Part shown: in pieces, positions 1 to 62,357 of the stretch | Layout: each line of letters begins with the position of its first letter | Numbering within the stretch: position 1 is the first letter of the stretch | From: an uncultured Candidatus Saccharibacteria bacterium | GTDB taxonomy: Bacteria > Patescibacteriota > Minisyncoccia > Phycocordibacterales > PCTT01 | Direction of reading: 5' to 3' | Length of the DNA stretch: 62,357 bases | NCBI GenBank assembly: GCA_964566505.1 | Contig: CAZMIM010000004.1 | Span: 1 to 62,357, forward strand | Notes under the pieces: model-generated | Databases searched by the model: none | What the model was told of the DNA's origin: nothing | Seen by the model: only the letters and a program-made list of their open reading frames with translations | Program-made: the position numbers and the translations under genes

Positions 1-296
1 GGTGAGATGTTAATAAAAGTCCACGACCAGAGAAATCCGGGCGAACCACCCATCACACCTTCAACTTTCCGAAGATGGAGCAACTTGCCCCAAGTCATGT
101 TCACTCTGCTGTCCCAGCGCTTGAATGTTTCAGTCATTGAGACAAAAGACACCCATGTAAAGAGATACGCTGGAGCAATGAACGCAACGGTATAGAGACC
201 ACCTTGGTCAAATCCTGCAAGCCACAAATACGGATATGCGATTGCAAACCCGATGATTGTGTAGGCAACGATTATGCCGATCCAGAATCGAGACAT
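1..296 (-). CDS. integral membrane protein, 5' part (gene runs off the left edge)
   Basis: Absent from the ORF track because there is no stop in the window. ATG at 296-294 has GGAGG (cctcc on + at 302-306) 5 nt upstream. 98 codons stay open to position 3. The translation MSRFWIGIIVAYTIIGFAIAYPYLWLAGF... is strongly hydrophobic. Confidence 0.5.
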   Translation of the reverse strand, partial: MSRFWIGIIVAYTIIGFAIAYPYLWLAGFDQGGLYTVAFIAPAYLFTWVSFVSMTETFKRWDSRVNMTWGKLLHLRKVEGVMGGSPGFLWSWTFINIS

Positions 297-376
297 AACA
301 ACCTCCGTTTTTTATTGAAGTTACAATTCAAATCGACTATACATCGATTATATAAGGGTGTCAATATTAATGAAAC

Positions 377-751
377 TTATCGTAAAAGCGCAACCATCCA
401 ACCAACTAGCGACATCACTACAAATATAATGGTTGTGTATATGAAAAGCTTTTTCTCACGGACTCTTCCTCCCCACCGAAACGAGAACACAAAAACAATA
501 CCAACAATTGCAACTAGTACGTCTAGAAAAATATTAGTCCACACTTCCTCTATTCCCCACAATAATTCAAGTAGCTCCCACAAAATAAATGACAAAGTTG
601 CAATTGTATATGCATATACCTTAGAAAATTCTAGCCTAAGCGCCGCAAATCCAGCAAACACACCAGCAAGAAAATGGACAAACATCCATATATCAAAAAA
701 CCGACCTTCAGCATATGTGAGAGAAATAGCTTTTACAATTTCTTGCTCCAT
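377..751 (-). CDS. small multi-pass membrane protein (hypothetical)
   Basis: 124-aa ORF with 3-4 hydrophobic segments. It starts 4 nt after the htpX stop, a coupled arrangement. The overlapping + ORF 204..836 is low-complexity. Confidence 0.5.
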   Translation of the reverse strand: MEQEIVKAISLTYAEGRFFDIWMFVHFLAGVFAGFAALRLEFSKVYAYTIATLSFILWELLELLWGIEEVWTNIFLDVLVAIVGIVFVFSFRWGGRVREKKLFIYTTIIFVVMSLVGWMVALLR

Positions 752-755
752 AAAA

Positions 756-1649
756 TTATCCCATTGTCCTAAGTGCCTCTATGCGCTCAGAAACTGGAGG
801 GTGTGTCATAAACCACTTATTCCATCCCTTATTTGATTTTCTTCCAAAAGGACTCGCAATAAAGAGGTGTGCAGTCGCATGGTTCGCTTTTTTCATCTTT
901 CCACTGTGAGACTCAAGTTTTTCTAGAGCTGATGCTAGCCCTTCTGGGTACCGAGTCAAAAGTGCACCTGTTGCATCTGCAAGAAACTCTCGCTTTCGTG
1001 AGATAGATAGCTGTATAAGCATTGCAACAACAGGTGAAAGTATCGCAAGCACAAATCCCGCAATCACCATAATCACCTGAAATCTTCCGTCTCCACGATT
1101 ATCCCCTCCTCCAAAGAAAGACATTCTCAAGAAAAAGTCCGAAAGAAGAGTTACAAACCCCACCAAAACAACCACAATTGTCATTACCAAAATATCTCTG
1201 TTTCCAATGTGTGCAAGCTCGTGCGCTATCACTCCCTCAAGCTCACTTCTATCCATAATATTAAGTAGCCCTGTCGTTACTGCTACTGCAGAGTGTTCTT
1301 TATCGCGCCCTGTAGCGAACGCATTTGGGACACTGTCATTGATGATATATATGCGCGGGACCGGAAGACCAGCTGTGATGGAAAGGTTTTCAACTATATT
1401 GTATAGCTCTCGATGTGACTCACGTGTTATCTCTTTTGCTCCAGTCATCTTTATAACTATTTTGTCAGAGTTCCAAAAACTAAAAATGTTCATCACAACA
1501 CTAAAAAGCACTGCGATGAAAAGAATCTCAGGTGCGTTATAGATATAGCTAAACGACCAACCAAGCGCAATAATAATGAGCAAAAACGCGGTCATTATTA
1601 ACCACGTTTTTCTTACATTTCTTGATTGTTGTGTATAGAGTGTCGCCAT
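756..1649 (-). CDS. htpX: HtpX-type M48 zinc metalloprotease
   Basis: HELAHIGNRD (HExxH) motif, 4 TM segments, C-terminal THPPVSERI motif, and the conserved LemA-HtpX pairing. Confidence 0.9.
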   Translation of the reverse strand: MATLYTQQSRNVRKTWLIMTAFLLIIIALGWSFSYIYNAPEILFIAVLFSVVMNIFSFWNSDKIVIKMTGAKEITRESHRELYNIVENLSITAGLPVPRIYIINDSVPNAFATGRDKEHSAVAVTTGLLNIMDRSELEGVIAHELAHIGNRDILVMTIVVVLVGFVTLLSDFFLRMSFFGGGDNRGDGRFQVIMVIAGFVLAILSPVVAMLIQLSISRKREFLADATGALLTRYPEGLASALEKLESHSGKMKKANHATAHLFIASPFGRKSNKGWNKWFMTHPPVSERIEALRTMG

Positions 1650-2215
1650 TAAAACTTCACTTCCACGTTCTCTTTTTGTTCTGGATTATCTTCAAGATCA
1701 AAGAGATCCATTTTTCCAAATCCAAACATTCCAGCAATAATATTTCCAGGGAATGATTCCACTCCAATATTCATGTCGCGAACGTTGCTGTTGTAGAAGC
1801 GTCGTGATGCTTGAATCTTGTTTTCTGTATCAGAGAGCTCTCTTTGAAGCTCAAGGAAGTTTGCGTTTGCTTTAAGATCAGGATAGCTCTCAGAAAGTGC
1901 AAAAAGAGTTTTAAGTGTTCCAGAAAGCATGTTCTCTGCCTCTGCTGCTTGTTGCGGGTCACCACTTTGCTCTGCCTGCATAGCAGCTGCGCGTGCGTTT
2001 GTAACACTTTCAAGCACGTCCTTTTCGTGCCCCGCATACCCTTTTACTGTCTCGATAAGATTTGGGATAAGGTCATATCGGCGCTTCAGCTGAACATCAA
2101 TGTCAGCCCAAGCTTCTTCTGCCTGGTTTCGAAGTCGAATAAACTTGTTATACACCATTACAGTCCAAACAACTGCAAGTATTACAAGTGCAATAATGAT
2201 ATAAAGAATTGTCAT
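1649..2215 (-). CDS. lemA: LemA family protein
   Basis: N-terminal TM followed by the LemA signature (NKFIRLRNQAEEAWADIDVQLKRRYDLIPNL). Its stop overlaps the htpX start by 1 nt (TAATG). Confidence 0.9.
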   Translation of the reverse strand: MTILYIIIALVILAVVWTVMVYNKFIRLRNQAEEAWADIDVQLKRRYDLIPNLIETVKGYAGHEKDVLESVTNARAAAMQAEQSGDPQQAAEAENMLSGTLKTLFALSESYPDLKANANFLELQRELSDTENKIQASRRFYNSNVRDMNIGVESFPGNIIAGMFGFGKMDLFDLEDNPEQKENVEVKF

Positions 2216-2352
2216 AATAATTAGCTTTTAGGTCTTAGCTTATAGCTATTAGATTATTTTTAAATATACACTTAGTATATTTCAAAATTGTTGATAAATA
2301 AAGTAAAAAGCTAATGTTTTTAAATGCTTTTTATTTTTATTACCTTATTATT

Positions 2353-2910
2353 TTAATGTGTGTTTTTCTGAGCAACTGCCTCCTGTATACGCAACAAATC
2401 TTCTTTTCTTACATATGGTATGAGTACTTCTTTTACATCACCAAATCCTTCTTTATAAATAATTTTTACCCCATTTATACTACTAAATAATCCTTTTTGT
2501 GTATTTATTTCAAGAATGGAAGAAAGCTCCATTGATTCAGGGTATGTGGGATTAATTTTTCCTGAAAAATTATAAAACTTTTCCTGCCATGTTCCTTTTC
2601 TATACACAATATTCTGTTTATCGTTTAAACCATCGAAATATACATATTCATCATCAATTCTAATTGATGTATTTACTTCATTAAATTTCTTATTTATTTT
2701 TGAATCCTTAGAAAATACAAACAAAATAAAAATTTCCAGAATAATTACAAGTATAAAAACGATAACAACGTCATCTCCAAAATAAGAATCTACAAAAATA
2801 TTTGAACCAAAAATCTCTTTTATATTTAGAAAAAGAATAAAAAAAAGTCCTATAAAATAAAAGCTCTGCTTTATTTTCCTTTTACGTTTATAACGCTTTA
2901 AGTCATTCAT
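2353..2910 (-). CDS. hypothetical membrane protein (2 TM plus a C-terminal globular domain)
   Basis: 185-aa ORF, very AT-rich with Lys/Ile/Phe bias, two hydrophobic helices. I recognise no motif. Confidence 0.45.
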   Translation of the reverse strand: MNDLKRYKRKRKIKQSFYFIGLFFILFLNIKEIFGSNIFVDSYFGDDVVIVFILVIILEIFILFVFSKDSKINKKFNEVNTSIRIDDEYVYFDGLNDKQNIVYRKGTWQEKFYNFSGKINPTYPESMELSSILEINTQKGLFSSINGVKIIYKEGFGDVKEVLIPYVRKEDLLRIQEAVAQKNTH

Positions 2911-2919
2911 ATACTCAGA

Positions 2920-3933
2920 CTATTTGGCCTCAACAATATTTTCTGGGTTGCCACTCACAAAGCTTTCGATATTTGAAACAGTAGTAGAAAGTATTCGTCC
3001 CACTGCCTCTTGTGTATTAAATGCATTGTGAGGAGTAATAACTACCTTTGGATGTTCCACAAGATAGTGGTTTGCCAAAAGTGTTTTAAGCATCTCAGGA
3101 CTTGGGTGTGAGTCTGAAAGCGCTTCGAGGTGGTCAAACATTGGACCTTCTTCCTCCAACACATCTAATCCAGCTCCAGCAATAACGCCTTCTTTGAGAC
3201 CTTGCACAAGTGCATCTGTGTCCACAACAGCGCCTCTTGATGTATTTATGATATACACGCCCTTCTTTAGATTTTTTAGTACATCTTTATTCAAAAGATG
3301 GTGCGTGTGCTCATTGTATGGAACATGAAAAGAAATCACATCAGACGAAGAAAAGAGTTCTTCCATAGAAACATATGAGATTCCCATTTCTTTTGCGTGC
3401 TCTTCATCTACATTCACATCAAATGTAATAACATTCATTCCAAATCCTTTTGCCATAGAAATCATGTACCTCCCAATGTGTCCTGCCCCTACAACACCGA
3501 TAGTTTTATCCTTTAGGTCAAAGCCTCGAAGGCCTTCTTGTGAAAATGAGCCATCTTCTCGCACCCTTCTATATGAGTCATAGAGGTTTCTTGAAAGCAT
3601 AAGAAGAAGTCCAAAGGCAAGTTCCGCCACAGTGTTCTCTCCATAAGAAGGAACATTTGAAACAGTAATGCCTCTTTTTTTAGCTTCCTCTAAATCAATG
3701 TGGTCAAAGCCGGTTGAACGAGTTGCGATGTGTTTTAAGTTTGGCATACGATCCATTACAGATGCGTCCACCTTTGATTTCACAAAAACAGAAAGTATTT
3801 CTGCCTCATCGTCAGAGAAATCAGCATGATCTGAAATAGGAGATTCGAAAAATACTACATCATGAGAAGAAAGCGCCTTTTCAAGGTGTTCTTTTTCCGA
3901 AATATCGTTATAAAAACAAACGATTCGTGTCAT
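2920..3933 (-). CDS. D-isomer-specific 2-hydroxyacid dehydrogenase (NAD-binding)
   Basis: GVVGAGHIGR Rossmann motif, the catalytic-region pattern SFHVP...T..L and TPHNAF near the C-terminus. Confidence 0.85.
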   Translation of the reverse strand: MTRIVCFYNDISEKEHLEKALSSHDVVFFESPISDHADFSDDEAEILSVFVKSKVDASVMDRMPNLKHIATRSTGFDHIDLEEAKKRGITVSNVPSYGENTVAELAFGLLLMLSRNLYDSYRRVREDGSFSQEGLRGFDLKDKTIGVVGAGHIGRYMISMAKGFGMNVITFDVNVDEEHAKEMGISYVSMEELFSSSDVISFHVPYNEHTHHLLNKDVLKNLKKGVYIINTSRGAVVDTDALVQGLKEGVIAGAGLDVLEEEGPMFDHLEALSDSHPSPEMLKTLLANHYLVEHPKVVITPHNAFNTQEAVGRILSTTVSNIESFVSGNPENIVEAK

Positions 3934-3987
3934 AAGAAGTAGTATATCACAATTGCCTTTTAGTGTGATTTTGCTATACTTGCCCCC

Positions 3988-4221
3988 ATGGAATTTCTAG
4001 GAAATATCCTCCCATACGTACAGCTAGTACTCTCAGTACTGCTCGTAGTGGGAATATTGATGCAACAATCAGACGCTTCATTGGGCGCTGCTTTTGGTGG
4101 TGGAAATGATGCTGGAGGTGTTCAACACACACGACGAGGGGCTGAAAAGGTTGTATTCGATGGGACAATCATTATTTCAATATTATTTGTGCTTTCAATT
4201 GTTATAGAACTCTTTATATAA
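3988..4221 (+). CDS. secG: preprotein translocase subunit SecG
   Basis: 77 aa, two TM helices with a Gly-rich loop (LGAAFGGGNDAGG), the typical SecG layout. Confidence 0.7.
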   Translation: MEFLGNILPYVQLVLSVLLVVGILMQQSDASLGAAFGGGNDAGGVQHTRRGAEKVVFDGTIIISILFVLSIVIELFI

Positions 4222-4264
4222 TAGAGTTACTGTAATAAAGCACTCCGACACACCACTGTCTTAG

Positions 4265-6049
4265 TTGGCGATGGTGAGTCCATCTATCGTGAATAAAATC
4301 ACAAACAATATGTTTAAAAACACGCGACTATCATCTTTTAAGGAAGATGCAGAAAGCGCGTATACACAAATGAGCCCAGGTGAAAAACTTCTCACCCTTT
4401 TCTTTTCATTTCTTCTACTTCTCTCTACTGTGCTTCTTTTGGGACAGCTAAACCAATACCTCACTGTAGAGATACCAGCACCAGGGGGCGAAGTGCGCGA
4501 AGGTGTAATAGGGTTCCCAAGGTTTGTGAATCCACTTCTGTCTTCATCTGATGCAGACCGAGACCTTGTATCACTTGTATATTCAGGGCTTATGAAAGCA
4601 ACCCCAGAGGGAGAGCTAGTTCTTGACCTAGCAGAAAGCTACAGCGTATCTGACGATGGACTTGTATATACATTTATATTGCGTGACGATATTAGGTTCC
4701 ATGATGGAGCGCCCGTTACAGCAGATGATGTTCTCTTTACTATTTCAAAAACACGAGACACAATCATCAAAAGTCCAAAACGAGCAAACTGGGAGGGCGT
4801 AGCGATTGAGCAACTCTCAGACAGAGAGGTTCAGTTCATCTTACCAGAGCCATATAGTCCATTCCTTGAGAACACAACAATAGGAATACTTCCAAAACAC
4901 ATTTGGGGAAATATTGAGCCAGAGCAGTTTGCCTTTTCAAGTTTCAATATTGAAGCAGTTGGTTCAGGACCATACGAAATCAAAAAAGTACAAAGAAATG
5001 AAGCAGGTATCCCTGAGTTTTATCGACTAGAGCGCTTTTCAAATTACGCACTCGGCACACCACACATAGAAACTATTTCAATACACTTCTATTCAAACGA
5101 AAGTCTATTAGTAGACGGATTCCGAAAAGGAGAAATAGATTCAATCAACAGTATCTCGACAGACGTTGCGCGAGATCTTTCAAACTCACAGCGTATCGAG
5201 CAACATCCACTACCACGAATCTTCGGTGTCTTTTTCAACCAAAACGAAGCACCTATTTTTACACACAATGAAGTCCGAAGAGCCCTCAACATAGCGGTCA
5301 ATCGGGATGCAATCGTAGAGCAGGTGCTCAATGGATATGGAACAGTTATCACAGGGCCAATTCCTGGAGGCACTGTTGATTCTATACTTCTTGAGGCACA
5401 ACCTAGAAGCACCACCACAGCACCACAACTCTCAGACAGAGAGGCGCGTGCTGTAGAGATTTTGGAAGAATACGGATGGGAGTTTAACGAAGAACTTGGA
5501 TACAGAGTAAAGGATGGAAAAGAAGATTTGGTATTTAGTATCTCTACATCAAATGCAGAGGAGCTAAAGAGAGTTGCTGATATCGTGAAAAACTCATGGG
5601 AGCGAATTGGAGCAAAAGTTACAGTAGAGTTGTTTGAAATTGGAACACTCAACCAAGATGTGATTCGACCTCGAGCATACAACGCTCTTCTCTTTGGAGA
5701 GATTGTCGGACGAGAAAAAGACCTCTTTGCATTCTGGCACTCATCACAAAGAAATGACCCTGGCCTAAACATCGCATTATATGCTAATATTACGAGTGAT
5801 AAATTACTCCAATCAATACGCACCTCGCAGGACCTAGAAGAACGCGAAGAGCAGTTTGCATTATTTGAGGAAGAGATAGCACAAGACGTGCCGGCAGTAT
5901 TTTTATATTCGCCTGACTTTATCTATATCGTACCAAAGAAAATTAAAGGACTAGAATTGGGTACAGTAACAACTCCAGCAGAACGATTTCTATCTGTTCA
6001 TGATTGGTATATAAACACCGATCGAGTTTGGAAAATCTTTGCCCAATAA
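4265..6049 (+). CDS. ABC-transporter family-5 (peptide/nickel type) solute-binding protein, membrane-anchored
   Basis: N-terminal TM anchor, then an SBP_bac_5-like sequence (DIRFHDGAPVTADDVLFT, GSGPYEIKK). The true start may be an internal Met such as MFKNTRL. No permease or ATPase genes are nearby. Confidence 0.8.
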   Translation: MAMVSPSIVNKITNNMFKNTRLSSFKEDAESAYTQMSPGEKLLTLFFSFLLLLSTVLLLGQLNQYLTVEIPAPGGEVREGVIGFPRFVNPLLSSSDADRDLVSLVYSGLMKATPEGELVLDLAESYSVSDDGLVYTFILRDDIRFHDGAPVTADDVLFTISKTRDTIIKSPKRANWEGVAIEQLSDREVQFILPEPYSPFLENTTIGILPKHIWGNIEPEQFAFSSFNIEAVGSGPYEIKKVQRNEAGIPEFYRLERFSNYALGTPHIETISIHFYSNESLLVDGFRKGEIDSINSISTDVARDLSNSQRIEQHPLPRIFGVFFNQNEAPIFTHNEVRRALNIAVNRDAIVEQVLNGYGTVITGPIPGGTVDSILLEAQPRSTTTAPQLSDREARAVEILEEYGWEFNEELGYRVKDGKEDLVFSISTSNAEELKRVADIVKNSWERIGAKVTVELFEIGTLNQDVIRPRAYNALLFGEIVGREKDLFAFWHSSQRNDPGLNIALYANITSDKLLQSIRTSQDLEEREEQFALFEEEIAQDVPAVFLYSPDFIYIVPKKIKGLELGTVTTPAERFLSVHDWYINTDRVWKIFAQ

Positions 6050-6064
6050 TAACTACAAAGATTA

Positions 6065-8038
6065 ATGGAAAAAAAGAAATCAACACCGACACGTTCTTCT
6101 TCACAAGGACGAAGGCGTACCACACGAACAAGAACAAGTGCTACTACACGAACAAAGCGTGCTTCTTCTGGGCGAACAGGCTCTCGAGGACGAAGTGCTG
6201 GTGCTAAAAAAACAAACTCTCGCACAGATAACAAGCGTGGCCCACGAAAGCGACCTTCAGGTAAAGGACATGGACGACGACCAACTACCCCACCAAAAGG
6301 AAAGGCTCGGCAGACAACAAGCCGTCCCAAGAAAAATAAAGTAGCTGTACCAAAAGTAGAAAAAGGTGTGGTGCGAGTAATCCCACTTGGAGGTGTAGAA
6401 GAAATTGGAAAGAACATGTATGTCGTTGAGTACGGAAACGATATTGTTGTTATAGATGCAGGTTTTGCCTTCAAAGACGAAGACACTCCCGGAATCGACT
6501 ACATCCTGCCGAATATCCAGTACCTACAAGAAAACCAAGACAGAATCAGGGGTGTGCTTATTACACACGGACACCTTGACCACATTGGAGGAATTCCCTA
6601 CATCATGCCACTTATTGGAAACCCACCAATATACTCACGAAACCTTACAAATATAATGATTCAAAAGAAGTATGAGGAATTTTCTCATCTTCCACCACTT
6701 AACTTCCGAACAATCGAGAAAAATGAGTCAGTAACTCTTGGAGACCTGAAAATCCGATTCTTTGGTGTAACACACACCATCCCTGACTCAATGGGTATCA
6801 TTATTGAAACTCCATACGGAAGCGTGGTAAACCCAGGAGACTTCAAACTCTCTCATGTAGACGGCGAGCCAACAGATGAAGAAAAAGAGTCATACAAAGT
6901 ATTTGAAAAAGAAAATGTTCTTTTCTTGATGGCAGACTCAACAAACGTAGAAAACCCTGGGTTCTCTACACCAGAACACGAAGTAAAAGAAGGACTCGAC
7001 AAAATCATTAAAGACACAAAGACACGCCTTATTATCGGAACGTTTGCATCACAAATGGATCGATTTATCGGTATCATTGAGTCAGCAGAGAAATACAACA
7101 AAAAGATTGCTGTCGAAGGGCGAAGTATGAAAACAAATGTTGAGATTGCAAAGATTGCGGGTCTCCTAAAAACAAAACCCGGAACAATTATTCCTTCAGA
7201 GGATATCGGACAATATCCACCTGACAAAGTGGTAGTCATCACCACAGGTGCACAAGGAGAAGAATTTGCAGGACTCATGCGAATGGCCAACAAAACCCAC
7301 AAATATATAAAGCTGAGCGAGCGCGACACGGTACTTCTATCATCATCAGTGATTCCTGGTAATGAAAATTCTGTACAAAGACTAAAAGACAACATCGCAC
7401 GAAATGGAACCAAAATAATACACTACCGAACATCAGAGGTGTTTATTCATGGTAGTGGTCACGGAAACCGCGAAGAGATTAAGTGGCTCCACCAAACAAT
7501 TAAGCCAAAATTCTTTATGCCTGTTCATGGAACACACTACATGCTACGAATGCATGGAGAACTTGCAGAAGAGCTTGGAATGAAGAAAGAAAATATTGCT
7601 ATTCCAGACAACGGAAGCATCGTTGAGGTATACGAAGACGGTAAAAATCTTCGAGTGAGAAAAGAAAAAGCTCCATCAGACATTATGGCAGTGGACGGCT
7701 TCTCTATTGGTGAAATGCAAGATGTGGTTATTCGCGACCGACAACTACTATCAGAAGATGGAATATTTATTGTGGTGGTTGCACTAAACACACGCACTGG
7801 AAAACTACGAAAGTCACCAGATATTATTTCTCGAGGGTTTATCTACCTTCGCGAATCACAAGACCTTCTTTCACAATCACGACTCATAGTTAAAAAGACA
7901 GTAGAGAAAATCGCACAAGGCTCTAAACCAATCGATTTTGACTATATGAAGTCAGAAATCACAGACCAAGTACGACGATACCTTCTACAACAAACGGCAA
8001 AAAGACCAGTTGTAATCCCTGTAATTCTAGGAATGTAG
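6065..8038 (+). CDS. rnj: ribonuclease J with a ~100-aa Arg/Lys/Thr-rich N-terminal extension
   Basis: Metallo-beta-lactamase HGHLDHIGG motif, beta-CASP region and RNase J C-terminal domain. The first ~100 aa are basic low complexity. Confidence 0.9.
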   Translation: MEKKKSTPTRSSSQGRRRTTRTRTSATTRTKRASSGRTGSRGRSAGAKKTNSRTDNKRGPRKRPSGKGHGRRPTTPPKGKARQTTSRPKKNKVAVPKVEKGVVRVIPLGGVEEIGKNMYVVEYGNDIVVIDAGFAFKDEDTPGIDYILPNIQYLQENQDRIRGVLITHGHLDHIGGIPYIMPLIGNPPIYSRNLTNIMIQKKYEEFSHLPPLNFRTIEKNESVTLGDLKIRFFGVTHTIPDSMGIIIETPYGSVVNPGDFKLSHVDGEPTDEEKESYKVFEKENVLFLMADSTNVENPGFSTPEHEVKEGLDKIIKDTKTRLIIGTFASQMDRFIGIIESAEKYNKKIAVEGRSMKTNVEIAKIAGLLKTKPGTIIPSEDIGQYPPDKVVVITTGAQGEEFAGLMRMANKTHKYIKLSERDTVLLSSSVIPGNENSVQRLKDNIARNGTKIIHYRTSEVFIHGSGHGNREEIKWLHQTIKPKFFMPVHGTHYMLRMHGELAEELGMKKENIAIPDNGSIVEVYEDGKNLRVRKEKAPSDIMAVDGFSIGEMQDVVIRDRQLLSEDGIFIVVVALNTRTGKLRKSPDIISRGFIYLRESQDLLSQSRLIVKKTVEKIAQGSKPIDFDYMKSEITDQVRRYLLQQTAKRPVVIPVILGM

Positions 8039-8039
8039 T

Positions 8040-9206
8040 ATGCAGTATATGGTTCGCAACAAACCACTCCTTTGGATGTATGCCAGTATCATACTGTTTA
8101 CCTTCCACACTGCGATACCTATATTCATAAACTCTACATTCCTCACAACTCGTTTTGGGGAAGAAATGACCAGCCTTCTTTATAGCGCTGGTTCATTTTT
8201 GACTATTGTATTACTGCTTCTTATGACACGACTGTTGCGTAGGTTTGGTAACTACAAAACAACACTAACACTGCTTGCGGTTGATATTGTTGCGCTTGTG
8301 GCACTCGCACTCAGTACAAACCCTCTTTTAATTATTGCGGGATTTACACTACACTTTATACTCTCAAGCGTTATTTCATTAAATTTTGATATATTTCTTG
8401 AGCGATATACAAAAGACTCACACGCAGGAGAAGTCCGTGGTATATACTTTTTCTTTGCAAACCTTGCATGGCTCGTAGCTCCATTTCTAGCAGGACTTTT
8501 GCTTGGTGATTCAACAAACTACTTCAGAATTTATGCATCTGCTGCAATATTCTTGCTACCGCTAATGATTATTATCTCTCGTGCATTCAAAAACTTCCAA
8601 GACAAAGACCGAAGAGAAATGTCACTGCTTAAAGACCTCTCATCTATAAGTAACAACAAAAATGTTCGAAACATCTTTATCGCAAGCTTCTTGCTTCGTC
8701 TTTTCTTTGCATGGATGGTGATCTACACACCACTATATCTTTATGAATATATTGGATTTTCATTTGAACAAACAGGACTTATTTTCTCCGCAATGATGTT
8801 TGCCTACCTATTTTTTGAATGGCCTCTTGGTAAGCTTGCTGATGAGCGTATAGGAGAAAAGGAAATAGCCATAGCTGGGTTTATTGTTATAGCTATTACA
8901 ACAGCATTTCTGTCGTGGCTAACAGTGCCAAGCGTTCTTCTATGGGCTATTGCAATGTTTCTTACTCGCGTTGGTGCTGCTATGGTTGAGATCAGTACAG
9001 AAAGCTACTTCTTTAAACACATAGACAGCTCTGACACTGATGACATTAGCTTCTGGAGAATGACACGACCTCTTGGATATTTGGTTGCACCACTGTTTGG
9101 AGCTCTGTTTTTGGGGATATTCTCATTCCAAATGATATTCCTAGCCATTGGCGCTGTAATGCTACTAGGAATACTTCCAACACTCTATATTGTTGATACA
9201 AAATAA
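8040..9206 (+). CDS. MFS transporter
   Basis: 388 aa with ~12 hydrophobic helices in a 6+6 layout and a charged central loop. Confidence 0.75.
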   Translation: MQYMVRNKPLLWMYASIILFTFHTAIPIFINSTFLTTRFGEEMTSLLYSAGSFLTIVLLLLMTRLLRRFGNYKTTLTLLAVDIVALVALALSTNPLLIIAGFTLHFILSSVISLNFDIFLERYTKDSHAGEVRGIYFFFANLAWLVAPFLAGLLLGDSTNYFRIYASAAIFLLPLMIIISRAFKNFQDKDRREMSLLKDLSSISNNKNVRNIFIASFLLRLFFAWMVIYTPLYLYEYIGFSFEQTGLIFSAMMFAYLFFEWPLGKLADERIGEKEIAIAGFIVIAITTAFLSWLTVPSVLLWAIAMFLTRVGAAMVEISTESYFFKHIDSSDTDDISFWRMTRPLGYLVAPLFGALFLGIFSFQMIFLAIGAVMLLGILPTLYIVDTK

Positions 9207-9228
9207 AACTCCGTTTAAACGGAGTTTT
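9205..9228. terminator. bidirectional hairpin between convergent genes
   Basis: aaaactccgt-ttaa-acggagtttt: perfect 10-bp stem with A- and T-tracts, spanning both stop codons. Confidence 0.6.
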
Positions 9229-10108
9229 ATTTTTCTTCTTGGTTAAAGAATAGTTTGAATGAGTTCTCTAGAGAGCCAGCTGCATCAAATACTGATGCTC
9301 GCATCTTATCCATTGGTGTTTCTTTTGTGAGATCAATCTCATGCGTTTGCATACGTTCTGCCGTAGTGTTCATTGCGCTTGAAATTGAACCAACAATTGT
9401 TTGTGGCGCAGATATTACAGATGCGACCATTCCATCAGAGTACTCTAGCGTTGTGTCCATAACACCACCCCAACCACTATTATTTACAGTTGCATATATT
9501 TCTCTTGAAACATCTTCTAAATCAAATAGTGTTGCTTCAATAGCAAGCTCTGCAGTATCAACAATAACAGAGAGCGGATTCCCAAAAGACATGTATTGTG
9601 GACCAACCAATATAAGAAGCGCTGCCATAACTCCTGCAAGCGTGTACGGAAGCCTTTGTATGTCCTCATCAGAGAATGGACTAGGAACAAAAGAATCACG
9701 AACAGTAACTCGCTTTTCTCTAGAAATGCTCGCGTGTGTACCACTCTTTTTATCTTTGAATATTTTTGTTTCCTTTACTGAGTGTTTTACCGCACCATCA
9801 CTAGAGACCGTGGTCTTTCGCACAGTTTCTGTATTTGTATTATTTGAAATCTCAGATTTAAGCTCTTGGGCTGCTTTTTTCTTTCTGTCGCTCTTTACTG
9901 TATAGCTCCTGATTTGGCCTTGGTCTACATATCGTACTCTACCTACCTTTTTTGAATCTACATGCCCTTCTCGTGCAAGCTGTCCCACATAGTCGCTCGT
10001 ATATCCGGTAATCTCAGCAGCTCTCTTTGCAGAAATATACTTTTTACCCTCTACAAATATTTGATTATCCATTGACTCTATTGTACGAAATATTGCGTAC
10101 TTTTTCAT
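9227..10108 (-). CDS. HTH (excisionase/MerR-like) - linker - single TM - small extracytoplasmic domain protein
   Basis: YISAKRAAEITGYTSDYVGQLAREGHVDSKKVGRVRYVDQGQIRSY closely matches the two HTH copies at the N-terminus of the giant ORF. TM helix LPYTLAGVMAALLILVGPQ. I prefer the start at MKKY (10108), because the ORF-track start at 10171 lies inside the upstream terminator palindrome. Confidence 0.6.
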   Translation of the reverse strand: MKKYAIFRTIESMDNQIFVEGKKYISAKRAAEITGYTSDYVGQLAREGHVDSKKVGRVRYVDQGQIRSYTVKSDRKKKAAQELKSEISNNTNTETVRKTTVSSDGAVKHSVKETKIFKDKKSGTHASISREKRVTVRDSFVPSPFSDEDIQRLPYTLAGVMAALLILVGPQYMSFGNPLSVIVDTAELAIEATLFDLEDVSREIYATVNNSGWGGVMDTTLEYSDGMVASVISAPQTIVGSISSAMNTTAERMQTHEIDLTKETPMDKMRASVFDAAGSLENSFKLFFNQEEK

Positions 10109-10143
10109 GTGGATAAAGCCGAGATATGAGTATCCACAAAGCC

Positions 10144-10182
10144 AAATCCGCCAAATGCAAATGATTTGCATTTGGCGGATTT
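10144..10182 (-). terminator. 39-nt perfect palindrome downstream of gatB (palindrome family 2)
   Basis: aaatccgccaaatgcaaat-g-atttgcatttggcggattt, lying between the gatB stop (10204) and the next gene start (10108). Confidence 0.6.
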
Positions 10183-10203
10183 GTATAAAAAATATTTACT
10201 CTT

Positions 10204-11616
10204 TTACGAAAGCGCTTCTTTTATAAGACTCTCAAGCATATTAGGGTCTGCAGAGCCTCCCATCTTTCTCATTCCTTGTCCTACCAAAAATCCTAACACC
10301 TTCTCCTTCCCTCCTCTATACTCCTCTGCCACATCAGAGTGCTCCGCTATAATCTCCTCAACCACACGCTTTAACGCACCTTCATCTCTGACTTGTAGAA
10401 GCCCTTCTTTTTCTGCAATTTCTTTTGGATTACCACCCCTTTCAAACATAATAATCAGTGTATCTTTTGCACCACGAGAAGAAAGTTCTCCTTCTTTTAC
10501 CATTCTGATAAGCTCTGAGAAATCCTTAGGATCAAGAGACAACTCTTCATCGTCTGTATTTTTATAATATCCAGCAACATCTGAAGCTACATAGTTTGAT
10601 GCAAGCAAAATAGCATCACTGTCTTTTAGGTGCTCTAGGACGCTATCCATAAAATCACCAAACACCGGAAGTGCCACATACATGTCTGCATCATCTTTCT
10701 TCAAACCAAGTGATAGATAACGCTCTCTCCGCACCCACGGGAGCTCGGGCAACTCATTTCTCAAAACATCTTCAGAAAACTCTGGGATTTGTGAAATATC
10801 AAGCTTTGGCAAATCTGGATCTGGGAAATATCTATAGTCTGCAGAACCTTCTTTTTTACGCTGTGAAAATGTTGAGCCTGTAATATCATCCCAACCACGC
10901 GTCTCTTGAACTAGCTCTTCCCCATTTTCAAGTGCCTCAATATGCCTCTTTATCTCATATGCTATAGCCTTTTCTGCCACCTTAAATGAGTTCAGGTTCT
11001 TTACCTCCACCTTTGTGCCAAGCTCATCTGTTTTGCTTACTGATATGTTTGCCTCAATACGCATTTCGCCCTTTTCCATATTTGCATCTGATACACCAAG
11101 AGTTCTCAGAAGCAGCTGTAGCTCTCTACCAAATCGTGCTGCATCCTCTGCACTATGAATCACAGGCTCTGTAACGAGTTCCATTAACGGCACTCCTGCT
11201 CGGTTAAAATCAACTAGACTCTCATCACTTCCTGAGTCATGCTGTGAACGCGCTGTATCTTCTTCTAGATGAATTCTTGTTACTTCCACACCAGAAAGTA
11301 CCCCTCCTTTTACTAGAGGATATTTATACTGAGATATTTGATACCCTTTTGGAATATCAGGATAAAAATAGTTCTTTCTATCAAACTCTGTAAATGAGGC
11401 AATCTCACCATCAATTGCGTACCCAACCTTCAATACACTTCTTACAGCTTCTTTGTTTATCACAGGAAGAGTTCCTGGGTGTGCCATACACACAGGACAG
11501 ACATTTACATTTGGACGTGTTTCATCTGGATCATTTTTAGAGTTACAAAACATCTTTGTTTTGGTATTCAACTCAGCATGTATCTCCAGTCCTATTGTGG
11601 GTTTGTATTCGCTCAT
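10204..11616 (-). CDS. gatB: Asp-tRNA(Asn)/Glu-tRNA(Gln) amidotransferase subunit B
   Basis: N-terminal IGLEIHAELNTKTKMFC...CPVCMAHPGTLP motif and a YqeY-like C-terminal tail. Confidence 0.95.
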   Translation of the reverse strand: MSEYKPTIGLEIHAELNTKTKMFCNSKNDPDETRPNVNVCPVCMAHPGTLPVINKEAVRSVLKVGYAIDGEIASFTEFDRKNYFYPDIPKGYQISQYKYPLVKGGVLSGVEVTRIHLEEDTARSQHDSGSDESLVDFNRAGVPLMELVTEPVIHSAEDAARFGRELQLLLRTLGVSDANMEKGEMRIEANISVSKTDELGTKVEVKNLNSFKVAEKAIAYEIKRHIEALENGEELVQETRGWDDITGSTFSQRKKEGSADYRYFPDPDLPKLDISQIPEFSEDVLRNELPELPWVRRERYLSLGLKKDDADMYVALPVFGDFMDSVLEHLKDSDAILLASNYVASDVAGYYKNTDDEELSLDPKDFSELIRMVKEGELSSRGAKDTLIIMFERGGNPKEIAEKEGLLQVRDEGALKRVVEEIIAEHSDVAEEYRGGKEKVLGFLVGQGMRKMGGSADPNMLESLIKEALS

Positions 11617-11624
11617 ATTTATTA

Positions 11625-12593
11625 TTATACCGTGCTTGAAAGAATCTTTGTAAGTCCGTCAGAAAGACTCTTTATACTTACATCATCAATGATAGATGTT
11701 ACAAAAACATCCTCACCAGAAAATAGCTCTCGTGCTTTTTTTACATCTTCATCGTCTACCAAATCCTCTTTTGTAAAAACTATAATATATGGCTTTTCAA
11801 GCATACTCTCATCATATGATGATAGCTCTGTTTTAAGAGCATTAAATGCATTTAAATAATCCTCCTCTTCAAGTGAAATGGTGTACACCAAAAGTCTTGT
11901 TCTAGAAATATGGCGCAAAAACTTATGGCCAAGACCCTTACCGTCAGATGCTCCTTCAATAATCCCAGGAATATCTGCCAAAATATAACCGTAAAGATTC
12001 CCCAAGTGCGGAGAAAGAGTTGTGAAAGCATAGTCAGCAACCTTTGATTGCGCATTTGTAAGAGCATTTAAAAGAGATGACTTTCCAGCGTTTGGAAAAC
12101 CAACAAAACCAGCATCCGCTATCAAACGGATTTCGATATTAAAATTACCAGACTGACCTGGCTTGCCAGGAGTCCATTCTTTTGGAGTTTGGTTTGTTGA
12201 GCTTTTAAAATGCTCATTACCAAGTCCTCCATTCCCCCCTTTTAGAATAAGTATTTTTTCGTCTTCTTCTAGTAGCTCATAAAAATCCCCTGTCTCTGTA
12301 TTGGTAACCATTGAGCCTATAGGCAAATCAAGAACCAAATCTTCTCCAGCCTTTCCATAGAGGCTATTACTTCCTCCTGCTTCACCGCTCTCTGCGTGCA
12401 TTTCTCCTTCTGATGCATATCGCTTTAGAAGCTCAGAGTCACGCACTCCACGAATATACACATCGCCTCCGCGACCACCATTTCCTCCGGCTGGACCACC
12501 TTTTGGTCGAAACTTCTCACGCCGAAAACGAACAACACCTTTCCCGCCGTCCCCTGCCTTTAAATGTAGTTTTATCTCATCAACAAAAGCCAT
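11625..12593 (-). CDS. obg: GTPase Obg (short form without a C-terminal extension)
   Basis: Gly-rich Obg fold (GGNGGRGGDVY, GGNGGLGN) followed by G-domain motifs GFPNAGKSS and DIPG. Confidence 0.9.
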   Translation of the reverse strand: MAFVDEIKLHLKAGDGGKGVVRFRREKFRPKGGPAGGNGGRGGDVYIRGVRDSELLKRYASEGEMHAESGEAGGSNSLYGKAGEDLVLDLPIGSMVTNTETGDFYELLEEDEKILILKGGNGGLGNEHFKSSTNQTPKEWTPGKPGQSGNFNIEIRLIADAGFVGFPNAGKSSLLNALTNAQSKVADYAFTTLSPHLGNLYGYILADIPGIIEGASDGKGLGHKFLRHISRTRLLVYTISLEEEDYLNAFNALKTELSSYDESMLEKPYIIVFTKEDLVDDEDVKKARELFSGEDVFVTSIIDDVSIKSLSDGLTKILSSTV

Positions 12594-12595
12594 AA

Positions 12596-15136
12596 CTATT
12601 CCTCAAGCACTTTGCTAACTTTCCAACCATCAGATAGTAGCTCTTCTGCTTTTTTATATTTCATTACCTTTGTTTCTTCCCCATTTGTAATCTCTACTTT
12701 GTCATTCCGGCCGATTTTATCTCCAACCACCACTTGTTTTGTAGGGCCTGAATGAGAACTTTTCTCAGCCTTTTGTGCACTCTTGTGAACTTCTTGGAGC
12801 TCTTGTCGTTCTTGTTTAAATGTTTGAGTATTTCCAAGCTCTCGTGAAATACGAACAATTTGTGTTGCTATTGCGTCTTCTGTTTCCTTAAACATTCGTA
12901 GTCCTTCTTTTCTATATTCCACCACTGGATCACGCTGACCATATGCGCGCAGATTCACGCTTGAGCGCGTGTAGTCCATAATCTCAAGGTGCTCCACCCA
13001 AAACATATCAATACTTTGAAGCGCTATTTGTTTTAGAGCTGTTTCAAAATATTCATCTCCAAGTTTTTCTTTTTGCTCCTCTAGATGTGCACGAAGTCCA
13101 TCAGCATCTTCATCGGCATACCCACAAACCACATCAATAAGCTCGTCTGAGTTTGCGTCCATGATTGCGTGTCTCTTCTCATAAATTGCTCGCCTCTGGT
13201 GGTTCAGAACATCATCAAATTGCAAAACATGCTTTCTGGCGTCAAAGTTAAATCCTTCAATTTTTTCCTGTGCAGACTCGAGCGCGCGTGTAATCATTTT
13301 ATTTTCAATTGGCTGATCTTCTGGAATACCAAATCGCCCCATCATTTTCTTTACAGGATCTGATGCAAAGATACGCATCAAATCGTCTTCAAGTGACACA
13401 AAGAATTGTGTTTCTCCTGGATCACCTTGTCGTCCTGAACGACCTCGAAGCTGGTTATCAATACGACGTGCATCATGACGCTCTGTACCAATCACATAAA
13501 GACCTCCTAGTTCTTTTATCTCTTGTATATCCTCTTCTTTGGCATCTTCACCACCAAGCTTAATGTCCACTCCTCGCCCAGCCATGTTTGTTGCAATAGT
13601 CACAGCACCAGGAGTACCTGCTTGTGCCACAATAGAACCTTCTTGCTCGTGGTTTTTTGCGTTTAGAATGCTGTGTGGAACTCCTTCTTGTTTTAGGTAC
13701 TCAGAAAGTAGTTCATTCTTCTCAATAGATACAGTACCGATCAATACAGGCTGCCCTTTATCATGAAGCTCTTTTACTTTGCGAGCGATGGCTTTGAATT
13801 TTCCAAGCTCTGTTTGAAAAATAAGATCATCTCTATCAATACGCGCGATTGGCCTATTTGTTGGCACTACTACAACATCAAGGCCATACACCTTATAAAA
13901 CTCCTCCTTTGAAGACTCCGCAGTACCAGTCATACCAGAAAGCTTGTCATACATTCGGAAATAGTTTTGATAAGTAACAGATGCGAACGTGCGCGACTCA
14001 CGTTGCAGTGTTACGCCTTCTTTTGCCTCAATTGCCTGATGGAGACCTTCTGAATATCTTCGTCCTGGCAGAATACGCCCCGTAAACTCATCAACAATCA
14101 TTACCTTGTCGTCTTGTACCACATATTGCTTCTCTCGCTTAAAGAGCGCTTCTGCACGCACAGCAGTCTCTAGATGGTGGACATACTTTATTCCTTTGTC
14201 GGTATAGATATTTTCTACACCCAAAGCTTTTTCTGCTTTTTCAATACCAGCATCGGTAAGCTCTATTGCTCTTTGCTTTTCATCAACATCATAGTCCTCT
14301 CCAGCCTTTAGTGTCCGAGCGATTTTTGCAAATGTCTCATATAGGTTTTCTGACTCACTTGTAGGAGCAGAAATAATCAAAGGAGTTCTAGCCTCGTCAA
14401 TCAAAATAGAGTCAATCTCATCGACAATAGCAAAATTGAAATCTCGCTGACGAAGTTCTGATTTTTTGTATGAAATGTTGTCGCGCAAGTAATCAAAACC
14501 AAACTCGTTGTTTGTTCCATATGTAATGTCTGCTTCATAGCTCTCACGACGCGAACATGGTTTTAGATACTCGTGAACAACTTTATAAAAACCACTTTCA
14601 TCACGCTCTGTGTCTTCTGGGGATCCTTCTGGCGCAAAATCTTTATCGTATAAAAATGATTGCTGGTTATTTATCACACCAACAGAGAGTCCAAGAAATG
14701 CATAAATCTCTCCCATCCACACCGCGTCACGACGAGCAAGATAATCGTTTACCGTAACAACATGAACACCTTTACCAGAAAGTGCATTCAGGTATGTTGG
14801 CAGTGTTGCAACAAGAGTTTTTCCTTCACCAGTACGCATCTCTGCAATTATTCCATCGTGCATTATCATTCCACCAATCAACTGCACGTCATAGTGACGC
14901 TGACCCAGTGTTCGCTTGGCCGCTTCTCTCACAACAGCAAATGCTTCTGGCAAAATATCATCAAGCGTCTGCCCATTTGCTAGACGCTCTTTAAATTCAT
15001 TTGTTTTCTCTTGGAGTTCTTTATTGGTGAGCTTTGAAATACCCTCTTCAAGAGCATTTATCTCCGGCACACGAGCGTGATACCGCTTCAGTGACCGTTC
15101 GTTCTCATCAGCAAAAAACTTACTAAATAAAGCCAT
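12596..15136 (-). CDS. secA: preprotein translocase ATPase SecA
   Basis: MRTGEGKT Walker A, DEVDSILIDEARTPLII and the TNMAGRGVDI motif. I prefer the start at MALFSKFF (15136) over the track start at 15172. Confidence 0.95.
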   Translation of the reverse strand: MALFSKFFADENERSLKRYHARVPEINALEEGISKLTNKELQEKTNEFKERLANGQTLDDILPEAFAVVREAAKRTLGQRHYDVQLIGGMIMHDGIIAEMRTGEGKTLVATLPTYLNALSGKGVHVVTVNDYLARRDAVWMGEIYAFLGLSVGVINNQQSFLYDKDFAPEGSPEDTERDESGFYKVVHEYLKPCSRRESYEADITYGTNNEFGFDYLRDNISYKKSELRQRDFNFAIVDEIDSILIDEARTPLIISAPTSESENLYETFAKIARTLKAGEDYDVDEKQRAIELTDAGIEKAEKALGVENIYTDKGIKYVHHLETAVRAEALFKREKQYVVQDDKVMIVDEFTGRILPGRRYSEGLHQAIEAKEGVTLQRESRTFASVTYQNYFRMYDKLSGMTGTAESSKEEFYKVYGLDVVVVPTNRPIARIDRDDLIFQTELGKFKAIARKVKELHDKGQPVLIGTVSIEKNELLSEYLKQEGVPHSILNAKNHEQEGSIVAQAGTPGAVTIATNMAGRGVDIKLGGEDAKEEDIQEIKELGGLYVIGTERHDARRIDNQLRGRSGRQGDPGETQFFVSLEDDLMRIFASDPVKKMMGRFGIPEDQPIENKMITRALESAQEKIEGFNFDARKHVLQFDDVLNHQRRAIYEKRHAIMDANSDELIDVVCGYADEDADGLRAHLEEQKEKLGDEYFETALKQIALQSIDMFWVEHLEIMDYTRSSVNLRAYGQRDPVVEYRKEGLRMFKETEDAIATQIVRISRELGNTQTFKQERQELQEVHKSAQKAEKSSHSGPTKQVVVGDKIGRNDKVEITNGEETKVMKYKKAEELLSDGWKVSKVLEE

Positions 15137-15194
15137 ATTTTCAGGATTATAGAGCACAGTATAGCACACCACTAACTCTTTTTACAGACACACA

Positions 15195-15218
15195 AAAACC
15201 TCTCTGAGAGAGGCTTTT
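15195..15218 (-). terminator. rho-independent terminator after the H1-like gene
   Basis: The minus strand reads cctctc-tca-gagagg followed by tttttgtgtg. Confidence 0.5.
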
Positions 15219-15231
15219 GTTTAGAAAAAAA

Positions 15232-15543
15232 CTATTTTTTCTTTCGTCGAACTACTTTCTTTTTAGTAGTTTTCTTTGCTGAAGACTTTTTCTTTGGAGC
15301 TGCTTTTTTCTTTGTTGTTTTTTTCTTCTTTGCAGCTGTTTTCTTTTTAGGCGCCGCCTTCTTTGTTGCTCGACGCTTTGTTGTTTTTCGTCGAACTACT
15401 TTTTTCTTTGGAGCTGCTTTCTTTCGAGTAGTCTTTTTCTTCTTTGGAGCTGCTTTTTTCTTTGGTGCAGCTTTTCGCCGTGCTGGCTTTCGAGAAGAAG
15501 ACTTCTTAGCTGTGCTCTTTTTTCTTGTTGCCATAGAATGCAA
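15232..15543 (-). CDS. histone-H1-like Lys/Ala/Pro-repeat basic protein
   Basis: 103 aa, over 50% Lys/Arg. KKAAPKKK occurs 5 times and KKKVVRRK twice. Confidence 0.6.
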   Translation of the reverse strand: MHSMATRKKSTAKKSSSRKPARRKAAPKKKAAPKKKKTTRKKAAPKKKVVRRKTTKRRATKKAAPKKKTAAKKKKTTKKKAAPKKKSSAKKTTKKKVVRRKKK

Positions 15544-15699
15544 ATAAATTATGGATATCCATGTAATGTGTTCGACCTTGTTGTTATTTTTTATAACAAC
15601 TTTTTCTTACATTCATTATCTGATATTTGTTTTTCATTAACAATCAAAAATATTTTTTATTTGTGGAAAAGAAAAAACAAAATTTTGTAAAAAGAAAAA

Positions 15700-15818
15700 C
15701 AAAAAACACCAACAAGTGGTGTGTTTTGTTTTCTGACCACAAGTGGCCAGCGAGGCGAGCTCCAAATGAAATCTTATGTGAGTGCAGTCGCTGGCCGCTT
15801 CTAGTCAGAACTGCGTAC
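15700..15818 (-). ncRNA. candidate small structured RNA of unknown class
   Basis: An orphan unit between two terminators. Minus-strand TTGCGC-N17-TACACT promoter-like pair (15846-15851 and 15823-15828). Long hairpin: ttctgac/gtcagaa closing ggccagcga/tcgctggcc, 15731-15810. Then a 5-bp hairpin plus T6 at 15701-15722. No credible ORF. Confidence 0.25.
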
Positions 15819-15854
15819 CATTAGTGTACAAATATCTAATTAATTGCGCAAACG

Positions 15855-15879
15855 AAAAAACCCGCAGAGCGGGTTTTTT
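15855..15879. terminator. bidirectional terminator after the O-antigen-ligase-like gene
   Basis: aaaaaacccgc-aga-gcgggtttttt. Confidence 0.6.
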
Positions 15880-15961
15880 CGTAAGACTTCTCGAAGCACG
15901 CATATAATGCGCACTCACGAAAACAAGTATATCACAATTTTCGAAAAATGCAAGTTAATGT

Positions 15962-18166
15962 TTAAGGGTTTCTACCAGCCTCTATCTCAGAGATATAATA
16001 ATCTATCTGATCAGCGTATTGAGGAAAATCTCCTCGAGCATCTCTAAGCACACTTAGCGCACCAGCTCTGTCCCCCACATCTAGATACGAAGCAGCAAGA
16101 GAAAATCTCAACTGAGGATTGTTTGGGTTTGCCTCAACATTTGCACGCCACAACCTTATTACTTCAGATAAATTACCTGTATCAAAATATGCTTTGATAA
16201 TCAGATCGCTCGGCACTGCAGTGGTTCCATATCGCTCTTCAAGCAATTGATTGGCAAGCGCTATATTGCCGTTATATATAGCCCCCATTGCATATGCCTG
16301 TAATGCAAGATCAAATGATGTATCAAGCTCATATGCATCCTTAAACCACCTCAACGCAACTGCATCTTGATTTAAATTCAAATAGTTTGTTCCCATCTCA
16401 AGCATGAGATTTTGTTTATTTGGAGTAAGCTCAAGTGCTTTTTCTAAATTCAAAATTGCATCATCATACAAACGATATCGTGAAAAGATAGAACCAAGAA
16501 ATACATACAAGCGAGCATTCTGCGGATCATGTTCTATTTGTTTATTTATCTCCTCTACTGCCTTATTTAGGTATGCTTCTTTTGTTGATGTAGAAATTGA
16601 AGGAGAACTAGCTACGCCGCTCGTAACCTGTCCGAGCTGCTCGCGAATCTCCTGTCTAGCAAATGCCTGTTTTTCAAGTGCTATATCAAAATATGGAAGG
16701 GCCTGTTGGTGTTGCCCTCGAGCAACAACTTGAAGTGCATCAATAAGCGCGCCTGAGGCACTGACACCACGAACAGTAAATATAGAAATGAAAACAAACG
16801 CAATCACAACACCAACCGCAGGAGCGCCATATAGAGACCACCCATTTTTTATTTCCCACACTTCAGCGCTCTCCTCTATGTAACTATTTTTTATTGCATA
16901 AACAAATGCAATGATTAGTACAAAATATATGTAGCTCACTATATTATCGAACACAAAGAAGTTGTGTATTCCATATCCAATCAGAGCACCAGCTATAAGA
17001 GCACGCTCTGCTACACTTGAGTCTTCTTCTCGTGTTCGCCAAAGCATATGAAGCGTCAAAACAAAAAGTGAAATATAGAGCAAAAATCCTACTGCACCAC
17101 CAGAGACAAGCCAATCAAACAAAACATTGTGAGCTCTATCAAACCACTGCTCTTGTGCATACATTCGTGGGTCATAGTTTTTATTAAATACATAATTGAA
17201 ACTTTCTTGTCCCCAACCAAATATTGGCTTTTCTTTAAATCCATCAATTGCCATTCCCCATATGATAAATCGAGATTGTGTTGTACCGTCCTCAAGAGAA
17301 ATATCAGAAAGACGCTTAAGAGGAAGACTGTTCTGAACAATTGATGTATTTGAAAGTGCAAAAAACATTGCCACCAAAACAACAACACCAACAAGACCGC
17401 CTACGGCAAATTTTCTAAGTCGTGCATGGTTTTTCTCAAACAGAGCAACTAAGAGAAGAGTTACGACTCCACCACCAACAAGACCCAGTATTGCTCCACG
17501 AGTAGCTGTCATAAACAAAATATATGTATTCAATACAAAAACCAGACCATACAACCAAACCTTCCAGTCAAAACGATGTATTTTATTGTGCCGATGTATC
17601 AATAGCCATAGCGCGATAAAGACGTGGAATAACATATACACGGCCAAATATGCAGCATTTCCAAAGCTTGCATCAACACGCGTACTTCCTTGATGGATTG
17701 CGAGTACTCCACCCATCTGAAGTAATGCATAAAAAGAAACCAATACACTCACGCCAAGTGATGTATTCCAAAATCTTTCCCATATCTTTTTAGTACGAAA
17801 AACAGAAATAAGTACCAGGAAAAACAGAAACAAATGGAAAAGCGTAACCCAACCTTCCATACGTTCAAAATTACTCCAAAAACTCTTAAGCGTGTTTGGA
17901 CTCAAAAGATTTGAAATAGCCATAGACACCAAAAGCGCACCAAATGCATACAATATATATGATCCTTTTGGTCTATATTTAGGGGATCTAGATATCAAAA
18001 CAATCCAAAGCCCTACAATAAGAGCGACAATTATCCTAAAGAAAAAGTTTTTTCCAGTAATAAAAGGGAAAAATGTTGAGCTAGTTACAATGAATGGGAT
18101 TATCACAAGCGAAAATACTCCCCCAAAAATCGAATACAGTAATGTTTTCTCTAAATTCTTTATCAT
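15962..18166 (-). CDS. Wzy_C / O-antigen-ligase-family polytopic membrane protein with a C-terminal TPR domain
   Basis: About 12 TM helices, Wzy_C-like TATRGAILGL and RAHNVLFDWLVSGG motifs, and a C-terminal ~270 aa of TPR-like repeats. Confidence 0.8.
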   Translation of the reverse strand: MIKNLEKTLLYSIFGGVFSLVIIPFIVTSSTFFPFITGKNFFFRIIVALIVGLWIVLISRSPKYRPKGSYILYAFGALLVSMAISNLLSPNTLKSFWSNFERMEGWVTLFHLFLFFLVLISVFRTKKIWERFWNTSLGVSVLVSFYALLQMGGVLAIHQGSTRVDASFGNAAYLAVYMLFHVFIALWLLIHRHNKIHRFDWKVWLYGLVFVLNTYILFMTATRGAILGLVGGGVVTLLLVALFEKNHARLRKFAVGGLVGVVVLVAMFFALSNTSIVQNSLPLKRLSDISLEDGTTQSRFIIWGMAIDGFKEKPIFGWGQESFNYVFNKNYDPRMYAQEQWFDRAHNVLFDWLVSGGAVGFLLYISLFVLTLHMLWRTREEDSSVAERALIAGALIGYGIHNFFVFDNIVSYIYFVLIIAFVYAIKNSYIEESAEVWEIKNGWSLYGAPAVGVVIAFVFISIFTVRGVSASGALIDALQVVARGQHQQALPYFDIALEKQAFARQEIREQLGQVTSGVASSPSISTSTKEAYLNKAVEEINKQIEHDPQNARLYVFLGSIFSRYRLYDDAILNLEKALELTPNKQNLMLEMGTNYLNLNQDAVALRWFKDAYELDTSFDLALQAYAMGAIYNGNIALANQLLEERYGTTAVPSDLIIKAYFDTGNLSEVIRLWRANVEANPNNPQLRFSLAASYLDVGDRAGALSVLRDARGDFPQYADQIDYYISEIEAGRNP

Positions 18167-18188
18167 ACAAAAACTATACCACTAAAAT

Positions 18189-18833
18189 CTATTTCCTCAC
18201 ATCAAATAAAAAGCCTAAAGGAGTTCTAATGCGGGAATTTGGTTTAAAGAAAAGAACCAACCTATCAAGCAAGTAATACCCTAAAAACACCAATGGTCGT
18301 AAAAATCTTGGGAACATCAATATCACATTATTTGCATTTCCTAGAATTGGAGAGCCTCCTATTTCAACTATTTCTACAGTCCTAAAACCAGCATCTCGAA
18401 ATATTCGCTCAAGAGCCTCTTTTGTGTATCGGAAAAAATCTTTTGGATCTGGATGATATTTCATCCAAAATGGAACAAATCCTTTTAGATCTCCCCCCTC
18501 TTTTAGAACACGATGTATTTCTCCAACCAAAAAGTTGTGATTATAAATGTGTTCTAAAAGATTAAAACAAAGAACCATATCAACAGACTCATCACCCAAA
18601 GGTAGTGCGTCTGTTTCAAAATCAATCGAGTGATAAGGCTCCCCTTCTTTGATATCAAAATTCTTTAAAGATGCGTCTTCTGGAATATCCATATACTGAA
18701 GATATGACTGTCCGCCACCTCCAAGATCGAGTACTGTGCCTCTAAGTTTGTAGCCCCTTATTGCATCATTCATCATTACGCGCAAAATACTCTGACCAAT
18801 ATAAATCTTTTTAAATGTGTGAAATGAAATCAT
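18189..18833 (-). CDS. class I SAM-dependent methyltransferase
   Basis: VLDLGGGG motif I and the LCFNLLEHI motif (Methyltransf_11-like). Confidence 0.8.
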   Translation of the reverse strand: MISFHTFKKIYIGQSILRVMMNDAIRGYKLRGTVLDLGGGGQSYLQYMDIPEDASLKNFDIKEGEPYHSIDFETDALPLGDESVDMVLCFNLLEHIYNHNFLVGEIHRVLKEGGDLKGFVPFWMKYHPDPKDFFRYTKEALERIFRDAGFRTVEIVEIGGSPILGNANNVILMFPRFLRPLVFLGYYLLDRLVLFFKPNSRIRTPLGFLFDVRK

Positions 18834-18835
18834 GT

Positions 18836-20569
18836 TTATTTTTCAAAAATAGAATCAAATAATGAGATATTTTCTTTTGACCACCGCGTGTCATACCACA
18901 AAGAAAGTGCTGTAAGTCGAATAATCAAGTGTCCTCGCTCAGGCAATTGATTATATCTCTTTTCCAATTTTTCTATATCAACATATTGTTTCGAAAAATC
19001 TGACGCACTCAAATATTTGAAAAAGCTTTCTTTATTTTCATCAACCCATCTGTCATATGGGAAAATACATGCGCCGCGCGGTGCTCGTATTATTTCTTCT
19101 GGGAAATAGTCGGCAAATGCATCCCGAATAAGAGTCTTATTCCATGAATCTCTCTTTCGAATAGAGTCCGGTGTTTTCAAAATTGCACGCGCAACCAAAG
19201 GAGAATATGCCGGTGAAAGAATTTGAATTCCGTATGAATTCCCCATGGCGCTTAGGTATGTTGTTTGACGTATTCTGTGAAGCATAAGCCAGTCTGCATG
19301 TATAAGCTGATCAATTCGTGAATTTTTAGTTTTAAAGACATCACGAAGCTCTTTCTTATATATACTTTCATACGGCAGTTCTCCATTTACACGATAAATG
19401 CCCTCCCTCCAAAAAAGAGGTGCTTTTATGTACAAAAATCTTTTATACCACCTTGGTTCAGTTAATATTCGAGCTTGATTTTCAGATATTTTCAAAATCT
19501 TTCGCAATGATTTAACAATGTACGAAACGCCAGGAATATAGAAAATCCAATCCAAAAAACGAACCTTGTGAGAAAACTTACTATATTTTTGATTCCCCAG
19601 AATCATATCAACTCCAAATCCATACCAAAGCAATTCAGCACCTTTTTCATGCGCTCCATCAAATATCAAGCCCGCTGTCATCAATGCAGTTCCATCAACT
19701 GGCTGGTTCACACGAGCAACATATTCTTTTAATTTTTGAATATCTTTAAATTCTGGTTTTACAACACTAAGTGAAGAATTGGCGTAGTCGGCTGACATTT
19801 TGGCACCTTGTATAAGTCTTGGATCTTTATCATCAAAACTAATAGTTATTGATTCCACCTCCTTATTGGATGCAGATGAAACAAAACCAAGCACTCCTGC
19901 AGAATCAACACCTCCAGAGAGAGCAATTGCTGATTTACTTTCTTTTGAAATAGGTGTAATCGTTCTTGAAAAAGCTTCTTTTAATTGTCTTACTAGCTGG
20001 GCATAATCTTTTATTTTCGTTCCAGAGAAAAAACTTGGATTCCAGTATCTATCAATAGAAACTATCTCACTAGCAGATAAAATAGTCGCGGCTGGTTGAA
20101 GTTCTATATTTTCAAAAACTGTATATGGTGCTGGTATAGAAGAAAAAGCAAGAAATTGAAAAATTCGCTCTTTGTTTATTTGTGGTTTTCCATCAAGATT
20201 GTGAGAATTTAAATCATTAGAAATCGTTATCTTACTATCATTTTGAGAGTGCAAAACTTCATGATTCCCAAACATATCAGTTATAGAAAACAGCTCTTTT
20301 GATTCTTTATCATAAAAAAAGCACAGAAAATGAGCCTCCTCCCTTTTAATCAAAACCTCTTTTAAGTTATTTTCAATATATGAGTTAAGAATCTCATTAA
20401 CTCCTTCTTGTGTAAGTCCTTTGTGCCATGCAAAAAATCTATCATTTTCTAAAAAAATAAGTCCCTTGGTATCCTTCTTTATCAAAACTCCATCCTGTAA
20501 CTCAAAATGAAATGATATATTTTTCTCTCCAAACATGTTACAAACTGTTGTTGTTATAGTACTATACAA
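18836..20569 (-). CDS. asparagine-synthase-family PP-loop ATPase lacking the N-terminal Cys nucleophile
   Basis: ALSGGVDSAGV PP-loop. There is no MCG start; the likely start MFGEKN at 20536 still gives no Cys2. Confidence 0.75.
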   Translation of the reverse strand: MYSTITTTVCNMFGEKNISFHFELQDGVLIKKDTKGLIFLENDRFFAWHKGLTQEGVNEILNSYIENNLKEVLIKREEAHFLCFFYDKESKELFSITDMFGNHEVLHSQNDSKITISNDLNSHNLDGKPQINKERIFQFLAFSSIPAPYTVFENIELQPAATILSASEIVSIDRYWNPSFFSGTKIKDYAQLVRQLKEAFSRTITPISKESKSAIALSGGVDSAGVLGFVSSASNKEVESITISFDDKDPRLIQGAKMSADYANSSLSVVKPEFKDIQKLKEYVARVNQPVDGTALMTAGLIFDGAHEKGAELLWYGFGVDMILGNQKYSKFSHKVRFLDWIFYIPGVSYIVKSLRKILKISENQARILTEPRWYKRFLYIKAPLFWREGIYRVNGELPYESIYKKELRDVFKTKNSRIDQLIHADWLMLHRIRQTTYLSAMGNSYGIQILSPAYSPLVARAILKTPDSIRKRDSWNKTLIRDAFADYFPEEIIRAPRGACIFPYDRWVDENKESFFKYLSASDFSKQYVDIEKLEKRYNQLPERGHLIIRLTALSLWYDTRWSKENISLFDSIFEK

Positions 20570-20579
20570 TACATATCCT

Positions 20580-21815
20580 ATGAAAAGAAGAGTGCGAGAA
20601 ATGCTCGCAAATTCAGAAAAATACCTAAAAACTGACGTTAACTACCTCGCTCGTGGAGGTTTTTGGCTTGGAACAGGACATGTTGTAGCAGTTCTTTCTG
20701 GATTCATTCTCTCTGTTGCATTTGCGAATCTACTACCAAAAGAAGCTTTTGGTATGTATAAGTTTGTTTTGTCTGCATCAGGGATAATAGGTGTATTTAC
20801 TCTCACGGGACTCTCTACCTCTGTAACACGCTCAATTGCACGCGGGTTCGAAGGGGACCTTATTAGAGGAATGAAAGCAACATATATATGGGGTATTGGT
20901 AAATTCCTTATTGGAGTTGGGGCACTCGTATACTATCTTCTCAATCAAAACTCCATACTTGCGATATCAATTCTTATTGCAACCACCCTTTCAATCCCTC
21001 TTTCTAGCTTTAGCCTATATGGATCATATCTTAGAGGTACCAAAAAATTCAAAAAGGACACGAGCTACGGTATTTTCCTGAGCACAATACCCGCACTATC
21101 AACAATTATCGCATTGTTGAACACATCAAATGTGATTCTGATTGTGACGGTATATTTTGTTTCAATAACACTTGCTTCTTTTGTATTAAACTCACTGGTG
21201 CGTTCACGATTTGAGATAAACACAAAAACAAGTGAAGTACTTATATCTGACGCAAAGCATCTTTCTTTAATAAATGCTCTTTCTCTTATTTGGAAACATG
21301 CAGATAAAATTTTAATATTCCACTTTTTAGGTTCAGCTGAGCTTGCTATTTATGCATTTGCAATCTCTCCGGTTATGCATTTGCTTGGCTTTAATTCAGT
21401 GATAAAAAACTTAGTATTCCCAAAGCTTGCCCAAGGAAATATAGAGAGAATAAAAGAAGCGCTACCTCATAAAATGAAGTTACTGTTTGGTCTTTCAGTG
21501 CTAATTTGTGGTGCATACATTTTATTTGCACCAATACTATTTAAGGTATTTTATCCTCAATACCTAGACTCAATAAATCTATCTCGAATATTTGCGCTTT
21601 CAATTCTGTTCCTTCCAGTCCTTCTAATGAGGCAACTTTTCATCGCTCACATGCAAAAACGGGCATTGTATGCCGTAAATATAATAAGTCCTATTATTGG
21701 AGTGATTGCACTTCTTGCACTTTTGCCGGTATATGGAGTTCTCGGAGCAGTGCTCGCGCTTTTGATCACTCAGCTATTTGAAGCTTTGATTCTTTTCTCT
21801 TTCTTCAAACGCTAA
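20580..21815 (+). CDS. polysaccharide/oligosaccharide flippase (Wzx-like, MOP superfamily)
   Basis: About 12-14 TM helices. I prefer the start at MKRRV (20580) over the track start at 20535, which overlaps the divergent gene. Confidence 0.7.
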   Translation: MKRRVREMLANSEKYLKTDVNYLARGGFWLGTGHVVAVLSGFILSVAFANLLPKEAFGMYKFVLSASGIIGVFTLTGLSTSVTRSIARGFEGDLIRGMKATYIWGIGKFLIGVGALVYYLLNQNSILAISILIATTLSIPLSSFSLYGSYLRGTKKFKKDTSYGIFLSTIPALSTIIALLNTSNVILIVTVYFVSITLASFVLNSLVRSRFEINTKTSEVLISDAKHLSLINALSLIWKHADKILIFHFLGSAELAIYAFAISPVMHLLGFNSVIKNLVFPKLAQGNIERIKEALPHKMKLLFGLSVLICGAYILFAPILFKVFYPQYLDSINLSRIFALSILFLPVLLMRQLFIAHMQKRALYAVNIISPIIGVIALLALLPVYGVLGAVLALLITQLFEALILFSFFKR

Positions 21816-22891
21816 TTCTCTTTCTCTATAAAACCAAGTAGCTTCTGATGAATATATGTATGAAGCGCATCAAGTCGCATATGATTTTTATATGCATCTC
21901 TAGCCTTCATCTGCATCTCCTTGAACTCTTCAGGAGAAATATTTTTATGAAAATCTTTTAGTATTTGTGGCAAATCTGATATTTCACTATGATCCACAAC
22001 AAGAGAAAAACTGTCATAGTCGATAACGTCGCCTAGTGGTAAAATCTGCTCTGTATTTAATATAAGAGGTATACGTCCCACTGAAAGTGCCTCGAATAAT
22101 CTTACTGACGCATTTGCGTCTCCTCGCACACAAAGTGCATAGTCATTATTTAATAGATTGTCTACAAACTCTTTTCTCAAAACAGAGATATCTTTCTCAG
22201 CTGTACCCGTGTGAGAAGAAAACGATGTCCGCACAAGAAAATTAGTTTCTATACCATAAACACTTTGTAATACTCTCATGACTTTAGCTCGCCATAATAC
22301 ACCTTTCTGCATTGCTCTATATTTTTTATCAAAAATACCTTTTATACGAATAGGTGCTTCTTTTACAAAGGTTCTTAATTTTTGCTTAAAACTCAAGTGC
22401 GCCCACCCGGCAAATCCTACTGACGGGGTCTCTGTTTTGTCTCTCAAAACCAAGTTACCTTCACACTCTCTTTCCAAAACATCATCAGCGTGAGGTGGTA
22501 TATATATGTCTTGCGCTCGCTCTTTAAACGAATACCCTCCAATACGCATAGTGTAGATATAATCCTCAGTAATTCCATGGTCAAAATCACTCGTTGCATC
22601 AGTGAAAATTGGTACACCCGTCTTCACTGACATTTTTTTATATTCCTCTACAACTTTAGGATATATACGGATTAATTGCGTATATTTATTTGGCATAAAT
22701 ATAAAATCTGCTTGCTCTACATTATCAACAAAGGAAAACCACGATGTATTAAAAGAGTAAGACTCAAATAATTTCCTACTAATAGGATTACTTTTATCAA
22801 TACTAATACCAAACTCTGAATAAACCATTGGCGAGAAGCGAATGTCTTTCATTACAAGATTTTGTGGGATATAGAAAAGTATTTTACGCAT
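21812..22891 (-). CDS. exostosin-like (GT47-type) glycosyltransferase
   Basis: LCVRGDANASVRLFEALSVGRIPLIL...IDYDSFSLVV matches the exostosin C-terminal signature. Confidence 0.6.
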   Translation of the reverse strand: MRKILFYIPQNLVMKDIRFSPMVYSEFGISIDKSNPISRKLFESYSFNTSWFSFVDNVEQADFIFMPNKYTQLIRIYPKVVEEYKKMSVKTGVPIFTDATSDFDHGITEDYIYTMRIGGYSFKERAQDIYIPPHADDVLERECEGNLVLRDKTETPSVGFAGWAHLSFKQKLRTFVKEAPIRIKGIFDKKYRAMQKGVLWRAKVMRVLQSVYGIETNFLVRTSFSSHTGTAEKDISVLRKEFVDNLLNNDYALCVRGDANASVRLFEALSVGRIPLILNTEQILPLGDVIDYDSFSLVVDHSEISDLPQILKDFHKNISPEEFKEMQMKARDAYKNHMRLDALHTYIHQKLLGFIEKEN

Positions 22892-22953
22892 AACATTAAA
22901 GATGATAGTCTAGCATACAGAAAAGTACACGAACAACCAGACCAGGTAACACA

Positions 22954-24456
22954 ATGAACACACCCAGTACCGGAGGTGTATGTTTTATCATACCACCTTC
23001 TGTATTCCTTTTAGACGAAAGGGTTTTCGTCAGCTTAGGAATACTCAAAGTTGTTGCGGTGGTCGAAAAAGCTGGGTACAAAGTTGATGCTCTTGATCTC
23101 TCCGGAATCAAAAACTTCAATGAAGTACTACAAAGCTATATCGAAACACACAACCGGACAAAAACATTTGCAATTACCTCTACAACCCCTCAACTACCAG
23201 CGGTGACGCAAATCACTCATTGTATTCGTGAGCACAAAAGTGATTCACGAATCATATTGGGTGGACCACATCCAACCCTTGTAAATGCTGCTGCTAAAAA
23301 AGAGCGTGCGAAAGAAGTTTCAGGACGCGCACTTGAAGCAATGCAACATTTACAAGAGATTTGTGACTGCATAGTCGCAGGTGACGGAGAAGAGGCAATC
23401 TTTGAAGCTCTTCAAAACGAAGACGCAACATTGATTGATGCTGATGACCGTAGATCACCCCTGTTTTTGAAACGAGGAACGCTCGAGGAATATCCTTTCC
23501 CCGCACGGCACCTTGTTGATATGAGTAGCTACCACTACTCAATCGAGGGCTTTGACTCTACATCACTCATTGCACAGCTTGGATGTCCATTTTCTTGTGG
23601 TTTTTGTGGAGGGCGTGAATCAAGCATGCTCAGAATCACACGAACCAGAAGTAGTGAGCATGTCGTAGAAGAGATGGTGCATCTGTACAAAAAATACGGA
23701 TACACCGGATTCATGCTCTACGATGATGAGCTAAATGTGAACCCAAAGATGATTGAGTTGATGAACCTTATTTCTGACACTCAAGAAAAGTTGGGAACAG
23801 AATGGAGGCTGAGAGGCTTTGTGAAAGCAGAGCTCTTCACTCCTGAGCAAGCGCATGCAATGTATCGAGCTGGATTTCGCTGGCTACTCACTGGATTCGA
23901 ATCGGGATCACCTCGCATATTGAAAAATATCAACAAGCGAGCAACCCGTGACGACAACAACAGATGTGTTGAGTTTGCACGAAATGCAAACTTGAAAGTG
24001 AAAGCTCTTATGTCCATCGGACATCCGGGTGAATCCCGCGAAACAACAGAGGATACACACAAGTGGCTCCTTGAAACTGCACCAGATGACTTTGATGTCA
24101 CGATTATCACTACATACCCCGGCACTCCCTACTACGACCAAGCGGTCAGGAGTACCCAGTATGAAGGTGTATGGGTGTATACATGCCCCTCAACCGAGGA
24201 TCGACTGTATGCATACCCAATCGATTATCGAACTGAGGCAGATTACTACAAGGGTGACCCCGAAGGTGGATATCGCTCGTTTGTTTTCACTGATTTTCTC
24301 GAAGCACAAGAGCTTGTGGAAATTCGTGACCACATCGAAAAAGATGTTCGAGCAAAGCTCAACATACCCTTTAACCCAAGCAAACCAGCAGTAGACTTTG
24401 AGCACTCAATGGGTCAACGTGGCCCATTGCCATCGTCTGTGTTGCGTTCTGGATAA
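22954..24456 (+). CDS. B12-binding-domain radical SAM enzyme
   Basis: CPFSCGFCG (CxxxCxxC) cluster motif preceded by a Rossmann-like B12-binding-type N-domain. Confidence 0.8.
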   Translation: MNTPSTGGVCFIIPPSVFLLDERVFVSLGILKVVAVVEKAGYKVDALDLSGIKNFNEVLQSYIETHNRTKTFAITSTTPQLPAVTQITHCIREHKSDSRIILGGPHPTLVNAAAKKERAKEVSGRALEAMQHLQEICDCIVAGDGEEAIFEALQNEDATLIDADDRRSPLFLKRGTLEEYPFPARHLVDMSSYHYSIEGFDSTSLIAQLGCPFSCGFCGGRESSMLRITRTRSSEHVVEEMVHLYKKYGYTGFMLYDDELNVNPKMIELMNLISDTQEKLGTEWRLRGFVKAELFTPEQAHAMYRAGFRWLLTGFESGSPRILKNINKRATRDDNNRCVEFARNANLKVKALMSIGHPGESRETTEDTHKWLLETAPDDFDVTIITTYPGTPYYDQAVRSTQYEGVWVYTCPSTEDRLYAYPIDYRTEADYYKGDPEGGYRSFVFTDFLEAQELVEIRDHIEKDVRAKLNIPFNPSKPAVDFEHSMGQRGPLPSSVLRSG

Positions 24457-24458
24457 TC

Positions 24459-24490
24459 AAAGGCCCACATGTATTCACATGTGGGCCTTT
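24459..24490. terminator. bidirectional terminator between convergent genes
   Basis: aaaggcccacatgt-attc-acatgtgggccttt: perfect 14-bp stem. Confidence 0.65.
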
Positions 24491-24493
24491 CTC

Positions 24494-25546
24494 TTACTCA
24501 AAAGCATTAACTATTTTCTTTGATAACTTTGAAAGATTATGATTTTCTACAACAAAAGAGCGAGAGTGTTCTCTAAACCTCTTCATTTTTTCATTATCCC
24601 AACTCAATACAGCATCAATATTTTTTGAAAGCTCTTTTATATCGCCTTCTTCATAATACAAATCATCAAAAAATCCTTCGAAATAATCTTTATATACTGC
24701 AGTTGGCAGTACAACAGGAGTTCCACAAGCAAACGCTTCTAGCTCTGTCTTTCCAAATCCACCACCTCCTTGTGTGCGAACAAACAGATCAACATAGTTA
24801 TAAATATCTACAGTATCTTTGTTTGAAACAGGCTCAACCCACAAAATATTTTTCTCAATTCCATACTTAGAGACCAAAGTTTTTAACTCCTCAACATATT
24901 TATAATCCTCAGGTCTAGCTGGGCCACCCACAATAGAAGCAACTAGTCCTGTTCGGCCATACTCATTTACCAAAATATTTACCGCTTCTATATAATCCTC
25001 TATTCGTTTTACATGAGAAATGCGTGAAAGTGTAAGAATTCTTTCTCCGCCCACTTCCCTTTCTTTTGTTGGTTTAAATACATCAACATCAATACCATGT
25101 CCAACCCCCATAACCTTATCTGTTTCTATATCAAAACTATCTCGAGAAGGTGAAAGTATCTTATATACATGCTTTTCTGCCCATCTAGCAATTGGACTTA
25201 CTTTTATGTGTGCATACCACATAACAATTCTTTTTCTAAAAAAGATGTTTACAGGATATAGTGCTCTCACATACTCAGGTGCCATATGAACAAATACTCC
25301 ATCTACATTAAAAAGGCTTTTGATTGCATAAAAATAAAACAAAAAAGCTTGAACAATTCGTGGATACCCATTCTCTCTCCCAAGAGAATAGACTTTCACA
25401 TTTTCAGGTAAATCATTTTCACCAGCAGTCAAACATATTACTCGAATACTATCTACTTCTTTAGAAATATGTCGAATCCATTCATGGAAAAACCCCATAA
25501 TGTCGTCATTTTTATCTACTTTTTGTGTGATTATAAGAAGTCTCAT
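24494..25546 (-). CDS. GT4-family (GT-B) glycosyltransferase
   Basis: C-terminal GGGFGKTELEAFACGTPVV, an E-x7-E-type motif region. Confidence 0.8.
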   Translation of the reverse strand: MRLLIITQKVDKNDDIMGFFHEWIRHISKEVDSIRVICLTAGENDLPENVKVYSLGRENGYPRIVQAFLFYFYAIKSLFNVDGVFVHMAPEYVRALYPVNIFFRKRIVMWYAHIKVSPIARWAEKHVYKILSPSRDSFDIETDKVMGVGHGIDVDVFKPTKEREVGGERILTLSRISHVKRIEDYIEAVNILVNEYGRTGLVASIVGGPARPEDYKYVEELKTLVSKYGIEKNILWVEPVSNKDTVDIYNYVDLFVRTQGGGGFGKTELEAFACGTPVVLPTAVYKDYFEGFFDDLYYEEGDIKELSKNIDAVLSWDNEKMKRFREHSRSFVVENHNLSKLSKKIVNAFE

Positions 25547-25649
25547 CCCGTTAGAAATTATTGATTATTAAATTAAATGTATTTATGCGCATATTACTTA
25601 TTTATGTATTTTGTAGTACTCCGTGAGTTTATTGAATTTCTAACGGGAC

Positions 25650-26777
25650 TCATGATTTATATATTTTATTCCACCCTTCTACAATTTTCTCAGTATACTC
25701 CTCAAAAGGAATCAAAAGAGAATCAACATGAACACGTGAGCGCAAACCAATCGCACGAGAGCCATCTCTATCATTTAAATAAGAGTGCATATATCGAGTT
25801 ATAGACTCTGTATCACCGACATTACAAATAAGGGCACTCTCACCATGCTTTAAAACACTACCAGCAATACCTACATCTGTTGTCAGAATTGGTCGCTCAT
25901 AAAGTGAGGCTTCCACAAGCGCCATTCCATACCCTTCGTATGATGAGCCTAGAACAAAAACTCGCGCATGAGCATAATATGGCGCTGTATCGTTTTGCCA
26001 CCCAGAAAAGAAAACGTTCTTCTCTATTTTCAAACGCTTTACTTGAGACTCAAGAGCGCCACGCTCGCGACCATCTCCCACAATCACCAACCCCGTCTGT
26101 GGATGTGTCGCAACAATATTTGAAAATGCCGTTATCACATCTGCTACTCCTTTCTCTTTTTCTAATCGTGATACCACAAGCAAAACGTCAGAGAATTGTT
26201 TGTACTCTTCTGGCGTTGGTACATCTTTTCGTGCCGTGTCCTCCACCCAAATTGGCAACACCTCTATCTCTGTCTTTACATCGACAAAACGTTTTTGTAT
26301 CGATTCTTTTATACGCTCACTCACCACGCGTATATGATGTGCTTTTGGTATAACAATCCCAGCTAAAAATACTCGAATTTTATTTAACATTGAATGCTCA
26401 GAAAAATATGGATTTAAAAAGTCTGTATGTACTTGAACCTGGAATGATACATCATAAAGAGTGCTTAGAAATGCACCCACAATTCCAGTCTCAAATGTAT
26501 CTTGGCAGGTAATTATAAATGAACCTTTGTTTATATGAAGAATTTTCTTTGTCTTTAAAAATGCACCGACCACATACCACAAACGAAATGGTGAGGCGGT
26601 TGGATAAAGATGAAGCCCAAGTTCATTGTCTTGATATACAGAATACTTACTCTTGGACAAAGAAAAAACAACCACATGAAGTGAATCTACTTTTTCTGCA
26701 TACGCTCTCAAGCGCTTATGCACAGCACTTTCTGTGTCAAAAACCTTCCTATCTGTCGAAATCATTAATACATTCAT
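25650..26777 (-). CDS. GT4-family glycosyltransferase
   Basis: SSYEGYGMALVEASLYERPILTTDVG motif. Confidence 0.8.
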   Translation of the reverse strand: MNVLMISTDRKVFDTESAVHKRLRAYAEKVDSLHVVVFSLSKSKYSVYQDNELGLHLYPTASPFRLWYVVGAFLKTKKILHINKGSFIITCQDTFETGIVGAFLSTLYDVSFQVQVHTDFLNPYFSEHSMLNKIRVFLAGIVIPKAHHIRVVSERIKESIQKRFVDVKTEIEVLPIWVEDTARKDVPTPEEYKQFSDVLLVVSRLEKEKGVADVITAFSNIVATHPQTGLVIVGDGRERGALESQVKRLKIEKNVFFSGWQNDTAPYYAHARVFVLGSSYEGYGMALVEASLYERPILTTDVGIAGSVLKHGESALICNVGDTESITRYMHSYLNDRDGSRAIGLRSRVHVDSLLIPFEEYTEKIVEGWNKIYKS

Positions 26778-27895
26778 AACAAAGAATTAATGAGTTCTGT
26801 GTGAGAGTCTGTAACATTCTCCCATGTTTGATTCATATCAATAGAGTTAATAGTCGCAACCGCCTTTCTATAATTCTCTGAATCAAAAAGATATGTGATT
26901 TTAGACTCAAGCTCATCTTGGTTTAGTGGGTCAAACAAAAACTCCTCTGGAAGCTCCACAGACAACCCATGTCCTTTACTCAAAATAACAGGCTTTCCAA
27001 ATGAGAGTGACTCAAGGATAAAGTTTGGATTAAACTCAGAGAGCGCTGGCCCTATAGCAATTGCGCTTTCTTTTATCTTCTCAAACAATACCTCTTGGGG
27101 AACTGATTCAACAAATGAAATGTGGTCTTTATTAGAAAGCTTTGCACGCAAATCAAGAAGCTCTTCTTTATCAGGCCCCTTTCCTATAAGCTCAAGTTTT
27201 CCTTTACCAAGTTTTGCTCGAACATTATCAAAGGCTCGCATCACTAGAGGAAGGTTTTTATATGTTACAAAACGACCCGCAAATAGAATTACTGGCTCAT
27301 CTGCCAAAACATCTGTTGCTGACTCTCGCTTAAAAACTGGATTTTTTATAATCGTAACCTTATTTGTATCAAGGCCGTAATAGTCATGATAAAAATCTCT
27401 CCAAAATGTGTTGTAAAAGACAACCTTATCCGCCCCAGTAACAACCCAACGAATGATTTTAAAGAGAGTTGGCTGGTCTTCAATATAGAGACCTTTTTCA
27501 TAATAGTTCGTAATAGGCATTATTCTACGACCCATCTCTGCCTCTCTTTCCCAAATAGGATCTCCTCCAACACGAATGAAAAATGGCTTATTAAAAAGGC
27601 TTGATGAAAAACGCGCAGGCACTCCCGCTGCTGTAGGATCAAATGCATACACTAAATCAGCGGAAGAACTAAGACGAATAGCTTTTATAAAATATAGTAG
27701 CCACTGAATAAGCTTGTGGTGTTTTCTCCCGATACGATGAACCTTGTATGGAAACTCTTTTTCATTTGGATCACCATATGCAAGAACATCTACAGAGTGT
27801 CCTTCTTTTGTAAGTCTTGATGCAATTTTCTCAACATGAATAGCTGGACCACCCACGTCAGGGAAAAATATTCCGGTTGCAAGTAAAATTTTCAT
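26774..27895 (-). CDS. GT4-family glycosyltransferase
   Basis: N-terminal FFPDVGGPAIHV motif and a GT-B C-domain. 4-nt overlap with the downstream GT. Confidence 0.8.
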   Translation of the reverse strand: MKILLATGIFFPDVGGPAIHVEKIASRLTKEGHSVDVLAYGDPNEKEFPYKVHRIGRKHHKLIQWLLYFIKAIRLSSSADLVYAFDPTAAGVPARFSSSLFNKPFFIRVGGDPIWEREAEMGRRIMPITNYYEKGLYIEDQPTLFKIIRWVVTGADKVVFYNTFWRDFYHDYYGLDTNKVTIIKNPVFKRESATDVLADEPVILFAGRFVTYKNLPLVMRAFDNVRAKLGKGKLELIGKGPDKEELLDLRAKLSNKDHISFVESVPQEVLFEKIKESAIAIGPALSEFNPNFILESLSFGKPVILSKGHGLSVELPEEFLFDPLNQDELESKITYLFDSENYRKAVATINSIDMNQTWENVTDSHTELINSLL

Positions 27896-27954
27896 AAAAT
27901 GTATTACAATTAAATCTTTGACAGCTTATCAGACTTTAGGGTATAAACAAATAT

Positions 27955-28833
27955 ATGACAAAACATACAGTAGCCATAATTGGAGCGGGAAAATGGGGCA
28001 AAAACCTCATTAGAGAATATAGCAAACATGCACATGTTAAGGCTATTTTACATGGCTCAAACCCGCAAACTCGTGAAATGCTCCAGAGCACATACCCACA
28101 TATACCCATTGTAAGTTCTTATGAAGAAATTCTCAATGACGATGATATTGAGGCTGTTGTAATCGCAACTCCCACAGAAACTCATTTTGAGTTTGCAGAC
28201 AAAGCAATAGAACATAAAAAATCAGTATTCCTAGAAAAACCAGGCACAACATCACCAGAGCTTTTAAAAACACTCAAAGAACAAGCAGAAAAAAATGGTG
28301 TTGTTCTGTCTATTGGATATATATTTCTATACAACAACGTAATTAGATATATAAAAGAAAATATTCCTACAGAAGATATACAGTCAGTTTCATTCGTGTT
28401 TGAAAAGCAAGGACCATTCGAGTATCACCCACTTGAACATTTGGCATGCCACGATATAGCCACTACTTTCTACCTTGGTTTCAACCCAGAGCTCAAATCA
28501 TATGAAGAAATAGACATTGTTGATGGAAGAGTGGACAACATAAAACTTTCTCTTGAAGAGGAAGGAAAAGAAATCACCATTGAAATAGATAGAAACTCAA
28601 CTAAAAAGGAAAGAACAATCACTTTTAAAACTACACAAGGAGAATTTGTATTTAAAAATGACGAACTATTTAAAGATAGCGAAAAGATAGAGATACCAAA
28701 TGAATACTCTGCACTAGAAAACGAGGTTATTGAAAACCTATCTCTTCTTGATTCAAAACAAAAAAGCGTCAGCGACGCCCAACTTGCCATAAAAGTCTGG
28801 GAAATAATGCTTGCTAGTCGTTCGAAGCAATAA
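27955..28833 (+). CDS. Gfo/Idh/MocA-family NAD(P) oxidoreductase
   Basis: VAIIGAGKWGKN Rossmann motif and the EKP motif (FLEKPGT). Confidence 0.75.
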   Translation: MTKHTVAIIGAGKWGKNLIREYSKHAHVKAILHGSNPQTREMLQSTYPHIPIVSSYEEILNDDDIEAVVIATPTETHFEFADKAIEHKKSVFLEKPGTTSPELLKTLKEQAEKNGVVLSIGYIFLYNNVIRYIKENIPTEDIQSVSFVFEKQGPFEYHPLEHLACHDIATTFYLGFNPELKSYEEIDIVDGRVDNIKLSLEEEGKEITIEIDRNSTKKERTITFKTTQGEFVFKNDELFKDSEKIEIPNEYSALENEVIENLSLLDSKQKSVSDAQLAIKVWEIMLASRSKQ

Positions 28834-29887
28834 TTTCAAGAACCTTTTCTGCCGCTAGAACAGAGTTACCAATCTTTCCTGAAAATACATTTATTACCCC
28901 ACTTTCTGTTTTAGAAACAATAGTAGGTCTCTCATCAGTATGATCCACATAAGGGAGAACTGTTCTTACAGTAAAGAAAGATCCGACATGCTCAGCGTCT
29001 TTTATATCTGGCATAAACTCCTCTGCTGATTTTATAAACTCTCCTATATTAGAAATAGGAGGGTTTTTTATAAGACCGTTATCAATAAGGTCTTCATATT
29101 CGCTTGGAATCTCTGGATAGTACCCTGTATTTGTTCTATGTATTGCATGTACCACATTTCCCATAAGATGCATGTCTGTGTCTCCATATGGGTCAATGCA
29201 CATAAATGGCCCATCAAGTATCACAAGGCTCACTCCTTTAAACTTATCTGGAAGCTTCAATAAAACCTTTTCACACAATTCATATTGGTAGTGATGCGAA
29301 TCCTCAGAATCGTCTGAAAATAAGTGGTTTGTATTTGCATATGTACAATTCACAACATGGTCATATTCAGGCACTTGTTCGCTACTAAACCGCTCTCCAA
29401 GGCGTAGTGTAACGTCTGAGTCATTTAGCCTCTGTGTAATTATTTCTTTTAGCTTCATTGGGTTAATAAGAGACTCTTCAACCAAAAATGTCTTTTCTAT
29501 ACGATCATCGTCAACAATATCTACATCTGCCTCCTCATAAAAAAGCCCGCATGTATCACAAAACTTTTTATATTGCTTTGCGTCTGTTTTTGTGTCTTCT
29601 TTGGCAATCGCATAATAGTTATTATAAGTTGGAATAACAGCATCACGATATAACGACAAGAAAGACTCCTCTGCCTTTTTTGAAGAAAATGCAGTATCAA
29701 GACTGCGAGGGTAATGATAACCACGATGAAGACGAAACTGATTTATACCAGAGGCAGACTGTAGTATGTCGTCATTTTTCTCAAATAGCTCAACTTCAAA
29801 ACCAGCTTCATCAAGATGAAGCGCTGTTGTTGTTCCAAATATTCCTCCACCTATAACTGCAATTTTCTTAGACATACTCCGATACAA
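28814..29887 (-). CDS. FAD-dependent oxidoreductase (DAO-like)
   Basis: KIAVIGGGIFGTTTALHL dinucleotide-binding motif. The start may be MSKK at 29875. Confidence 0.7.
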   Translation of the reverse strand: MYRSMSKKIAVIGGGIFGTTTALHLDEAGFEVELFEKNDDILQSASGINQFRLHRGYHYPRSLDTAFSSKKAEESFLSLYRDAVIPTYNNYYAIAKEDTKTDAKQYKKFCDTCGLFYEEADVDIVDDDRIEKTFLVEESLINPMKLKEIITQRLNDSDVTLRLGERFSSEQVPEYDHVVNCTYANTNHLFSDDSEDSHHYQYELCEKVLLKLPDKFKGVSLVILDGPFMCIDPYGDTDMHLMGNVVHAIHRTNTGYYPEIPSEYEDLIDNGLIKNPPISNIGEFIKSAEEFMPDIKDAEHVGSFFTVRTVLPYVDHTDERPTIVSKTESGVINVFSGKIGNSVLAAEKVLEIIASND

Positions 29888-31004
29888 AAACCCGATTCAT
29901 TTCCTTTGAAATAATTTCCCAGTTATATCGAGTGATCACCATCTCTTGTGCATTTACAATCACTCGTGTTTTTAGAGCAGGATCAGAAAGAAGGTTCTCT
30001 ATGGCAACCGCAATACTCTTTGGGTCGCTGGCATTACAAAAAACACCTGTAACTTTGTCTTCCAGAAAATCAACAATACCGCCAACGGGTGTTGCTATCA
30101 CTGGCAAGCCTGCAGCCATTGCTTCAAGAAATGAGATTCCTTGCCCCTCTGAAAGTGATGGGCGACAAAAGATATCTGACGCTGCCAGATATCGAGGAAT
30201 ATCCTCAAAAGGCACAGAGCCAGCAAACACAACATTTTCTGGAGCACTATTTTCAAGCGAACTTCGAAGCTCACCATCACCAACAACAAGAAATGTTATG
30301 TCCGGCAACATCACAGCAGATTTTATCAAGTCACCCACAGCGTTCTTTTTAACAAGTCGTGATGTTGTAACAACAACAGTTGCATTTTCATCAATCCCGA
30401 GCTTTTCACGAACACCATCACCAGACGCATTACTGAAACGCTCAAAATCAACACCGTTTGGCACTATAGTTATTGGAGTGTCAGGACTATTTCTCTCAGC
30501 TCTTTTACGCAAATAGTGACTTATAGCTGTTATATGGTCAGCCACACGAAACACCGATAGATATATAGGACGCACAATATATTTGTATAAAAAGTCGCTC
30601 CCAAATACATATCTCTTTAGGTGCTCTTCCTCATCACCTTCTTGCAGAGTCAACACAAGTCTTACATCAGGAAACTTCTTTTTAAATCGTGCGCCAGCAA
30701 TAGATGCTTGTGATGCCATCATAACCCAAGCATGTGTATATTCGTTTTCTCTGTGCAAAGAAACTGCTTTCCGAAGTCCTGTAAATGGTATTAGCCACTT
30801 ATCAAGCACAGCTCCAAAACCAACTCTATAAACCGTAACATTTCCTATTGTCTCAACTTCTTTATTTGAAGAGCTATATCGAGGCACCACCATATCAAAA
30901 GAAAGTTCGTCATCTCCTAGATGATCAGTAATCTCTTTTATAGCAACCTCTGCGCCTCCAATATACGGAAAATAGTTTGTTGAAAAAATAAGTACTTTCT
31001 TCAT
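29868..31004 (-). CDS. GT4-family glycosyltransferase
   Basis: PSLSEGQGISFLEAMAAGLPVIATPVGG motif. Confidence 0.85.
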   Translation of the reverse strand: MKKVLIFSTNYFPYIGGAEVAIKEITDHLGDDELSFDMVVPRYSSSNKEVETIGNVTVYRVGFGAVLDKWLIPFTGLRKAVSLHRENEYTHAWVMMASQASIAGARFKKKFPDVRLVLTLQEGDEEEHLKRYVFGSDFLYKYIVRPIYLSVFRVADHITAISHYLRKRAERNSPDTPITIVPNGVDFERFSNASGDGVREKLGIDENATVVVTTSRLVKKNAVGDLIKSAVMLPDITFLVVGDGELRSSLENSAPENVVFAGSVPFEDIPRYLAASDIFCRPSLSEGQGISFLEAMAAGLPVIATPVGGIVDFLEDKVTGVFCNASDPKSIAVAIENLLSDPALKTRVIVNAQEMVITRYNWEIISKEMNRVFVSEYV

Positions 31005-31005
31005 A

Positions 31006-31863
31006 TTATTGTTTACACTCTTTTATATACTCCTCAAGACTTACTTTCGCCTCCCAACCTAAGTCGTCTTTTGTCTTTGATAAATCAAGAACTGACTCTT
31101 TTCTATCACCAGGCAATTCTGGCAACTCTTTTATCTCACCACCAAAAAGTTCTGCAACCTCTCGCACTGTATATGAGCGCTCATTTCCAAGCGCATACCC
31201 ATCTCCTGAACCTTTCTCTTCTGCAAGAATAAGCCCCCGAACAATGTCAGATACATGTGTAAAATTACGCTTTTGTGTCCCTGGCTTCACGACAGTCAGG
31301 GGTTCTCCGTTCAGATATTTTTGTCTAAAAATCTCAATAAGAGTCCCATATTTTCCCGAACGCTCACGAGGACCAAAAACGTTATAGAAATAGACTGTCA
31401 CAAAATCAAGGTCAAACCACTCTCCATACTGCACCACAAGGTCAGTGTTTCGTGACTTGCTCCAAGCATATGGCGACTGATCTTTTCCTTCTCCTTTGTC
31501 ACCAAACTTTGTAGATGAGCCCGCATACACAACACGACAATCGTTCTTTCTACAAAACTCAAGCACTTTAAATGTTCCGTGAACATTGTATTCCCACACC
31601 ACATCAACGTCATCAAACGATGCAGATGTTCGAGCATATTCACCAAGATGAAAAACAGTGTCAGGAGAAACACCATCAAGAAGCGTTTCTATGTCCTTTG
31701 TGTGTCCTTCGATATATCGAGCTCCATCTATGTGATTTTCTTTTGAACCTGTTGAATAGTTGTCGATAGAAATCACCTCGTTATTTGAATTTTTAACAAG
31801 CTCTTCAATGAGATTTGAACCTACAAATCCTGCTCCTCCTGTTACTACAATAGTTTTACTCAT
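31006..31863 (-). CDS. NAD-dependent sugar epimerase/dehydratase (short-chain, extended SDR)
   Basis: VTGGAGFVGSNL motif and YxxxK (YAWSK). Confidence 0.85.
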   Translation of the reverse strand: MSKTIVVTGGAGFVGSNLIEELVKNSNNEVISIDNYSTGSKENHIDGARYIEGHTKDIETLLDGVSPDTVFHLGEYARTSASFDDVDVVWEYNVHGTFKVLEFCRKNDCRVVYAGSSTKFGDKGEGKDQSPYAWSKSRNTDLVVQYGEWFDLDFVTVYFYNVFGPRERSGKYGTLIEIFRQKYLNGEPLTVVKPGTQKRNFTHVSDIVRGLILAEEKGSGDGYALGNERSYTVREVAELFGGEIKELPELPGDRKESVLDLSKTKDDLGWEAKVSLEEYIKECKQ

Positions 31864-31877
31864 AAAAATGTTTTAAA

Positions 31878-31896
31878 CGGGGCGCAGAGCGCCCCG
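31878..31896 (-). terminator. GC-rich hairpin after the LTD-PKD gene
   Basis: cggggcgc-aga-gcgccccg; the minus strand continues tttaaaacattttt. Confidence 0.55.
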
Positions 31897-31942
31897 AAGT
31901 CTTTTATATACATTCCACAATATCGCAAAATAGACCTAAAAT

Positions 31943-33520
31943 CTACTCACTCGATATGTCTTCTATATCAATATCCGACTCTGTTATATCCAAACCAGAA
32001 CCCAAATCAACCCCGTACTCAGAGTTGAGAACATCTTCTATGCTCACAACATTCTCCATAACATCTACATCTTTGTTATTCTCGGGCTCAAAAGAAAATA
32101 TCTCATCAACTCCAACTATCACAAACGAAAGAACCACAACACCTGCAAGAACAAGAACAGACACAGCCCACACCACAATAGAACCATCGAAAAACGGTTC
32201 TCCGCCACTATCTCTGTTTACCCCAGCAAGCGCCACACTTGCGCTCAAATCAGTCTCAATCTCATAATTTTCCTGAACTTCTTCTTCAGCCACAGGCGCT
32301 TCCTCAAAAACAGCAATTTCTGGCTCTATTTCATAGCTATTTTCCAAATGCAAATCATTTGCATTTGGAGTAGGGAGGCTTTGTTGAGCTATATTTTGAT
32401 TATTTTTAGCATATATATATGCAAGCGCTGTATTTGGATACAAAAGACGTATTTCATCATTCTCATCCACAAAAATGCCCGTTATAGAGCTGTCAAAACG
32501 CACCTCACTTCCCTTCTTTATATGGGTGCCATGAGGTATCTCAAAATATACATTCCCCGACTCTATATACCACCCTGAAACCTCTATATCATGCTCTGTT
32601 TCATTAACCACAGATATATAACCATCTGAAAGTTCTGTCTTTTCTATACTCACCTCACTAATCACAACATCTGCTGGTATTGCTGTTACATAAAGAGTGT
32701 CAGATGTAGAAAAGACTCCCGACACAACATCAAGCACAACAATATACTCACCCGGATATGTATATGTATGGACAACATCTTTACCTTCTGCCACACCGCC
32801 ATCACCAAAATTCCACCGATAACGCTCGGCATCGAGCGGTTCTCCATTTACACCTTCAGTTTGTGCAGAAAAAGAAACTCGTGAGCCCACAAGCTCTACT
32901 CTATCTTCTCCGCCATATGCCCGAATTGTCGGGAGCGGACCGGCAACAAATTGTGACGAGTTTGTATTTTGCTCTGTTTGATTTTGTTGATTTTGAGTCT
33001 CTTGGTTGTCCTCCTCCACGGCCTCTACACAATCTGCATCGCCCGGTGTTGCTAATGCAGGTACCCACACATCACCAGATAAAGTTAGAGTATTTCCATC
33101 ACCACTAGCCCCCGTTTCACTTGAATATGTATATGAGTCTGTTGTAGCGAGCTCTGTATCTCGAATCTCCAAAAGCTCTCCTGTGTTTGAAAGTGAAAAA
33201 GAACTATCAAAAAGTGTTCCTGAAAATGCTGGCCAATCAATCAAAAACTTTGAGTCATCAGATACAATCACTGCACTCTCTCCAGATAAAAGTGTCTTGT
33301 CTCCATATCCATCAACAAGTGAAAGACCGTGGTTTGAACCATTTTCAAAAAACTTCCATCCATCTATATCTACTGAGTCATTTCCCGAATTGCAAATCTC
33401 TATCCACTCACGCCCGCTATCAGAACCTTCAAGGTCGTACATTATTTCTGTTATCTTCACTTGAGCAGAAAGAGTAAACGGAATTAATAAAATAGAAAAT
33501 ATGTAGAGTATGTATTTCAT
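31943..33520 (-). CDS. secreted LTD - PKD - LTD protein with a C-terminal TM anchor and acidic tail
   Basis: Signal peptide MKYILYIFSILLIPFTLSA. Lamin-tail-domain motif ITEIMYDLEGSDSGREWIEICN and a second LTD-like region. PKD motif WNFGDGGVAEGKDVVHTYTYPGEY. C-terminal helix VVWAVSVLVLAGVVVLSFVIV. Confidence 0.75.
   Translation of the reverse strand: MKYILYIFSILLIPFTLSAQVKITEIMYDLEGSDSGREWIEICNSGNDSVDIDGWKFFENGSNHGLSLVDGYGDKTLLSGESAVIVSDDSKFLIDWPAFSGTLFDSSFSLSNTGELLEIRDTELATTDSYTYSSETGASGDGNTLTLSGDVWVPALATPGDADCVEAVEEDNQETQNQQNQTEQNTNSSQFVAGPLPTIRAYGGEDRVELVGSRVSFSAQTEGVNGEPLDAERYRWNFGDGGVAEGKDVVHTYTYPGEYIVVLDVVSGVFSTSDTLYVTAIPADVVISEVSIEKTELSDGYISVVNETEHDIEVSGWYIESGNVYFEIPHGTHIKKGSEVRFDSSITGIFVDENDEIRLLYPNTALAYIYAKNNQNIAQQSLPTPNANDLHLENSYEIEPEIAVFEEAPVAEEEVQENYEIETDLSASVALAGVNRDSGGEPFFDGSIVVWAVSVLVLAGVVVLSFVIVGVDEIFSFEPENNKDVDVMENVVSIEDVLNSEYGVDLGSGLDITESDIDIEDISSE
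32343..32369. repeat. palindrome family 2 copy inside the LTD-PKD CDS
   Basis: tccaaatgcaaat-c-atttgcatttgga. Its 25-nt core is identical to the 10151-10175 copy except the centre base. It is read in frame as PNANDLHLE. Confidence 0.8.
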
Positions 33521-33574
33521 ATTTTTTGGTTAGCTACTAATAAAAAATCCGCGCCAGAGTAGTTTCTGCGCGGA

Positions 33575-35509
33575 TTATTTTGGTCTCGGAACATTAAGCA
33601 TTTTCTCAAGTTCTCGGCGTGGTATTTCTTGTATTCCCGGTCGTGTATTTTTAGCCTTTTGGAATGTTTTTGAGGGCTCACTTGAGCTGTTTTCTTCACT
33701 TTGTTTTGGCTGAGGATTCTTTGGTGCTTCTGTTTGAGAGCTCAACTGCTTCACTATTTTACCAACATGGGTATCTCCCTCTCTAACCTTTCTTACCTCG
33801 TCTCCTACTTGCTTCATCTGCTCCTCTACACCTTTTTGAGCATCTTTGATTACATCAGCCAATGCATTTCGAAGGTCAGAGATTTCTTCTTTTCCTTTAT
33901 TTTGCTCTTGCTGTTTCTTTTTCTTTTCTTTTCTTTCATCTTGCTTCTTCTGCTCAAGCTGGCGAAGTGATATTGCCTCTTGAATTTTGTCCTCTCGATT
34001 GCTTTGCTTATTTTTGTTATGAGGTGCGGGAGAATTATTTTTATTTCTATTACCTCTGTCATTTCCTCTACCTCCACTATTATTTCTACGATTTTCTGCA
34101 AGACTTCTCTTTCTTTGCTCCTCTGCTTCATTCTTTCTCATCTGTGACACACTAACACCTTCTTCTTTTGCTTTTTCTCGTGCTTTATCTACTTGAGGAT
34201 CATCGAGTAGCCCAGCATGAGACTGCGTCCATCGCAAAATAATATCCTCCACATCCGCCTTTGGTTTTGCAAATGATTTGCGCGAGTGTTCTATGATTCT
34301 GTCTTTTATAGACATCGCAGGCTCTGGTATAGGAGGAAGCGTGCGTGCAGAGAATGGCCTAGAGCCAATACCGTCAATCATGAGCTTTAGATAAATTTGT
34401 GCAAATCCGAGGTTCACCAAATCTTCTGCGGTAAACTCTGGCGCAAACTCTTTCTCAAAAATATCCGCGTCATACGAACCGACTCGAAAGGCAATCATTG
34501 TTCCCACGTTTCCAAACACGGCCGCTCGCACTTCCTCTGACATCTGCTCTACATATTGGTGAGCAATAGTAAGGTTGAGCTTGTATTTTCGTGCCTCAGA
34601 GAGAATGTCTGCAAAACTCTCATTAGCAAATGACTGAAACTCATCCACATAAAGATAAAAGTTTGGAAGTGCTGCCATTTCAGAACCAGTGGCATCCGCT
34701 CGTGACATCGCACCAAGGTATATCTTGGTAATAAGCATAGAACCGATAAGATTTGCATTGTCTTCACCAACCTTTCCTTTTGAGAGGTTTATTATGAAAA
34801 TCTTTTTCTTGTCCATGATTTCACGAACATCAAAACTGGAGTGGGGCTGACCCACAATATTTCGAATCAGTGGATTTGAAATAAACTGTCCAATCTTGTT
34901 CTGGATAGCGGCTCCAGCTTCTTGCATATACCTTTCTCCATATTTTGCGAACTCATCTTCCCAAAAACTCTTAACTGAAACATCAGTAATATTTGCGATA
35001 ACTTTCTTGCGATATGTTTTATCTGCAAGCATTCGGTTTACTCCCAAAATAGTTGCATCTGGATACTCTAAAAGAGCAAGTAGAATATTGTTGAGAATGT
35101 ACTCCATCCGGGCAGACCACATGTCTTTCCAAATCTTTTTAAATGCACTCATAAGACCTGCGGCAACAAGGTGCCTTCTATCAGGACCCACATCCTCCAT
35201 TACGTTAAATGAAATAGGATAGTCTAGATCAAAAGGCGCAAAGTAAAGCACATCATCCATTCTGTTCTCCTCTATATATTCAAGCAAAAGATCAGCGGTC
35301 TTTCCGTGCGGATCAATAAAAGCAAATCCATTACCTTGCTGTATGTCCTGCACAGCCATGTTCTCAAGCAAAGTAGACTTTCCCATACCAGTTTTACCAA
35401 TCACATACATGTGCCGAGTACGATCCTTGGCTTTTATTCCAAATCTTTTATTTTTGTTGCGATAGTCTGTCTCCGCAAAATATGAAATTCTATCATCGTA
35501 TGGATTCAT
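33575..35509 (-). CDS. VirD4/TraD/TraG-type P-loop NTPase (coupling-protein-like), with no TM and a ~200-aa charged tail
   Basis: Walker A VIGKTGMGKST, Walker B YLYVDEFQSF and ARKYKLNLTIAHQYVEQM. No N-terminal hydrophobic helices. The C-terminus is K/E/R/N/Q low complexity. Confidence 0.7.
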   Translation of the reverse strand: MNPYDDRISYFAETDYRNKNKRFGIKAKDRTRHMYVIGKTGMGKSTLLENMAVQDIQQGNGFAFIDPHGKTADLLLEYIEENRMDDVLYFAPFDLDYPISFNVMEDVGPDRRHLVAAGLMSAFKKIWKDMWSARMEYILNNILLALLEYPDATILGVNRMLADKTYRKKVIANITDVSVKSFWEDEFAKYGERYMQEAGAAIQNKIGQFISNPLIRNIVGQPHSSFDVREIMDKKKIFIINLSKGKVGEDNANLIGSMLITKIYLGAMSRADATGSEMAALPNFYLYVDEFQSFANESFADILSEARKYKLNLTIAHQYVEQMSEEVRAAVFGNVGTMIAFRVGSYDADIFEKEFAPEFTAEDLVNLGFAQIYLKLMIDGIGSRPFSARTLPPIPEPAMSIKDRIIEHSRKSFAKPKADVEDIILRWTQSHAGLLDDPQVDKAREKAKEEGVSVSQMRKNEAEEQRKRSLAENRRNNSGGRGNDRGNRNKNNSPAPHNKNKQSNREDKIQEAISLRQLEQKKQDERKEKKKKQQEQNKGKEEISDLRNALADVIKDAQKGVEEQMKQVGDEVRKVREGDTHVGKIVKQLSSQTEAPKNPQPKQSEENSSSEPSKTFQKAKNTRPGIQEIPRRELEKMLNVPRPK

Positions 35510-35539
35510 CCCGTTAGAAATAATTAATTGTTTGAATAC

Positions 35540-35548
35540 ATTGTATCA
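35540..35548 (-). promoter_or_regulatory. extended -10-like element (TGATACAAT) upstream of the ATPase gene
   Basis: The minus strand reads TGATACAAT about 30 nt upstream of the ATG at 35509. It lies in an AT-rich element that is also present at 62027-62075. Confidence 0.3.
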
Positions 35549-35618
35549 TTGTGAATTTAATGAAAATTGAGAATTGTAAATTGAAAATTACTATCTCTAT
35601 TATACAAAGATTTGCTAA

Positions 35619-38228
35619 CTAATATCCAAGGTTATACAGAGCCTGCACCTCGGCGTCTGTAAGTGTCCTGTTATATACTCTCACATCATCAACTGAACCA
35701 TCCCATCGAAAAGAGCTTCCCGTGGCACCAATATAAGAAGGTCCTGTTATGTCTATATTTGTAGAGTTAGACAATGTTCCAATACTTGTATTGTCTATAA
35801 ACAATTCTGCAGTTGTTCCAGTACGCCTAAAGACCAGATGGTGCCAATCTCCGTCATTATAAAAAGTTGTGGTGCGAATATAAGGACTACCTCCGCTCAT
35901 CCAATAAACCCATACTCCATATGAACCATCATTAAAATCAAAAGAAAGATTATTGCCTGAGCCAGAACCCAAATTAAAAGCATGCATTCTACTTGAACTA
36001 TCTGTTTTAAACCAAAAACTAACCGCAAGATCTCCTGTGCCAAAATCAAAGTCTGCTGTGTCAGGAATACTCACAGAATCGTCCGTTCCATCAAATAAAA
36101 GCGCCTGACCAATCTTTCCTATTGTAGTAGTTGTGGCAGATTGGCCTGAAATAGTTCCATTATTACCTTGTCCACTAACATCAGATACATTGCTATACAT
36201 GTCTTTCCCGTCAAAAGTCCAATGTCCAACTAGGCCGTCATTTGCACTACTTGTGAGCGTTTTATTTATCTTGCTTGGTCGAGTTGCGTTGTATATACGC
36301 TTTATCTCATCTTCACTAAGAGTTCTGGTTGCGTATATACGCAAGTCATCCATAGTGCCAATAAGACCAGCGCCAGAAGAGGCCCAATTCCTACCAATTC
36401 TATTTACAGGACCAGTGTTTGTTACATCAGAATCAACATCATTTGCATCCAATACTCCATCTACATACATGTCCATTGTTAATGTATCTCCATCATTTGC
36501 CCATACAAGATGATGCCATTCTCCGTCTGTTATATTTGTTACACCAGATTCAGTGTTCCAAACACCATCGTAGTGATAATAAGTTATTTTATTGCTTATT
36601 ATACGAAAAGCATTAGATACTGGTCCACCAGATTGATTGGTTAATATATCCATTGTGCCAGAACCAGTTGTTTTAACCCATGCAGATACAGTCCAGTCTG
36701 TATCACCTAGCTCAATGCTTGTATCTAAATCGACCTGATCATCAGTTCCATCAAAATACATTCCCTGACCTATTCTTCCTACTTCTGTATACGCACCTCC
36801 CTCAATATGTCCATCATTACCACCAATAACATCAAATACCGTGTCTGTATCAGTATCAGCACCATCAAATGTAAACCAGTGTGTAAGTCCAGAAATCTCT
36901 GAAAGATATTTCTTTGTACCAATATTTGTTTTTCCTAGGTTATATAGAGCTTTTACTTCAGTATCAGAAAGACTCCTGTTATATATACGAAATTCATCTA
37001 TTGGACCATCCCAATGCAACTCATTACTTGGATAAAATCTTTTACCTATTGCAAAGTCATTTCCTGAATCAGTATTAAGAAAATATCCAGAAGTAACAGC
37101 GCTTCCGTGTGAAAACGTTACTGTTTTTTCTACCCCATCTATATATATTCTGTTATCAGAACCATCAACAACAACTACAACGTGGTGCCACTCACCATCT
37201 TGATATGCAGTATGACCCTCTCTTACATACATACCCAATCGTGTTGTGCCACCTGAAGTAATATTAAAATTAAGACTTTCATCTGTATAAGAGCCAGTCC
37301 AAGAACCAACCCCAATGTTTCCATAGTTTGTAGTAGAACCATCTTCCCCAAAACCAAACACCACACCAGCACCAGTATCGCTTGTCTTAAACCAGGCTGA
37401 TATTGAACCAGAAGAAAGCGAGAGCTCAGAGCTTGAAATATCTACATACTCAGTAGAGCCATCAAAATCAAAAGCTCCATTATTGTCATTTTTATGACCT
37501 GTAGCGAGCGTGATACTATCAAATAAGTCGCCATGGTTTCCGTTTCCGCTCGAATCTGCCGCCTGAAGTTTTTGTACCGAAAAATCATCTACCAAAAAAT
37601 CCCCCTGTGATGCATTTGATGTAGTTCTAATATACGGATCAATGGTGGTGCTTGTAGATTCCACAACGGACCAGTAATGCGTCCAGGTTGTTGTAGATAT
37701 ATTAGAAAAAGAACCCCCAGACATATATGAAGCGCTTTCTCTTATAACTCCATTATTTATAGAAAAATATGGGGTTGTAGGAACATCGACATCTTTTACC
37801 CATGCAGACATAAAATACAACTCACCGTCTGCAGTAACCATACCATCCTCCCAAAAAGCAATAGAGCTTACCGTTGAGTTTGTAAGCCGTGCAGATTTAC
37901 TCCCTCTATATACATCAGTTGTCTCTTCTGCACGAGCGCCGTCTGTTTTTGCATCAAAGCTCCAGTTGCTTGTAACACCATCCTCCATGTCCCAGTTTGT
38001 ATTCAGCTCACCAGCACCTTGCCGCCCATCCACGCCGAGTTTCCAGTATCCTACAAGACCCAGATTATTGCTTGGCTTTTTCAACACCGCCGCCTCTACC
38101 ACATTCGGCATTATCAAAACCCCGAGCCCCAAAACCCCCACCACCAAAACCATTCCATATCTATTCCCTTTAGAGTGTGAGAACCTGGTTCTCACACTCT
38201 TTTTTGATTTATTCCAAAACATAGTCAT
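35619..38228 (-). CDS. membrane-anchored CBM-like + 3x LamG (Laminin_G_3 / concanavalin-A-like lectin) protein
   Basis: N-terminal anchor. Three repeats each ending in DEFRIYNRSLSDTEVKALYNLG, DDLRIYATRTLSEDEIKRIYN or DDVRVYNRTLTDAEVQALYNLG, with FDG(T/S)DD and (E/D)WHH(V/L)V cores. A CBM4_9-like N-domain precedes them. Confidence 0.8.
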   Translation of the reverse strand: MTMFWNKSKKSVRTRFSHSKGNRYGMVLVVGVLGLGVLIMPNVVEAAVLKKPSNNLGLVGYWKLGVDGRQGAGELNTNWDMEDGVTSNWSFDAKTDGARAEETTDVYRGSKSARLTNSTVSSIAFWEDGMVTADGELYFMSAWVKDVDVPTTPYFSINNGVIRESASYMSGGSFSNISTTTWTHYWSVVESTSTTIDPYIRTTSNASQGDFLVDDFSVQKLQAADSSGNGNHGDLFDSITLATGHKNDNNGAFDFDGSTEYVDISSSELSLSSGSISAWFKTSDTGAGVVFGFGEDGSTTNYGNIGVGSWTGSYTDESLNFNITSGGTTRLGMYVREGHTAYQDGEWHHVVVVVDGSDNRIYIDGVEKTVTFSHGSAVTSGYFLNTDSGNDFAIGKRFYPSNELHWDGPIDEFRIYNRSLSDTEVKALYNLGKTNIGTKKYLSEISGLTHWFTFDGADTDTDTVFDVIGGNDGHIEGGAYTEVGRIGQGMYFDGTDDQVDLDTSIELGDTDWTVSAWVKTTGSGTMDILTNQSGGPVSNAFRIISNKITYYHYDGVWNTESGVTNITDGEWHHLVWANDGDTLTMDMYVDGVLDANDVDSDVTNTGPVNRIGRNWASSGAGLIGTMDDLRIYATRTLSEDEIKRIYNATRPSKINKTLTSSANDGLVGHWTFDGKDMYSNVSDVSGQGNNGTISGQSATTTTIGKIGQALLFDGTDDSVSIPDTADFDFGTGDLAVSFWFKTDSSSRMHAFNLGSGSGNNLSFDFNDGSYGVWVYWMSGGSPYIRTTTFYNDGDWHHLVFRRTGTTAELFIDNTSIGTLSNSTNIDITGPSYIGATGSSFRWDGSVDDVRVYNRTLTDAEVQALYNLGY

Positions 38229-38904
38229 TGTTCATTTTATCAAGTTTCTGTATCAAATATTCTCTGGATAACTTCTTATACTGAGCTGGTGTATATTTAT
38301 ACAAATCATGCTTTTTAATTATTGGAGAATTCTTTCGCTTCCCTGAATAGTCACCCAAGCTACAAAAATCATAATCCTCAGCCCACTTATATGCCTTATC
38401 AAAATTCTTTATCGCACTTTTCAAGCCTCCTCTATAAAGTTCAAAAGGATTTTTTACATTTACATATATATGAACGAGTTCGAGATAATAATCAGAATCA
38501 ATGGTTTTTGACTTATATGCACCTTGGAAAATACTGCCTTTCTCTTCATATTTATTATTAAAGCTCATCGACATACTGCCGCACAAACTTTGCATAAATT
38601 TCGAAATCCCACCCTCTTCTATTTCTTCTAGAATCAAGTGAAAATGATTTGGCATAAGGCAATATGAAAGTATATTCACAACCGGCTCTCTATCTGCCCA
38701 CTCTTTTGGTCTTTCAAAATGTAGCCCTTTTTTAATAGAAGAAACATCTCTCTCCCAATATTCAGAATGATTTTTGTCATTTAAGTAATAAAGCATTTTT
38801 ATGAATCTCCACTTATCACTATCATCACGAACAATTTCCATACCACGAGCACCTCGCTTTATTACATGAACTATTGATCCTACTGTGTATGGTTCCCTTC
38901 TCAT
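38209..38904 (-). CDS. IS200/Y1-type HUH transposase of the REP-associated (RAYT) kind
   Basis: HUH motif in CLMPNHFHLIL and the Tyr region GSIFQGAYKSKTIDSDYYLELVHIYVNVKNP. It is adjacent to three identical palindromes. Its stop overlaps the LamG gene start by 20 nt. Confidence 0.8.
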   Translation of the reverse strand: MRREPYTVGSIVHVIKRGARGMEIVRDDSDKWRFIKMLYYLNDKNHSEYWERDVSSIKKGLHFERPKEWADREPVVNILSYCLMPNHFHLILEEIEEGGISKFMQSLCGSMSMSFNNKYEEKGSIFQGAYKSKTIDSDYYLELVHIYVNVKNPFELYRGGLKSAIKNFDKAYKWAEDYDFCSLGDYSGKRKNSPIIKKHDLYKYTPAQYKKLSREYLIQKLDKMNNDYVLE

Positions 38905-38919
38905 TTTTTCTTCTTATTA

Positions 38920-38946
38920 GTTTGGGAAGGTCAGACCTTCCCAAAC
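38920..38946. repeat. REP-like palindrome copy 1
   Basis: gtttgggaaggtc-a-gaccttcccaaac: perfect 13-bp arms. It sits between the RAYT start and the upstream gene stop. Confidence 0.9.
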
Positions 38947-38971
38947 TTAATTTAATGAAATTAATTTTAGG

Positions 38972-39616
38972 TTAGTTGAATTGCCAGGTATTAAGCACTT
39001 CTTGAAGCAAGGTGTCGAGTGATGCGTATGTGCTTATCTGGTAAAGATTATTTTTAAACACAAACCAAACCTCACGTGAACTACCTCCAAACGCTTCATT
39101 GTCAGAGAGAAATGCTAGCCCTTTCCCAGAGCGCTCCCCAAGCTCTACAGTCTGCCCATCTCTCACTACCATGTCAGGAATGTCTTCAAGAATTCGCGCT
39201 TTTGTAATATCAAATGTTTCATCTACTGGGGTTACATATATCTGTATCCCCTGCTTTCTTTCTGTGTTTTGAAATACATACACATCACTCCCTGCTTCCT
39301 CAAACTGGCCAAGTGTGAAATATTCAGGATATTTCAATGCAAAGCCATATTTCTGACTTTTAAATGATTTCCAAATACTTGTATCTATATTAGAGATAGT
39401 CTGTCCAACTGGCGCCTGTGTCTCATCTGAGTTTGGGAAGGTCTGACCTTCCCAAACTTCTGGTTGGGGGTTGAAGGTTATTTCACCCCAAGAAACTGAG
39501 TCGCCAGTATTGCTTTTAGGACTATCATTGAGCCAATTTATCGCAAAATACGCCCCTACCCCTACAAGCAAGATAATGAAAATATATGATATGTATTTTT
39601 GGATTTCTGTGTTCAT
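38972..39616 (-). CDS. membrane-anchored hypothetical protein carrying a REP copy in frame
   Basis: 214 aa. N-terminal anchor YISYIFIILLVGVGAYFAI, then a globular C-domain. It is flanked on both sides by REP copies. Confidence 0.6.
   Translation of the reverse strand: MNTEIQKYISYIFIILLVGVGAYFAINWLNDSPKSNTGDSVSWGEITFNPQPEVWEGQTFPNSDETQAPVGQTISNIDTSIWKSFKSQKYGFALKYPEYFTLGQFEEAGSDVYVFQNTERKQGIQIYVTPVDETFDITKARILEDIPDMVVRDGQTVELGERSGKGLAFLSDNEAFGGSSREVWFVFKNNLYQISTYASLDTLLQEVLNTWQFN
39431..39457. repeat. REP-like palindrome copy 2 (inside a CDS, centre base flipped)
   Basis: gtttgggaaggtc-t-gaccttcccaaac, read in frame as VWEGQTFPN (aa 54-62). Confidence 0.9.
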
Positions 39617-39629
39617 GTCTCTTTTTTAA

Positions 39630-39656
39630 GTTTGGGAAGGTCAGACCTTCCCAAAC
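39630..39656. repeat. REP-like palindrome copy 3
   Basis: Identical to copy 1. It lies 16 nt downstream of the giant ORF stop and 14 nt upstream of the next start. Confidence 0.9.
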
Positions 39657-39671
39657 TCTGTGTGAGTTGGG

Positions 39672-42600
39672 TTAGTTGGTTTGAGGGGTTGTTGTGGCTG
39701 TAGTTTCTGGAGCTTCTGTGGTTTCTACGGTTTCTGTAGTTTCTGTTGTGCTCTCTTCCTCTGTAGTCTCTTGCGAAGCAGGAGTTTCTTCTGTGCTCTC
39801 CTCTACAACTTCTTCAGTTATTACTTCTGCTGTAGTGGTTGCTGTATCCTCTGTAGTTTCCTCTTCTATTACAACTTCAGGTGTTGTTGTGGCTGTCTCT
39901 TCTGTAGTCTCTTCGATAGTTACCTCAGGCGTTGAAGTTGCTTGCTCTTCTGTGCTCTCGTCCTGCGTAGCCTCTGGCGAAGCAGGAGTCTCTGGAAGCT
40001 CTATTGGAGTATCAACTGAAGCTTGCTCTTGCTCTGGTGCTTGCTCTGTTACCTCTGGAGTCTCTTCCTCCACCGTTGCAAGACTATCAAGTGTTCCTTC
40101 TCCAACAATCACGATTCGGTCAACTCTTGCCTCTTCCCCGCTTTGTCCAACTGCCTTGTATGTGATTCGGTATGTTGTATCAAGTGACGTGTCGATTGAA
40201 ACTTGAGCCATCTCTACTCCGTCTACAAATACTGTGTATCCAAGCTCGTTTCCTGTCTCTGTGTCCACTACTCGAGCTCCCATGTCTGAGTACGTTGAGC
40301 CCTTAGCGATTCGTGATGGGTTTACTCCATTTAGTGTAATCTCTGGTGCAAGATTATTTACTACCACACCGCTCTCTTGTGTTTCTTCGTCTTCTACCAC
40401 TACAAGCTCACACTCACCAGCCTCTGAAACCATTGCTCCATTTCGAAGTACTACACAGTATGCGTCTCCTGTTTCTTGATCATAAAGTGTGATTCCTGAT
40501 GGTCGCTCTGGTGTACCTACTGTCAATGTATCTGCGAATAGGTTTGTGAAGTATGCGAATCCATTCTCGATTCGTGCTCCGAGGCTTTGTAAGAAGCCGA
40601 GGAGCGCGTCTTTGAATCCTGTTGTGAATGTTGCCACTGTTGTTGTAGCTGTTGATGTCGCAGTTGAAGTAGAAACTTCAAATACTCCTACAGCAACAGT
40701 TGATGTTGCTACAGAGCCACTTAGCTCGGCAACTTGGGCCTCAAGGTCTGTAAGTCGTGTGTCGAGTGCCTTCACAGCAGATAGTGTTACTGTTGTGAGC
40801 TTGTATAGGTCTACTCCACGACCATCAAGTGATAGAACTTCTGAAGGAGCTTCTTCTGCAATAAGTCCCATGAATCGTGTATCCTTTGTGTTTGTTGATG
40901 TATTGATGCTTGAGCCGTTGATATTTGCTTCATCATCAGAATATGAGTTTGTAAGGCCATCATGTCGTTGCTTGTAGTTGTATGTTGCAACCTTCATTGC
41001 TCGTATAGACTCAAGTGCGTGGTCATAATCAGAGTCAGCAAGATATTCAATATCTTCTTTTTCATCTCGAGTAGAGATATTTACAAATGACTGCGCTGCT
41101 ACATCTCCCATAACATGAAGGTCATATTCTGGTGTTGTAGTACCAATTCCGATTCGTCCTTCAGAGTCTACAAACACTTGTGATGTTACAAAGTTGTATG
41201 TATCAAGAACGAATACTTCGATAAGGTTGTCTGTGCTTCCGCTATTGTATGCTTCAAGTGCTCGAGCAATTACTCGTCCAGAATTTACCTGCTTCATAGC
41301 AACACCTGACTCACTTGAAAGCACAAGATAGTCACCAATCTCAATATCTCCTCCTTCTAGATTTACCTTCAAAGGCACACGACCTTTAAGGGCTACTGGC
41401 ACAGAATTTCCAATTTTCTGCCCAAGAAGGATACCTGGTTTTGTAGACACTATTCCCAAAACATCATCTCCTGCATGCGCTCGTCTTACAAGACCGACAA
41501 CATTCCCTGAAGTTGTCGCTGTATTAAGCGCAACCACTTCTCCAGCAGACAAGGTTGTGTCGAGTGTTGGGTAGTTCTCAGCAAGGTCGATTGCCGTTAC
41601 TGATGCAGACTCTGAATATATATAGCCTCGCGTACGAGATGTATCAGAGCAGTTTTCACCATTGTCATCTACGCACAAGAAGCCTTCGTTTATAACAACG
41701 TCTGAACCAGCATGTATCCTCCCAGAGACCATTAGACTCTCAACTCCTGTTGATACGCCCTTGTAAAACACTTCAAGCCACACAACATCTATATAGTGAT
41801 TTTGTGTATTACTATTGTCCAAAACGTACAAACTGATTCCGAAACCACTATTCTCTACATCTGCCTCAGAAATTGTTGTTCCCCAAAGACTATTTTCGGA
41901 ACCAGCAGTTTTTTCAGTGAATGTCGTATTGAGAACTCCAAAATATTCCGCAGTACCTGCAGCTGAACCAGCCTTCATAATTTGTGCATGCAATTGTGCG
42001 GTGGCTGCACTTAGTGAATAACCTTGTACATACGCCTTTACTCCAGTAACCGTAGCACCATCTGGTATAGAAATTCCAAAATCTGTAACCTCCAGTCTGT
42101 TTGATTGGTTTCCTACAGCAGGTGTTGCTTGTGTGTATGATACATCATCGAGCTGGGCATTTGATGGACTAGACCAAGCATATGAGCCTCCTCCGTCTGC
42201 AAAAGAACCTCCTGTTTTTTTGTTTGTGGTTAATTCAAACTGCGGTATAGCGGAAATGGTTGTGTATACATCGTCATGAGAAAGAGAAATACCTGATGTT
42301 GTTGTCGCTGAGCCTGATCTTCCAACAACAGACATTACCTCTGATGTTGGTGTCTTGTAAAAGACTTCAAGCCATACAACATCTACATAGTGATTTTGTG
42401 TATTACTATTGTCCAAAACGTACAAACTAATTCCGAAACCACTATTCTCTACGTCAGATTTAGAAATTGTAGTGCCCCACATGCTCGTAACGTTTTTTGT
42501 TGAGAGACTAGTATTAAAGATCCCAAAATATTGCGTAGTACCCGCCGCTGATCCTGCTTTCATAATTTGTGCATTAACCTGTCCAGTAGCAGCGGATTGT

Positions 42601-45600
42601 GAATACCCTAAAATAGAAGCTTTAACCCCAACAACCTCAGCATCTGCTGGCAAAGAGAAGTTGAAGTCGGTCAACTCAAGCCTGTTTGATTGGTTTCCTA
42701 CAGCAGGCTGTGCCTGTGTGTACGATACGTCGTCTTCTTTAGCATTTGACGGGCTTGACCAAGCATATGAGCCACCTCCATCTGCAGCTGAGCTAGCAAC
42801 AGATCTCTTAGTTGTTAGTGTTCCAGAGAATGAGCTAGTTGCGTGGAATAAACTTATATTATTATCAAATGTACCAACTCGAATACCATTTGAAATACCT
42901 GAACCATATACATTAAGTTGTGTTTCTGGTGTTGATGTTCCGATTCCTACGCTTCCTGTATCAAAGTAAATATCACTTCCATTTTGTGACCACAGTCCTC
43001 CAAGCGAGCCCCATGCTGAACCATTGTATCCTTCAAATCCGCTTGTTGTTGTGTTGTATCGGATAGTTCCAGCGTATCCTGTTGGACGTTGTGCTGTTGT
43101 ACCTACTGGAATCACCATACCGTCAGTCCCGTGTACAGAAAATGTTACATGTGGTGATGTTGTTCCTACTCCTAAATTACCTCCATTGAAGTATGAAGCT
43201 CCCGCAGTTTGAATATCGACATCTGCATTGTTCCCAGAATCATAAATTCTAAACCTGTTGTTAACACCACCATTAAATCCAAGATTTGTGTCACCTGACA
43301 CTGTTGTCATGTTTAGAGAACCACTTGAGTTTGAACCAAGAGTTACAAAGTTTCCTGCTGAATATGTAAGTTTAAGTTGCTGTGCTGTATCTGCAATTGT
43401 AAGTGCGGTGTCTGGAGTTGTGGTTCCAACACCAACATATCCATTACCAGCACCGTTGAGCACAAGGTTGTCTGTATTGTGGTTCATCTCTATGAAGGTG
43501 TTGTTGAGGGTTCCTGAATCGTTTTGTGACTGAATCTTTGATGTACCTCCGTTGATTTGGAAGTTTATTGTTTTTTCGTTTGATGTGCCTCCAGAGTCAT
43601 AGAGTATAAGTCCTGCTGATTGTGACCCTTCTGCATAGAAGCGTCCGTCTGTATTACCTGTACCTATTGCTACTCCATCTTCTGTGCCACCGTCGAATAC
43701 CCAGGATAGTGAAGCGTCACCTGATATAGAAAGCTTTGTGTCTGGTGAGGTGTTTCCTATACCGACGTTGCCATTAGAATCAATTCTCATTGATTCATTT
43801 GCATTTCTGTACACACCACTTGCACCTGTACCAAAGACTATGTCGGCGTAAGCACCTATAAATAAATCAGTGTCATTATAAATACCAAGACCTACAACAT
43901 TATCTGCACCGTCAGATGTTCGAGAAAAACCAATAGCTCCTCCAGATGAGCTGTAATCTGAAATATTAGAGAGGGTTCCTAGTGTTGAGATGGTAACATT
44001 TTCATTACTTGCTACTTGAACATCAAGTGTGGCGTCTGGACTTCCCGTACCTATTCCCACATCACCTCCAGAATATGAGTTCAAAAGAAGATCTGTCGCA
44101 TCTATTCTAAGGTTTTTGTATGTATTATCTGCATCGTTTATTGCCCAGATTCCTTCAAATGATCCTAGTGTACCTATCTTAAGTTGAGAGTCGGATACTC
44201 CGGAGTCGATATGGAGCTTTGATTCTGGAGATGCTGTGCCAATACCTAGATAACCCTCTTCTGTAAGGCGCATTCTCTCATTTGAAGCAGCAACTTTGTT
44301 TGCATCATTTGTCCCATCTACAAACCAAACAAAATCTCCGAGCCCGTTTCCTGTTACACCTCCCGCCTCAAAACCAAAGAATGCCTTCACAGGGTTTGAC
44401 CCTAGCGCATAACCTGTTCCAACATATCGTGTCGATGCATATGTATCATGTTGGAGCACGAGGCCTTCATCTACATCAAACCCTCCTGTGTATAGGCCAA
44501 TTTCTGCGTTTGAGTTTGCAGATGCGTGTGTTGTTATTTGACCTGATACGAGTGCATTGCCTGCAAAAGTAGCATTCTGTGACGAGTCAAGTGTAAGTGC
44601 ATCTGCATCTCCTGACTGTAGAACAAGTGCGTCAGTAGCGTGATTGTATTCAATTCCTCCTGCGTAGTTGTCTCCTTCATCTGCAAACATCAAGTAACCA
44701 ATATCTGAGCTGGTTGTAAGAACAGAAATTGCAGCAGAAGTATTATCCTCTACTCCAATTCGTGAAAGGCTGTGGAATGCACCTCCTGATGCACCTGCAT
44801 ATACCTCAAGCTCTTGTCCTGGTGTTGTAGTTCCAATACCAACATATCCTGTTGTGTTTTTAATAGTAAGTGCGTCTGTAAGGGTTGGTGCACCTGAGCC
44901 TGTTGAGTGTCCTGTTCGGAAAATAAGGTCTGTACCATCACCATCTTCTGCAATAGCCTCAATATCAGCCATAACACCTGTGCTTCCTGTAGATGCGTCT
45001 GATGAATAGAACTGAATCTTTCCAATTGTATTATCTGTTGTGACTGTTGTGTCATCTGTTGAAAGAGTGAATACAGCGCCATCTGTATCTGCAACTGAAA
45101 GCTTTGTAAGTGGTGAAGTGGTTCCGATACCTACCCGCTCATTCTGGATTCCCCCTGAACCGTCTGACTCTGCGTATACGGTAAGGATTGGGTTTGCATC
45201 TATTTGTGCTGAATAGCTTTGTACTGTTGCAGCTGCCGCAGCTGATGTTACTGGTAAATCTACCCAAGAAACGATTCCTGCGTTTGTATCAAATGAAAGT
45301 GCTCCGAGTTCTACATTGTCGATAGATGTAACACCTGATGAGAAGTCGTGTGTAAATGCTCCACTGTCGATTACCAATCCACCATTGAATGTAGATGTTG
45401 CTGTGGTTGATGTAGCTGTAAAATTCTCTGCTACGACCTCCCCTACTACTGAAAGTTTTGCGTATGGAGATGTAGTTCCAATTCCAACATTTCCGCCATC
45501 CAAAACAGTCATAGAATAAGACAAAGTCCCTCCGCCGTCCCAGCTTGTTCCCCCGCCAAAATATATGCTGCCATTAGCAGCAGCAATTGCTGAAGGATTG

Positions 45601-48600
45601 CCAGCGCCCGCGCTATCCATATTACCTATCAAAATTGCTGGTGCTCCCGACCCAGAAGACAAGGAAAGTCTTGTATTTGAAGAATTGTATACAGATAAAT
45701 TATCTGGAGGTGTTGTAGTTCCAATACCTACGTTTCCAGCAGAAGCCGAATTAAGTATTAGATTTGAGGCGTCTATACGTAGATTCTTAAAAGATGAGGC
45801 ATCTCTATCATAGGTTTGTATATATCCATAGTCATTAGATCCGTCTATTCTATACTGCACTTCAATACCCTTACCAGAAGTTGGAGAATCCAGTGAAGAC
45901 ACTGCCAGGTGCCTTGTCCCTCCTGATATTTCCAAAGACTGTTCTGGGGTTGTTGTGCCAATTCCTACGTTTCCTGTTGAGTCAACAACCATTCTCCAAT
46001 TAGTATTTGTATAGCCAGCTATTCCAGCGCTTCTTCCTGTTGCAAAATACAAACTTCCAGTTGTTCCAATAGTTGCGCTGTTACTGTATTCATTTCCAAC
46101 AGCGAATGTCATTTCCTGAGGGCTAACCGATTCCTCTCTCAAACGAATAGTAGGAACATCGTCTTGTTGGATAAGCATCGTGTCATAAGACACGTGTGTA
46201 GCATTTGCTGAATTTGAATTATTAAGAATCAAAGACTTAGAACCTGAATACCAAGACTTATTTACTTCAAGTTGTGCATCCGGAGTATTGTCACCAATAC
46301 CTACGTTTCCTGAGGTGTTAATAAACAATCTTTCAGTTCCTCCTCCTGTTGTAAAGCTAAGATTTCCTTGTGCACGAAGTGTTGTGTCCTCTTCATATCC
46401 AGCTGTATTTGATACAAGATGATACCTAGTGCCGAGATATGCCTCTGCTGTACCTCCTTTTTCAAACTGTATATATCCTCCGTATGTACCTGTACCATTA
46501 AATATTGCCAAACCACTACTTGAGCTTTCTACATCAAGTGGTGCATCTGGTGTTGAATCACCGACCCCAAAATTACCTCCTGTTATATAGTTGCTTGTAT
46601 TTGTACCAAATTGAACCTCTGTAGTTCCTCCGCTGTCTTTTAGCCGTAGTATTCCTTCTGCTCCATCTTGATATACCTGAAGCATATCGTTGTAGCTGTA
46701 TGTTCCATCGTATGTTGTAATAAATGGATAGTTTCCAGAACCAGCAGATACTGCCTCAAGTCGTGCGCCTGGTGAAGATGTTCCTATACCTACGTTACCA
46801 GCAGATGTAACGTCCATAACTCGATTTCCATTTGTCACAAAAGATAAATCATTTGTGTTTGGATTATATATTCCTGAGTCAGTTCCAGATCCAAAAGTTC
46901 CTGAACCTGAAAATCTTAGTGCTCCACCAGCTATTTCCAATTTTGAAGCAGGGTCAGTAACACCAATACCTACAAGCCCTGTTTCTGTAATTGTTACTCT
47001 ATCTGTTTCATTTGTTTGGAATCTAAGATCTCGTGAACCAGAGTTGTGACCTATATTCATAGCATTACCATCAAGAGTTATGTATCCTGCGTAGCCACTT
47101 CCTGTTATTTGGAGATGTCCTGTACCACTTGAGTTTGGGCTAATATTTGAAGCTGATGATATATGCAAAGGAGATGCTGGTGCCGATGTTCCAATACCTA
47201 CGTTACCGCCAGAACCTTCAATAAATATTCGAGCATATGTTAGTGGATCAGTATCAAGATCTGAAACTCCAGAACCAGCTGAAAGGTAAAGGTCTCCGTT
47301 GTATTGTGAGTAGATTCCAGCCCGTACATCAGATGTAATACCAGCAGAAGTGTCATTTCGCTGTGCAAATCCAATACCTACAGCGTCTGTTGTAAGGTTT
47401 GAGCTTTTTCGGTGGAACACTGCTGAAGTAGTTGCTGTTCCTGTAACATGGAACTGATACTGTGGTGATGTCTGCCCCACACCAACATCTCCGTCATTTG
47501 CCAAAAATAGTGTGTCCACAGTAGGTGCATTTCCTGTTGATGAGCCATACCCAAGTGTCATTCCTGAACCAGCATAGTATGTCAAGAATGGATCGTTCCC
47601 ATCAAATCCGTATGAATTGAAGTATCCCCCAGCAGATTTCTCGAGTGTAAGAGTGTTGGCACTGTCTAGGACATGGAGCTTAGAACTTGGACTAGTTTCC
47701 GCTATTCCAACGTTTCCTGCACCATCAATAATCATACGTCGTGTAAGAGTTGATGATGTATTTGATGTATAAAATTCAAGATTTCCTCCATTTGTATTTG
47801 TTGGATATGCAGCAGACCTTATAGAAGCTTGATCATTTGCGATAGAGCCTGAAGTTGTTCCATAGAATTTAAGGTCGTTACTTCCTGCAGAAGCCGTGTA
47901 CCCTGTAAGATCAATTCTAATATCTCCAGCAACATGAAGTGCGTCTTGTGGTGTTGTTGTTCCGATTCCTACATTTCCAGCTCCTGTTACTACAAACAAA
48001 TCACTTCCTGTTGAAAGGTTTGTTGGTGTGTATGTGTTACTTCGGATTCGTAGTGGATATGTAGAAGCGTCATTTGCTACGGTACTCAAGAGAAGACCAT
48101 TGTATGTAGAAGAGTTTGTGTCGTTGTTTATCACAGCAGCATATCCAGCAGCTCCAGCATTTGAGTCCACATGGAATGCTCCCTTGGGTGAAGTAGTTCC
48201 GATTCCCACGTTTCCATTTGCCAATGCCTCAAAAATAGGTGTTGATCCACCATTACCAGACAAACTTAGTACGGGAATACTTCCAGTATCATCACTCCTT
48301 ATTTCCAACCCATAATCAACAGTATCAAATTGGGCAGCCCACTCTCCAGTATCTGCTTGATTTATTTGAAGACCTCGATCATTATCTGACGAACCAACGT
48401 TAATCTCTAGTTTCTCTGACGGAGTTTCTGTATTTATACCCATTCTTCCAGAAGAATCGATCGTTATAATATTAGAACCAGAATTATCAAATTCATAATT
48501 CAAAGCATCAAAACGAAGCGTGTCGTACGAGGAATCACCCCTGTTATATGATTGAATAGTAGAAGCTCCAGAAGTTGTACCTGGGACAACTTCAACACCT

Positions 48601-51600
48601 TCGTCACCACCATTTGATACAGCAAGTTTTTGTAAAGGATTAGTTGTTCCGATTCCTACGTTTCCTTGATGCCCTATAGTAAGAGCTGTGTTTGTTATAC
48701 CAGTACCATAATTATTTGATGTTCCAAAAGCGAGATAAGAACCTGAGCTAGTGAATCGTGCACCTACACGGACGTCTGGAGTATTACTTATATCATCATA
48801 TGATGCCTCGATGAGTGAGATATAATTTCCATCTGAATAATCCGTCTGCGTCACCCTTAAACCTTCTCCATCAGTACCTCCAGTAAAAGTTGAACCGAGC
48901 TTATTGGTAGTCTCAATTTCAAGAGGGTTTTGTGGGTTCGAAGTACCAATACCTACGTTTCCGCCATTAATAACCATCCTTGAACCAATTCCATCTTCTG
49001 AAAATACAAAGTAGTCACTGCCTGTATCGTAATAAAGAGAGAATTCATCTGTGCTTCCATCACTAAACTGGAGCTCTGGATTTCCTGAAGAAGCATCAAT
49101 CTTAATCTTTGAACTTGCACCATATACATCCAATAGCGCATTTGGTGTTGTGGTTCCAATTCCTACGTTTCCACCCACAAGACGCATGACTTCAGTACCA
49201 TTAGCCTCAAGAACTAGGCTACTATCTGCACTTAACCCTTTTACTGCCGCTATTTCATCAGTAACTGTGTCATAGAAACGTATTACAGATTGAGTTGTGC
49301 CAGTATCTCGAATTCGTAATTCAGCCGCTGCTCCCTCAATATCAAGCAACACGTCTGGTGTTGTAGTTCCGATTCCTACGTTTCCGCTATCCAAAATTGT
49401 CATTAAATCAGAACCAGTATAACTTCTGAATTTAATACCATCTGTAGCACTGTTGTCTGTGCTTGCAATAAAGGTTCCATCAGTTGTACCCCATAAAATT
49501 GGTCTATTTATAGAATATGCCCAAGACGCATTTATTGTTCCGTTATTAATAAGCAGGTCTCCATTATCGATTTCAAGCTTCTCTCTAGGGCTCGTAGTTC
49601 CAATACCTACGTTTCCTGTTTCATCAATTCTTAATGCATCTACAAGCGACCCATCTTCTCCTGTCTGGAACTGAAGACCCACTTTTGGAGCTCCACTCTC
49701 TGCAATACCAAGAATTCGCGCAGAAACACCTGGATTCCCAGTATCTGTAGTCTCAAAATCTATTGCACCAATAATGTCGTCTTCAAATATTGCCGTATCG
49801 TCTCTTCTAAGTTTAAGCGTTGAATCACTTGCATGGTTTATTACCAGCGTCTCATCTGGTGTTGATGTGCCTATTCCCACATCACCACTTTGGTTAAATG
49901 TCATTACTTCTGTTGCAGGAAGCCCTCCGCTGATATCACCGAATCCAAAGCTAAAGTAGTTGTTACTTCCACCTGATGTATTTGTAAGAGAAAGACCTCC
50001 TCTTCCAGATCCTATTGCCTCATATCCCAACAACACTCCTCGTGAAGACCTGTCTCCACCAACTCTCAAAGTTCCATTTGCGTTTGAAGACCCGTCATAT
50101 ACATGCAGATTATTTAGAGGAGATGTGGTGCCAATTCCAACGTTTCCTGCTGATGTAATAATGGCATCTACTCCTGAGTCTCCTGCGGTAAATTCGATAT
50201 CTGTTTGGGTGGCTAGTGTTAGGTCTCCTCTGTTTGAGCGCAAATCTGCATCTGTACCATCGTGTGAAAGCTCGACATAGTCTAGTGTAGACGAAGAATC
50301 TGCTGCCCTAATATAACCAACTGTATGTAGTGCCCTTGCAGGAGAAGCTGTACCAATACCTACACGGTTTGTAGAGTAGTCATACACCAAACCTGAAGTC
50401 TCTACCGCAAATCCTCCTGCAAATGTTGATGTGGCTGATGTAGAATCTGCTATGAAGTTTGAAGCTGTTGCAGAACTTGACACATCCAGCGCTCCGGTGA
50501 TGGATGTGTTGCTTCCAAGACTAAATGTGTCTGTTGATCCTGTATACAGAAGGCTTCCTGTTGCATCTGAATCGGTCATTCGGAGACGAACATTTGCATC
50601 TGTAGATACAACTTCAAAGGCGTTATCAGTGGTTCCACCATTGATAGTAGCAACCCCCGCATCAAGAGTGCCCGTAGTGGTGATGTTCTTAGCTTGGAAA
50701 TCCCACTCTCCTGCGGAATGATCGTAATACAGAATCGTGCCGGTTCCTGCTCTCCATCGAACATCACTGGCAACAGTGGCGTGTGAACCGCCGTACAGCG
50801 TCAGATTAGCACCCGCGTTCGTGGCTTGATCCCCGGAGATTACAAGGGATGAATTAGATGCTAGCTGTACGAGATAGTTTGATTCCAGTCTGGCGTTGGC
50901 AACGTCTACTCTGCCATCAGTTGACAGGTTCTCATTCCCAAAGTCAATCGCCCCGCTTGCGCTTGTGATAGAACCAGAGGCAAGGGTGAGGTCTGAGTCT
51001 ATTTCTGTACTTCCTGCTACATCAAGTAATGCTGAAGGAGAGGCTGTACCAATACCAACATTTCCATCCTTATCAATCCTTAAATGTTCTGAATCAGAAC
51101 CACCGTCTGAAGTATAGAAAGCGAGAAATGAATCTGCAGAACCCGCAGCTTCTGTGTATGCAGAGCTTCTACCAGAAACAATCTTACCTGCTGTTTGATT
51201 ATCATAACCCTCAAATATAAGACTGGCTGTGTCTGCAGTATTGTTGTAATTTGTGCTTGCTATAGTAAGAGCAACGTCTCCCCCGTTTGCATCTCTTTCT
51301 ATATGGAGCCTAGTATCAGGACTCGCAGTACCAATACCTACTCGATTTGTAGAGTAGTCATAAACAAGACCTGTTGTCTCTACCGCAAATCCTCCTGCAA
51401 ATGTTGATGTTGCTGTAGCAGAATCTGCGATAAAGTTTGAAGCTGTTGCTGATCCACTAACATCTAAATCCCCCGCGCTCAGGGTTACGTCACCTGCGAA
51501 GGTGGCATTCGCATCTTGCTCAATCTTGAAAGCATTGACATCTGACCCGCCGTTATAAACGTCGATGTTAAAACTATTATCTGTTCCCTGCCTTATTCCG

Positions 51601-54600
51601 TAGTACGCCCCATCACCAACAAACTCGTAAATACCGCTACTTGGTGAAACATCAACCGTATTTGATGCTGTAGCCCTTGCATAAATAGTGTCTGTAACTG
51701 TTAACAAGCCCGACACATCCAATGTGCCTGTGATTGAGGTGTTTCCTTCCAACGAAGAAGGCCCGCGAAGACGCACATCCCCACCAGTCTCAGCCCATAT
51801 ACTTAGGTCTCCACTGCTTGAATTTGCGTACATGGACGCGTCCCCTCCGCCAAAGCCTGATGTGCCGTTCAGTGAAAATCCTGTACCAGTCACGTCAGTA
51901 TACAAGTATCCAGTTTGCGATCCTGGTTCAGTCCACGAAAAGCCGTATTGGTCAGAGCTTGTGAATGTGATATCCACGCTGCCCGAGAACGTAGCCGACC
52001 CACTTGCAAAGGTACCTGTAGTACTCAAATCCTCGTCCCCAAAACTAATAGCTCCACTTGCAGAGGTTATTGAACCTGAAGTTAGAGTAAGGTCGTTATC
52101 TATGAGAGCTGTGCCTGCTGTTGCATCCACAAAGATAGCGTTTGTACTTCCTGCTTCTCCTGCTCTGAAATCTCCATCTACATCAAGCAAGTACTCAGGG
52201 GTAGTTGTACCAACACCAACATTTCCTAAGTCTCCATCTATATATAATCTAGAGTTAAGAACACCAATGCTGTTGGATAGCTTAAAGTTAAGATTAGTCC
52301 CATCCTTGTCTGCATTTCTCTCAGCAACAATATGCCCCTCACCTGTATTAGCTCCTGTGGTTCCTGCGTCATTTTGGAAGATAACAGAACCGAAAGAATC
52401 GTCTGTGTCGTTTGCATCACCATATATTCTAAATTCAGGGCTTGTGGCATTAGACCCATCCCCAACTTGAAGTTCGGAGCTAGGGTTTGTTGTACCAACA
52501 CCAACATTTCCAGAGCTCCCTTGTACAAAGAGTGCATCTGTTACTCCGCTTGCTTCTACGCGGAAATCGATATCATCTCCATCGTTGTTTATTATCAGCT
52601 CGTCTTGTGTAGTTTCGTTTAGCGTAATGAAGTCTTGCCCTCCTGCTACAAGAGCCAGATTGTCTGTACCTCCTCGATAAATTCCAGTATCCGTATCTGC
52701 TGAAAATGAATATGCTGGAGCAGATTCACTTCCATCTGCTGCAAGAAATGTTCCTGTAAGTGATAGTGAGCCGTCTGAATAAAGCGTTCCATCTATCTCA
52801 AGGTCGCCTGAGATGTATGCACTGTTGTATTGGTTGGCTGTAGCGATGCTGTCTGGTGTAGAAGAACCTACAGTCAAAAGAACTGTTGGTGTAACTGTTG
52901 CTATACCGACCTTTCCAGAGTTTGTAAGTATAGATAAGTGTGTACCAACTCCTGTTTCTGTAATCTGGAAATCACTAGATTCATTTTCAAGACGGAATGT
53001 TGTTGAGTCGCCTTCCAAGTGAAGTTGTGGGAATGAGCTGTCTATAGTGATATCGTCTGCGGTTTCTAGCGTTCCTGCAAAAGTGGTTGAAAGATCTGAA
53101 AAATCAAAGCTAACCAAAGATGATCCTCCTTCTCTTTTTAGAGCAAGAGATTGTGTACCTCCTTCAAAATAGTTTGCATCATATGTTCCAGTGCCATATA
53201 CAAACATTCTGCTTCCATACGGTACAGTTACATCGCCTGCAAATATTGCGTTTTGTGAGGAGTCGAGAGTGAGGGCTGTGGTACCACCAGTTACAACCTG
53301 TACTGTGTTTGCACTAGACTCGTAAAGATATGTATCTCCGGCACCATCTAGCCACAGCTGATCTGTTGCGTCTACTCCCATACCATTTGAAGTAACAAAT
53401 GCCCCACGAGAACCTCCTGCGTATAGAGAAATTACGTCAGCACTAGATTCTTCAATATATGTATTTGAACCACCGTCGAGGTACAAGTTGTTTGTGGCAG
53501 GAATAGCAACATAGCTATTACCAACTTGGAATCTATATGAACCTCCTGTTACAAGCTGTATTGTGTCTGCTGCGCTCTCTGTAAGATATGTATTTGAGCC
53601 GCCATCTAAGTATAGGTTGTCTGCTGATGGGATACTTAGATTTCCTGCAAATGCTGCATCTTGTGAACTGTCGAGAGTAAGAGCTACTGTTCCGTTTCCT
53701 GAAATGATTGATGTAGAAGCACCTGTTTTTTCTGAACCAATTCTAAACAGGTCTCCGTCATAATCCCAAACAAGTTTTGCTCCGAATGTGTCTGAAGGTG
53801 AGCCAAATGCCAAATATGAATTATTTGCATCTGGTGAGTAAACAGATATTCCAGAATTTCCGCTATTTTCTACTACCAAATCATCTGCATCTGTGTGTGC
53901 TGAGCCAAGCCCTGAAGCACCTGAGTACACATTAAGTTTTCCAATAGGTGATGTGGTTCCGATTCCTACATTTGAAGAAGTGTCTATTGTCAAAGCTGTT
54001 CCACTGCTATTTCTAATCTTGAAATCTCCTGATGAACTTCCTTCATTTAGAAGAGTCCAAAGCGCCGCTGATCCTCCAAGCTCGAGTGCAGAGTCGTTGC
54101 CAGCAGATGCGTTTACTTTTGCATACACGTTTCCTGAACCTTCTACTTGGAACTCTCGTGTTGGAGATGTTGTACCTACTCCAACAAAACCAGAAGCATC
54201 TATTGCAATACCATCTGTTGCACTTCCGCTTGCTGTACGAAGAATACGTAGAACATCAGCTGAGTTGTCTAGGAACATAGAAGCACCTATTGTTGTAGTT
54301 TCTTGATCATAGAAATCTACTCGAGGATCGTTTGAACCACTTGAGCCGAGCGCAAGCACCGGACCATTTGCCTCTAGGTGAAGTAGTGAGTTTGGTGTTG
54401 TGGTTCCGATTCCTACATTTCCTGAGGTGAATGCAGTGTCACCTACAGGATTTCGGATGATGAGGTCGTCGTTGTTATCAAGACCTATTATATTTCTAAG
54501 CGTGCCACCCGCGTCATCCCACCAAAGATACTTGTTATTTGTAAGCGCAATACCTCCATCTACATGAAGCTCTTTTTCTGGCGACGCTGTTCCAATACCT

Positions 54601-57600
54601 ACTCGGTTTGTAGAGTAGTCATATACCAACCCTGAAGTCTCGACTGCAAATCCTCCTGCAAATGTAGATGTTGCGCTTGTAGATGTAGCTGTGAAATATG
54701 GAGCCTCAACAAAGCTATATGATGTGAGTTTGCCTGTTGTTGTTGCTGCGCCACCAAATGAAACATCTCCTGTAAATGTAGAAGTGTCTCCAATGCTTGC
54801 AACATATCCCGCTGTTGAACCATCCGCTGAACCTCTGTAAATCTCAAAACCAAGTGAAGACTGATCATTATCAGTATCTATATACACACGAGCTGGACCA
54901 CCAGAAACAAGCCTAAACTCACCGTCAGATGTATTTGAAGATGCATATGTGTATACAGAAGATGAGTTAAGGCGTAACTCCTCCAACGCAGAAAGAATTA
55001 CTTGACCAGCAAAAGTGGCATCCTGTGAGCTATCTATTGTAAGAGCTGCTGTGCCTCCTGTTACCAAAGCAAGTGAGTCGGATGCATCTCCTCCAAGTCC
55101 TGTGTCTAGGTCTGCGGAACGAGGAACAAATGATGGAGTAGTGAGTGAGGCTCCGCCACCACGGATGTAACCACCTCCTCCTGTTGGAGAAAGAACATTT
55201 GAGATAAACACCCACTGATTTGAACCAGCCAAGCTCACTCGAAGGTTGTCGTCTGCGCTTTCATAGAATCCTGTGTCACCATCTCCAAATGCGATTGATG
55301 GAGTAGCTGCATCGTTTACTGTTGGTACTAAAAGTGAGTTTGTGGCTGTGGCTGATGTAGCAACAAAATCAGATGCAACCACTTGCCCCACTACAGATAA
55401 TTTTGCATACGGACTAGATGTTCCAATACCTACATTTCCTGCCCCAGTAACAGCAAGACCTACGTTGCTTCCTGAGTAATCTCTTACAAGAAGTGAGTAT
55501 GTTGAGTTTGTATTACCCGCATCAATGTTTACACCGTATCCTCCAGAAGAATCATCATTTTCAAATCGGGCGATGTAATCATTATCAACTGTTGCATCTA
55601 CATCAAGCCTGAATGAAGGATTTGCTGTACCGATTCCTACATTTCCATCAGCTCCTACATTGAACAGATTGTTGCCAGAGAAGTCTCGAAGTCGTAGAAG
55701 GTCTGCCGTTTGTCCTGATGTCCCTTCGATATCGAGCGTAACGATTGTTGTAGTTGAGTTGTCGTTTTGAAGATTGATTGGTTGGTTGAAGTCGAATCGT
55801 TCTGTGCTTGAATCCCATGAAAGCACTGCGTTTGGAGATGAAAGTCCTCGGTAGAATACAAATGACATGTCCTCTGTGTCTGCTGTAGGGTTGTCTGCGT
55901 TTAGTGTGAATGTTGAGTTGTTTGTTCCTGAGATTGTTGTAGAAGAAACAGAAAGGTTATTTACGTTAAGTTCATTGATGAAGCCAAGTTGCCAATATTT
56001 TGCTGGTGAACCAAGGTCGTATGTGTTGTTTGCACTTGGCACAAGGTCTGACTCTACCTCACCTGTGAGTGTAAGTGTGTCTGCTGAAGTATCCCCAAAT
56101 GCCACGCTTCCTAGTACTGTGAGGTCACCATTGAATGTTGAGGTTCCTGTGGTTGATGTGGCAACAAAATATGGAGCCTCAACAAAGCTGTATGATGAAA
56201 GCTTTCCTGTAGTTGTAGCTGCACCTTGTGCCAAAAGATCGTTATGGATTGTTGTGTTTCCATCTGTTCCGATTGTGATATCTGCTCCAGCAGAAGCTCT
56301 AAGGATAAGGTCGTTGTATCCAGAGCTTGTGATATCACGACCAATAACTTCACCATATCCTGACCCTTGTGTTATATCCACACCATCTGTTGCTGTTCCA
56401 AAGAGCCCTCGAAGTGATGTCAGTGTCCCTGTAGTTGAAAGATTTTCATTTCCAAATGAAATTGATCCTGTTGAATCTGTTATAGAACCAGTGGCAATTG
56501 AAAGTGTGTCGATAAGCGCTGATGATGTTGCTGTCAGTGTTGATGAAGTAAGTGAGCCATCAAAGTATCCATTTCCTGCAACTGAGAACAATGCAAATGG
56601 TGATGTGGTGCCAATACCAACATTTCCTGAAGAATCAATTGTTAGACGCTCTGTTGTTGCCGTCCACAAACTCAAACTATTTTCTAAATTGTCATATTGC
56701 ACAAGGCCAGCTTGACCAGAAACCGTGTCTCCCAAACCAATTTGAGCTAATCCTGATGTCCCTGAAATAATTTGAATTTCTGCATTTGTAGAACCAGCCC
56801 CACTATTTTGGAATATAGCAACAGTTGGAGAATTTCCTAAAACAGGAGTACCTGAGGTAAGCACGTTCAATGTTTTTGTAGGACTAGCAGTACCAATACC
56901 TACTCGATTTGTTTGATAGTCATATACCAACCCTGATGTCTCTACTGCAAACCCTCCTGCAAAGGTGCTAGTTGCTGTGGTTGATGTTGCGATAAATGAA
57001 GAAGCTGTTACCAAACCATCAAAGATACCGCTTCCTGCAACACCAAGTCGCGCACCCGGTGTTGTACTTCCAATACCAAGAAATCCTCCCGTTGTGAGAG
57101 TCATTTGTTCTGAACCTGAAACATTAAATCCGTAATCGAGAGCATCAAATGTACCGTTTGCATAAACAGAACCTCCAGTGTTGTAGAACTGGAATGTGCT
57201 TGCTGTCCTTATCACACCGGGTACATCAAGTGCTTGCCCTGGTGTGTCTGTACCAATACCTACTCGGTTGTTGATTGAGTCTACATAGAGCGTGTTTGAA
57301 TCAACTGCCAAGTCTCCTGCAAAAGTTGATGTTGCAAGTGTAGAAGTGGCTGTGAAATATGGAGCCTCAACAAAGCTGTAAGATGAAAGTTTTCCTGTGG
57401 TTGTGGCTGTACCAGCAATCAAGCTTGTGATGTATGCATTTGTTGTAGTAGCTGTTGTAAAGAAGCTATCTGTTGCGCGCAAATTAGTTGCAAATGCATT
57501 TGTAGTGGTTGCATTGGTTGTGGTGCTATTTGTTGCTGTGAGGTTTGTAGCAAAACTATTTGTTGATGTAGCGTTTGTAGTAGTTGCATTTGTAGCAGTG

Positions 57601-59561
57601 AGATTTGTCAGGATACCAGTGATGCCTCGAAGAACGCTTGTGTAGATGTTTGTAGAAGTTGCATTTGTTATAGTCGCTCGTGTTCCTGTGAGGTCTGTAA
57701 TTGTTCCTGCGGTTGCATCAAGTCGTGAGGTAAATAGGTTTGTTGAAGTCGCGTTTGTAGTAGTGCTGTTTGTGATGAGCGCATTTGCAAGTGTTGCTGT
57801 ACCTGTTGCTGTGAGGTTGGTCGCTGTGAATCCTCCTGTGATGAATCCGCTTCCGTCGATTGAGAGTGTTGTGAATGGTGATGTAGTTCCAATTCCCACT
57901 CGGTTGTTGATTGAATCTACATAGAGCGTGTTTGTATCAAATGCAACATCACCTGCGATTGTTGATGTTGCTGTTCCTTGCACGATAAGTTGCTGACCAA
58001 CAGTGAGGTCTTGTGTGAAGATTCCAAATGTTCCTTGGAAGTTTGAGATGTTGTCGATTTGTACATCATGAAGTGTTCCTCCGTGGATTGTTGGGTTGTA
58101 GATTTGTGTATCGATGAGCTGATCGATTGAGTTTGTGAGTGACACTGTTTGGTACACAGTTCGAGTCTCATAATCGTTTGTTGCTGTTCTGGTGTATAGC
58201 TCTGCAAAAACTTTATTTGAAAGCTGTTGGATGCGTTGCTCAAGCTCTGCCCGTGTTACAGCAGAAGGACTTGAAACCTCTGTAATTCGCTCTACAACTC
58301 GCTCTGGTGTAGCTTGTACCACGATAGTTCTTGGTGTCTGTGGCGCTGTAGAAGACTCTACAGGAGCCTCTGAAGTACTTGTAGCGTCTTGAGTTCCGAG
58401 TTCTGAGCTCCGAGTTCTCTGAGCTATGATTCGCTCTCTAGCCTCATCAAGATTTTGATAGATTGTCAGCTCTGTTGGTGTTACATCTTCGTTCTCGCTT
58501 CGGAAAAGGCTTTGGATTGCACTATAGATTCGTAGTGATGCTTTACCAATTGCTCCATCTGCATCGTGTATAGCAGCTACTAATACTTGTGAATCAAGAT
58601 TTATATCTGTTGGCACCTCAACTCCCTTGAATATTGCTGTAGCAACTTGTGCGTTCTCTTTGAATGAATCAACAACTACTGCAACAACCCCCTTTGTCTT
58701 GATGTCTTCTGTTACAACACTGGCTACAAACTGAGCTGTTTGGAAAGTTTCTGTTGCGATATTTTTTGCTTTTTCAAATCCTGCTTGTGCAAGCTTTGGA
58801 TTCATAACACCAAGAACTGGAAAAGCTACAACTGCAGTTACCAAAACAGACGCCACCAATGTCTTTACCGGTGAAGTACTTTGATACGGCGATGCGATTG
58901 AGTGAGTCTTTGCTGGAGCATCTGTATCTTCTACTGCTACAGACGAATGAACTGCTGGGATAAGTGCGTACTCTGGCTTCTCGATTGAAAGTGGTTGTGC
59001 CTTTTCCTGTGGAGCAACCTTTGGAGTTTTTGGAGTTACCACTGACTCAACCTTCTCTTCCACAACAGCCTCTGTCTTAACTTCCTTCTTCTCTGGCTCA
59101 ACCTCCTGTGCTACAGGAGTGTCTATGTCGTCGCTCTTTTGAGTTTGTGCATACCCAAGCACATCACTCTTTGATACAAATCGTGTTCGTCCTACAAGAG
59201 TTGATGAAAGAGCACCTTTCCGAGCAAGTTGTCCAACATAGTCTTGTGAGTACCCTGTGATAGCTGCAGCCTCTTTGGTAGAAATAAACTCTTCTCCATT
59301 TACAGCCAGGTCATCATTTGTATTTTCGCTACCGTATGCAAGCACATCTCCTTCGTGCACAAAGCGAGTACCTCCAACCATCTTGGTTCGGATGACTCCT
59401 TTGCGAGCAAGCTGTCCCACATAATCAGAAGTGAAGCCGGACAGGAGTGCGGCTTCTTTTGTTGAAATATATCTTTGACCTTTGTGCTCTATTGAGTCTT
59501 TCACGATGTATATATTGTATGGAGCATCATCAAAAATATGGCTTATTTCTGTGGACAACAT
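39672..59561 (-). CDS. giant (6,629 aa) membrane-anchored surface fibre protein: 2x HTH - TM - tail-fibre-like repeats - S74 chaperone-like domain - Ig-like domain - acidic T/E tail
   Basis: A single uninterrupted 19,890-nt ORF. The motif GNVGIGTxxPxxxLxV recurs about 45 times by eye count. See the sub-features and findings. Confidence 0.85.
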   Translation of the reverse strand: MLSTEISHIFDDAPYNIYIVKDSIEHKGQRYISTKEAALLSGFTSDYVGQLARKGVIRTKMVGGTRFVHEGDVLAYGSENTNDDLAVNGEEFISTKEAAAITGYSQDYVGQLARKGALSSTLVGRTRFVSKSDVLGYAQTQKSDDIDTPVAQEVEPEKKEVKTEAVVEEKVESVVTPKTPKVAPQEKAQPLSIEKPEYALIPAVHSSVAVEDTDAPAKTHSIASPYQSTSPVKTLVASVLVTAVVAFPVLGVMNPKLAQAGFEKAKNIATETFQTAQFVASVVTEDIKTKGVVAVVVDSFKENAQVATAIFKGVEVPTDINLDSQVLVAAIHDADGAIGKASLRIYSAIQSLFRSENEDVTPTELTIYQNLDEARERIIAQRTRSSELGTQDATSTSEAPVESSTAPQTPRTIVVQATPERVVERITEVSSPSAVTRAELEQRIQQLSNKVFAELYTRTATNDYETRTVYQTVSLTNSIDQLIDTQIYNPTIHGGTLHDVQIDNISNFQGTFGIFTQDLTVGQQLIVQGTATSTIAGDVAFDTNTLYVDSINNRVGIGTTSPFTTLSIDGSGFITGGFTATNLTATGTATLANALITNSTTTNATSTNLFTSRLDATAGTITDLTGTRATITNATSTNIYTSVLRGITGILTNLTATNATTTNATSTNSFATNLTATNSTTTNATTTNAFATNLRATDSFFTTATTTNAYITSLIAGTATTTGKLSSYSFVEAPYFTATSTLATSTFAGDLAVDSNTLYVDSINNRVGIGTDTPGQALDVPGVIRTASTFQFYNTGGSVYANGTFDALDYGFNVSGSEQMTLTTGGFLGIGSTTPGARLGVAGSGIFDGLVTASSFIATSTTATSTFAGGFAVETSGLVYDYQTNRVGIGTASPTKTLNVLTSGTPVLGNSPTVAIFQNSGAGSTNAEIQIISGTSGLAQIGLGDTVSGQAGLVQYDNLENSLSLWTATTERLTIDSSGNVGIGTTSPFALFSVAGNGYFDGSLTSSTLTATSSALIDTLSIATGSITDSTGSISFGNENLSTTGTLTSLRGLFGTATDGVDITQGSGYGEVIGRDITSSGYNDLILRASAGADITIGTDGNTTIHNDLLAQGAATTTGKLSSYSFVEAPYFVATSTTGTSTFNGDLTVLGSVAFGDTSADTLTLTGEVESDLVPSANNTYDLGSPAKYWQLGFINELNVNNLSVSSTTISGTNNSTFTLNADNPTADTEDMSFVFYRGLSSPNAVLSWDSSTERFDFNQPINLQNDNSTTTIVTLDIEGTSGQTADLLRLRDFSGNNLFNVGADGNVGIGTANPSFRLDVDATVDNDYIARFENDDSSGGYGVNIDAGNTNSTYSLLVRDYSGSNVGLAVTGAGNVGIGTSSPYAKLSVVGQVVASDFVATSATATNSLLVPTVNDAATPSIAFGDGDTGFYESADDNLRVSLAGSNQWVFISNVLSPTGGGGYIRGGGASLTTPSFVPRSADLDTGLGGDASDSLALVTGGTAALTIDSSQDATFAGQVILSALEELRLNSSSVYTYASSNTSDGEFRLVSGGPARVYIDTDNDQSSLGFEIYRGSADGSTAGYVASIGDTSTFTGDVSFGGAATTTGKLTSYSFVEAPYFTATSTSATSTFAGGFAVETSGLVYDYSTNRVGIGTASPEKELHVDGGIALTNNKYLWWDDAGGTLRNIIGLDNNDDLIIRNPVGDTAFTSGNVGIGTTTPNSLLHLEANGPVLALGSSGSNDPRVDFYDQETTTIGASMFLDNSADVLRILRTASGSATDGIAIDASGFVGVGTTSPTREFQVEGSGNVYAKVNASAGNDSALELGGSAALWTLLNEGSSSGDFKIRNSSGTALTIDTSSNVGIGTTSPIGKLNVYSGASGLGSAHTDADDLVVENSGNSGISVYSPDANNSYLAFGSPSDTFGAKLVWDYDGDLFRIGSEKTGASTSIISGNGTVALTLDSSQDAAFAGNLSIPSADNLYLDGGSNTYLTESAADTIQLVTGGSYRFQVGNSYVAIPATNNLYLDGGSNTYIEESSADVISLYAGGSRGAFVTSNGMGVDATDQLWLDGAGDTYLYESSANTVQVVTGGTTALTLDSSQNAIFAGDVTVPYGSRMFVYGTGTYDANYFEGGTQSLALKREGGSSLVSFDFSDLSTTFAGTLETADDITIDSSFPQLHLEGDSTTFRLENESSDFQITETGVGTHLSILTNSGKVGIATVTPTVLLTVGSSTPDSIATANQYNSAYISGDLEIDGTLYSDGSLSLTGTFLAADGSESAPAYSFSADTDTGIYRGGTDNLALVAGGQDFITLNETTQDELIINNDGDDIDFRVEASGVTDALFVQGSSGNVGVGTTNPSSELQVGDGSNATSPEFRIYGDANDTDDSFGSVIFQNDAGTTGANTGEGHIVAERNADKDGTNLNFKLSNSIGVLNSRLYIDGDLGNVGVGTTTPEYLLDVDGDFRAGEAGSTNAIFVDATAGTALIDNDLTLTSGSITSASGAISFGDEDLSTTGTFASGSATFSGSVDITFTSSDQYGFSWTEPGSQTGYLYTDVTGTGFSLNGTSGFGGGDASMYANSSSGDLSIWAETGGDVRLRGPSSLEGNTSITGTLDVSGLLTVTDTIYARATASNTVDVSPSSGIYEFVGDGAYYGIRQGTDNSFNIDVYNGGSDVNAFKIEQDANATFAGDVTLSAGDLDVSGSATASNFIADSATATSTFAGGFAVETTGLVYDYSTNRVGIGTASPDTRLHIERDANGGDVALTIASTNYNNTADTASLIFEGYDNQTAGKIVSGRSSAYTEAAGSADSFLAFYTSDGGSDSEHLRIDKDGNVGIGTASPSALLDVAGSTEIDSDLTLASGSITSASGAIDFGNENLSTDGRVDVANARLESNYLVQLASNSSLVISGDQATNAGANLTLYGGSHATVASDVRWRAGTGTILYYDHSAGEWDFQAKNITTTGTLDAGVATINGGTTDNAFEVVSTDANVRLRMTDSDATGSLLYTGSTDTFSLGSNTSITGALDVSSSATASNFIADSTSATSTFAGGFAVETSGLVYDYSTNRVGIGTASPARALHTVGYIRAADSSSTLDYVELSHDGTDADLRSNRGDLTLATQTDIEFTAGDSGVDAIITSAGNVGIGTTSPLNNLHVYDGSSNANGTLRVGGDRSSRGVLLGYEAIGSGRGGLSLTNTSGGSNNYFSFGFGDISGGLPATEVMTFNQSGDVGIGTSTPDETLVINHASDSTLKLRRDDTAIFEDDIIGAIDFETTDTGNPGVSARILGIAESGAPKVGLQFQTGEDGSLVDALRIDETGNVGIGTTSPREKLEIDNGDLLINNGTINASWAYSINRPILWGTTDGTFIASTDNSATDGIKFRSYTGSDLMTILDSGNVGIGTTTPDVLLDIEGAAAELRIRDTGTTQSVIRFYDTVTDEIAAVKGLSADSSLVLEANGTEVMRLVGGNVGIGTTTPNALLDVYGASSKIKIDASSGNPELQFSDGSTDEFSLYYDTGSDYFVFSEDGIGSRMVINGGNVGIGTSNPQNPLEIETTNKLGSTFTGGTDGEGLRVTQTDYSDGNYISLIEASYDDISNTPDVRVGARFTSSGSYLAFGTSNNYGTGITNTALTIGHQGNVGIGTTNPLQKLAVSNGGDEGVEVVPGTTSGASTIQSYNRGDSSYDTLRFDALNYEFDNSGSNIITIDSSGRMGINTETPSEKLEINVGSSDNDRGLQINQADTGEWAAQFDTVDYGLEIRSDDTGSIPVLSLSGNGGSTPIFEALANGNVGIGTTSPKGAFHVDSNAGAAGYAAVINNDTNSSTYNGLLLSTVANDASTYPLRIRSNTYTPTNLSTGSDLFVVTGAGNVGIGTTTPQDALHVAGDIRIDLTGYTASAGSNDLKFYGTTSGSIANDQASIRSAAYPTNTNGGNLEFYTSNTSSTLTRRMIIDGAGNVGIAETSPSSKLHVLDSANTLTLEKSAGGYFNSYGFDGNDPFLTYYAGSGMTLGYGSSTGNAPTVDTLFLANDGDVGVGQTSPQYQFHVTGTATTSAVFHRKSSNLTTDAVGIGFAQRNDTSAGITSDVRAGIYSQYNGDLYLSAGSGVSDLDTDPLTYARIFIEGSGGNVGIGTSAPASPLHISSASNISPNSSGTGHLQITGSGYAGYITLDGNAMNIGHNSGSRDLRFQTNETDRVTITETGLVGIGVTDPASKLEIAGGALRFSGSGTFGSGTDSGIYNPNTNDLSFVTNGNRVMDVTSAGNVGIGTSSPGARLEAVSAGSGNYPFITTYDGTYSYNDMLQVYQDGAEGILRLKDSGGTTEVQFGTNTSNYITGGNFGVGDSTPDAPLDVESSSSGLAIFNGTGTYGGYIQFEKGGTAEAYLGTRYHLVSNTAGYEEDTTLRAQGNLSFTTGGGTERLFINTSGNVGIGDNTPDAQLEVNKSWYSGSKSLILNNSNSANATHVSYDTMLIQQDDVPTIRLREESVSPQEMTFAVGNEYSNSATIGTTGSLYFATGRSAGIAGYTNTNWRMVVDSTGNVGIGTTTPEQSLEISGGTRHLAVSSLDSPTSGKGIEVQYRIDGSNDYGYIQTYDRDASSFKNLRIDASNLILNSASAGNVGIGTTTPPDNLSVYNSSNTRLSLSSGSGAPAILIGNMDSAGAGNPSAIAAANGSIYFGGGTSWDGGGTLSYSMTVLDGGNVGIGTTSPYAKLSVVGEVVAENFTATSTTATSTFNGGLVIDSGAFTHDFSSGVTSIDNVELGALSFDTNAGIVSWVDLPVTSAAAAATVQSYSAQIDANPILTVYAESDGSGGIQNERVGIGTTSPLTKLSVADTDGAVFTLSTDDTTVTTDNTIGKIQFYSSDASTGSTGVMADIEAIAEDGDGTDLIFRTGHSTGSGAPTLTDALTIKNTTGYVGIGTTTPGQELEVYAGASGGAFHSLSRIGVEDNTSAAISVLTTSSDIGYLMFADEGDNYAGGIEYNHATDALVLQSGDADALTLDSSQNATFAGNALVSGQITTHASANSNAEIGLYTGGFDVDEGLVLQHDTYASTRYVGTGYALGSNPVKAFFGFEAGGVTGNGLGDFVWFVDGTNDANKVAASNERMRLTEEGYLGIGTASPESKLHIDSGVSDSQLKIGTLGSFEGIWAINDADNTYKNLRIDATDLLLNSYSGGDVGIGTGSPDATLDVQVASNENVTISTLGTLSNISDYSSSGGAIGFSRTSDGADNVVGLGIYNDTDLFIGAYADIVFGTGASGVYRNANESMRIDSNGNVGIGNTSPDTKLSISGDASLSWVFDGGTEDGVAIGTGNTDGRFYAEGSQSAGLILYDSGGTSNEKTINFQINGGTSKIQSQNDSGTLNNTFIEMNHNTDNLVLNGAGNGYVGVGTTTPDTALTIADTAQQLKLTYSAGNFVTLGSNSSGSLNMTTVSGDTNLGFNGGVNNRFRIYDSGNNADVDIQTAGASYFNGGNLGVGTTSPHVTFSVHGTDGMVIPVGTTAQRPTGYAGTIRYNTTTSGFEGYNGSAWGSLGGLWSQNGSDIYFDTGSVGIGTSTPETQLNVYGSGISNGIRVGTFDNNISLFHATSSFSGTLTTKRSVASSAADGGGSYAWSSPSNAKEDDVSYTQAQPAVGNQSNRLELTDFNFSLPADAEVVGVKASILGYSQSAATGQVNAQIMKAGSAAGTTQYFGIFNTSLSTKNVTSMWGTTISKSDVENSGFGISLYVLDNSNTQNHYVDVVWLEVFYKTPTSEVMSVVGRSGSATTTSGISLSHDDVYTTISAIPQFELTTNKKTGGSFADGGGSYAWSSPSNAQLDDVSYTQATPAVGNQSNRLEVTDFGISIPDGATVTGVKAYVQGYSLSAATAQLHAQIMKAGSAAGTAEYFGVLNTTFTEKTAGSENSLWGTTISEADVENSGFGISLYVLDNSNTQNHYIDVVWLEVFYKGVSTGVESLMVSGRIHAGSDVVINEGFLCVDDNGENCSDTSRTRGYIYSESASVTAIDLAENYPTLDTTLSAGEVVALNTATTSGNVVGLVRRAHAGDDVLGIVSTKPGILLGQKIGNSVPVALKGRVPLKVNLEGGDIEIGDYLVLSSESGVAMKQVNSGRVIARALEAYNSGSTDNLIEVFVLDTYNFVTSQVFVDSEGRIGIGTTTPEYDLHVMGDVAAQSFVNISTRDEKEDIEYLADSDYDHALESIRAMKVATYNYKQRHDGLTNSYSDDEANINGSSINTSTNTKDTRFMGLIAEEAPSEVLSLDGRGVDLYKLTTVTLSAVKALDTRLTDLEAQVAELSGSVATSTVAVGVFEVSTSTATSTATTTVATFTTGFKDALLGFLQSLGARIENGFAYFTNLFADTLTVGTPERPSGITLYDQETGDAYCVVLRNGAMVSEAGECELVVVEDEETQESGVVVNNLAPEITLNGVNPSRIAKGSTYSDMGARVVDTETGNELGYTVFVDGVEMAQVSIDTSLDTTYRITYKAVGQSGEEARVDRIVIVGEGTLDSLATVEEETPEVTEQAPEQEQASVDTPIELPETPASPEATQDESTEEQATSTPEVTIEETTEETATTTPEVVIEEETTEDTATTTAEVITEEVVEESTEETPASQETTEEESTTETTETVETTEAPETTATTTPQTN
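39675..40090 (-). repeat. Thr/Glu-rich acidic low-complexity C-terminal tail
   Basis: Repeats such as TPEVTIEETTEETATTTPEVVIEEETTEDTATTTAEVITEE, with matching imperfect nucleotide tandem repeats. Confidence 0.8.
40100..40349 (-). other. Ig-like (DUF5011-type) domain
   Basis: APEITLNGVNPSRIAKGSTYSDMGARVVD...YRITYKAVGQSGEEARVDRIVIV. Confidence 0.5.
40718..41075 (-). other. Peptidase_S74-like intramolecular chaperone / autoprocessing domain (aa ~6163-6281)
   Basis: S-TRDEKEDIEYL...ALESIRAMKVATYNYK...FMGLIAEEAPSEVL...LYKLTTVTLSAVKALDTRLTDLEAQV follows the SDxRxK...Y.YK...GxIAQE...coiled-coil pattern of endosialidase and tail-fibre chaperone domains. Confidence 0.6.
41760..42950 (-). repeat. tandem duplication of a ~195-198-aa module inside the giant ORF
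   Basis: DGGGSYAWSSPSNA...NSGFGISLYVLDNSNTQNHY(V/I)DVVWLEVFYK occurs twice. The period is 594 nt at the module ends and 585 nt at the starts. The shadow ORFs at 41815 and 42409 begin with identical 16 aa. Confidence 0.85.
58803..58865 (-). other. the single predicted TM helix of the giant ORF (aa 233-253)
   Basis: KTLVASVLVTAVVAFPVLGVM. It is the only long hydrophobic stretch in the N-terminal region that I read closely. Confidence 0.6.
59151..59474 (-). other. two tandem excisionase/MerR-like HTH domains (aa 30-76 and 91-137 of the giant ORF)
   Basis: YISTKEAALLSGFTSDYVGQLARKGVIRTKMVGGTRFVHEGDVLAY and FISTKEAAAITGYSQDYVGQLARKGALSSTLVGRTRFVSKSDVLGY. Confidence 0.6.
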
Positions 59562-60146
59562 CGTCTATCCGAGCTCTTCCAGAGATGAAATACATTTTTG
59601 TTGAGGGATATTCTTCCGAGCTCTATCCGAGCACACGATATGCTATTTTTTGTATTTTTTATGCCTATTTTTACACTTCTGAAATAAGCCTTATTTCTAG
59701 GGCGTTTCACTTCATTTTCTCCTTTGTTTTCTATATAAAATCTTCACAAAGAGCATACAGAGGCTCTTTATTACCCTTTTAATTCTCCTTCTTGATTAAG
59801 GACATTTTTTGAAAAAATATAAAAAAAGTTTTTCGTTTTTTTATGAGGCTTTGTTAAGCACTTCTGTAGCATCTCTGCTGATCTCGTATCTACTTACAAG
59901 CCTCATAATGTCTTTTAACATCCAAACCTATGTATAGTTAGGTTCATTTAACTGACTTTGTTTATATACAAAATAACAGCTCAACACCAAAGTCTCTTTG
60001 TATTCCCTATTTTTACTCTTTCCGAGATATCTCACATGAAAATATTATCTCGTCTTGTTGTGAGAGTCTTTTGTGTTTCACGGAACGTTTTTTACAACTT
60101 TTCTTCCCTCTCTCTAGAACTTGCATATATGTCAAGATTTTTGTCT

Positions 60147-60176
60147 AAAACAACAAAAAACACTCCTTGCGGAGTG
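60147..60176 (-). terminator. rho-independent terminator ~300 nt downstream of the hydrolase-like gene
   Basis: The minus strand reads cactcc-gcaa-ggagtg followed by ttttttgttgtttt. Confidence 0.55.
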
Positions 60177-60285
60177 CGGTATTGACGTATACCTATTTGT
60201 ATTATATTTGCTTGTATGGCTGTTGACGGGTTTTGAAGAAATAACATTTCTTCAAATAAATCCTAATATCTAATACCTAAATCCT

Positions 60286-60483
60286 AAACTACCCTATCCC
60301 TAATTAGACAACAAAGCTTCTGTCGTATATGTGTTACCAGCATCCTCCGCCGACGCTCTTACGAGCTTTGGCGGACAGGCGCCTCATCCTAATTAGACAA
60401 CAATGCTTCTCTTGTATATTTATTTGACGCGTCCTCCCGATACTAGAAGCTTAGCTTCAGTACGGGACAAGCGCCGCATCCTA
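60286..60483 (-). repeat. two extra diverged tandem copies (period 89-92 nt) of the last ~16 codons plus stop of the upstream gene, each with its own hairpin
   Basis: CATCCTA(A/G)TTAG(A/G)CAA(C/T)AA... recurs, with stop-equivalent triplets at 60300, 60389 and 60481. Hairpins at 60346-60375 and 60435-60467. Confidence 0.8.
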
Positions 60484-61746
60484 GTTAGGCAATAAAGCCC
60501 CTCTAGTGTAGGTATTGGCCGCATCCCACAACATCCAACTTGTTAGTCCATTATCATATGTTGCTTGAATCTGAGCCCGCACCATCTCTGGTGTATACAC
60601 TGCCCCCAGGTCAAAATCTTGAAGCCATGGCCGTATCTGAAGCGGGTTCACCTTCTCTCTTATCCAAGTAGGTGTGGTAGTAGCACTCTTGAGTGCATTC
60701 ACTTTCTTTATTGCCTCCTCCATTGAGTAATCTATCACCTCATATGGATATGCTGCAGGGTTACCCAAGCCAATGAATGTATTTGGGTAATGCGATGGGT
60801 ACACCATAGGTGCGATGAAGTCGAAGTATGGCAGAGCTCTCTCCAACACCTGCCCTATGTTGAGATCATCATCATTGGTAGTGGTCATACCAAATAGATC
60901 TGCGGACAGCACTGCCCCACTATCCTTCAACTCTTCGTGAAGATATGCAAAGAATGATTCGATAACATCTGCCTTCCCAAAGTCTGGATCAGCTAAAACA
61001 GTTTGCTCACTATTTGGATAATAAATATCACTCATGTCCCCGTCTGACGGGAACCTCACATAGTCATAGTTGAGCTCATCGAAACCTGCTTTATAACTCT
61101 CCTCTCCTATAGCCACGAGGTAGTCCCACATCTCTTTTGTACCAGCATCTATCCAGCTAATTCCCTTTCTATCTGTCCATACAACAGAAGTGTCGCTTGC
61201 TTTCTTTACAGCCCATTCTGGCTTGTGTGCGGTCATATATGGGTCCTGAAACGCTGAAATACGCCCTATTACATAGATATTTTCCTTATGAAGCTCTTCT
61301 ATGAATTCACGCAAATCACCAATGCGTATCTCCTCAGAGCCAATAGCATCTAGAGCTTCGTCCCACACATCAAATGAGATACGCCCTGTATCGTCTTTGA
61401 TATCAATCACCACAGAGTTCACCTCTGTGTCTTTTATTATCTGTACCAACCCCTCACGAATACTTGGTGTACCAGCCACCCAACTCGTCATATATATTGC
61501 CTTCACAGCATCAGGAGTCTTTACATGAGATGCTTTGAATTTTCTTCGAGACGCAACGATTGGGTCTATCACCTCCTCTTGAATTTTATTCTCTACAGCA
61601 TCAAAGATTGCAATGTGTTGTGAAGAAAATATTTTTGGTATCACAAAAAATATTCCAACAAGCAATACGAAAACACCACCTCCTACAATGAATGCTCGTG
61701 TTCGGTGGTGGTGAGTTTTATTTGTCTCTTTAGTATTGTTCATCAT
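60481..61746 (-). CDS. membrane-anchored putative glycoside hydrolase (DUF4015/GHL-type TIM barrel)
   Basis: N-terminal anchor AFIVGGGVFVLLVGIFFVI. VKAIYMTSWVAGT...NSVVIDIKDDTGRISFDV...NYDYVRFPSDGD resembles the putative glycosyl-hydrolase-like family. The family assignment is from memory. Confidence 0.6.
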   Translation of the reverse strand: MMNNTKETNKTHHHRTRAFIVGGGVFVLLVGIFFVIPKIFSSQHIAIFDAVENKIQEEVIDPIVASRRKFKASHVKTPDAVKAIYMTSWVAGTPSIREGLVQIIKDTEVNSVVIDIKDDTGRISFDVWDEALDAIGSEEIRIGDLREFIEELHKENIYVIGRISAFQDPYMTAHKPEWAVKKASDTSVVWTDRKGISWIDAGTKEMWDYLVAIGEESYKAGFDELNYDYVRFPSDGDMSDIYYPNSEQTVLADPDFGKADVIESFFAYLHEELKDSGAVLSADLFGMTTTNDDDLNIGQVLERALPYFDFIAPMVYPSHYPNTFIGLGNPAAYPYEVIDYSMEEAIKKVNALKSATTTPTWIREKVNPLQIRPWLQDFDLGAVYTPEMVRAQIQATYDNGLTSWMLWDAANTYTRGALLPN

Positions 61747-61948
61747 GCCCTTCCTCTATCTCATCCTCCGGCTCAATATTTTCTCTATGTACCTTTTGCT
61801 CTGGTGGACGTAAAAAATATGCGACAAGACCAACCCCTACCCCAGACAATGAAAGTAGTGCAGACTTCCATGCAAATGGAATTCCTATAAATGGTAGGAC
61901 TGCAATAACAATCGCAAGACCTATTAGTGTTGATCTCTTACTAAACAT
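61730..61948 (-). CDS. small 2-TM membrane protein
   Basis: 72 aa with two hydrophobic helices. Its 3' end overlaps the next gene start by 17 nt. Confidence 0.45.
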   Translation of the reverse strand: MFSKRSTLIGLAIVIAVLPFIGIPFAWKSALLSLSGVGVGLVAYFLRPPEQKVHRENIEPEDEIEEGHDEQY

Positions 61949-62088
61949 ATGAAAAGTATATCATGAAATACTTTTCAATTTACAATTCACAATTTCCAAT
62001 AAATGCTTCAATTTTTAATGTTCAATGTTTGAAAATTGATACATTGTAAATTCAATGAAAATTGAAAAATGTTACTTGAAAACTGGGG

Positions 62089-62357
62089 TTATTTCCCTTC
62101 TACTACTACCACAAACTCTCCTTTTATGATGTCTTGGTTTGAAGAGAAGTAATCTACAACCTCTCTTATGGTTCCCGTGATTACATTTTCGTGCATTTTG
62201 GTGATTTCCTTCACTACAGATACCTTTCTGTTCCAATCAAGGCTATCTAGAAGCAAATTTAAGGTTTTTTCTATTCTATGAGGAGACTCAAAGAAAACAG
62301 AGGTGTTTTTTGACTCTTTTATCGCTTCAATCATGGTTTGTTTACCTTTTATGGCTC
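62089..62357 (-). CDS. rsmI: 16S rRNA (cytidine1402-2'-O)-methyltransferase RsmI, 3' part (gene continues past the right edge)
   Basis: FFESPHRIEKTL motif and an ...GEFVVVVEG C-terminus. The reading frame stays open to the window end. Confidence 0.75.
   Translation of the reverse strand, partial: AIKGKQTMIEAIKESKNTSVFFESPHRIEKTLNLLLDSLDWNRKVSVVKEITKMHENVITGTIREVVDYFSSNQDIIKGEFVVVVEGK

What the first reader, a model, noticed from the sequence alone, without database searches (positions are those of the whole stretch)
38209..39657. RAYT (IS200-like HUH transposase) with three copies of a perfect 27-nt palindrome: a compact REPtron-like locus
The 231-aa ORF has the HUH motif (PNHFHLIL) and the conserved Tyr region of REP-associated tyrosine transposases. 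Within 750 nt upstream of its start lie three copies of GTTTGGGAAGGTC-N-GACCTTCCCAAAC, at 38920-38946, 39431-39457 and 39630-39656. Copies 1 and 3 have centre A and copy 2 has centre T, so copy 2 is in inverted orientation. Classical REPs are imperfect palindromes with a GTAG-type 5' tetranucleotide, described mostly in Proteobacteria. These copies are perfect hairpins with a 1-nt loop and no obvious GTAG, in a CPR-like genome. The RAYT stop overlaps the LamG gene start by 20 nt, which suggests a domesticated, co-transcribed copy rather than a free IS.
Basis: partly seen in the sequence, partly recalled or inferred. Interest (0 to 1): 0.65.

Follow-up and report, generated by a model that had tools for sequence, protein, structure and literature searches.

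The report
Hairpin-bracketed RAYT-like gene in CPR
A tiny CPR (Patescibacteria) genome carries one IS200-related single-strand DNA nuclease gene framed by perfect hairpin repeats, which also sit at about 20 other intergenic sites; this is a REP/RAYT-like repeat system in a bacterial group where the papers I searched do not describe one.

Summary

Copy 2 lies inside a real coding gene.

Genome-wide (632 kb), the palindromes form one family of 24 copies:
- Stem changes are compensated.
- At least 20 copies are intergenic.
- There are four doublets.
- Sixty related genomes have 0-2 matches each.

The gene is single-copy. It belongs to a very large Patescibacteria family. In 58 of 76 homologue loci the same genome-specific palindrome sits on both flanks, against 4 of 168 control genes. 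Hairpin tip type follows the protein tree. The predicted fold best matches E. coli TnpA-REP bound to its REP hairpin.

My verdict is a REPtron-like (or TIRtron-like) system, a new variant of a known kind. It has untagged, fully symmetric hairpins and a protein closest to TnpAY1 subclass 2.1, for which no REPs were reported. It scores below NCBI's RAYT cut-off.

Its distribution is patchy, so "domesticated" is not shown. The claimed overlap with the LamG gene may be an ORF-calling artefact. Nuclease activity and mobility are inferred, not shown.

The parts
38209..38904 (-). 231-aa Y1 HUH nuclease gene (RAYT/TIRYT-like), single copy in the genome
   Evidence: Pfam Y1_Tnp 6e-11. NCBIfam REP_Tyr_transpos 28 bits, below the cut-off of 80. 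HUH and Tyr motifs invariant. AF2 pLDDT 90.6. Foldseek top hit 4ER8, TnpA-REP bound to REP. Only one genomic copy.
38172..38200 (.). 3'-flank palindrome, B type: AGAGTGTGAGAACC-T-GGTTCTCACACTCT
   Evidence: Perfect 14-bp arms. Member of the same 24-copy superfamily. The 78%-identical syntenic homologue L140 has this B-type hairpin on both flanks. Single-strand DNA fold -12.6 kcal/mol.
38919..38947 (.).
   Evidence: Single-strand DNA fold -13.2 kcal/mol with a 13-bp stem and 3-nt loop.
39430..39458 (.).
   Evidence: Homologues of the host protein align only from about residue 67 onward.
39629..39657 (.).
38972..39616 (-). 214-aa membrane-anchored PsbP_2-like host gene that carries palindrome copy 2
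   Evidence: Pfam PsbP_2 7.5e-5, below the cut-off. Homologues follow fibre-protein genes in G014 and L140.
35619..38228 (-). LamG-domain host gene downstream. The true start is either 38228 (through the B hairpin, overlapping the RAYT gene) or about 38153.
   Evidence: Pfam Laminin_G_3 1.5e-64. Sequence read. Comparison with L140.

Best explanation
This is a REPtron-like system of a CPR/Patescibacteria bacterium. A single-copy 231-aa Y1 HUH nuclease, related to IS200 TnpA and RAYT, is encoded between two hairpin-forming palindromes. On single-stranded DNA, most likely the lagging-strand template, the protein probably recognises the hairpin largely through its tip (...GTC-N-GAC...). It would then cut and rejoin DNA beside the hairpin through its HUH-bound metal and Tyr147. 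By this route it would copy or move the hairpins, singly or as A+B doublets, to other, mostly intergenic, sites in trans. Over longer times the whole hairpin-gene-hairpin unit of about 780 bp would also move.

Shown: the anatomy, conservation of the catalytic motifs, the fold, the dispersal and intergenic bias of the hairpins, compensatory stem changes, the genome-specific and paralogue-specific bracketing across the family, and the link between hairpin tip and protein clade.

Inferred: binding, cleavage and ligation chemistry, the single-strand DNA substrate, and present-day mobility.
For: - Catalytic core: HUH and Tyr are invariant in 24 homologues. The confident AF2 model (pLDDT 90.6) best matches 4ER8, E. 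coli TnpA-REP bound to a REP hairpin (E 4.9e-5), then IS608 and ISDra2 TnpA.
- The gene is single-copy (the second weak hit lies in rplJ).
- The A and B palindromes form one family of 24 copies in 632 kb. Sixty relatives have 0-2 matches each and reversed-pattern controls give 0.
- At least 20 of 24 copies are intergenic, with binomial P = 3e-15 at 88% coding. Four copies lie within 1.5 kb of the gene, P = 4e-7.
- Nine of 13 stem pairs show double-sided compensatory changes and 95% of cells are paired. The covariation score is 0.49 against 0.22 in shuffles (0 of 500 reach it), and slid controls score 0.20 or less.
- Four A+B doublets (C1:23619/23650, C1:112159/112189, C1:267053/267094, C3:45962/45991) have the same composition as the gene's two flanks, one A and one B hairpin, without the gene.
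- Family-wide, 58 of 76 homologue loci share an identical palindromic segment of 12 nt or more between the upstream and downstream flanks. Only 4 of 168 control genes do (Fisher P = 6e-35).
- One 0.7-Mb genome has 13 diverged paralogues. At least seven of them carry their own distinct palindrome on both flanks.
- Hairpin tip and loop type tracks the protein tree: 26 changes against 38.2 +/- 1.5 in 1000 shuffles, none as low.
- In relatives the tip motif AAGTCNGACTT occurs 4-21 times per genome in 8 of 9 genomes, against 0-6 for the control, often as doublets.
- Same-genus genomes lack both this RAYT type and this palindrome family.
Against: - There is no biochemical or population evidence of cleavage or movement.
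- The protein is far from the characterised RAYTs: NCBIfam 28 bits against a cut-off of 80, and a PDB sequence search finds only ISDra2 TnpA at E 0.02.
- The hairpins lack the GT[AG]G guide tetranucleotide that defines canonical REPs.
- The Tyr motif is Y-x3-K-N-P, one residue longer than the class-2 signature Y-x3-N-P.
- Copy number is low (24), so most copies could be old.
- The patchy distribution (39 of 61 same-order genomes, 0-13 copies) fits a mobile gene unit as well as a domesticated one.
- The genome holds several other palindrome families with no known partner, so palindromes can evidently spread or persist here by other routes too.
Confidence: 0.68

Rival explanations
1. It is an autonomous IS200-like insertion sequence. 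The hairpin-gene-hairpin unit is itself the mobile element, with the hairpins as its left and right ends. The dispersed palindromes would be solo ends or decayed MITE-like remnants, not a population maintained in trans.
For: - The layout (a subterminal hairpin on each side of a lone Y1 gene, about 780 bp) is that of IS200.
- Homologues at 66-70% identity sit in unrelated genomic contexts (L143 beside ParE; L146 beside NYN and GreA), whereas the 78% homologue is syntenic.
- Distribution is patchy and same-genus genomes lack the gene.
- Some genomes have up to 13 copies, and L064 has a tandem duplicate.
Against: - There is a single copy here, and no near-identical copies were seen in any genome examined. 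The 13 paralogues of G051 are diverged and each has a different hairpin.
- Palindromes outnumber genes 24 to 1 and keep perfect pairing through compensated changes, which decaying remnants would not.
- The protein has 231 aa rather than about 150, and it lacks the Y-x3-Q motif of IS200 TnpA (PMC6006769 Table 1).
- NCBIfam gives no IS200-family hit at E below 0.01.
Confidence: 0.2
2. The palindromes are host regulatory or structural elements, such as terminators, mRNA stabilisers, operators of a dimeric regulator or cruciform sites. On this view they merely also flank the Y1 gene, for example to insulate or autoregulate it, and are not processed by it.
For: - Most copies lie just after the 3' ends of genes.
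- The B hairpin followed by a T run scores as terminator-like on the + strand.
- The genome has other palindrome families, such as AACGGCTCATTTT..., that look like bidirectional terminators and abut A/B copies.
Against: - None of the four hairpins is terminator-like on the strand of the local genes.
- The sequence is specific to this genome and absent from same-genus relatives. A host regulator's site would be conserved.
- Brackets are paralogue-specific within one genome, and the hairpin tip follows the protein clade. Both point to recognition by the Y1 protein itself.
- One copy is inside a coding sequence.
Confidence: 0.08
3. The pattern is a chance or assembly artefact.
For: The genome is a metagenome-type assembly of 8 contigs, and such repeats can be collapsed or chimeric.
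Against: - Shuffles give 0 expected matches.
- The 24 copies lie on 4 contigs with unique flanks.
- The same architecture recurs in dozens of independent assemblies.
Confidence: 0.01

Closest known systems
E. coli REPtron: TnpA-REP (RayT/YafM, TnpAY1 subclass 2.2) with REP/BIME sequences (PDB 4ER8; PMC3479197, PMC8266576)
   Same: A single-copy Y1 HUH/Tyr gene is flanked by the hairpin repeats that are dispersed in extragenic space. More than one hairpin subtype surrounds the gene (Y/Z2 in E. coli, A/B here). It is the best structural match. Repeats cluster next to other hairpins, as in BIMEs.
   Different: There is no GT[AG]G tag. The stems are perfect, fully symmetric and without bulges. There are about 24 copies rather than hundreds. 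The protein has 231 aa against 165, with only 16% identity, and scores below the RAYT HMM cut-off. The Tyr motif is Y-x3-KNP.
Pseudomonas REPIN-RAYT systems (Bertels and Rainey; PMC3116915, PMC5581495)
   Same: Hairpin doublets and singlets are dispersed between genes. Each RAYT paralogue has its own repeat family. The gene is single-copy.
   Different: The doublets here pair two different subtypes (A+B) instead of two inverted identical REPs. In relatives such as L012 they are true inverted doublets. The population is much smaller. Vertical inheritance is not supported here.
TIRtrons / TIRYT (Di Nocera 2013, PMC3733652) = TnpAY1 subclass 2.1, Bertels group 1 (Quentin 2018, PMC6006769)
   Same: Length and motifs fit: about 231 against 238 aa, with NH[YF]H and FQ in place of WQ. 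Sister CPR paralogues carry Y[IV]HLNP. The flanking repeats are untagged, and some TIR families are self-complementary and moderately repeated.
   Different: Quentin et al. found no REP-like sequence next to subclass 2.1 genes. Here both flanks carry complete hairpins in 76% of loci. No C-terminal HTH-like Pfam domain was found. There is no GGGGWSAS motif. The host phylum is not in those surveys.
IS200 / IS608 / ISDra2 (IS200/IS605 family, TnpAY1 subclass 1.1)
   Same: The catalytic fold is the same. A lone tnpA lies between two subterminal hairpins. The mechanism is presumed to be hairpin-guided and to act on single-stranded DNA.
   Different: The gene is not multicopy or near-identical. It lacks Y-x3-Q, has an extra N-terminal segment and a C-terminal domain of about 80 aa, has no tnpB, and its hairpins are perfect and identical at both ends.

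Membership tests
RAYT / TnpA-REP (TnpAY1 class 2) | HUH motif and catalytic Tyr on a Y1 (IS200-like) fold | tested here: met
   NHFH and Y147 are invariant. Pfam Y1_Tnp 43 bits, above the cut-off of 23. Foldseek top hit is 4ER8.
RAYT / TnpA-REP (TnpAY1 class 2) | Class-2 Tyr signature Y-x3-N-P (PMC6006769) | tested here: inconclusive
   The window's clade has Y-[IV]-x-V-K-N-P, with N-P one position later. Sister CPR paralogues have YIHLNP.
RAYT / TnpA-REP (TnpAY1 class 2) | Score above NCBIfam NF047646 (REP_Tyr_transpos equivalog) cut-off | tested here: not met
   28 bits against a cut-off of 80. Sister paralogues score 31-44 bits.
RAYT / TnpA-REP (TnpAY1 class 2) | Gene flanked by palindromes that are also over-represented in the genome's extragenic space | tested here: met
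   Hairpins lie on both flanks. There are 24 copies, at least 20 intergenic. Flanks match in 58 of 76 homologue loci.
RAYT / TnpA-REP (TnpAY1 class 2) | 5' GT[AG]G guide tetranucleotide at the hairpin foot | tested here: not met
   The feet read AGTTTGGG and AGAGTGTG. Relatives have unrelated feet.
RAYT / TnpA-REP (TnpAY1 class 2) | One or few copies per genome, with no near-identical duplicates | tested here: met
   One copy in G000. Relatives have 0-13 copies, which are diverged where examined.
RAYT / TnpA-REP (TnpAY1 class 2) | Predominantly vertical inheritance (domestication, Bertels 2017) | tested here: not met
   Same-genus genomes lack this type, and it is present in only 9 other families of the order. 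Homologues at 66-70% identity sit in different contexts.
RAYT / TnpA-REP (TnpAY1 class 2) | Sequence-specific cleavage and rejoining of single-stranded hairpin DNA | not testable with these tools
   Needs biochemistry.
IS200/IS605 TnpA (subclass 1.1) | Y-x3-Q motif, about 150-aa core only, multicopy near-identical elements | tested here: not met
   The motif is Y-x3-KNP, the protein is 231 aa and the gene is single-copy. No NCBIfam IS200 hit.
IS200/IS605 TnpA (subclass 1.1) | Subterminal hairpins at both ends of the gene-bearing unit | tested here: met
TIRYT / TnpAY1 subclass 2.1 | NH[YF]H, FQ, about 238 aa | tested here: met
   NHFH, IFQG and 231 aa, compared with Table 1 of PMC6006769.
TIRYT / TnpAY1 subclass 2.1 | C-terminal HTH-like domain (Bac_DnaA_C / HTH_23 / HTH_28) and GGGGWSAS-type TIRs | tested here: not met
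   No Pfam hit for residues 151-231 at E up to 10. The flanks are complete palindromes without GGGGWSAS.

The most novel reading that the evidence does not exclude
Patescibacteria carry a very large, undescribed clade of Y1 HUH nucleases: 221 clusters (at 50% identity) match at E <= 1e-30, and homologues occur in 39 of 61 same-order genomes. In this reading each member reads its own untagged, perfectly symmetric hairpin through the hairpin tip rather than through a 5' guide tetranucleotide. Up to 13 mutually orthogonal protein-hairpin pairs would then coexist in one 0.7-Mb genome. That would be a distinct recognition mode for REP/RAYT-type systems, a major shaper of intergenic DNA in the smallest bacterial genomes, and a natural library of orthogonal HUH-tag and single-strand DNA pairs.
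Probability: 0.3. Interest if true: 0.75.

Novelty: new variant of a known kind. Interest (0 to 1): 0.58.

Why it matters
REP/RAYT systems have been studied almost entirely in Proteobacteria and a few other phyla. The two large surveys (PMC5581495, PMC6006769) predate CPR genomes, and they found no repeats beside the subclass this protein most resembles.

Here a streamlined 0.63-Mb genome still maintains a hairpin population with its nuclease. The same bracket architecture recurs across hundreds of Patescibacteria.

- It offers many natural protein-hairpin pairs with which to work out how Y1 nucleases choose hairpins without a GTAG guide.
- It bears on how intragenomic replicators persist in minimal genomes.
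- It flags these hairpins as likely causes of ORF-calling errors, such as extended starts and in-frame insertions, in CPR annotations.

Tried and rejected
- A second weak Y1_Tnp hit (C2:51238-51408, 13.9 bits, with a TAG) looked like a RAYT remnant. It lies inside the ribosomal protein L10 gene and is a false positive.
- Empty-site comparison with same-genus genomes by DNA search failed because there is no DNA-level similarity.
- Rfam gave only sub-threshold noise over 37900-39900.
- The intrinsic-terminator reading was set aside. None of the four hairpins is terminator-like on the gene strand.
- The PDB sequence search was nearly blind (ISDra2 TnpA, E 0.02), so fold comparison was used instead.
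- Pfam found nothing in the N-terminal 74 or C-terminal 81 residues.
- Whether copy 2 is a clean 27-nt insertion could not be settled. The linker of the syntenic homologue (L140) has a similar length but unrelated sequence.
- I made no formal phylogeny against reference RAYT and IS200 sets, since no reference sequences were held. Placement rests on HMM scores, motifs and fold.
- No consistent target-site or flank asymmetry was found around the 24 copies, apart from a frequent A...T extension.

Full report
**Observation**

The three perfect copies of GTTTGGGAAGGTC-N-GACCTTCCCAAAC are at 38920-38946, 39431-39457 and 39630-39656, with centres A, T and A. Shuffled sequence gives none.

The ORF at 38209-38904 (-) encodes 231 aa. 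It matches Pfam Y1_Tnp (6e-11, 43 bits against a cut-off of 23) and, below threshold, NCBIfam REP_Tyr_transpos (28 bits against 80).

Three points change the picture.
- Copy 2 lies in frame inside a real gene. This is a 214-aa membrane-anchored PsbP_2-like protein, and the palindrome sits in the variable linker that precedes the part conserved in homologues.
- A fourth perfect palindrome, AGAGTGTGAGAACC-T-GGTTCTCACACTCT (38172-38200), lies 9 nt beyond the RAYT stop codon. Hairpins therefore bracket the gene.
- The 20-nt overlap with the LamG gene depends on using the first ATG (38228). That choice makes the B hairpin encode KSVRTRFSH. A start at 38153 (MVLVVGVLGLG...) is equally possible. The frame stays open through the hairpin in the syntenic relative L140 too, so I leave this undecided.

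**The palindromes in the whole genome**

The window is contig C4 of a 631,788-bp, 8-contig, 40% G+C genome, 97% complete. The best protein hits are named Paceibacteria-type CPR lineages such as Kaiser-, Adler-, Nomura- and Taylorbacteria.

The exact 27-mer has 8 copies at 3 mismatches or fewer. The genome also holds compensated variants: GTTTGGGAGAGTC..., GTTTGGGGAAGTC... and GTTTGGGAGAACC.... Intermediates lead to the B type (GAGTGGGAGAACC, GAGTGTGAGAGTC, GAGTGTGAGAACC).

One degenerate pattern covers all of them. It finds 24 copies in this genome, 0-2 in each of 60 relatives including the two same-genus genomes, and 0 for the reversed control.

- On an alignment of the 24 copies, 95% of cells pair and 9 of 13 stem positions show double-sided compensatory changes.
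- The covariation score is 0.49 against 0.22 in shuffles (0 of 500 reach it), and 0.20 or less when partners are slid.
- The centre base is A in 13 copies, T in 10 and C in 1.
- As single-stranded DNA each palindrome folds into a 13-bp stem with a 3-nt loop (-13.2 and -12.6 kcal/mol, z about -5 to -6).

By a crude gene map (88% coding), at least 20 of 24 copies are intergenic (binomial P = 3e-15), mostly just after 3' ends of genes. Four copies lie within 1.5 kb of the Y1 gene (P = 4e-7).

Four sites carry an A-type and a B-type hairpin 2-14 nt apart: C1:23619/23650, C1:112159/112189, C1:267053/267094 and C3:45962/45991. These doublets combine one A-type and one B-type hairpin, as the gene's two flanks do, but without the gene.

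**The protein**

It is the only Y1 gene in the genome. The second weak hit lies in rplJ.

It has more than 1,588 homologous clusters at about 50-55% identity and about 230 aa, essentially all from Patescibacteria. An exhaustive profile search of 1.84 billion representatives gives 221 clusters at E <= 1e-30 and 5,477 at E <= 1e-10.

In 24 homologues the following are invariant: H13, K16-R17-G18, R20-G21, N86-H87, H89 (HUH), Y147, and K151-N152 followed by the conserved P153.

The AlphaFold2 model is confident (pLDDT 90.6, pTM 0.88). Its best PDB match is 4ER8, E. coli TnpA-REP bound to a REP hairpin (E 4.9e-5), followed by IS608, ISDra2 and IS200 transposases. Sequence-only PDB search sees only ISDra2 TnpA at E 0.02. 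No Pfam domain is detected in the N-terminal 74 or C-terminal 81 residues.

**The bracket is a family trait**

I fetched 80 homologue loci from species-representative genomes. Of the 76 with both flanks available, 58 share an identical segment of 12 nt or more (median 19 nt) between the 120 nt upstream and the 120 nt downstream of the gene. These shared segments are largely the genome-specific flanking hairpins seen. Only 4 of 168 other genes in the same loci do so, and one of those is a second copy of the gene (Fisher P = 6e-35).

The closest homologues behave the same way.
- L140 (78% identity, syntenic: PsbP-like, then RAYT, then the LamG-like gene) has the B-type hairpin on both flanks.
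- L143 and L146 (70% and 66% identity) have three or four copies of TGGCTAAGTC-A-GACTTAGCCA around the gene, in unrelated genomic neighbourhoods.
- In one 0.7-Mb genome (G051), 13 diverged paralogues were found. At least seven of them each have their own palindrome on both sides. The two close-type paralogues of G048 likewise have different hairpins.

On a protein tree of 81 homologues, the hairpin tip and loop type changes 26 times against 38.2 +/- 1.5 in 1000 label shuffles, none as low. In the window's well-supported clade, every hairpin recovered but one (L012, where the repeat-level palindrome of a hairpin doublet was picked instead) has the tip ...GTC-N-GAC.... Other clades have GTT-N-AAC, AGG-N5-CCT, GGC-AAG-GCC and so on. 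This is a FastTree topology and the labels come from my own script, so I take it as strong but not final evidence of co-evolution.

In nine relatives with the AAGTC-N-GACTT tip, that 11-mer occurs 1-21 times per genome (4 or more in eight of them) against 0-6 for the reversed control. The copies lie on many contigs and are often doublets about 20 nt apart with alternating centre base, that is, inverted and REPIN-like.

**Distribution**

Among 60 same-order genomes, 38 (39 of 61 counting the window's own genome) have at least one homologue (0-13 copies). The two same-genus genomes have only distant paralogues (147 and 108 bits against 392 for self). The close type (over 250 bits) appears in eight other families. 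The same-genus genomes also lack the A/B palindromes.

So gene type and repeat family co-occur. The pattern is patchy, which fits transfer and loss better than long vertical inheritance.

**Comparison with what is known**

In Quentin et al. 2018 (PMC6006769, Table 1), class-2 TnpAY1 (RAYT) proteins carry Y-x3-N-P. Subclass 2.1 (Bertels group 1) is about 238 aa with NH[YF]H, FQ and Y[IV]HLNP. [quoted passage not shown]

The window's protein has NHFH, IFQG and 231 aa, but Y-[IV]-x-V-K-N-P. Its CPR sister paralogues have YIHLNP and score 31-44 bits on the RAYT model. The CPR family is therefore closest to subclass 2.1 / TIRYT. It lacks that subclass's HTH-like C-terminal Pfam matches and the GGGGWSAS TIR motif (PMC3733652).

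Canonical REPs are defined by a GT[AG]G tag at the foot of an imperfect hairpin. These hairpins have no such tag and are perfectly symmetric.

Neither survey included CPR genomes. My searches found no paper linking RAYTs or REPs to Patescibacteria, apart from a KEGG K07491 mention for an archaeal locus.

**Interpretation**

The best-supported reading (about 0.68) is a REPtron-like system. A hairpin-specific single-strand DNA nuclease/ligase acts on the palindromes that frame its gene and are scattered through intergenic DNA, with specificity probably set largely by the hairpin tip.

The main rival (about 0.2) is that the hairpin-gene-hairpin unit is simply an IS200-like insertion sequence and the solo hairpins are remnants. 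The different contexts of close homologues and the patchy distribution show that the unit does move on evolutionary time scales. However, the 24:1 ratio of hairpins to gene, their maintained pairing, and the absence of near-identical gene copies fit a trans-mobilised repeat population better. The two readings are not exclusive.

A purely regulatory or terminator role for the hairpins (about 0.08) does not explain their genome specificity or the paralogue-specific brackets.

Binding, cleavage, the single-strand DNA substrate and present-day mobility are all inferred. I could run no experiment or read-level test.

**Verdict**

The finding is real and its core interpretation holds. It is a new variant of a known kind. 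It is of moderate to good interest because of the host group, the untagged symmetric hairpins, and the breadth and orthogonality of the family.

Noticed in passing
G000 C1:1289-1329, 16639-16665, 25607-25637, 68651-68689, 76521-76556, 199778-199818 and about 25 more sites: A second, larger palindrome family: (AAAAACC)AACGGCTCATTTT-N-AAAATGAGCCGTT(GGTTTTT), with about 30 copies. It is flanked by A and T runs like a bidirectional terminator and often directly abuts A/B hairpins, giving BIME-like clusters. No partner gene was identified.
   Followed up: partly
window 10143-10183 and 32343-32369; also C1:205183, C1:278677, C3:48876, C5:4510, C5:31502: A third palindrome family, CCAAATGCAAAT-N-ATTTGCATTTGG (about 12 copies). 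Further families are GTTGAAGTAGT-N4-ACTACTTCAAC (about 8), CCTGCCTGCCGGCAGGCAGG (5, also seen in L024) and TGTTACGTAGCA/TGCTACGTAACA.
   Followed up: no
window 38972-59561; L125 1492-3553; L140 3-1237: The giant fibre protein's C-terminal region followed by a PsbP_2-like membrane protein is a conserved adjacent gene pair in other Patescibacteria. In the window, REP-like hairpins sit between the two genes and inside the second.
   Followed up: partly
G051 (loci L103-L115): A 0.7-Mb relative carries 13 diverged Y1 paralogues. At least seven of them are framed by their own distinct palindrome. This is an unusually rich set of apparently orthogonal protein-hairpin pairs.
   Followed up: partly
L064 1284-2990: The hairpin-gene-hairpin unit appears tandemly duplicated with a 925-nt period (hairpins at 1284/1507/2035 and 2209/2432/2960). 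This could be a real duplication or an assembly artefact.
   Followed up: no
window 38153-38228: The LamG gene's annotated-style start runs through the B hairpin and overlaps the RAYT gene. REP-like hairpins next to start codons may systematically mislead ORF callers in CPR genomes. The same overlapping call was made on L140.
   Followed up: partly
L146 313-341 and 1686-1725: The contig of a 66%-identical homologue also carries AAGTTGTGGGAGTC-T-GACTCCCACAACTT, which resembles the window's B/A types. It also has a GAAGGTCTGACCTTGGC...GCCAAGGTCAGACCTTC inverted doublet, so several related hairpin subtypes coexist there too.
   Followed up: no

What the first reader, a model, noticed from the sequence alone, without database searches (positions are those of the whole stretch)
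39672..59561. 6,629-aa ORF: cytoplasmic tandem HTH + one TM + ~6,300-aa extracellular fibre with ~45 GNVGIGTxxP nodes
One uninterrupted 19,890-nt ORF takes up 32% of the window. After the N-terminal HTH pair and a single TM helix, the protein is S/T/G/N/A-rich. The motif G-N-V-G-I-G-T-[TSA]-[ST]-P-x3-L-x-V recurs about 45 times by my eye count, at irregular 60-250-aa spacing. On the opposite strand it shows up as recurring VVPIPTFP in the shadow ORFs. This motif together with an S74-type chaperone domain is what I associate with phage tail-fibre and endosialidase-like trimeric fibres. Here it is concatenated to an extreme length in a cellular gene and fused to DNA-binding-type domains. I do not know a described family with this overall architecture. 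In an episymbiotic CPR-like cell it is a strong candidate for the host-attachment or contact structure.
Basis: partly seen in the sequence, partly recalled or inferred. Interest (0 to 1): 0.85.

Follow-up and report, generated by a model that had tools for sequence, protein, structure and literature searches.

The report
Membrane-anchored giant phage-fibre-like surface protein
This is a real 6,629-residue gene of an ultrasmall CPR (Paceibacteria-type) bacterium that joins two cytoplasmic DNA-binding-type domains and one membrane helix to a very long phage-tail-fibre-like surface fibre; it is the longest member found here of a widespread family that I did not find described in the papers searched, and it is a plausible tool for gripping host cells.

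Summary
ORF 39672-59561 (-) is uninterrupted and encodes 6,629 aa, with two excisionase-type HTH domains, a single TM helix (aa 235-253) and 45 GNVGIGTxxP nodes (0.05 expected by chance).

The nodes match the capping-loop motif of triple-beta-helix fibres. The only solved relatives are Bdellovibrio MAT fibres, and cyano- and pelagiphage tail fibres are sequence relatives. An S74 chaperone domain keeps its Ser6163/Lys6168 pair, although its Pfam score is sub-threshold. A conserved Ig-like domain and an acidic tail follow it.

The architecture is not unique:
- 51 of the 150 listed relatives start with the same HTH type.
- 9 of those 150 also carry S74, at 1,293-6,629 aa.
- A Campbellbacteria genome holds a positional orthologue.
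- In 66 of 80 Patescibacteria (CPR) genome loci, a small 2xHTH-TM gene just downstream of gatB is followed by a long HTH-TM fibre gene.

Best reading: an N-in/C-out anchored trimeric fibre of roughly 0.2 µm, folded from its C-terminal chaperone and used for cell-cell attachment. The ligand of the HTH domains is unknown. No paper found describes the family.

Verdict: new variant of a known kind; interest 0.62.

The parts
39672..59561 (-). Whole gene: 6,629-aa single-pass membrane protein (stop codon 39672-39674)
   Evidence: The sequence is identical to database protein P0111. Coding periodicity is uniform.
59322..59486 (-). HTH unit 1 (aa 26-80), excisionase/MerR-type winged helix, predicted cytoplasmic
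   Evidence: Pfam HTH_17; TIGR01764; AF2 pLDDT above 90; local family HMM domain E 1.5e-20.
59127..59303 (-). HTH unit 2 (aa 87-145)
   Evidence: In Foldseek the tandem pair is closest to TraN of pIP501, Xis, RacA and BldC.
58860..59126 (-). Charged V/E/P/K-rich linker (aa 146-234), predicted disordered
   Evidence: AF2 pLDDT below 55; composition.
58803..58859 (-). The only transmembrane helix (aa 235-253), acting as a signal anchor with N-in/C-out topology
   Evidence: Kyte-Doolittle 2.49, the only segment above 1.4; helix 234-251 in the AF2 model. Family members have K/R-rich N-side flanks.
57906..58802 (-). Juxtamembrane region and conserved neck (aa 254-552; includes 'ERVVERITEV...ELEQRIQQLSNKVFAELY')
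   Evidence: In the exhaustive HMMER search with aa 150-560 (312 representatives at E <= 1e-3), most listed matches fall in the part corresponding to aa ~390-560. Collinear alignment to family members.
42840..57905 (-). Fibre shaft (aa 553-5574) with 44 of the 45 capping-loop nodes. It also holds recurring modules: TTGKLSSYSFVEAPYF x3, ATSTFAGGFAV-type x6, SGSITSASGAIxFGxExLSTTG x3, LYLDGGSNTY x3.
   Evidence: PHROG tail-fibre families up to E 1.8e-41. PDB relatives are Bdellovibrio MAT fibres 8ond, 8ol4 and 8ojn. Phage tail fibres at 25-32% identity.
41742..42839 (-). Tandem pair of ~190-aa orphan domains (aa 5575-5940); candidate distal binding module
   Evidence: Internal duplication at 72-91% DNA identity. 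No Pfam or PDB match. Only one weak homologue among 5.8 billion proteins.
41187..41741 (-). Conserved beta domain (aa 5941-6125), of the phage cement / phi29 gp12 pre-neck-appendage type
   Evidence: AF2 pLDDT 75-96. Foldseek hits: 3suc at 1.5e-4 and a BFVD pre-neck appendage protein at 3e-11. Sub-threshold Phage_cement_2 and Peptidase_G2. This is the best-conserved block in the C-terminal homologues.
41076..41186 (-). Last capping-loop node (aa 6126-6162), directly before the predicted cleavage site
   Evidence: Aligns to the capping loops of the 8ojn chain (consistent with Bd3182 residues 632-782) and to the MyRF ICA domain.
40692..41075 (-). S74-type intramolecular chaperone / autoprotease domain (aa 6163-6290) with Ser6163 and Lys6168; carries a ~24-aa insertion
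   Evidence: Pfam 19.3 bits, below the cut-off of 22. PHROG 5555 and 17524. Ser and Lys are in register with 10 relatives and with MyRF. A local S74 HMM built from an alignment that includes this sequence (so not an independent test for it) spans 6163-6321.
40347..40691 (-). Post-S74 T-rich linker and small Cys-pair domain (aa 6291-6405)
   Evidence: Conserved with P0225, P0185, P0186 and P0203.
40092..40346 (-). Bacterial surface Ig-like domain (aa 6406-6490)
   Evidence: Pfam PF16403 35.6 bits; AF2 pLDDT 88-95. Conserved at the same position in P0208, P0185, P0186, P0203 and P0225.
39675..40091 (-). T/E-rich acidic low-complexity tail (aa 6491-6629)
   Evidence: In the 141-residue tail from aa 6489, T 41 and E 39.
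9227..10171 (-). Related gene elsewhere in the window: a small protein with one HTH of the same type, one TM helix and a ~130-aa tail. It lies directly downstream of Wzy-SecA-Obg-GatB. The probable start is the Met before 'DNQIFVEGKKYIS'.
   Evidence: family HTH HMM E 5.9e-25. In 75 of 80 related genome loci this position after gatB holds the small 2xHTH-TM gene, and in 66 of 80 a long HTH-TM fibre gene follows it.

Best explanation
The gene encodes a type-II (N-in, C-out) membrane-anchored, homotrimeric surface fibre of a Paceibacteria-type (CPR) bacterium. It is built from the same parts as phage tail fibres and the Bdellovibrio MAT adhesins.

Steps shown by sequence and homology:
- Two excisionase/MerR-type winged-helix domains, with no signal peptide.
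- One TM helix.
- A conserved neck.
- A ~5,000-aa shaft with 44 capping-loop nodes, spaced like single triple-beta-helix domains.
- A fast-evolving tandem tip module.
- A phage cement / gp12-like beta domain.
- A final capping loop, then an S74 chaperone domain with the Ser-Lys pair intact.
- A conserved Ig-like domain and an acidic tail.

Steps inferred:
1. The chain is exported through Sec with the HTH pair left in the cytoplasm.
2. Three chains held by their N-terminal anchors are brought into register by the C-terminal S74 domain. The trimer then zips up from the tip towards the membrane.
3. S74 cuts at Ser6163 and frees the last 467 residues (chaperone, linker, Ig domain, tail).
4. The mature fibre is about 0.2 µm long if it is MAT-like throughout. 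That is as long as the cell is wide. It presents the tandem tip and cement-like domains for binding to another cell's surface, probably a host or partner.
5. The cytoplasmic HTH pair ties the base of the fibre to DNA, or to a conserved cytoplasmic partner such as the co-occurring small HTH-TM protein.
For: Anatomy.

Fibre homology:
- PHROG tail-fibre families up to 1.8e-41.
- The only PDB sequence relatives are the MAT fibres 8ond, 8ol4, 8onf and 8ojn.
- Cyanophage and pelagiphage tail fibres at 25-32% identity over up to 93% of an 800-aa tile.
- The node matches the capping-loop motif V-G-G/N-pi-x-x-P-x-x-x-L. MAT beta-helix domains are 94-131 aa, against a median node spacing of 87 aa here (PMC10769870).

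S74:
- Ser6163/Lys6168 are in register with the S/K of 10 relatives and with the MyRF ICA domain. The capping loop lies 15 residues upstream of the Ser, as in Bd3182.
- Relatives carry precomputed PF13884 hits or are named 'Peptidase S74 domain-containing protein' or 'Chaperone of endosialidase'.

Tip region: Foldseek matches to phi29 gp12 and pre-neck appendage proteins.

Topology: a single TM helix and no N-terminal signal peptide. Relatives have basic N-side flanks.

Real gene under selection:
- A positional orthologue in a Campbellbacteria MAG. The neighbouring DUF4015 gene is 68% identical and the giant is 38% identical over 614 aa.
- Family members share both ends, with shafts of very different length: 1,293-4,705 aa.
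- A conserved gene pair occurs next to gatB and secA in 66 of 80 loci.

Length estimate: 0.038-0.044 nm per residue, from Bd2133 and Bd3182 dimensions, times 5,610 residues.
Against: - No trimer model could be computed. The monomer AF2 model of the S74 region has pLDDT below 50.
- Pfam S74 is below its gathering score.
- Cleavage, surface exposure, expression and any binding partner are untested.
- The protein is known from one assembly only.
- S74 domains are normally C-terminal, whereas here ~340 residues follow it. Part of that stretch, the Ig-like domain, is conserved, and its role is unexplained.
- An HTH pair is not needed for a simple anchor, so the model leaves the most unusual part without a demonstrated function.
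- Held reviews attribute host recognition in this phylum to type IV pili and do not mention such fibres.
Confidence: 0.65

Rival explanations
1. Contact sensor or membrane-tethered regulator. The fibre reports contact or tension at the cell surface, and the cytoplasmic HTH pair changes its binding to DNA in response. This would be a one-component system like ToxR or CadC. Alternatively, proteolysis near the membrane would release the HTH pair.
For: - The HTH units are bona fide excisionase/MerR-type DNA-binding folds.
- They are net basic.
- Their recognition-helix motif DY(I/V)GQLAR is nearly invariant across proteins that are otherwise 25-30% identical. This argues for a conserved ligand.
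- The same module is kept in 51 of the 150 listed relatives and in a co-operonic small protein.
Against: - No target DNA motif was found.
- The S74 protease lies outside the cell, ~5,900 residues from the membrane, so it cannot release the HTH pair as it does in MyRF.
- No site-2-protease-type partner was seen in the window.
- A 6,400-aa ectodomain is an implausible sensor.
- HTH-TM proteins such as RodZ bind proteins rather than DNA (my own knowledge).
Confidence: 0.12
2. A structural envelope fibre, such as a coat, spacer or self-aggregation fibre. It would be a core cell-surface component of Paceibacteria and not a host-specific adhesin.
For: The HTH-TM fibre gene pair is conserved beside secA and gatB in 66 of 80 genome loci. 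That looks more like a housekeeping envelope component than an accessory adhesin. The window also has a large glycosylation cluster and an O-antigen-ligase-like gene.
Against: - C-terminal tips are highly variable. Only 2 of 15 complete partners end in S74, and the tandem tip domain here is an orphan. The giant evolves far faster than its neighbour (38% against 68% identity). This is the pattern of recognition proteins, as in MAT tip swapping (PMC10769870).
- Lengths vary 5-fold.
Confidence: 0.12
3. Delivery stalk of a polymorphic toxin or effector. The tail-fibre repeats would present a C-terminal cargo that is released by the S74 cut.
For: Tail-fibre repeats and releasing peptidases are known in polymorphic toxin systems (PMC3482391). 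S74 cleavage would free a 467-aa C-terminal fragment. A small membrane protein gene lies 55 nt downstream.
Against: - The post-S74 part contains an Ig-like domain conserved across the family, plus a low-complexity tail. It has no toxin domain in Pfam, NCBIfam or PDB.
- The downstream PsbP_2-like gene is not seen next to relatives.
Confidence: 0.04
4. Assembly artefact or chimera: paralogous fibre genes joined in frame at repeated node sequences.
For: The protein is seen on one contig of one assembly only. Assemblies commonly break inside these genes: 44 of 59 long relatives run off their contig.
Against: - The longest exact internal repeat is 42 nt, and node repeats are only 60-77% identical at the DNA level.
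- Codon-position GC is uniform over 19.9 kb.
- Both termini are collinear with complete relatives.
- The orthologue shares the N-terminal 614 aa and the same internal modules.
Confidence: 0.03
5. A phage or prophage tail-fibre gene carried in the contig.
For: Shaft, tip and chaperone domains all have phage homologues. An IS200-type transposase-like gene lies nearby.
Against: - No capsid, portal, terminase or tail genes occur in 62 kb.
- An N-terminal HTH pair plus a TM anchor is incompatible with a virion fibre.
- The chromosomal position is conserved in another genome, next to a glycoside-hydrolase-like gene.
- The family is linked to secA and gatB.
Confidence: 0.02

Closest known systems
Bdellovibrio bacteriovorus MAT (mosaic adhesive trimer) fibres, S74 subgroup such as Bd3182 (Caulton et al. 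2024, PMC10769870)
   Same: - Cellular, not viral.
- Phage-tail-fibre-like trimeric beta-helix shaft with the same capping-loop motif.
- Variable distal tips.
- S74 chaperone/protease with an SxxxxK pair directly after a capping loop.
- These are the only solved-structure sequence relatives.
   Different: - MAT proteins are about 600-1,150 aa. They have a signal peptide and a conserved ~130-aa beta-rich N-domain that is thought to bind the predator's outer surface.
- This protein is 6,629 aa. It has no signal peptide and is anchored by HTH-HTH-TM in the cytoplasmic membrane of a CPR bacterium (CPR bacteria are proposed to lack an outer membrane).
- It continues ~340 aa beyond S74.
Phage tail fibres and spikes with a C-terminal intramolecular chaperone (K1F endosialidase, T5 pb1 L-shaped fibre; cyanophage and pelagiphage tail fibres)
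   Same: Shaft sequence homology of 25-32%. PHROG tail-fibre families. The S74 domain. A phi29 gp12-like distal domain.
   Different: The protein is not part of a virion and has no phage genes around it. It is membrane-anchored and 3-10 times longer. S74 is not terminal.
MyRF (myelin regulatory factor), a eukaryotic membrane-bound transcription factor with an S74/ICA domain
   Same: One polypeptide combines a DNA-binding domain, a TM helix and an S74 domain preceded by the same capping-loop motif. MyRF 7dc3 aligns in register across the loop and the Ser-Lys pair.
   Different: - In MyRF the order is DBD-S74-TM, with both the DBD and S74 on the cytoplasmic side, so cleavage frees the DBD.
- Here the TM helix separates the HTH pair from S74 by ~5,900 residues, so cleavage cannot free the HTH pair.
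- The DBD type also differs: Ndt80-like in MyRF (my own knowledge), excisionase-type here.
TraN of the pIP501 type IV secretion system, and small excisionase/MerR-like DNA binders (Xis, BldC, RacA)
   Same: Tandem excisionase-type winged-helix units in one chain. TraN is the top Foldseek hit (E 1.9e-3, probability 1.0). Single units match with TM-scores of 0.6-0.73 normalised to the target.
   Different: These are small soluble cytoplasmic proteins with no TM helix or ectodomain. The E-values are modest and sequence identity is 16-25%.
Membrane-tethered HTH proteins (ToxR/CadC one-component regulators; RodZ)
   Same: Cytoplasmic N-terminal HTH, a single TM helix and an extracytoplasmic C-terminal part (my own knowledge).
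   Different: The HTH class differs (OmpR/PhoB type or Xre type, against excisionase type here). Their ectodomains are small sensor or scaffold domains, not a 6,400-aa fibre.
The HTH-TM-fibre family of Paceibacteria, not described in the papers searched (for example P0208 4,336 aa, P0185 4,705 aa, P0225 2,139 aa, OHA30752.1 2,440 aa)
   Same: The same N-terminal HTH type, TM helix and neck. The same C-terminal cement-like domain, S74 and Ig-like domain.
   Different: The window protein is the longest found. It has two HTH units, whereas most relatives have one; a few others have two (L006, L019, L024, L032, L034). It lies away from the gatB locus. Its tandem tip domain is an orphan.

Membership tests
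Peptidase_S74 / intramolecular chaperone auto-processing domain | Pfam PF13884 match at or above the gathering score | tested here: not met
   19.3 bits (18.7 in the other tile) against a cut-off of 22. A ~24-aa insertion splits the domain.
Peptidase_S74 / intramolecular chaperone auto-processing domain | Catalytic Ser and Lys five residues apart (SDxxxK-type motif), in register with known members | tested here: met
   S6163-T-R-D-E-K6168 aligns with the S/K of 10 relatives (SDxRxK types) and with the MyRF ICA 7dc3. The Asp at +1 is replaced by Thr.
Peptidase_S74 / intramolecular chaperone auto-processing domain | Capping-loop motif (V-G-G/N-pi-x-x-P-x-x-x-L) on a beta-helix just upstream of the cleavage site | tested here: met
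   GRIGIGTTTPEYDLHV ends 15 residues before S6163. It aligns to the capping loops of the 8ojn chain (consistent with Bd3182 632-782) and to MyRF (motif from PMC10769870).
Peptidase_S74 / intramolecular chaperone auto-processing domain | Trimerisation-dependent autoproteolysis | not testable with these tools
   This needs recombinant protein with S6163A and K6168A controls.
Peptidase_S74 / intramolecular chaperone auto-processing domain | The domain forms the C-terminal end of the precursor | tested here: not met
   About 340 residues follow it: a linker, a Cys-pair domain, an Ig-like domain and an acidic tail. The same holds in relatives, where 119-401 residues follow S74.
Bdellovibrio-type MAT fibre family | Beta-helical shaft with capping loops, homologous to solved MAT fibres | tested here: met
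   phmmer against PDB: 8ond (bd2133) at 8.9e-7, 8ol4 at 9.1e-6, 8ojn at 1.8e-5. No other solved fibre was detected.
Bdellovibrio-type MAT fibre family | Signal peptide followed by the conserved ~130-aa beta-rich N-terminal domain (all 21 MATs) | tested here: not met
   The N-terminus is HTH-HTH-linker-TM. There is no signal peptide, as the first hydrophobic segment is at aa 235.
Bdellovibrio-type MAT fibre family | Homotrimer with meandering chains | not tested
   No multimer prediction was available. The monomer model is uninformative for the fibre parts.
HTH_17 / excisionase-family DNA-binding domain | Profile match above the curated cut-offs | tested here: met
   Pfam PF12728 39.4 bits against 27, two stretches. 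TIGR01764 47.1 bits against 28.8, two stretches.
HTH_17 / excisionase-family DNA-binding domain | Winged-helix fold of the MerR/Xis type | tested here: met
   AF2 gives two units with pLDDT above 90 and a strand/helix-turn-helix/hairpin/helix order. Foldseek matches TraN, Xis, RacA, BldC and MerR-family proteins.
HTH_17 / excisionase-family DNA-binding domain | Binds double-stranded DNA | not testable with these tools
   The only indirect evidence is net positive charge (+3 and +1 here; family mean +3.5) and a conserved recognition helix.
Phage virion tail fibre | Encoded in a phage or prophage structural module | tested here: not met
   No phage structural genes occur in the 62-kb contig. The chromosomal neighbour is conserved in another genome.
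MyRF-like membrane-bound transcription factor | DNA-binding domain and S74 lie on the same side of the membrane, so that self-cleavage releases the DNA-binding domain | tested here: not met
   The TM helix (aa 235-253) lies between the HTH pair (aa 26-145) and S74 (aa 6163-6290).
Paceibacteria HTH-TM-fibre family (defined here, not described in the papers searched) | N-terminal HTH with the GKxYISxKxAAxxxGYxxDY(I/V)GQLxR signature, then a TM helix, then the 'ERV..E / ..EL..(K/R)(I/L)Q.L.N' neck | tested here: met
   Collinear BLAST alignments to P0225, P0188 and the L001 gene.
Paceibacteria HTH-TM-fibre family (defined here, not described in the papers searched) | Position directly after the small 2xHTH-TM gene downstream of gatB | tested here: not met
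   In the window only a small 1xHTH-TM gene follows gatB (9227-10171). The giant lies 30 kb away, next to a DUF4015 gene, as in the Campbellbacteria locus L006.

The most novel reading that the evidence does not exclude
The HTH-TM module is a class-wide device of Paceibacteria that physically couples DNA (the nucleoid, or specific sites) to the base of extracellular fibres. The giant fibre protein and the small HTH-TM protein would assemble through their cytoplasmic HTH domains on DNA. The two arrangements seen most often (small 2xHTH gene followed by a 1xHTH fibre gene; small 1xHTH gene plus a 2xHTH giant in the window) each add up to three HTH units, although other combinations also occur. 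Such an assembly could either anchor co-transcriptional, co-translational export of enormous proteins next to SecA, or let surface contact feed back on gene expression. This would be a new kind of link between chromosome and cell surface in episymbiotic bacteria.
Probability: 0.18. Interest if true: 0.82.

Novelty: new variant of a known kind. Interest (0 to 1): 0.62.

Why it matters
Almost nothing is known about how Paceibacteria/Parcubacteria find and hold their hosts. These are a large group within the CPR with few cultured members. Held reviews credit only type IV pili.

This gene belongs to a conserved family of fibres related to phage tail fibres and to the prey-recognition fibres of Bdellovibrio. 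The family is linked to secA and gatB, and its tips are variable.

That gives concrete, testable candidates for host recognition: tip domains that can be expressed and screened, and an S74 cut that can be assayed. It also offers a possible marker for host range in metagenomes.

The fusion of DNA-binding-type domains to the cytoplasmic end of a surface fibre is not explained by any known system. It is conserved across dozens of species-level genomes, so it probably has a function.

Practically, the family also explains recurrent contig breaks in these MAGs (44 of 59 long relatives run off their contig).

Tried and rejected
Searches that led nowhere:
- A genome-contig scan with the single N-terminal protein found nothing. 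The window's genome is therefore not among the species representatives.
The small-protein alignment A1 worked, but small proteins dominated its results.
- No tRNA and no Rfam family was found in the window.
- No sigma-70-like promoter was found in the 0.9-kb upstream spacer.
- NCBIfam has no model for the fibre.
- The tandem tip domain gave no Pfam hit, no PDB hit and one weak homologue.
- The monomer AF2 model of aa 5930-6500 is unusable for the S74 and linker parts.
- The conserved 18-nt spacer block has no second copy in the window or in the loci.
- Literature searches for this architecture in CPR found nothing.

Readings considered and rejected:
- Prophage fibre. There are no phage genes and the chromosomal synteny is conserved.
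- Repeat-driven misassembly. The longest exact repeat is 42 nt and coding periodicity is uniform.
- MyRF-type release of the DNA-binding domain. The topology is wrong.
- Polymorphic toxin. There is no toxin domain and the C-terminus is conserved.
- A link to the nearby VirD4-like ATPase and type IV secretion. Such ATPases are common orphans in CPR genomes. The TraN similarity is only at the level of fold.

Full report
**1. The observation**

The ORF at 39672-59561 on the minus strand is real. It starts with ATG, encodes 6,629 codons and has no internal stop. It covers 31.9% of the window. The protein is rich in T, G, S, A and N.

The strict heptad GNVGIGT occurs 18 times. A relaxed node pattern occurs exactly 45 times between aa 553 and 6135, with a median spacing of 87 aa. 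Shuffled sequences of the same composition give a mean of 0.05. The 'VVPIPTFP' shadow on the other strand is the trivial reverse reading of this motif.

Node copies are only 60-77% identical at the DNA level, and the best internal repeat is 91% over 126 nt. The longest exact repeat is 42 nt, and codon-position GC is uniform over the 19.9 kb. I see no sign of repeat collapse or frame errors. However, the protein is on record from a single contig, and that contig is the whole window. Independent confirmation is therefore lacking.

**2. Anatomy from N- to C-terminus** (coordinates checked)

- Two excisionase/MerR-type winged-helix units, aa 26-80 and 87-145. Pfam HTH_17 scores 39.4 bits and TIGR01764 47.1 bits, both above their cut-offs. 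AF2 pLDDT is above 90. The closest folds are the tandem-HTH dsDNA-binding protein TraN of pIP501, then Xis, RacA, BldC and MerR-family proteins (modest E-values, high probabilities).
- A charged, disordered linker.
- The only hydrophobic helix of the protein, aa 235-253.
- A juxtamembrane region and a conserved neck, to aa 552.
- A shaft of about 5,000 aa carrying 44 nodes and several recurring module types.
- A tandem pair of ~190-aa domains, aa 5575-5940. These have no Pfam or PDB match and one weak homologue in 5.8 billion proteins.
- A well-modelled beta domain, aa 5941-6125. It resembles phi29 gp12 and pre-neck appendage proteins and phage cement proteins.
- A last node.
- An S74-type chaperone domain, aa 6163-6290.
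- A linker with a Cys pair.
- A Bact_surface_Ig-like domain, aa 6406-6490.
- A T/E-rich tail.

**3. What the fibre part is**

PHROG tail-fibre families match the shaft with E-values down to 1.8e-41. Cyanophage and pelagiphage tail fibres match an 800-aa tile at 25-32% identity.

The only solved structures detectable by sequence are the Bdellovibrio bacteriovorus MAT fibres: 8ond, 8ol4/8onf and 8ojn. The paper on those fibres (PMC10769870) defines the motif V-G-G/N-pi-x-x-P-x-x-x-L as the capping loop on the edges of trimeric beta-helix domains of 94-131 aa. It notes that the motif also occurs in MyRF.

The median node spacing of 87 aa fits one beta-helix domain per node.

Using the published dimensions (135 aa for 6 nm; 370 aa for 14.2 nm), 5,610 residues would give roughly 215-250 nm. 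This is an extrapolation that assumes the whole shaft is MAT-like.

**4. The S74 domain**

The Pfam score is below the cut-off (19.3 against 22) because of a ~24-aa insertion. Nevertheless, Ser6163 and Lys6168 align with the catalytic pair of ten relatives and of the MyRF ICA domain. The capping loop sits just upstream, as in Bd3182.

Relatives carry precomputed PF13884 hits, or the names 'Peptidase S74 domain-containing protein' and 'Chaperone of endosialidase'.

Unlike in phage and MAT proteins, the domain is not terminal. Between 119 and 401 residues follow it across most of the family, usually including the Ig-like domain.

**5. The architecture recurs widely**

An exhaustive HMMER search with aa 150-560 found 312 representative clusters. 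Of the 150 listed, 51 begin with the same HTH type, most of them with a detectable TM helix, and the search match falls in their neck region. Nine contain both HTH and S74 in one chain, at 1,293 to 6,629 aa. Several share both termini with the window protein, for example P0225 (2,139 aa), P0208 (4,336 aa) and P0185 (4,705 aa). Named members come from Candidatus Taylorbacteria, Paceibacterota and the Parcubacteria group.

The N-terminal 520 aa alone hit only ~300-aa proteins, mostly from Kaiserbacteria. These have two HTH units, one TM helix and a short tail.

In a scan of species-representative genomes, 123 of 148 pattern matches were confirmed as relatives by tblastn. The 80 kept loci are MAGs that are mostly labelled as Patescibacteria lineages; a few carry only 'bacterium' or 'uncultured bacterium' labels. 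Within those 80 loci:
- gatB lies immediately upstream of the small gene in 75.
- secA lies within 10 kb in 65.
- In 66, the small gene is followed on the same strand by a long gene that starts with one HTH of the same type.
- 44 of the 59 long genes run off the contig end (first seen).
- Of 15 complete partners, 13 have node motifs but only 2 end in S74. Tips are therefore variable, as in the MAT family.

**6. The window's own arrangement**

The window keeps Wzy-SecA-Obg-GatB followed by a small gene with one HTH and one TM helix (9227-10171). Its fibre gene lies 30 kb away and carries two HTH units.

The best genomic relative is a Candidatus Campbellbacteria MAG (L006). It has the same relocated arrangement:
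- A DUF4015 glycoside-hydrolase-like gene that is 68% identical to its window counterpart.
- A ~1-kb non-coding spacer.
- A giant with two HTH units that is 38% identical over the first 614 aa and shares the same internal modules. It runs off the contig after 1,536 aa.

The gene is therefore chromosomal, vertically conserved and fast-evolving.

**7. Mechanism**

Shown:
- The domain order.
- A single TM helix with no signal peptide.
- Homology of the shaft, tip and chaperone to trimeric phage and MAT fibres.
- An intact Ser-Lys pair.
- Conservation of both ends across very different shaft lengths.

Inferred from established knowledge of S74 fibres (endosialidase, T5 pb1, MAT):
1. The chain is exported with the HTH pair left inside the cell.
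2. Three chains are registered by the C-terminal chaperone and fold from the tip towards the membrane.
3. The chaperone-containing C-terminal fragment (467 aa here) is cut off.

The attachment role rests on three things: the analogy with MAT and phage fibres, the rapid evolution and orphan nature of the tip, and the CPR lifestyle. It is untested.

The HTH pair is the unexplained part. It is basic. It has a nearly invariant recognition-helix motif, DY(I/V)GQLAR. It is kept in both the small and the large proteins. It could bind DNA, as its homologues do, or it could bind a conserved protein. S74 cleavage cannot release it, so the MyRF mechanism does not apply.

**8. Rivals and novelty**

A prophage origin, misassembly, a toxin stalk, a pure regulator and a purely structural coat were considered. 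Each is less well supported; see the rival entries.

I found no paper describing this family in CPR bacteria. The fibre kind itself is known from phages and Bdellovibrio. I therefore rate it a new variant of a known kind: a cytoplasmic-membrane-anchored, HTH-headed, extremely long version in CPR bacteria.

Interest is moderate to high. This is mainly because the family is conserved across many Patescibacteria genomes, offers testable host-recognition candidates and has an unexplained fusion of a DNA-binding-type domain to a surface fibre.

Noticed in passing
window 9227-10171 (-), with 10204-18166 upstream on the same strand: A small gene (one HTH of the giant's type, one TM helix, ~130-aa tail) lies directly after Wzy_C/TPR-SecA-Obg-GatB. 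In 75 of 80 related genome loci the gene after gatB is a 2xHTH-TM protein, and in 66 of 80 a long 1xHTH-TM fibre gene follows it. In that commonest arrangement and in the window the small and large genes together hold three HTH units; other combinations occur.
   Followed up: partly
L006 about 11000-12400 (Candidatus Campbellbacteria PCTT01000012.1); also P0227 in L005:8001-15323: The orthologous giant in L006 carries an intein inside the fibre shaft. It begins 'CVAGDT', ends 'VAHNT', and scores 37.6 bits on PF14890 against a cut-off of 35.8. The insert is interrupted by N runs. The Taylorbacteria family member P0227 also has an Intein_splicing hit. The window's gene gave no intein match in the tiled Pfam scan.
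   Followed up: partly
window 59562-60480; conserved block at 60257-60274: A 0.92-kb stretch with no convincing ORF lies between the DUF4015 gene and the giant. This is long for a compact CPR genome, and L006 has a 1.0-kb counterpart. The two share a 16-nt block, TAGATATTAGGATTTA, set in TTAGG-like short repeats. There is no Rfam hit and no sigma-70-like promoter. A terminator-like hairpin lies at 60160-60177.
   Followed up: partly
window 38972-39616 (-): A gene 55 nt downstream of the giant encodes a 214-aa protein with an N-terminal TM anchor and a weak PsbP_2-like match (23.3 bits, below the cut-off). It may be co-transcribed. No equivalent was seen next to relatives in L004 or L005.
   Followed up: partly
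window 38209-38904 (-) and 35619-38228 (-): An IS200-type Y1 transposase-like ORF (PF01797, 43 bits) overlaps by 20 nt the start of an 869-aa protein with three Laminin_G_3 domains. A Laminin_G_3 protein also lies two genes downstream of the fibre gene in L005.
   Followed up: no
window 33575-35509 (-): An orphan VirD4/TrwB-like coupling-protein ATPase with no other type IV secretion genes in the window. The top fold match of the giant's HTH pair is TraN from a monoderm type IV secretion system. Orphan VirD4 homologues are common in CPR (bioRxiv 10.1101/2025.01.22.634366), so this may be coincidence.
   Followed up: partly
window 18189-31863: A large surface-glycan cluster. It holds five GT4-type glycosyltransferase genes, a GT47-like gene, a flippase-like Polysacc_synt gene, a B12-radical SAM gene, an asparagine-synthase-like gene, a methyltransferase, a sugar epimerase and oxidoreductases. 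An LTD+PKD surface protein lies at 31943-33520.
   Followed up: no
L004:7451-7696 and L005:7301-7555: In two other genomes, a separate 81-84-aa MerR/HTH_17 gene is transcribed divergently just upstream of the HTH-TM-fibre gene. The family HTH HMM found no such gene upstream of the giant in the window.
   Followed up: no
P0208 (L004:8001-21011), aa 3910-4045 and 4058-4198: This 4,336-aa family member has two S74-type domains in tandem before its Ig-like domain.
   Followed up: no
window 41742-42839 (-): The tandem ~190-aa domains near the tip are essentially orphan. They contain the longest exact DNA repeat of the gene (42 nt, at 41793 and 42387), which suggests a recent duplication.
   Followed up: partly
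loci L009, L010, L013 and many others: Many MAG records that carry this gene pair, otherwise seen under Kaiserbacteria, Paceibacterota and Parcubacteria labels, are titled 'uncultured Candidatus Saccharibacteria bacterium'. L009 is the same contig as L001. These automated labels may be unreliable.
   Followed up: no

What the first reader, a model, noticed from the sequence alone, without database searches (positions are those of the whole stretch)
40718..41075. S74-type intramolecular chaperone domain sits 350 aa before the C-terminus, not at it
In tail fibres and endosialidases this domain is C-terminal. It catalyses trimer folding and then cleaves itself off at the conserved Ser. Here the equivalent Ser (aa ~6163, codon 41073-41075, in NIS-TRDEKEDIEYL) is followed by the chaperone-like region and then another ~350 aa. 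Those comprise a T-rich spacer, a GITLYDQETGDAYCVVLRNG...GEC motif, an Ig-like DUF5011-type domain and a ~140-aa acidic T/E tail. If autoproteolysis occurs, a 467-aa fragment with its own binding-type domain would be released from a ~6,160-aa fibre.
Basis: partly seen in the sequence, partly recalled or inferred. Interest (0 to 1): 0.65.

Follow-up and report, generated by a model that had tools for sequence, protein, structure and literature searches.

The report
Internal self-cleaving chaperone in giant fibre
A 6,629-residue membrane-anchored surface fibre of an ultrasmall (Patescibacteria-type) bacterium carries a genuine phage-type "fold-then-cut" chaperone domain 467 residues before its end; this is the usual layout in the phylum but I found no paper describing it, and whether the domain actually cuts is untested.

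Summary
The ORF 39672..59561 (-) encodes 6,629 aa. Ser6163 is codon 41073-41075, and Lys6168 sits at +5. The YxY and GxIAEE motifs and a 35-40-residue helix follow.

The Pfam S74 match is marginal: 23.3 bits against a cut-off of 22. A family profile supports it much better. It hits the solved MyRF ICA domain at E=1.5e-8, with the catalytic Ser and Lys aligned, and Foldseek agrees.

After the chaperone come 339 residues:
- a T-rich spacer;
- a helix plus disulfide-hairpin cassette;
- an Ig-like domain;
- a 143-aa T/E tail with net charge -44.

No membrane helix follows the chaperone.

The layout is not peculiar to this gene. All 24 giant homologues that could be aligned share it. So do 21 of 29 informative S74 genes from a 201-genome sample of the phylum. 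The Ser-Lys pair is kept in 182 of 188 related domains, so cleavage is probably retained.

Internal S74-type chaperone domains are already known in MYRF and in Oenococcus phage X27. The hairpin cassette also occurs without S74 in other genomes, so it is an independent C-terminal module.

My best reading is a trimerisation nucleus and built-in breakpoint that detaches a 50-kDa assembly or anchor module. Cleavage itself has not been shown.

The parts
39672..59561 (-). Giant ORF, 6,629 aa plus stop. It reads: N-terminal HTH domains, one membrane helix, a ~5,900-aa fibre with about 40 GxGIGTxxP nodes, S74, C-terminal extension.
59139..59285 (-). HTH_17 / excisionase-type domain (aa 93-141), on the cytoplasmic side of the anchor
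   Evidence: Pfam E=4.3e-9; TIGR01764 E=5.7e-11
58803..58859 (-). The only predicted membrane helix (aa 235-253, LVASVLVTAVVAFPVLGVM)
   Evidence: It is the only 19-residue Kyte-Doolittle window scoring >=1.5 in the whole protein, at 2.49
41208..41579 (-). Beta-tulip-like domain (aa ~5995-6118) just before the last fibre node. This would be the distal end of the mature fibre.
   Evidence: AlphaFold pLDDT 72-97. Best Foldseek PDB hit is the phi29 gp12 C-terminal fragment 3GQH, E=1.7e-4, probability 1.00. Pfam gives only sub-threshold hits: Phage_cement_2 19.9 bits and Peptidase_G2 15 bits.
41112..41156 (-). Last fibre 'capping-loop' node RIGIGTTTPEYDLHV (aa 6136-6150), directly upstream of the cleavage site
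   Evidence: Aligns with MyRF GRVGINTDRPDEALVV in 7DC3. Same motif class as the Bdellovibrio MAT capping loops.
41073..41078 (-). Predicted scissile bond Ile6162|Ser6163. The Ser6163 codon is 41073-41075.
   Evidence: Ser is conserved in 183 of 183 relatives that have the column. By homology with MyRF P586|S587 and Bd3182 S782.
41058..41060 (-). Lys6168, the general base of the Ser-Lys dyad (S-T-R-D-E-K)
   Evidence: Aligned to MyRF K592; Lys in 184 of 188 relatives
40692..41075 (-). S74 / ICA domain (aa 6163-6290). It contains Y6194-x-Y6196, G6232-L-I-A-E-E and the long helix aa 6252-6290.
40878..40964 (-). ~29-aa low-confidence insertion inside the S74 domain (aa 6200-6228). Most homologues lack it, and it depresses the Pfam score.
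   Evidence: Alignment; pLDDT 50-59
40623..40691 (-). T-rich spacer (aa 6291-6313, 39% Thr), predicted disordered
40407..40622 (-). C-terminal cassette (aa 6314-6385): amphipathic helix, beta strands, and the hairpin LTVGTPERPSGITLYDQETGDAYC6369...GEC6384
   Evidence: pLDDT 80-93. The motif is in 116 of 218 relatives. It also occurs without S74 in other genomes.
40104..40340 (-). Ig-like domain, Bact_surface_Ig-like / DUF5011 (aa 6408-6486)
   Evidence: Pfam E=6.5e-9; pLDDT >90; PDB 2KPN E=3.9e-9
39675..40103 (-). Acidic low-complexity tail (aa 6487-6629): 29% Thr, 28% Glu, net charge -44, ending ...TATTTPQTN

Best explanation
The gene encodes a giant trimeric surface fibre of a Patescibacteria-type bacterium. 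The fibre is anchored in the cell membrane by a single N-terminal helix, with two HTH domains left inside the cell. Near its distal end sits a genuine S74 / ICA domain of the MyRF-like kind. Inferred mechanism: once the chain is outside, the three ICA helices (aa 6252-6290) form a coiled coil. The coiled coil sets the register and nucleates the beta-helical fibre upstream. Trimerisation then assembles the Ser6163-Lys6168 centre, which cuts the Ile6162|Ser6163 bond. That would leave a 6,162-aa (636-kDa) membrane-anchored fibre ending in a beta-tulip domain plus one last capping-loop turn. It would also leave a separate 467-aa (50-kDa, pI 4.05) piece: the ICA, a helix/disulfide-hairpin cassette, an Ig-like domain and a strongly acidic tail. 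My reading is that this piece is a detachable assembly or anchoring module, not the working tip of the fibre. I say this because the cassette is an independent C-terminal module of surface proteins in this lineage. Shown here: the domain identity, the conserved catalytic residues, the domain order, and conservation of the layout across the family and phylum. Inferred: trimerisation, cleavage, and the fate of the fragment.
For: Domain identity:
- Pfam S74 scores 23.3 bits on the isolated domain.
- The family profile hits MyRF ICA 7DC3 at E=1.5e-8 with Ser and Lys aligned.
- Foldseek gives 7DC3 at probability 1.00 and finds phage S74 proteins.
- tblastn hits Bacillus phage tail fibres at E=6e-6.

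Catalytic machinery kept:
- Ser and Lys are both present in 182 of 188 S74 domains of relatives.
- Y6194/Y6196 and G6232/I6234/A6235 are nearly invariant. They correspond to MyRF Y615/Y617 and to I637, which that paper mutated.

Layout conserved:
- In all 24 giant homologues that could be aligned, the match to the query's S74 region ends 209-357 aa before the C-terminus.
- In 187 related domains the Ser-to-end distance has a median of 332 aa and a minimum of 150.
- In an even sample of 201 genomes of the phylum, 49 carry S74. Of the 29 informative best loci, 21 have >=216 aa from Ser to stop and only 5 have the canonical ~100 aa.

Other points:
- Fibre kinship: the GxGIGTxxP nodes match Bdellovibrio MAT fibre structures 8OND, 8OJN and 8OL4. 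In that family S74 cleavage at S782 was shown, and S782A blocked it.
- The cassette is independent. In four other genomes it follows non-S74 domains: no S74 was found with the family HMM at E<=1 in any of them, and none with Pfam at E<=10 in the two segments I scanned.
- The context is chromosomal, with SecA, Obg, GatB and RNase J, and synteny with homologue loci.
Against: - No experiment or proteomic datum shows cleavage of any member of this family.
- The Pfam score is marginal, and a 29-aa insertion interrupts the domain.
- AlphaFold was run on a monomer only, so neither trimer geometry nor the active-site arrangement was checked.
- The post-S74 region is mosaic among homologues: two alternative beta modules and 0-2 Ig-like domains. 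That pattern is typical of receptor-binding tips. It argues that the fragment has a binding job rather than being a disposable assembly aid.
- For phage X27, the authors themselves leave open whether an internal chaperone domain cuts.
Confidence: 0.6

Rival explanations
1. The domain cleaves, but the 467-aa trimeric piece is the functional distal cap. It either stays bound non-covalently to the fibre tip as the adhesin, acting as a breakable joint, or it is shed as a soluble trimeric lectin.
For: The post-S74 region carries a well-folded Ig-like domain (E=6.5e-9, pLDDT >90). It is shuffled between homologues like a specificity module. Many S74 genes elsewhere in the phylum end in lectin-like beta-sandwiches, with weak Pfam hits to K1-lyase_C and H_lectin. 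Both S74 subtypes occur with both downstream module types.
Against: The MyRF paper reports almost no contact between its ICA domain and the upstream stalk. No long beta-hairpin 'tentacle' is predicted here. Retention after cleavage therefore has no obvious structural basis. The hairpin cassette and acidic tail also occur on proteins without S74 or Ig domains.
Confidence: 0.25
2. The S74-like domain has lost protease activity and serves only as a trimerisation and folding module. The Ig-like tip then stays covalently attached as the end of the fibre.
For: The Pfam score is low, with an insertion in the domain. The X27 authors raise this possibility for their internal chaperone domain. A binding-type domain downstream of a cut site looks wasteful.
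Against: The Ser-Lys dyad is conserved in 182 of 188 relatives. The YxY and GxIAxE motifs that line the MyRF cleavage centre are also kept. Residues that served only folding would not be expected to be held this tightly.
Confidence: 0.15
3. The gene is a phage or prophage tail-fibre gene, or the S74 match is a chance hit.
For: PHROGs tail-fibre families match the repeats. The nearest S74 sequence matches in the phage collection are Bacillus phage tail fibres. An IS200-type transposase gene lies 3' of the ORF.
Against: No phage structural, packaging or lysis genes were found among the 20 neighbouring ORFs scanned. The neighbours include housekeeping genes (SecA, Obg, GatB, RNase J) together with cell-surface and polysaccharide genes. 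The locus is syntenic with homologue loci. The protein has an N-terminal HTH plus membrane anchor. A profile hit at E=1.5e-8 with aligned catalytic residues excludes chance.
Confidence: 0.03

Closest known systems
Bdellovibrio bacteriovorus MAT (mosaic adhesive trimer) fibres, S74 subgroup, e.g. Bd3182 (PMC10769870)
   Same: A chromosomally encoded bacterial surface fibre built from phage-like beta-helix. It has the same repeated capping-loop motif (V-G-x-x-x-x-P-x-x-x-L; here GNVGIGTTSPxxxL, about 40 copies). It has an S74 domain with an S-x4-K motif near the distal end. Tips are mosaic between paralogues. The family profile hits MAT crystal structures at E=8e-12 to 6e-5.
   Different: In MAT proteins the S74 domain ends the protein: 141 aa from S782 to the end of Bd3182. 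Here 467 aa run from the Ser to the end. MAT proteins are about 1,000 aa, with a signal peptide and a conserved ~130-aa N-terminal beta domain. This protein is 6,629 aa with cytoplasmic HTH domains and a membrane anchor.
MYRF / MrfA ICA domain (PDB 7DC3; PMC8326128, PMC3828593)
   Same: It is the best sequence and fold match to the S74 region among solved structures, and it too is an internal ICA domain followed by several hundred residues. It shares the Ser-Lys dyad, the YxY motif, the coiled-coil helix and the preceding capping-loop turn.
   Different: [quoted passage not shown] Here the membrane helix (aa 235-253) lies between the HTH and the ICA, and no membrane helix follows the ICA. Cleavage is therefore extracellular and cannot release the HTH.
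Phage C-terminal intramolecular chaperone domains (Peptidase_S74: K1F endosialidase 3GW6, T5 pb1 4UW8, Bacillus phage tail fibres)
   Same: Same family, same catalytic motif, and the same position directly after a trimeric beta-helix.
   Different: The phage domains are terminal. The T5 pb1 chaperone is the last 133 aa. In phages Slash, Flapjack and McSteamy the match ends 2-24 aa before the stop. No long tentacle hairpins are predicted here.
Oenococcus phage X27 / Vinitor 162 Tal protein with two consecutive chaperone domains (PMC12403621)
   Same: It has an internal, MyRF-like, tentacle-less chaperone domain with an intact Ser-Lys dyad, followed by about 360 more residues. Whether the internal copy cuts is an open question there too.
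   Different: What follows in X27 is a second beta-helix / beta-prism / chaperone unit. Here it is a hairpin cassette, an Ig-like domain and an acidic tail. X27 Tal is a virion protein, not a cellular one.

Membership tests
Peptidase_S74 / ICA domain (PF13884) | Profile match above the curated threshold | tested here: met
   Marginal for this sequence: 23.3 bits against a cut-off of 22 for the isolated 150-aa piece, and 17.3-19.9 bits in longer pieces. PF13884 is precomputed for 19 of 27 giant homologues.
Peptidase_S74 / ICA domain (PF13884) | Ser-Lys catalytic dyad with S-x4-K spacing | tested here: met
   S6163-T-R-D-E-K6168, aligned to MyRF S587 (Ala in the crystal) and K592. Both residues are present in 182 of 188 relatives.
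Peptidase_S74 / ICA domain (PF13884) | Conserved residues lining the cleavage centre (YxY, GxIAxE) | tested here: met
   Y6194, Y6196, G6232, I6234 and A6235 are nearly invariant in the family alignment. MyRF Y615, Y617 and I637 are the equivalents.
Peptidase_S74 / ICA domain (PF13884) | ICA fold ending in a long helix that forms the trimeric coiled coil | tested here: met
   Profile against 7DC3 gives E=1.5e-8 over 131 profile positions. Foldseek gives 7DC3 at probability 1.00, TM 0.52-0.56. The helix at aa 6252-6290 has pLDDT about 90. The trimer state itself was not modelled.
Peptidase_S74 / ICA domain (PF13884) | Autoproteolysis on trimerisation | not testable with these tools
   Needs protein expression with S6163A and K6168A controls, or proteomics.
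Phage-type terminal intramolecular chaperone (endoNF, T5 pb1) | The chaperone is the C-terminal end of the protein | tested here: not met
   339 aa follow the ICA helix, and 467 aa run from Ser to the end. Phage comparators end 2-24 aa after the match.
MYRF-type membrane-tethered transcription factor | [quoted passage not shown] | tested here: not met
   The only membrane helix is aa 235-253, between the HTH and the ICA. The maximum hydropathy after aa 6160 is 1.14.
Bdellovibrio MAT fibre family | Repeated capping-loop beta-helix motif | tested here: met
   40-44 nodes counted. The profile hits 8OND at E=8e-12, and 8OJN, 8OL4, 8OML and 8ON4.
Bdellovibrio MAT fibre family | Conserved ~130-aa beta-rich domain directly after a signal peptide | not tested
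   The N-terminus here is HTH_17 plus a membrane anchor. I made no comparison with the MAT N-terminal domain.
Peptidase_G2 (phi29 gp12 auto-chaperone), considered for the domain upstream of S74 | Profile match above threshold across the cleavage domain | tested here: not met
   15 bits against a cut-off of 25, covering only positions 49-99 of 228. Fold resemblance only: 3GQH E=1.7e-4, 3SUC.
T4 fibritin foldon, considered for the disulfide hairpin | Detectable sequence relationship to foldon-containing chains | tested here: not met
   A 36-sequence profile of the hairpin found no PDB chain at E<=10. The resemblance was recalled from memory only.

The most novel reading that the evidence does not exclude
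Patescibacteria may have turned the phage self-cleaving chaperone into a general built-in breakpoint for surface fibres. A lineage-specific C-terminal cassette (helix, disulfide hairpin, acidic tail, optional Ig-like domains) would hold or register the last-exported ends of three giant chains at the cell surface. The S74 cut would then convert that covalent link into a releasable one. The effect would be to free the finished fibre tip, or to leave a force-breakable joint that lets the cell let go of its host without tearing its own membrane.
Probability: 0.2. Interest if true: 0.75.

Novelty: new variant of a known kind. Interest (0 to 1): 0.5.

Why it matters
All cultivated Patescibacteria live attached to other microbes, and how they recognise and hold their hosts is largely unknown beyond type IV pili. 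This organism spends 3% of a 632-kb genome on one fibre gene.

S74 chaperone domains are known as disposable end-caps of phage fibres and of Bdellovibrio prey-recognition fibres. In this phylum most S74 genes instead place the cut site in front of further folded domains. If the cut happens, every such fibre is made as two pieces.

That bears on three things: how a 636-kDa trimer is assembled outside the cell, what its real tip is, and whether a lectin-like piece is shed or kept. The question is directly testable with one recombinant fragment and a Ser-to-Ala control.

I found no description of this family in the searchable literature.

Tried and rejected
1. Foldon-like reading of the GITLYD...C...GEC hairpin. 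A 36-sequence profile found nothing in the PDB at E<=10, so it stays an unsupported recollection.

2. MYRF-like release of the N-terminal HTH. Rejected, because the only membrane helix lies before the ICA, not after it.

3. Prophage origin. Rejected on gene context and synteny.

4. The helix-and-hairpin as part of an extended S74 domain. Rejected, because the same cassette follows non-S74 domains in four other genomes.

5. My family-specific S74 HMM was too narrow for a phylum-wide census, finding only 5 of 30 loci. I replaced it by translating from the Pfam match coordinates.

6. A genuine G2-type auto-chaperone upstream of S74. Only sub-threshold Pfam evidence exists alongside the fold resemblance, so I do not claim it.

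7. Literature searches for S74 together with Patescibacteria or CPR returned nothing relevant.

8. The neighbourhood look-up for P0009 failed because the protein exceeds the tool's length limit.

9. No conserved processing-enzyme gene was seen next to the 3' end of the giant gene in two homologue loci.
Full report
**What is there.** The window carries one uninterrupted minus-strand ORF, 39672..59561, of 6,629 codons. The genome it belongs to is 632 kb in 8 contigs and 97% complete. Named homologues all come from Patescibacteria/Parcubacteria groups: Kaiserbacteria, Taylorbacteria, Paceibacterota, Sungbacteria and Portnoybacteria. The neighbouring genes include housekeeping, cell-surface and polysaccharide genes: SecA, Obg, GatB, RNase J, glycosyltransferases, LamG and PKD surface proteins, and a VirD4-like ATPase. 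Two homologue loci show the same GatB/Obg/SecA ... giant gene ... LamG/GAPDH neighbourhood. This is therefore a resident chromosomal gene, not a prophage gene.

**Overall build of the protein.**
- It starts with an excisionase-type HTH.
- It has a single hydrophobic helix at aa 235-253, the only 19-residue window with hydropathy >=1.5 in the whole protein.
- About 5,900 residues follow, rich in S/T/G/N/A, with 40-44 GxGIGTxxP nodes.
- These repeats match phage tail-fibre PHROGs.
- As a profile, they match the crystal structures of Bdellovibrio MAT fibres (8OND E=8e-12; 8OJN, 8OL4, 8OML, 8ON4).
- In MAT fibres the same motif forms the 'capping loops' of a trimeric beta-helix (PMC10769870).
- The solved MAT tips give about 0.40-0.44 Å per residue: 135 aa for 60 Å and 370 aa for 150 Å. 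At that ratio the ectodomain would be roughly 0.25 µm long. This is an extrapolation, not a measurement.

**Checking the observation.**
- NISTRDEKEDIEYL begins at aa 6161.
- Pfam Peptidase_S74 is below threshold when long pieces are scanned (17.3 and 19.9 bits against 22). It is just above threshold (23.3 bits, E=8e-5) for the isolated 150-aa piece.
- The weakness is explained by a 29-aa insertion (aa 6200-6228) that most homologues lack.
- A 40-sequence family alignment, searched as a profile against all PDB sequences, hits the MyRF ICA domain (7DC3) at E=1.5e-8. Ser6163 falls on the Ser587 position (Ala in the crystal) and Lys6168 on Lys592. The preceding node RIGIGTTTPEYDLHV falls on MyRF GRVGINTDRPDEALVV.
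- The MyRF paper equates S587/K592 with endoNF S911/K916 and maps the cut to P586|S587. It shows that Y615 and Y617 flank the site (PMC8326128). The equivalents here, Y6194 and Y6196, and G6232-L-I-A-E-E are nearly invariant in the family.
- An AlphaFold model of aa 6125-6500 (pLDDT 76.7) retrieves 7DC3 at probability 1.00 (TM 0.53-0.56). It also retrieves phage 'Peptidase S74 domain-containing' proteins.
- The S74 region also matches Bacillus phage tail fibres by tblastn (E=6e-6).

The domain is real.

**What follows the S74 domain.**
- The long ICA helix ends at about aa 6290, and 339 residues remain.
- T-rich spacer: aa 6291-6313, 39% Thr, pLDDT <50.
- Helix and hairpin: a short amphipathic helix and beta strands end in the hairpin LTVGTPERPSGITLYDQETGDAYC...GEC (aa 6314-6385, pLDDT 80-93). 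Cys6369 and Cys6384 are two of only four cysteines in the whole protein.
- Ig-like domain: a Bact_surface_Ig-like (DUF5011) domain at aa 6408-6486 (E=6.5e-9, pLDDT >90).
- Tail: 143 aa, 29% Thr and 28% Glu, net charge -44.
- No membrane helix follows the ICA (maximum hydropathy 1.14).
- The fragment from Ser6163 to the end is 467 aa, 50.0 kDa, pI 4.05. The rest is 6,162 aa, 636 kDa.

**How unusual the layout is.**
- Against phages it is unusual. In phages Slash, Flapjack and McSteamy the homologous match ends 2, 4 and 24 residues before the stop. The T5 pb1 chaperone is the last 133 aa. The 13 Bdellovibrio S74 fibres 'terminate' in the domain.
- Within this lineage it is the rule. Twenty-seven giant homologues (3.6-7.9 thousand aa) were found. 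In all 24 that could be aligned, the match to the query's S74 region ends 209-357 aa before the end.
- An exhaustive search of 1.84 billion representative proteins gave 11,589 hits at E<=0.001 and 182 at E<=1e-30.
- Over 187 related domains the Ser-to-end distance has a median of 332 aa and a minimum of 150. This set is biased, because the query included the extension.
- An unbiased check used Pfam S74 on 201 evenly drawn genomes of the phylum. It found the domain in 49. Of the 29 informative best loci, 21 have >=216 aa from Ser to stop, three have 150-180 aa, and only five have the canonical ~100 aa. Many of the extended ones end in a beta-sandwich (...FDWWIVxxE) with weak resemblance to K1-lyase_C or H-type lectin domains.
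- Precedents for an internal position exist. In MYRF the ICA lies in front of a membrane helix and a luminal domain. In the Tal protein of Oenococcus phage X27, the first of two consecutive chaperone domains is internal, and the authors leave its cleavage open (PMC12403621).

**Does it cut?** This cannot be shown here. The best computational proxy is selection on the catalytic residues. Ser is present in 183 of 183 relatives that have the column, Lys in 184 of 188, and both in 182 of 188. That conservation holds even though every one of these domains is internal. The S-x4-K motif is also present in all 30 loci of the phylum sample: SD-x-[RK]-x-K in 28 and SS-x-R-Y-K in two. Conservation this tight is hard to explain if the domain served only as a folding nucleus. 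I put cleavage at about 0.7-0.8.

**What the extension is for.**
- Among homologues the region after the coiled coil is mosaic. It has either the disulfide hairpin or an alternative beta-sandwich, then 0-2 Ig-like domains, then T/P/E-rich tails. Both S74 sequence subtypes occur with both module types.
- In the 218 relatives collected, the hairpin motif occurs in 116. An S74 domain lies upstream in every case I could check: 104 by the family HMM, and 7 of 7 further cases by Pfam.
- A profile of the hairpin searched over 201 genomes of the phylum found it in 7, four of them in the window's own class. In four of these genomes the helix-hairpin-acidic-tail cassette does not follow S74. In G004 and G053 it follows a beta-barrel domain; in G101 the preceding domain is unidentified, and in G195 the frame is cut by the contig start. 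The family S74 HMM found nothing at E<=1 in any of the four. Pfam found nothing at E<=10 in the two segments I scanned, from G004 and G053.
- The cassette is therefore an independent C-terminal module of surface proteins in this lineage, not an appendix of the chaperone.
- A conserved C-terminal module shared by otherwise different surface proteins suggests a role in biogenesis, sorting or anchoring. Placing a self-cleaving domain in front of it would allow it to be removed or released afterwards.
- This is why I favour 'detachable assembly or anchor module' over 'released adhesin'. The mosaic Ig-like and lectin-like content keeps the second reading alive.

**The mature tip.**
- A second model (aa 5930-6300, pLDDT 71.7) shows a well-predicted beta domain at aa ~5995-6118.
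- Its best PDB match is the C-terminal fragment of phi29 gp12 (3GQH, E=1.7e-4, probability 1.00; also 3SUC).
- The next matches are phage decoration and cement proteins, which I recognise as the beta-tulip class.
- From my own knowledge, that gp12 fragment is the other known type of phage auto-chaperone, Peptidase_G2.
- Sequence support is sub-threshold: Peptidase_G2 15 bits against 25, and Phage_cement_2 19.9 bits against 24.
- One relative, P0195, reaches the G2 threshold (25.5 bits) ahead of a weak S74 match.
- I record the domain as a fold resemblance only.

**Comparison and verdict.** The protein works most like an S74-type Bdellovibrio MAT fibre scaled up six-fold and tethered by an N-terminal membrane helix. 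Its chaperone domain is most like MyRF's. It meets the sequence and fold criteria of the S74/ICA family. It fails the 'terminal' habit of the phage members and the topology that defines MYRF-type factor release. Earlier notes of this scan report the same architecture in more than 100 other genomes. I treated these as leads. My own census and my cassette-without-S74 result agree with them. I found no published description. The finding is a correct, well-read instance of an apparently undescribed but lineage-wide variant of a known mechanism. Its key step, cleavage, and its purpose remain to be shown.

Noticed in passing
window 41208-41579 (-), aa ~5995-6118: The domain just upstream of the S74 site is a beta-tulip-like fold. 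Its best PDB match is the phi29 gp12 C-terminal fragment (3GQH, 3SUC), followed by phage cement and decoration proteins. From my own knowledge that gp12 fragment is the G2-type auto-chaperone. Pfam Peptidase_G2 and Phage_cement_2 are only sub-threshold. Two kinds of phage 'chaperone-like' modules may therefore sit in tandem.
   Followed up: partly
L037 (G004:C62), L036 (G053:C3), L035 (G101:C3), L039 (G195:C2): The helix + disulfide-hairpin + acidic/T-rich tail cassette that follows S74 in the window also ends surface proteins that have no detectable S74. In L037 and L036 it comes directly after the beta-barrel (beta-tulip-like) domain.
   Followed up: partly
C-termini of homologues P0004, P0006, P0008, P0010, P0011, P0016, P0021, P0023, P0025 and others; window 39675-39700: Many relatives end exactly in ...[ST]TTP (16 of 218 end 'TTP'), and another subgroup ends '...VVE'. 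The window protein ends TATTTPQTN. This could be a terminal motif or just low-complexity sequence.
   Followed up: partly
window ORF, aa 5963, 5971, 6369, 6384: The 6,629-aa protein has only four cysteines, in two close pairs. One pair lies before the beta-tulip domain and one in the post-S74 hairpin, which suggests two local disulfides in an otherwise Cys-free extracellular fibre.
   Followed up: no
P0010 (aa 4366-4596), P0023 (aa 4297-4519), P0078: Three relatives carry two S74 domain starts in tandem, reminiscent of the double chaperone in the phage X27 Tal protein.
   Followed up: no
L040, L041 versus window 10204-15172 and 35619-38228: Homologue loci keep GatB/Obg/SecA on the upstream side of the giant gene and LamG-domain proteins and GAPDH on the downstream side. 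In the window the same SecA-Obg-GatB block lies about 25 kb beyond the 3' end of the giant gene, so the locus has been rearranged.
   Followed up: partly
window 38209-38904 (-) and 33575-35509 (-): An IS200-like (Y1_Tnp) transposase gene lies about 770 nt downstream of the giant gene's stop codon, beyond one 214-aa ORF. A VirD4/TrwB-like coupling ATPase gene lies further downstream, next to LamG and LTD/PKD surface-protein genes.
   Followed up: no
PDB 9B4H chain X: An 8,572-residue 'C-type lectin domain-containing protein' in the PDB matches the Ig-like domain of the family profile (E=1.4e-5). It is a solved giant protein that might be a useful structural comparator.
   Followed up: no
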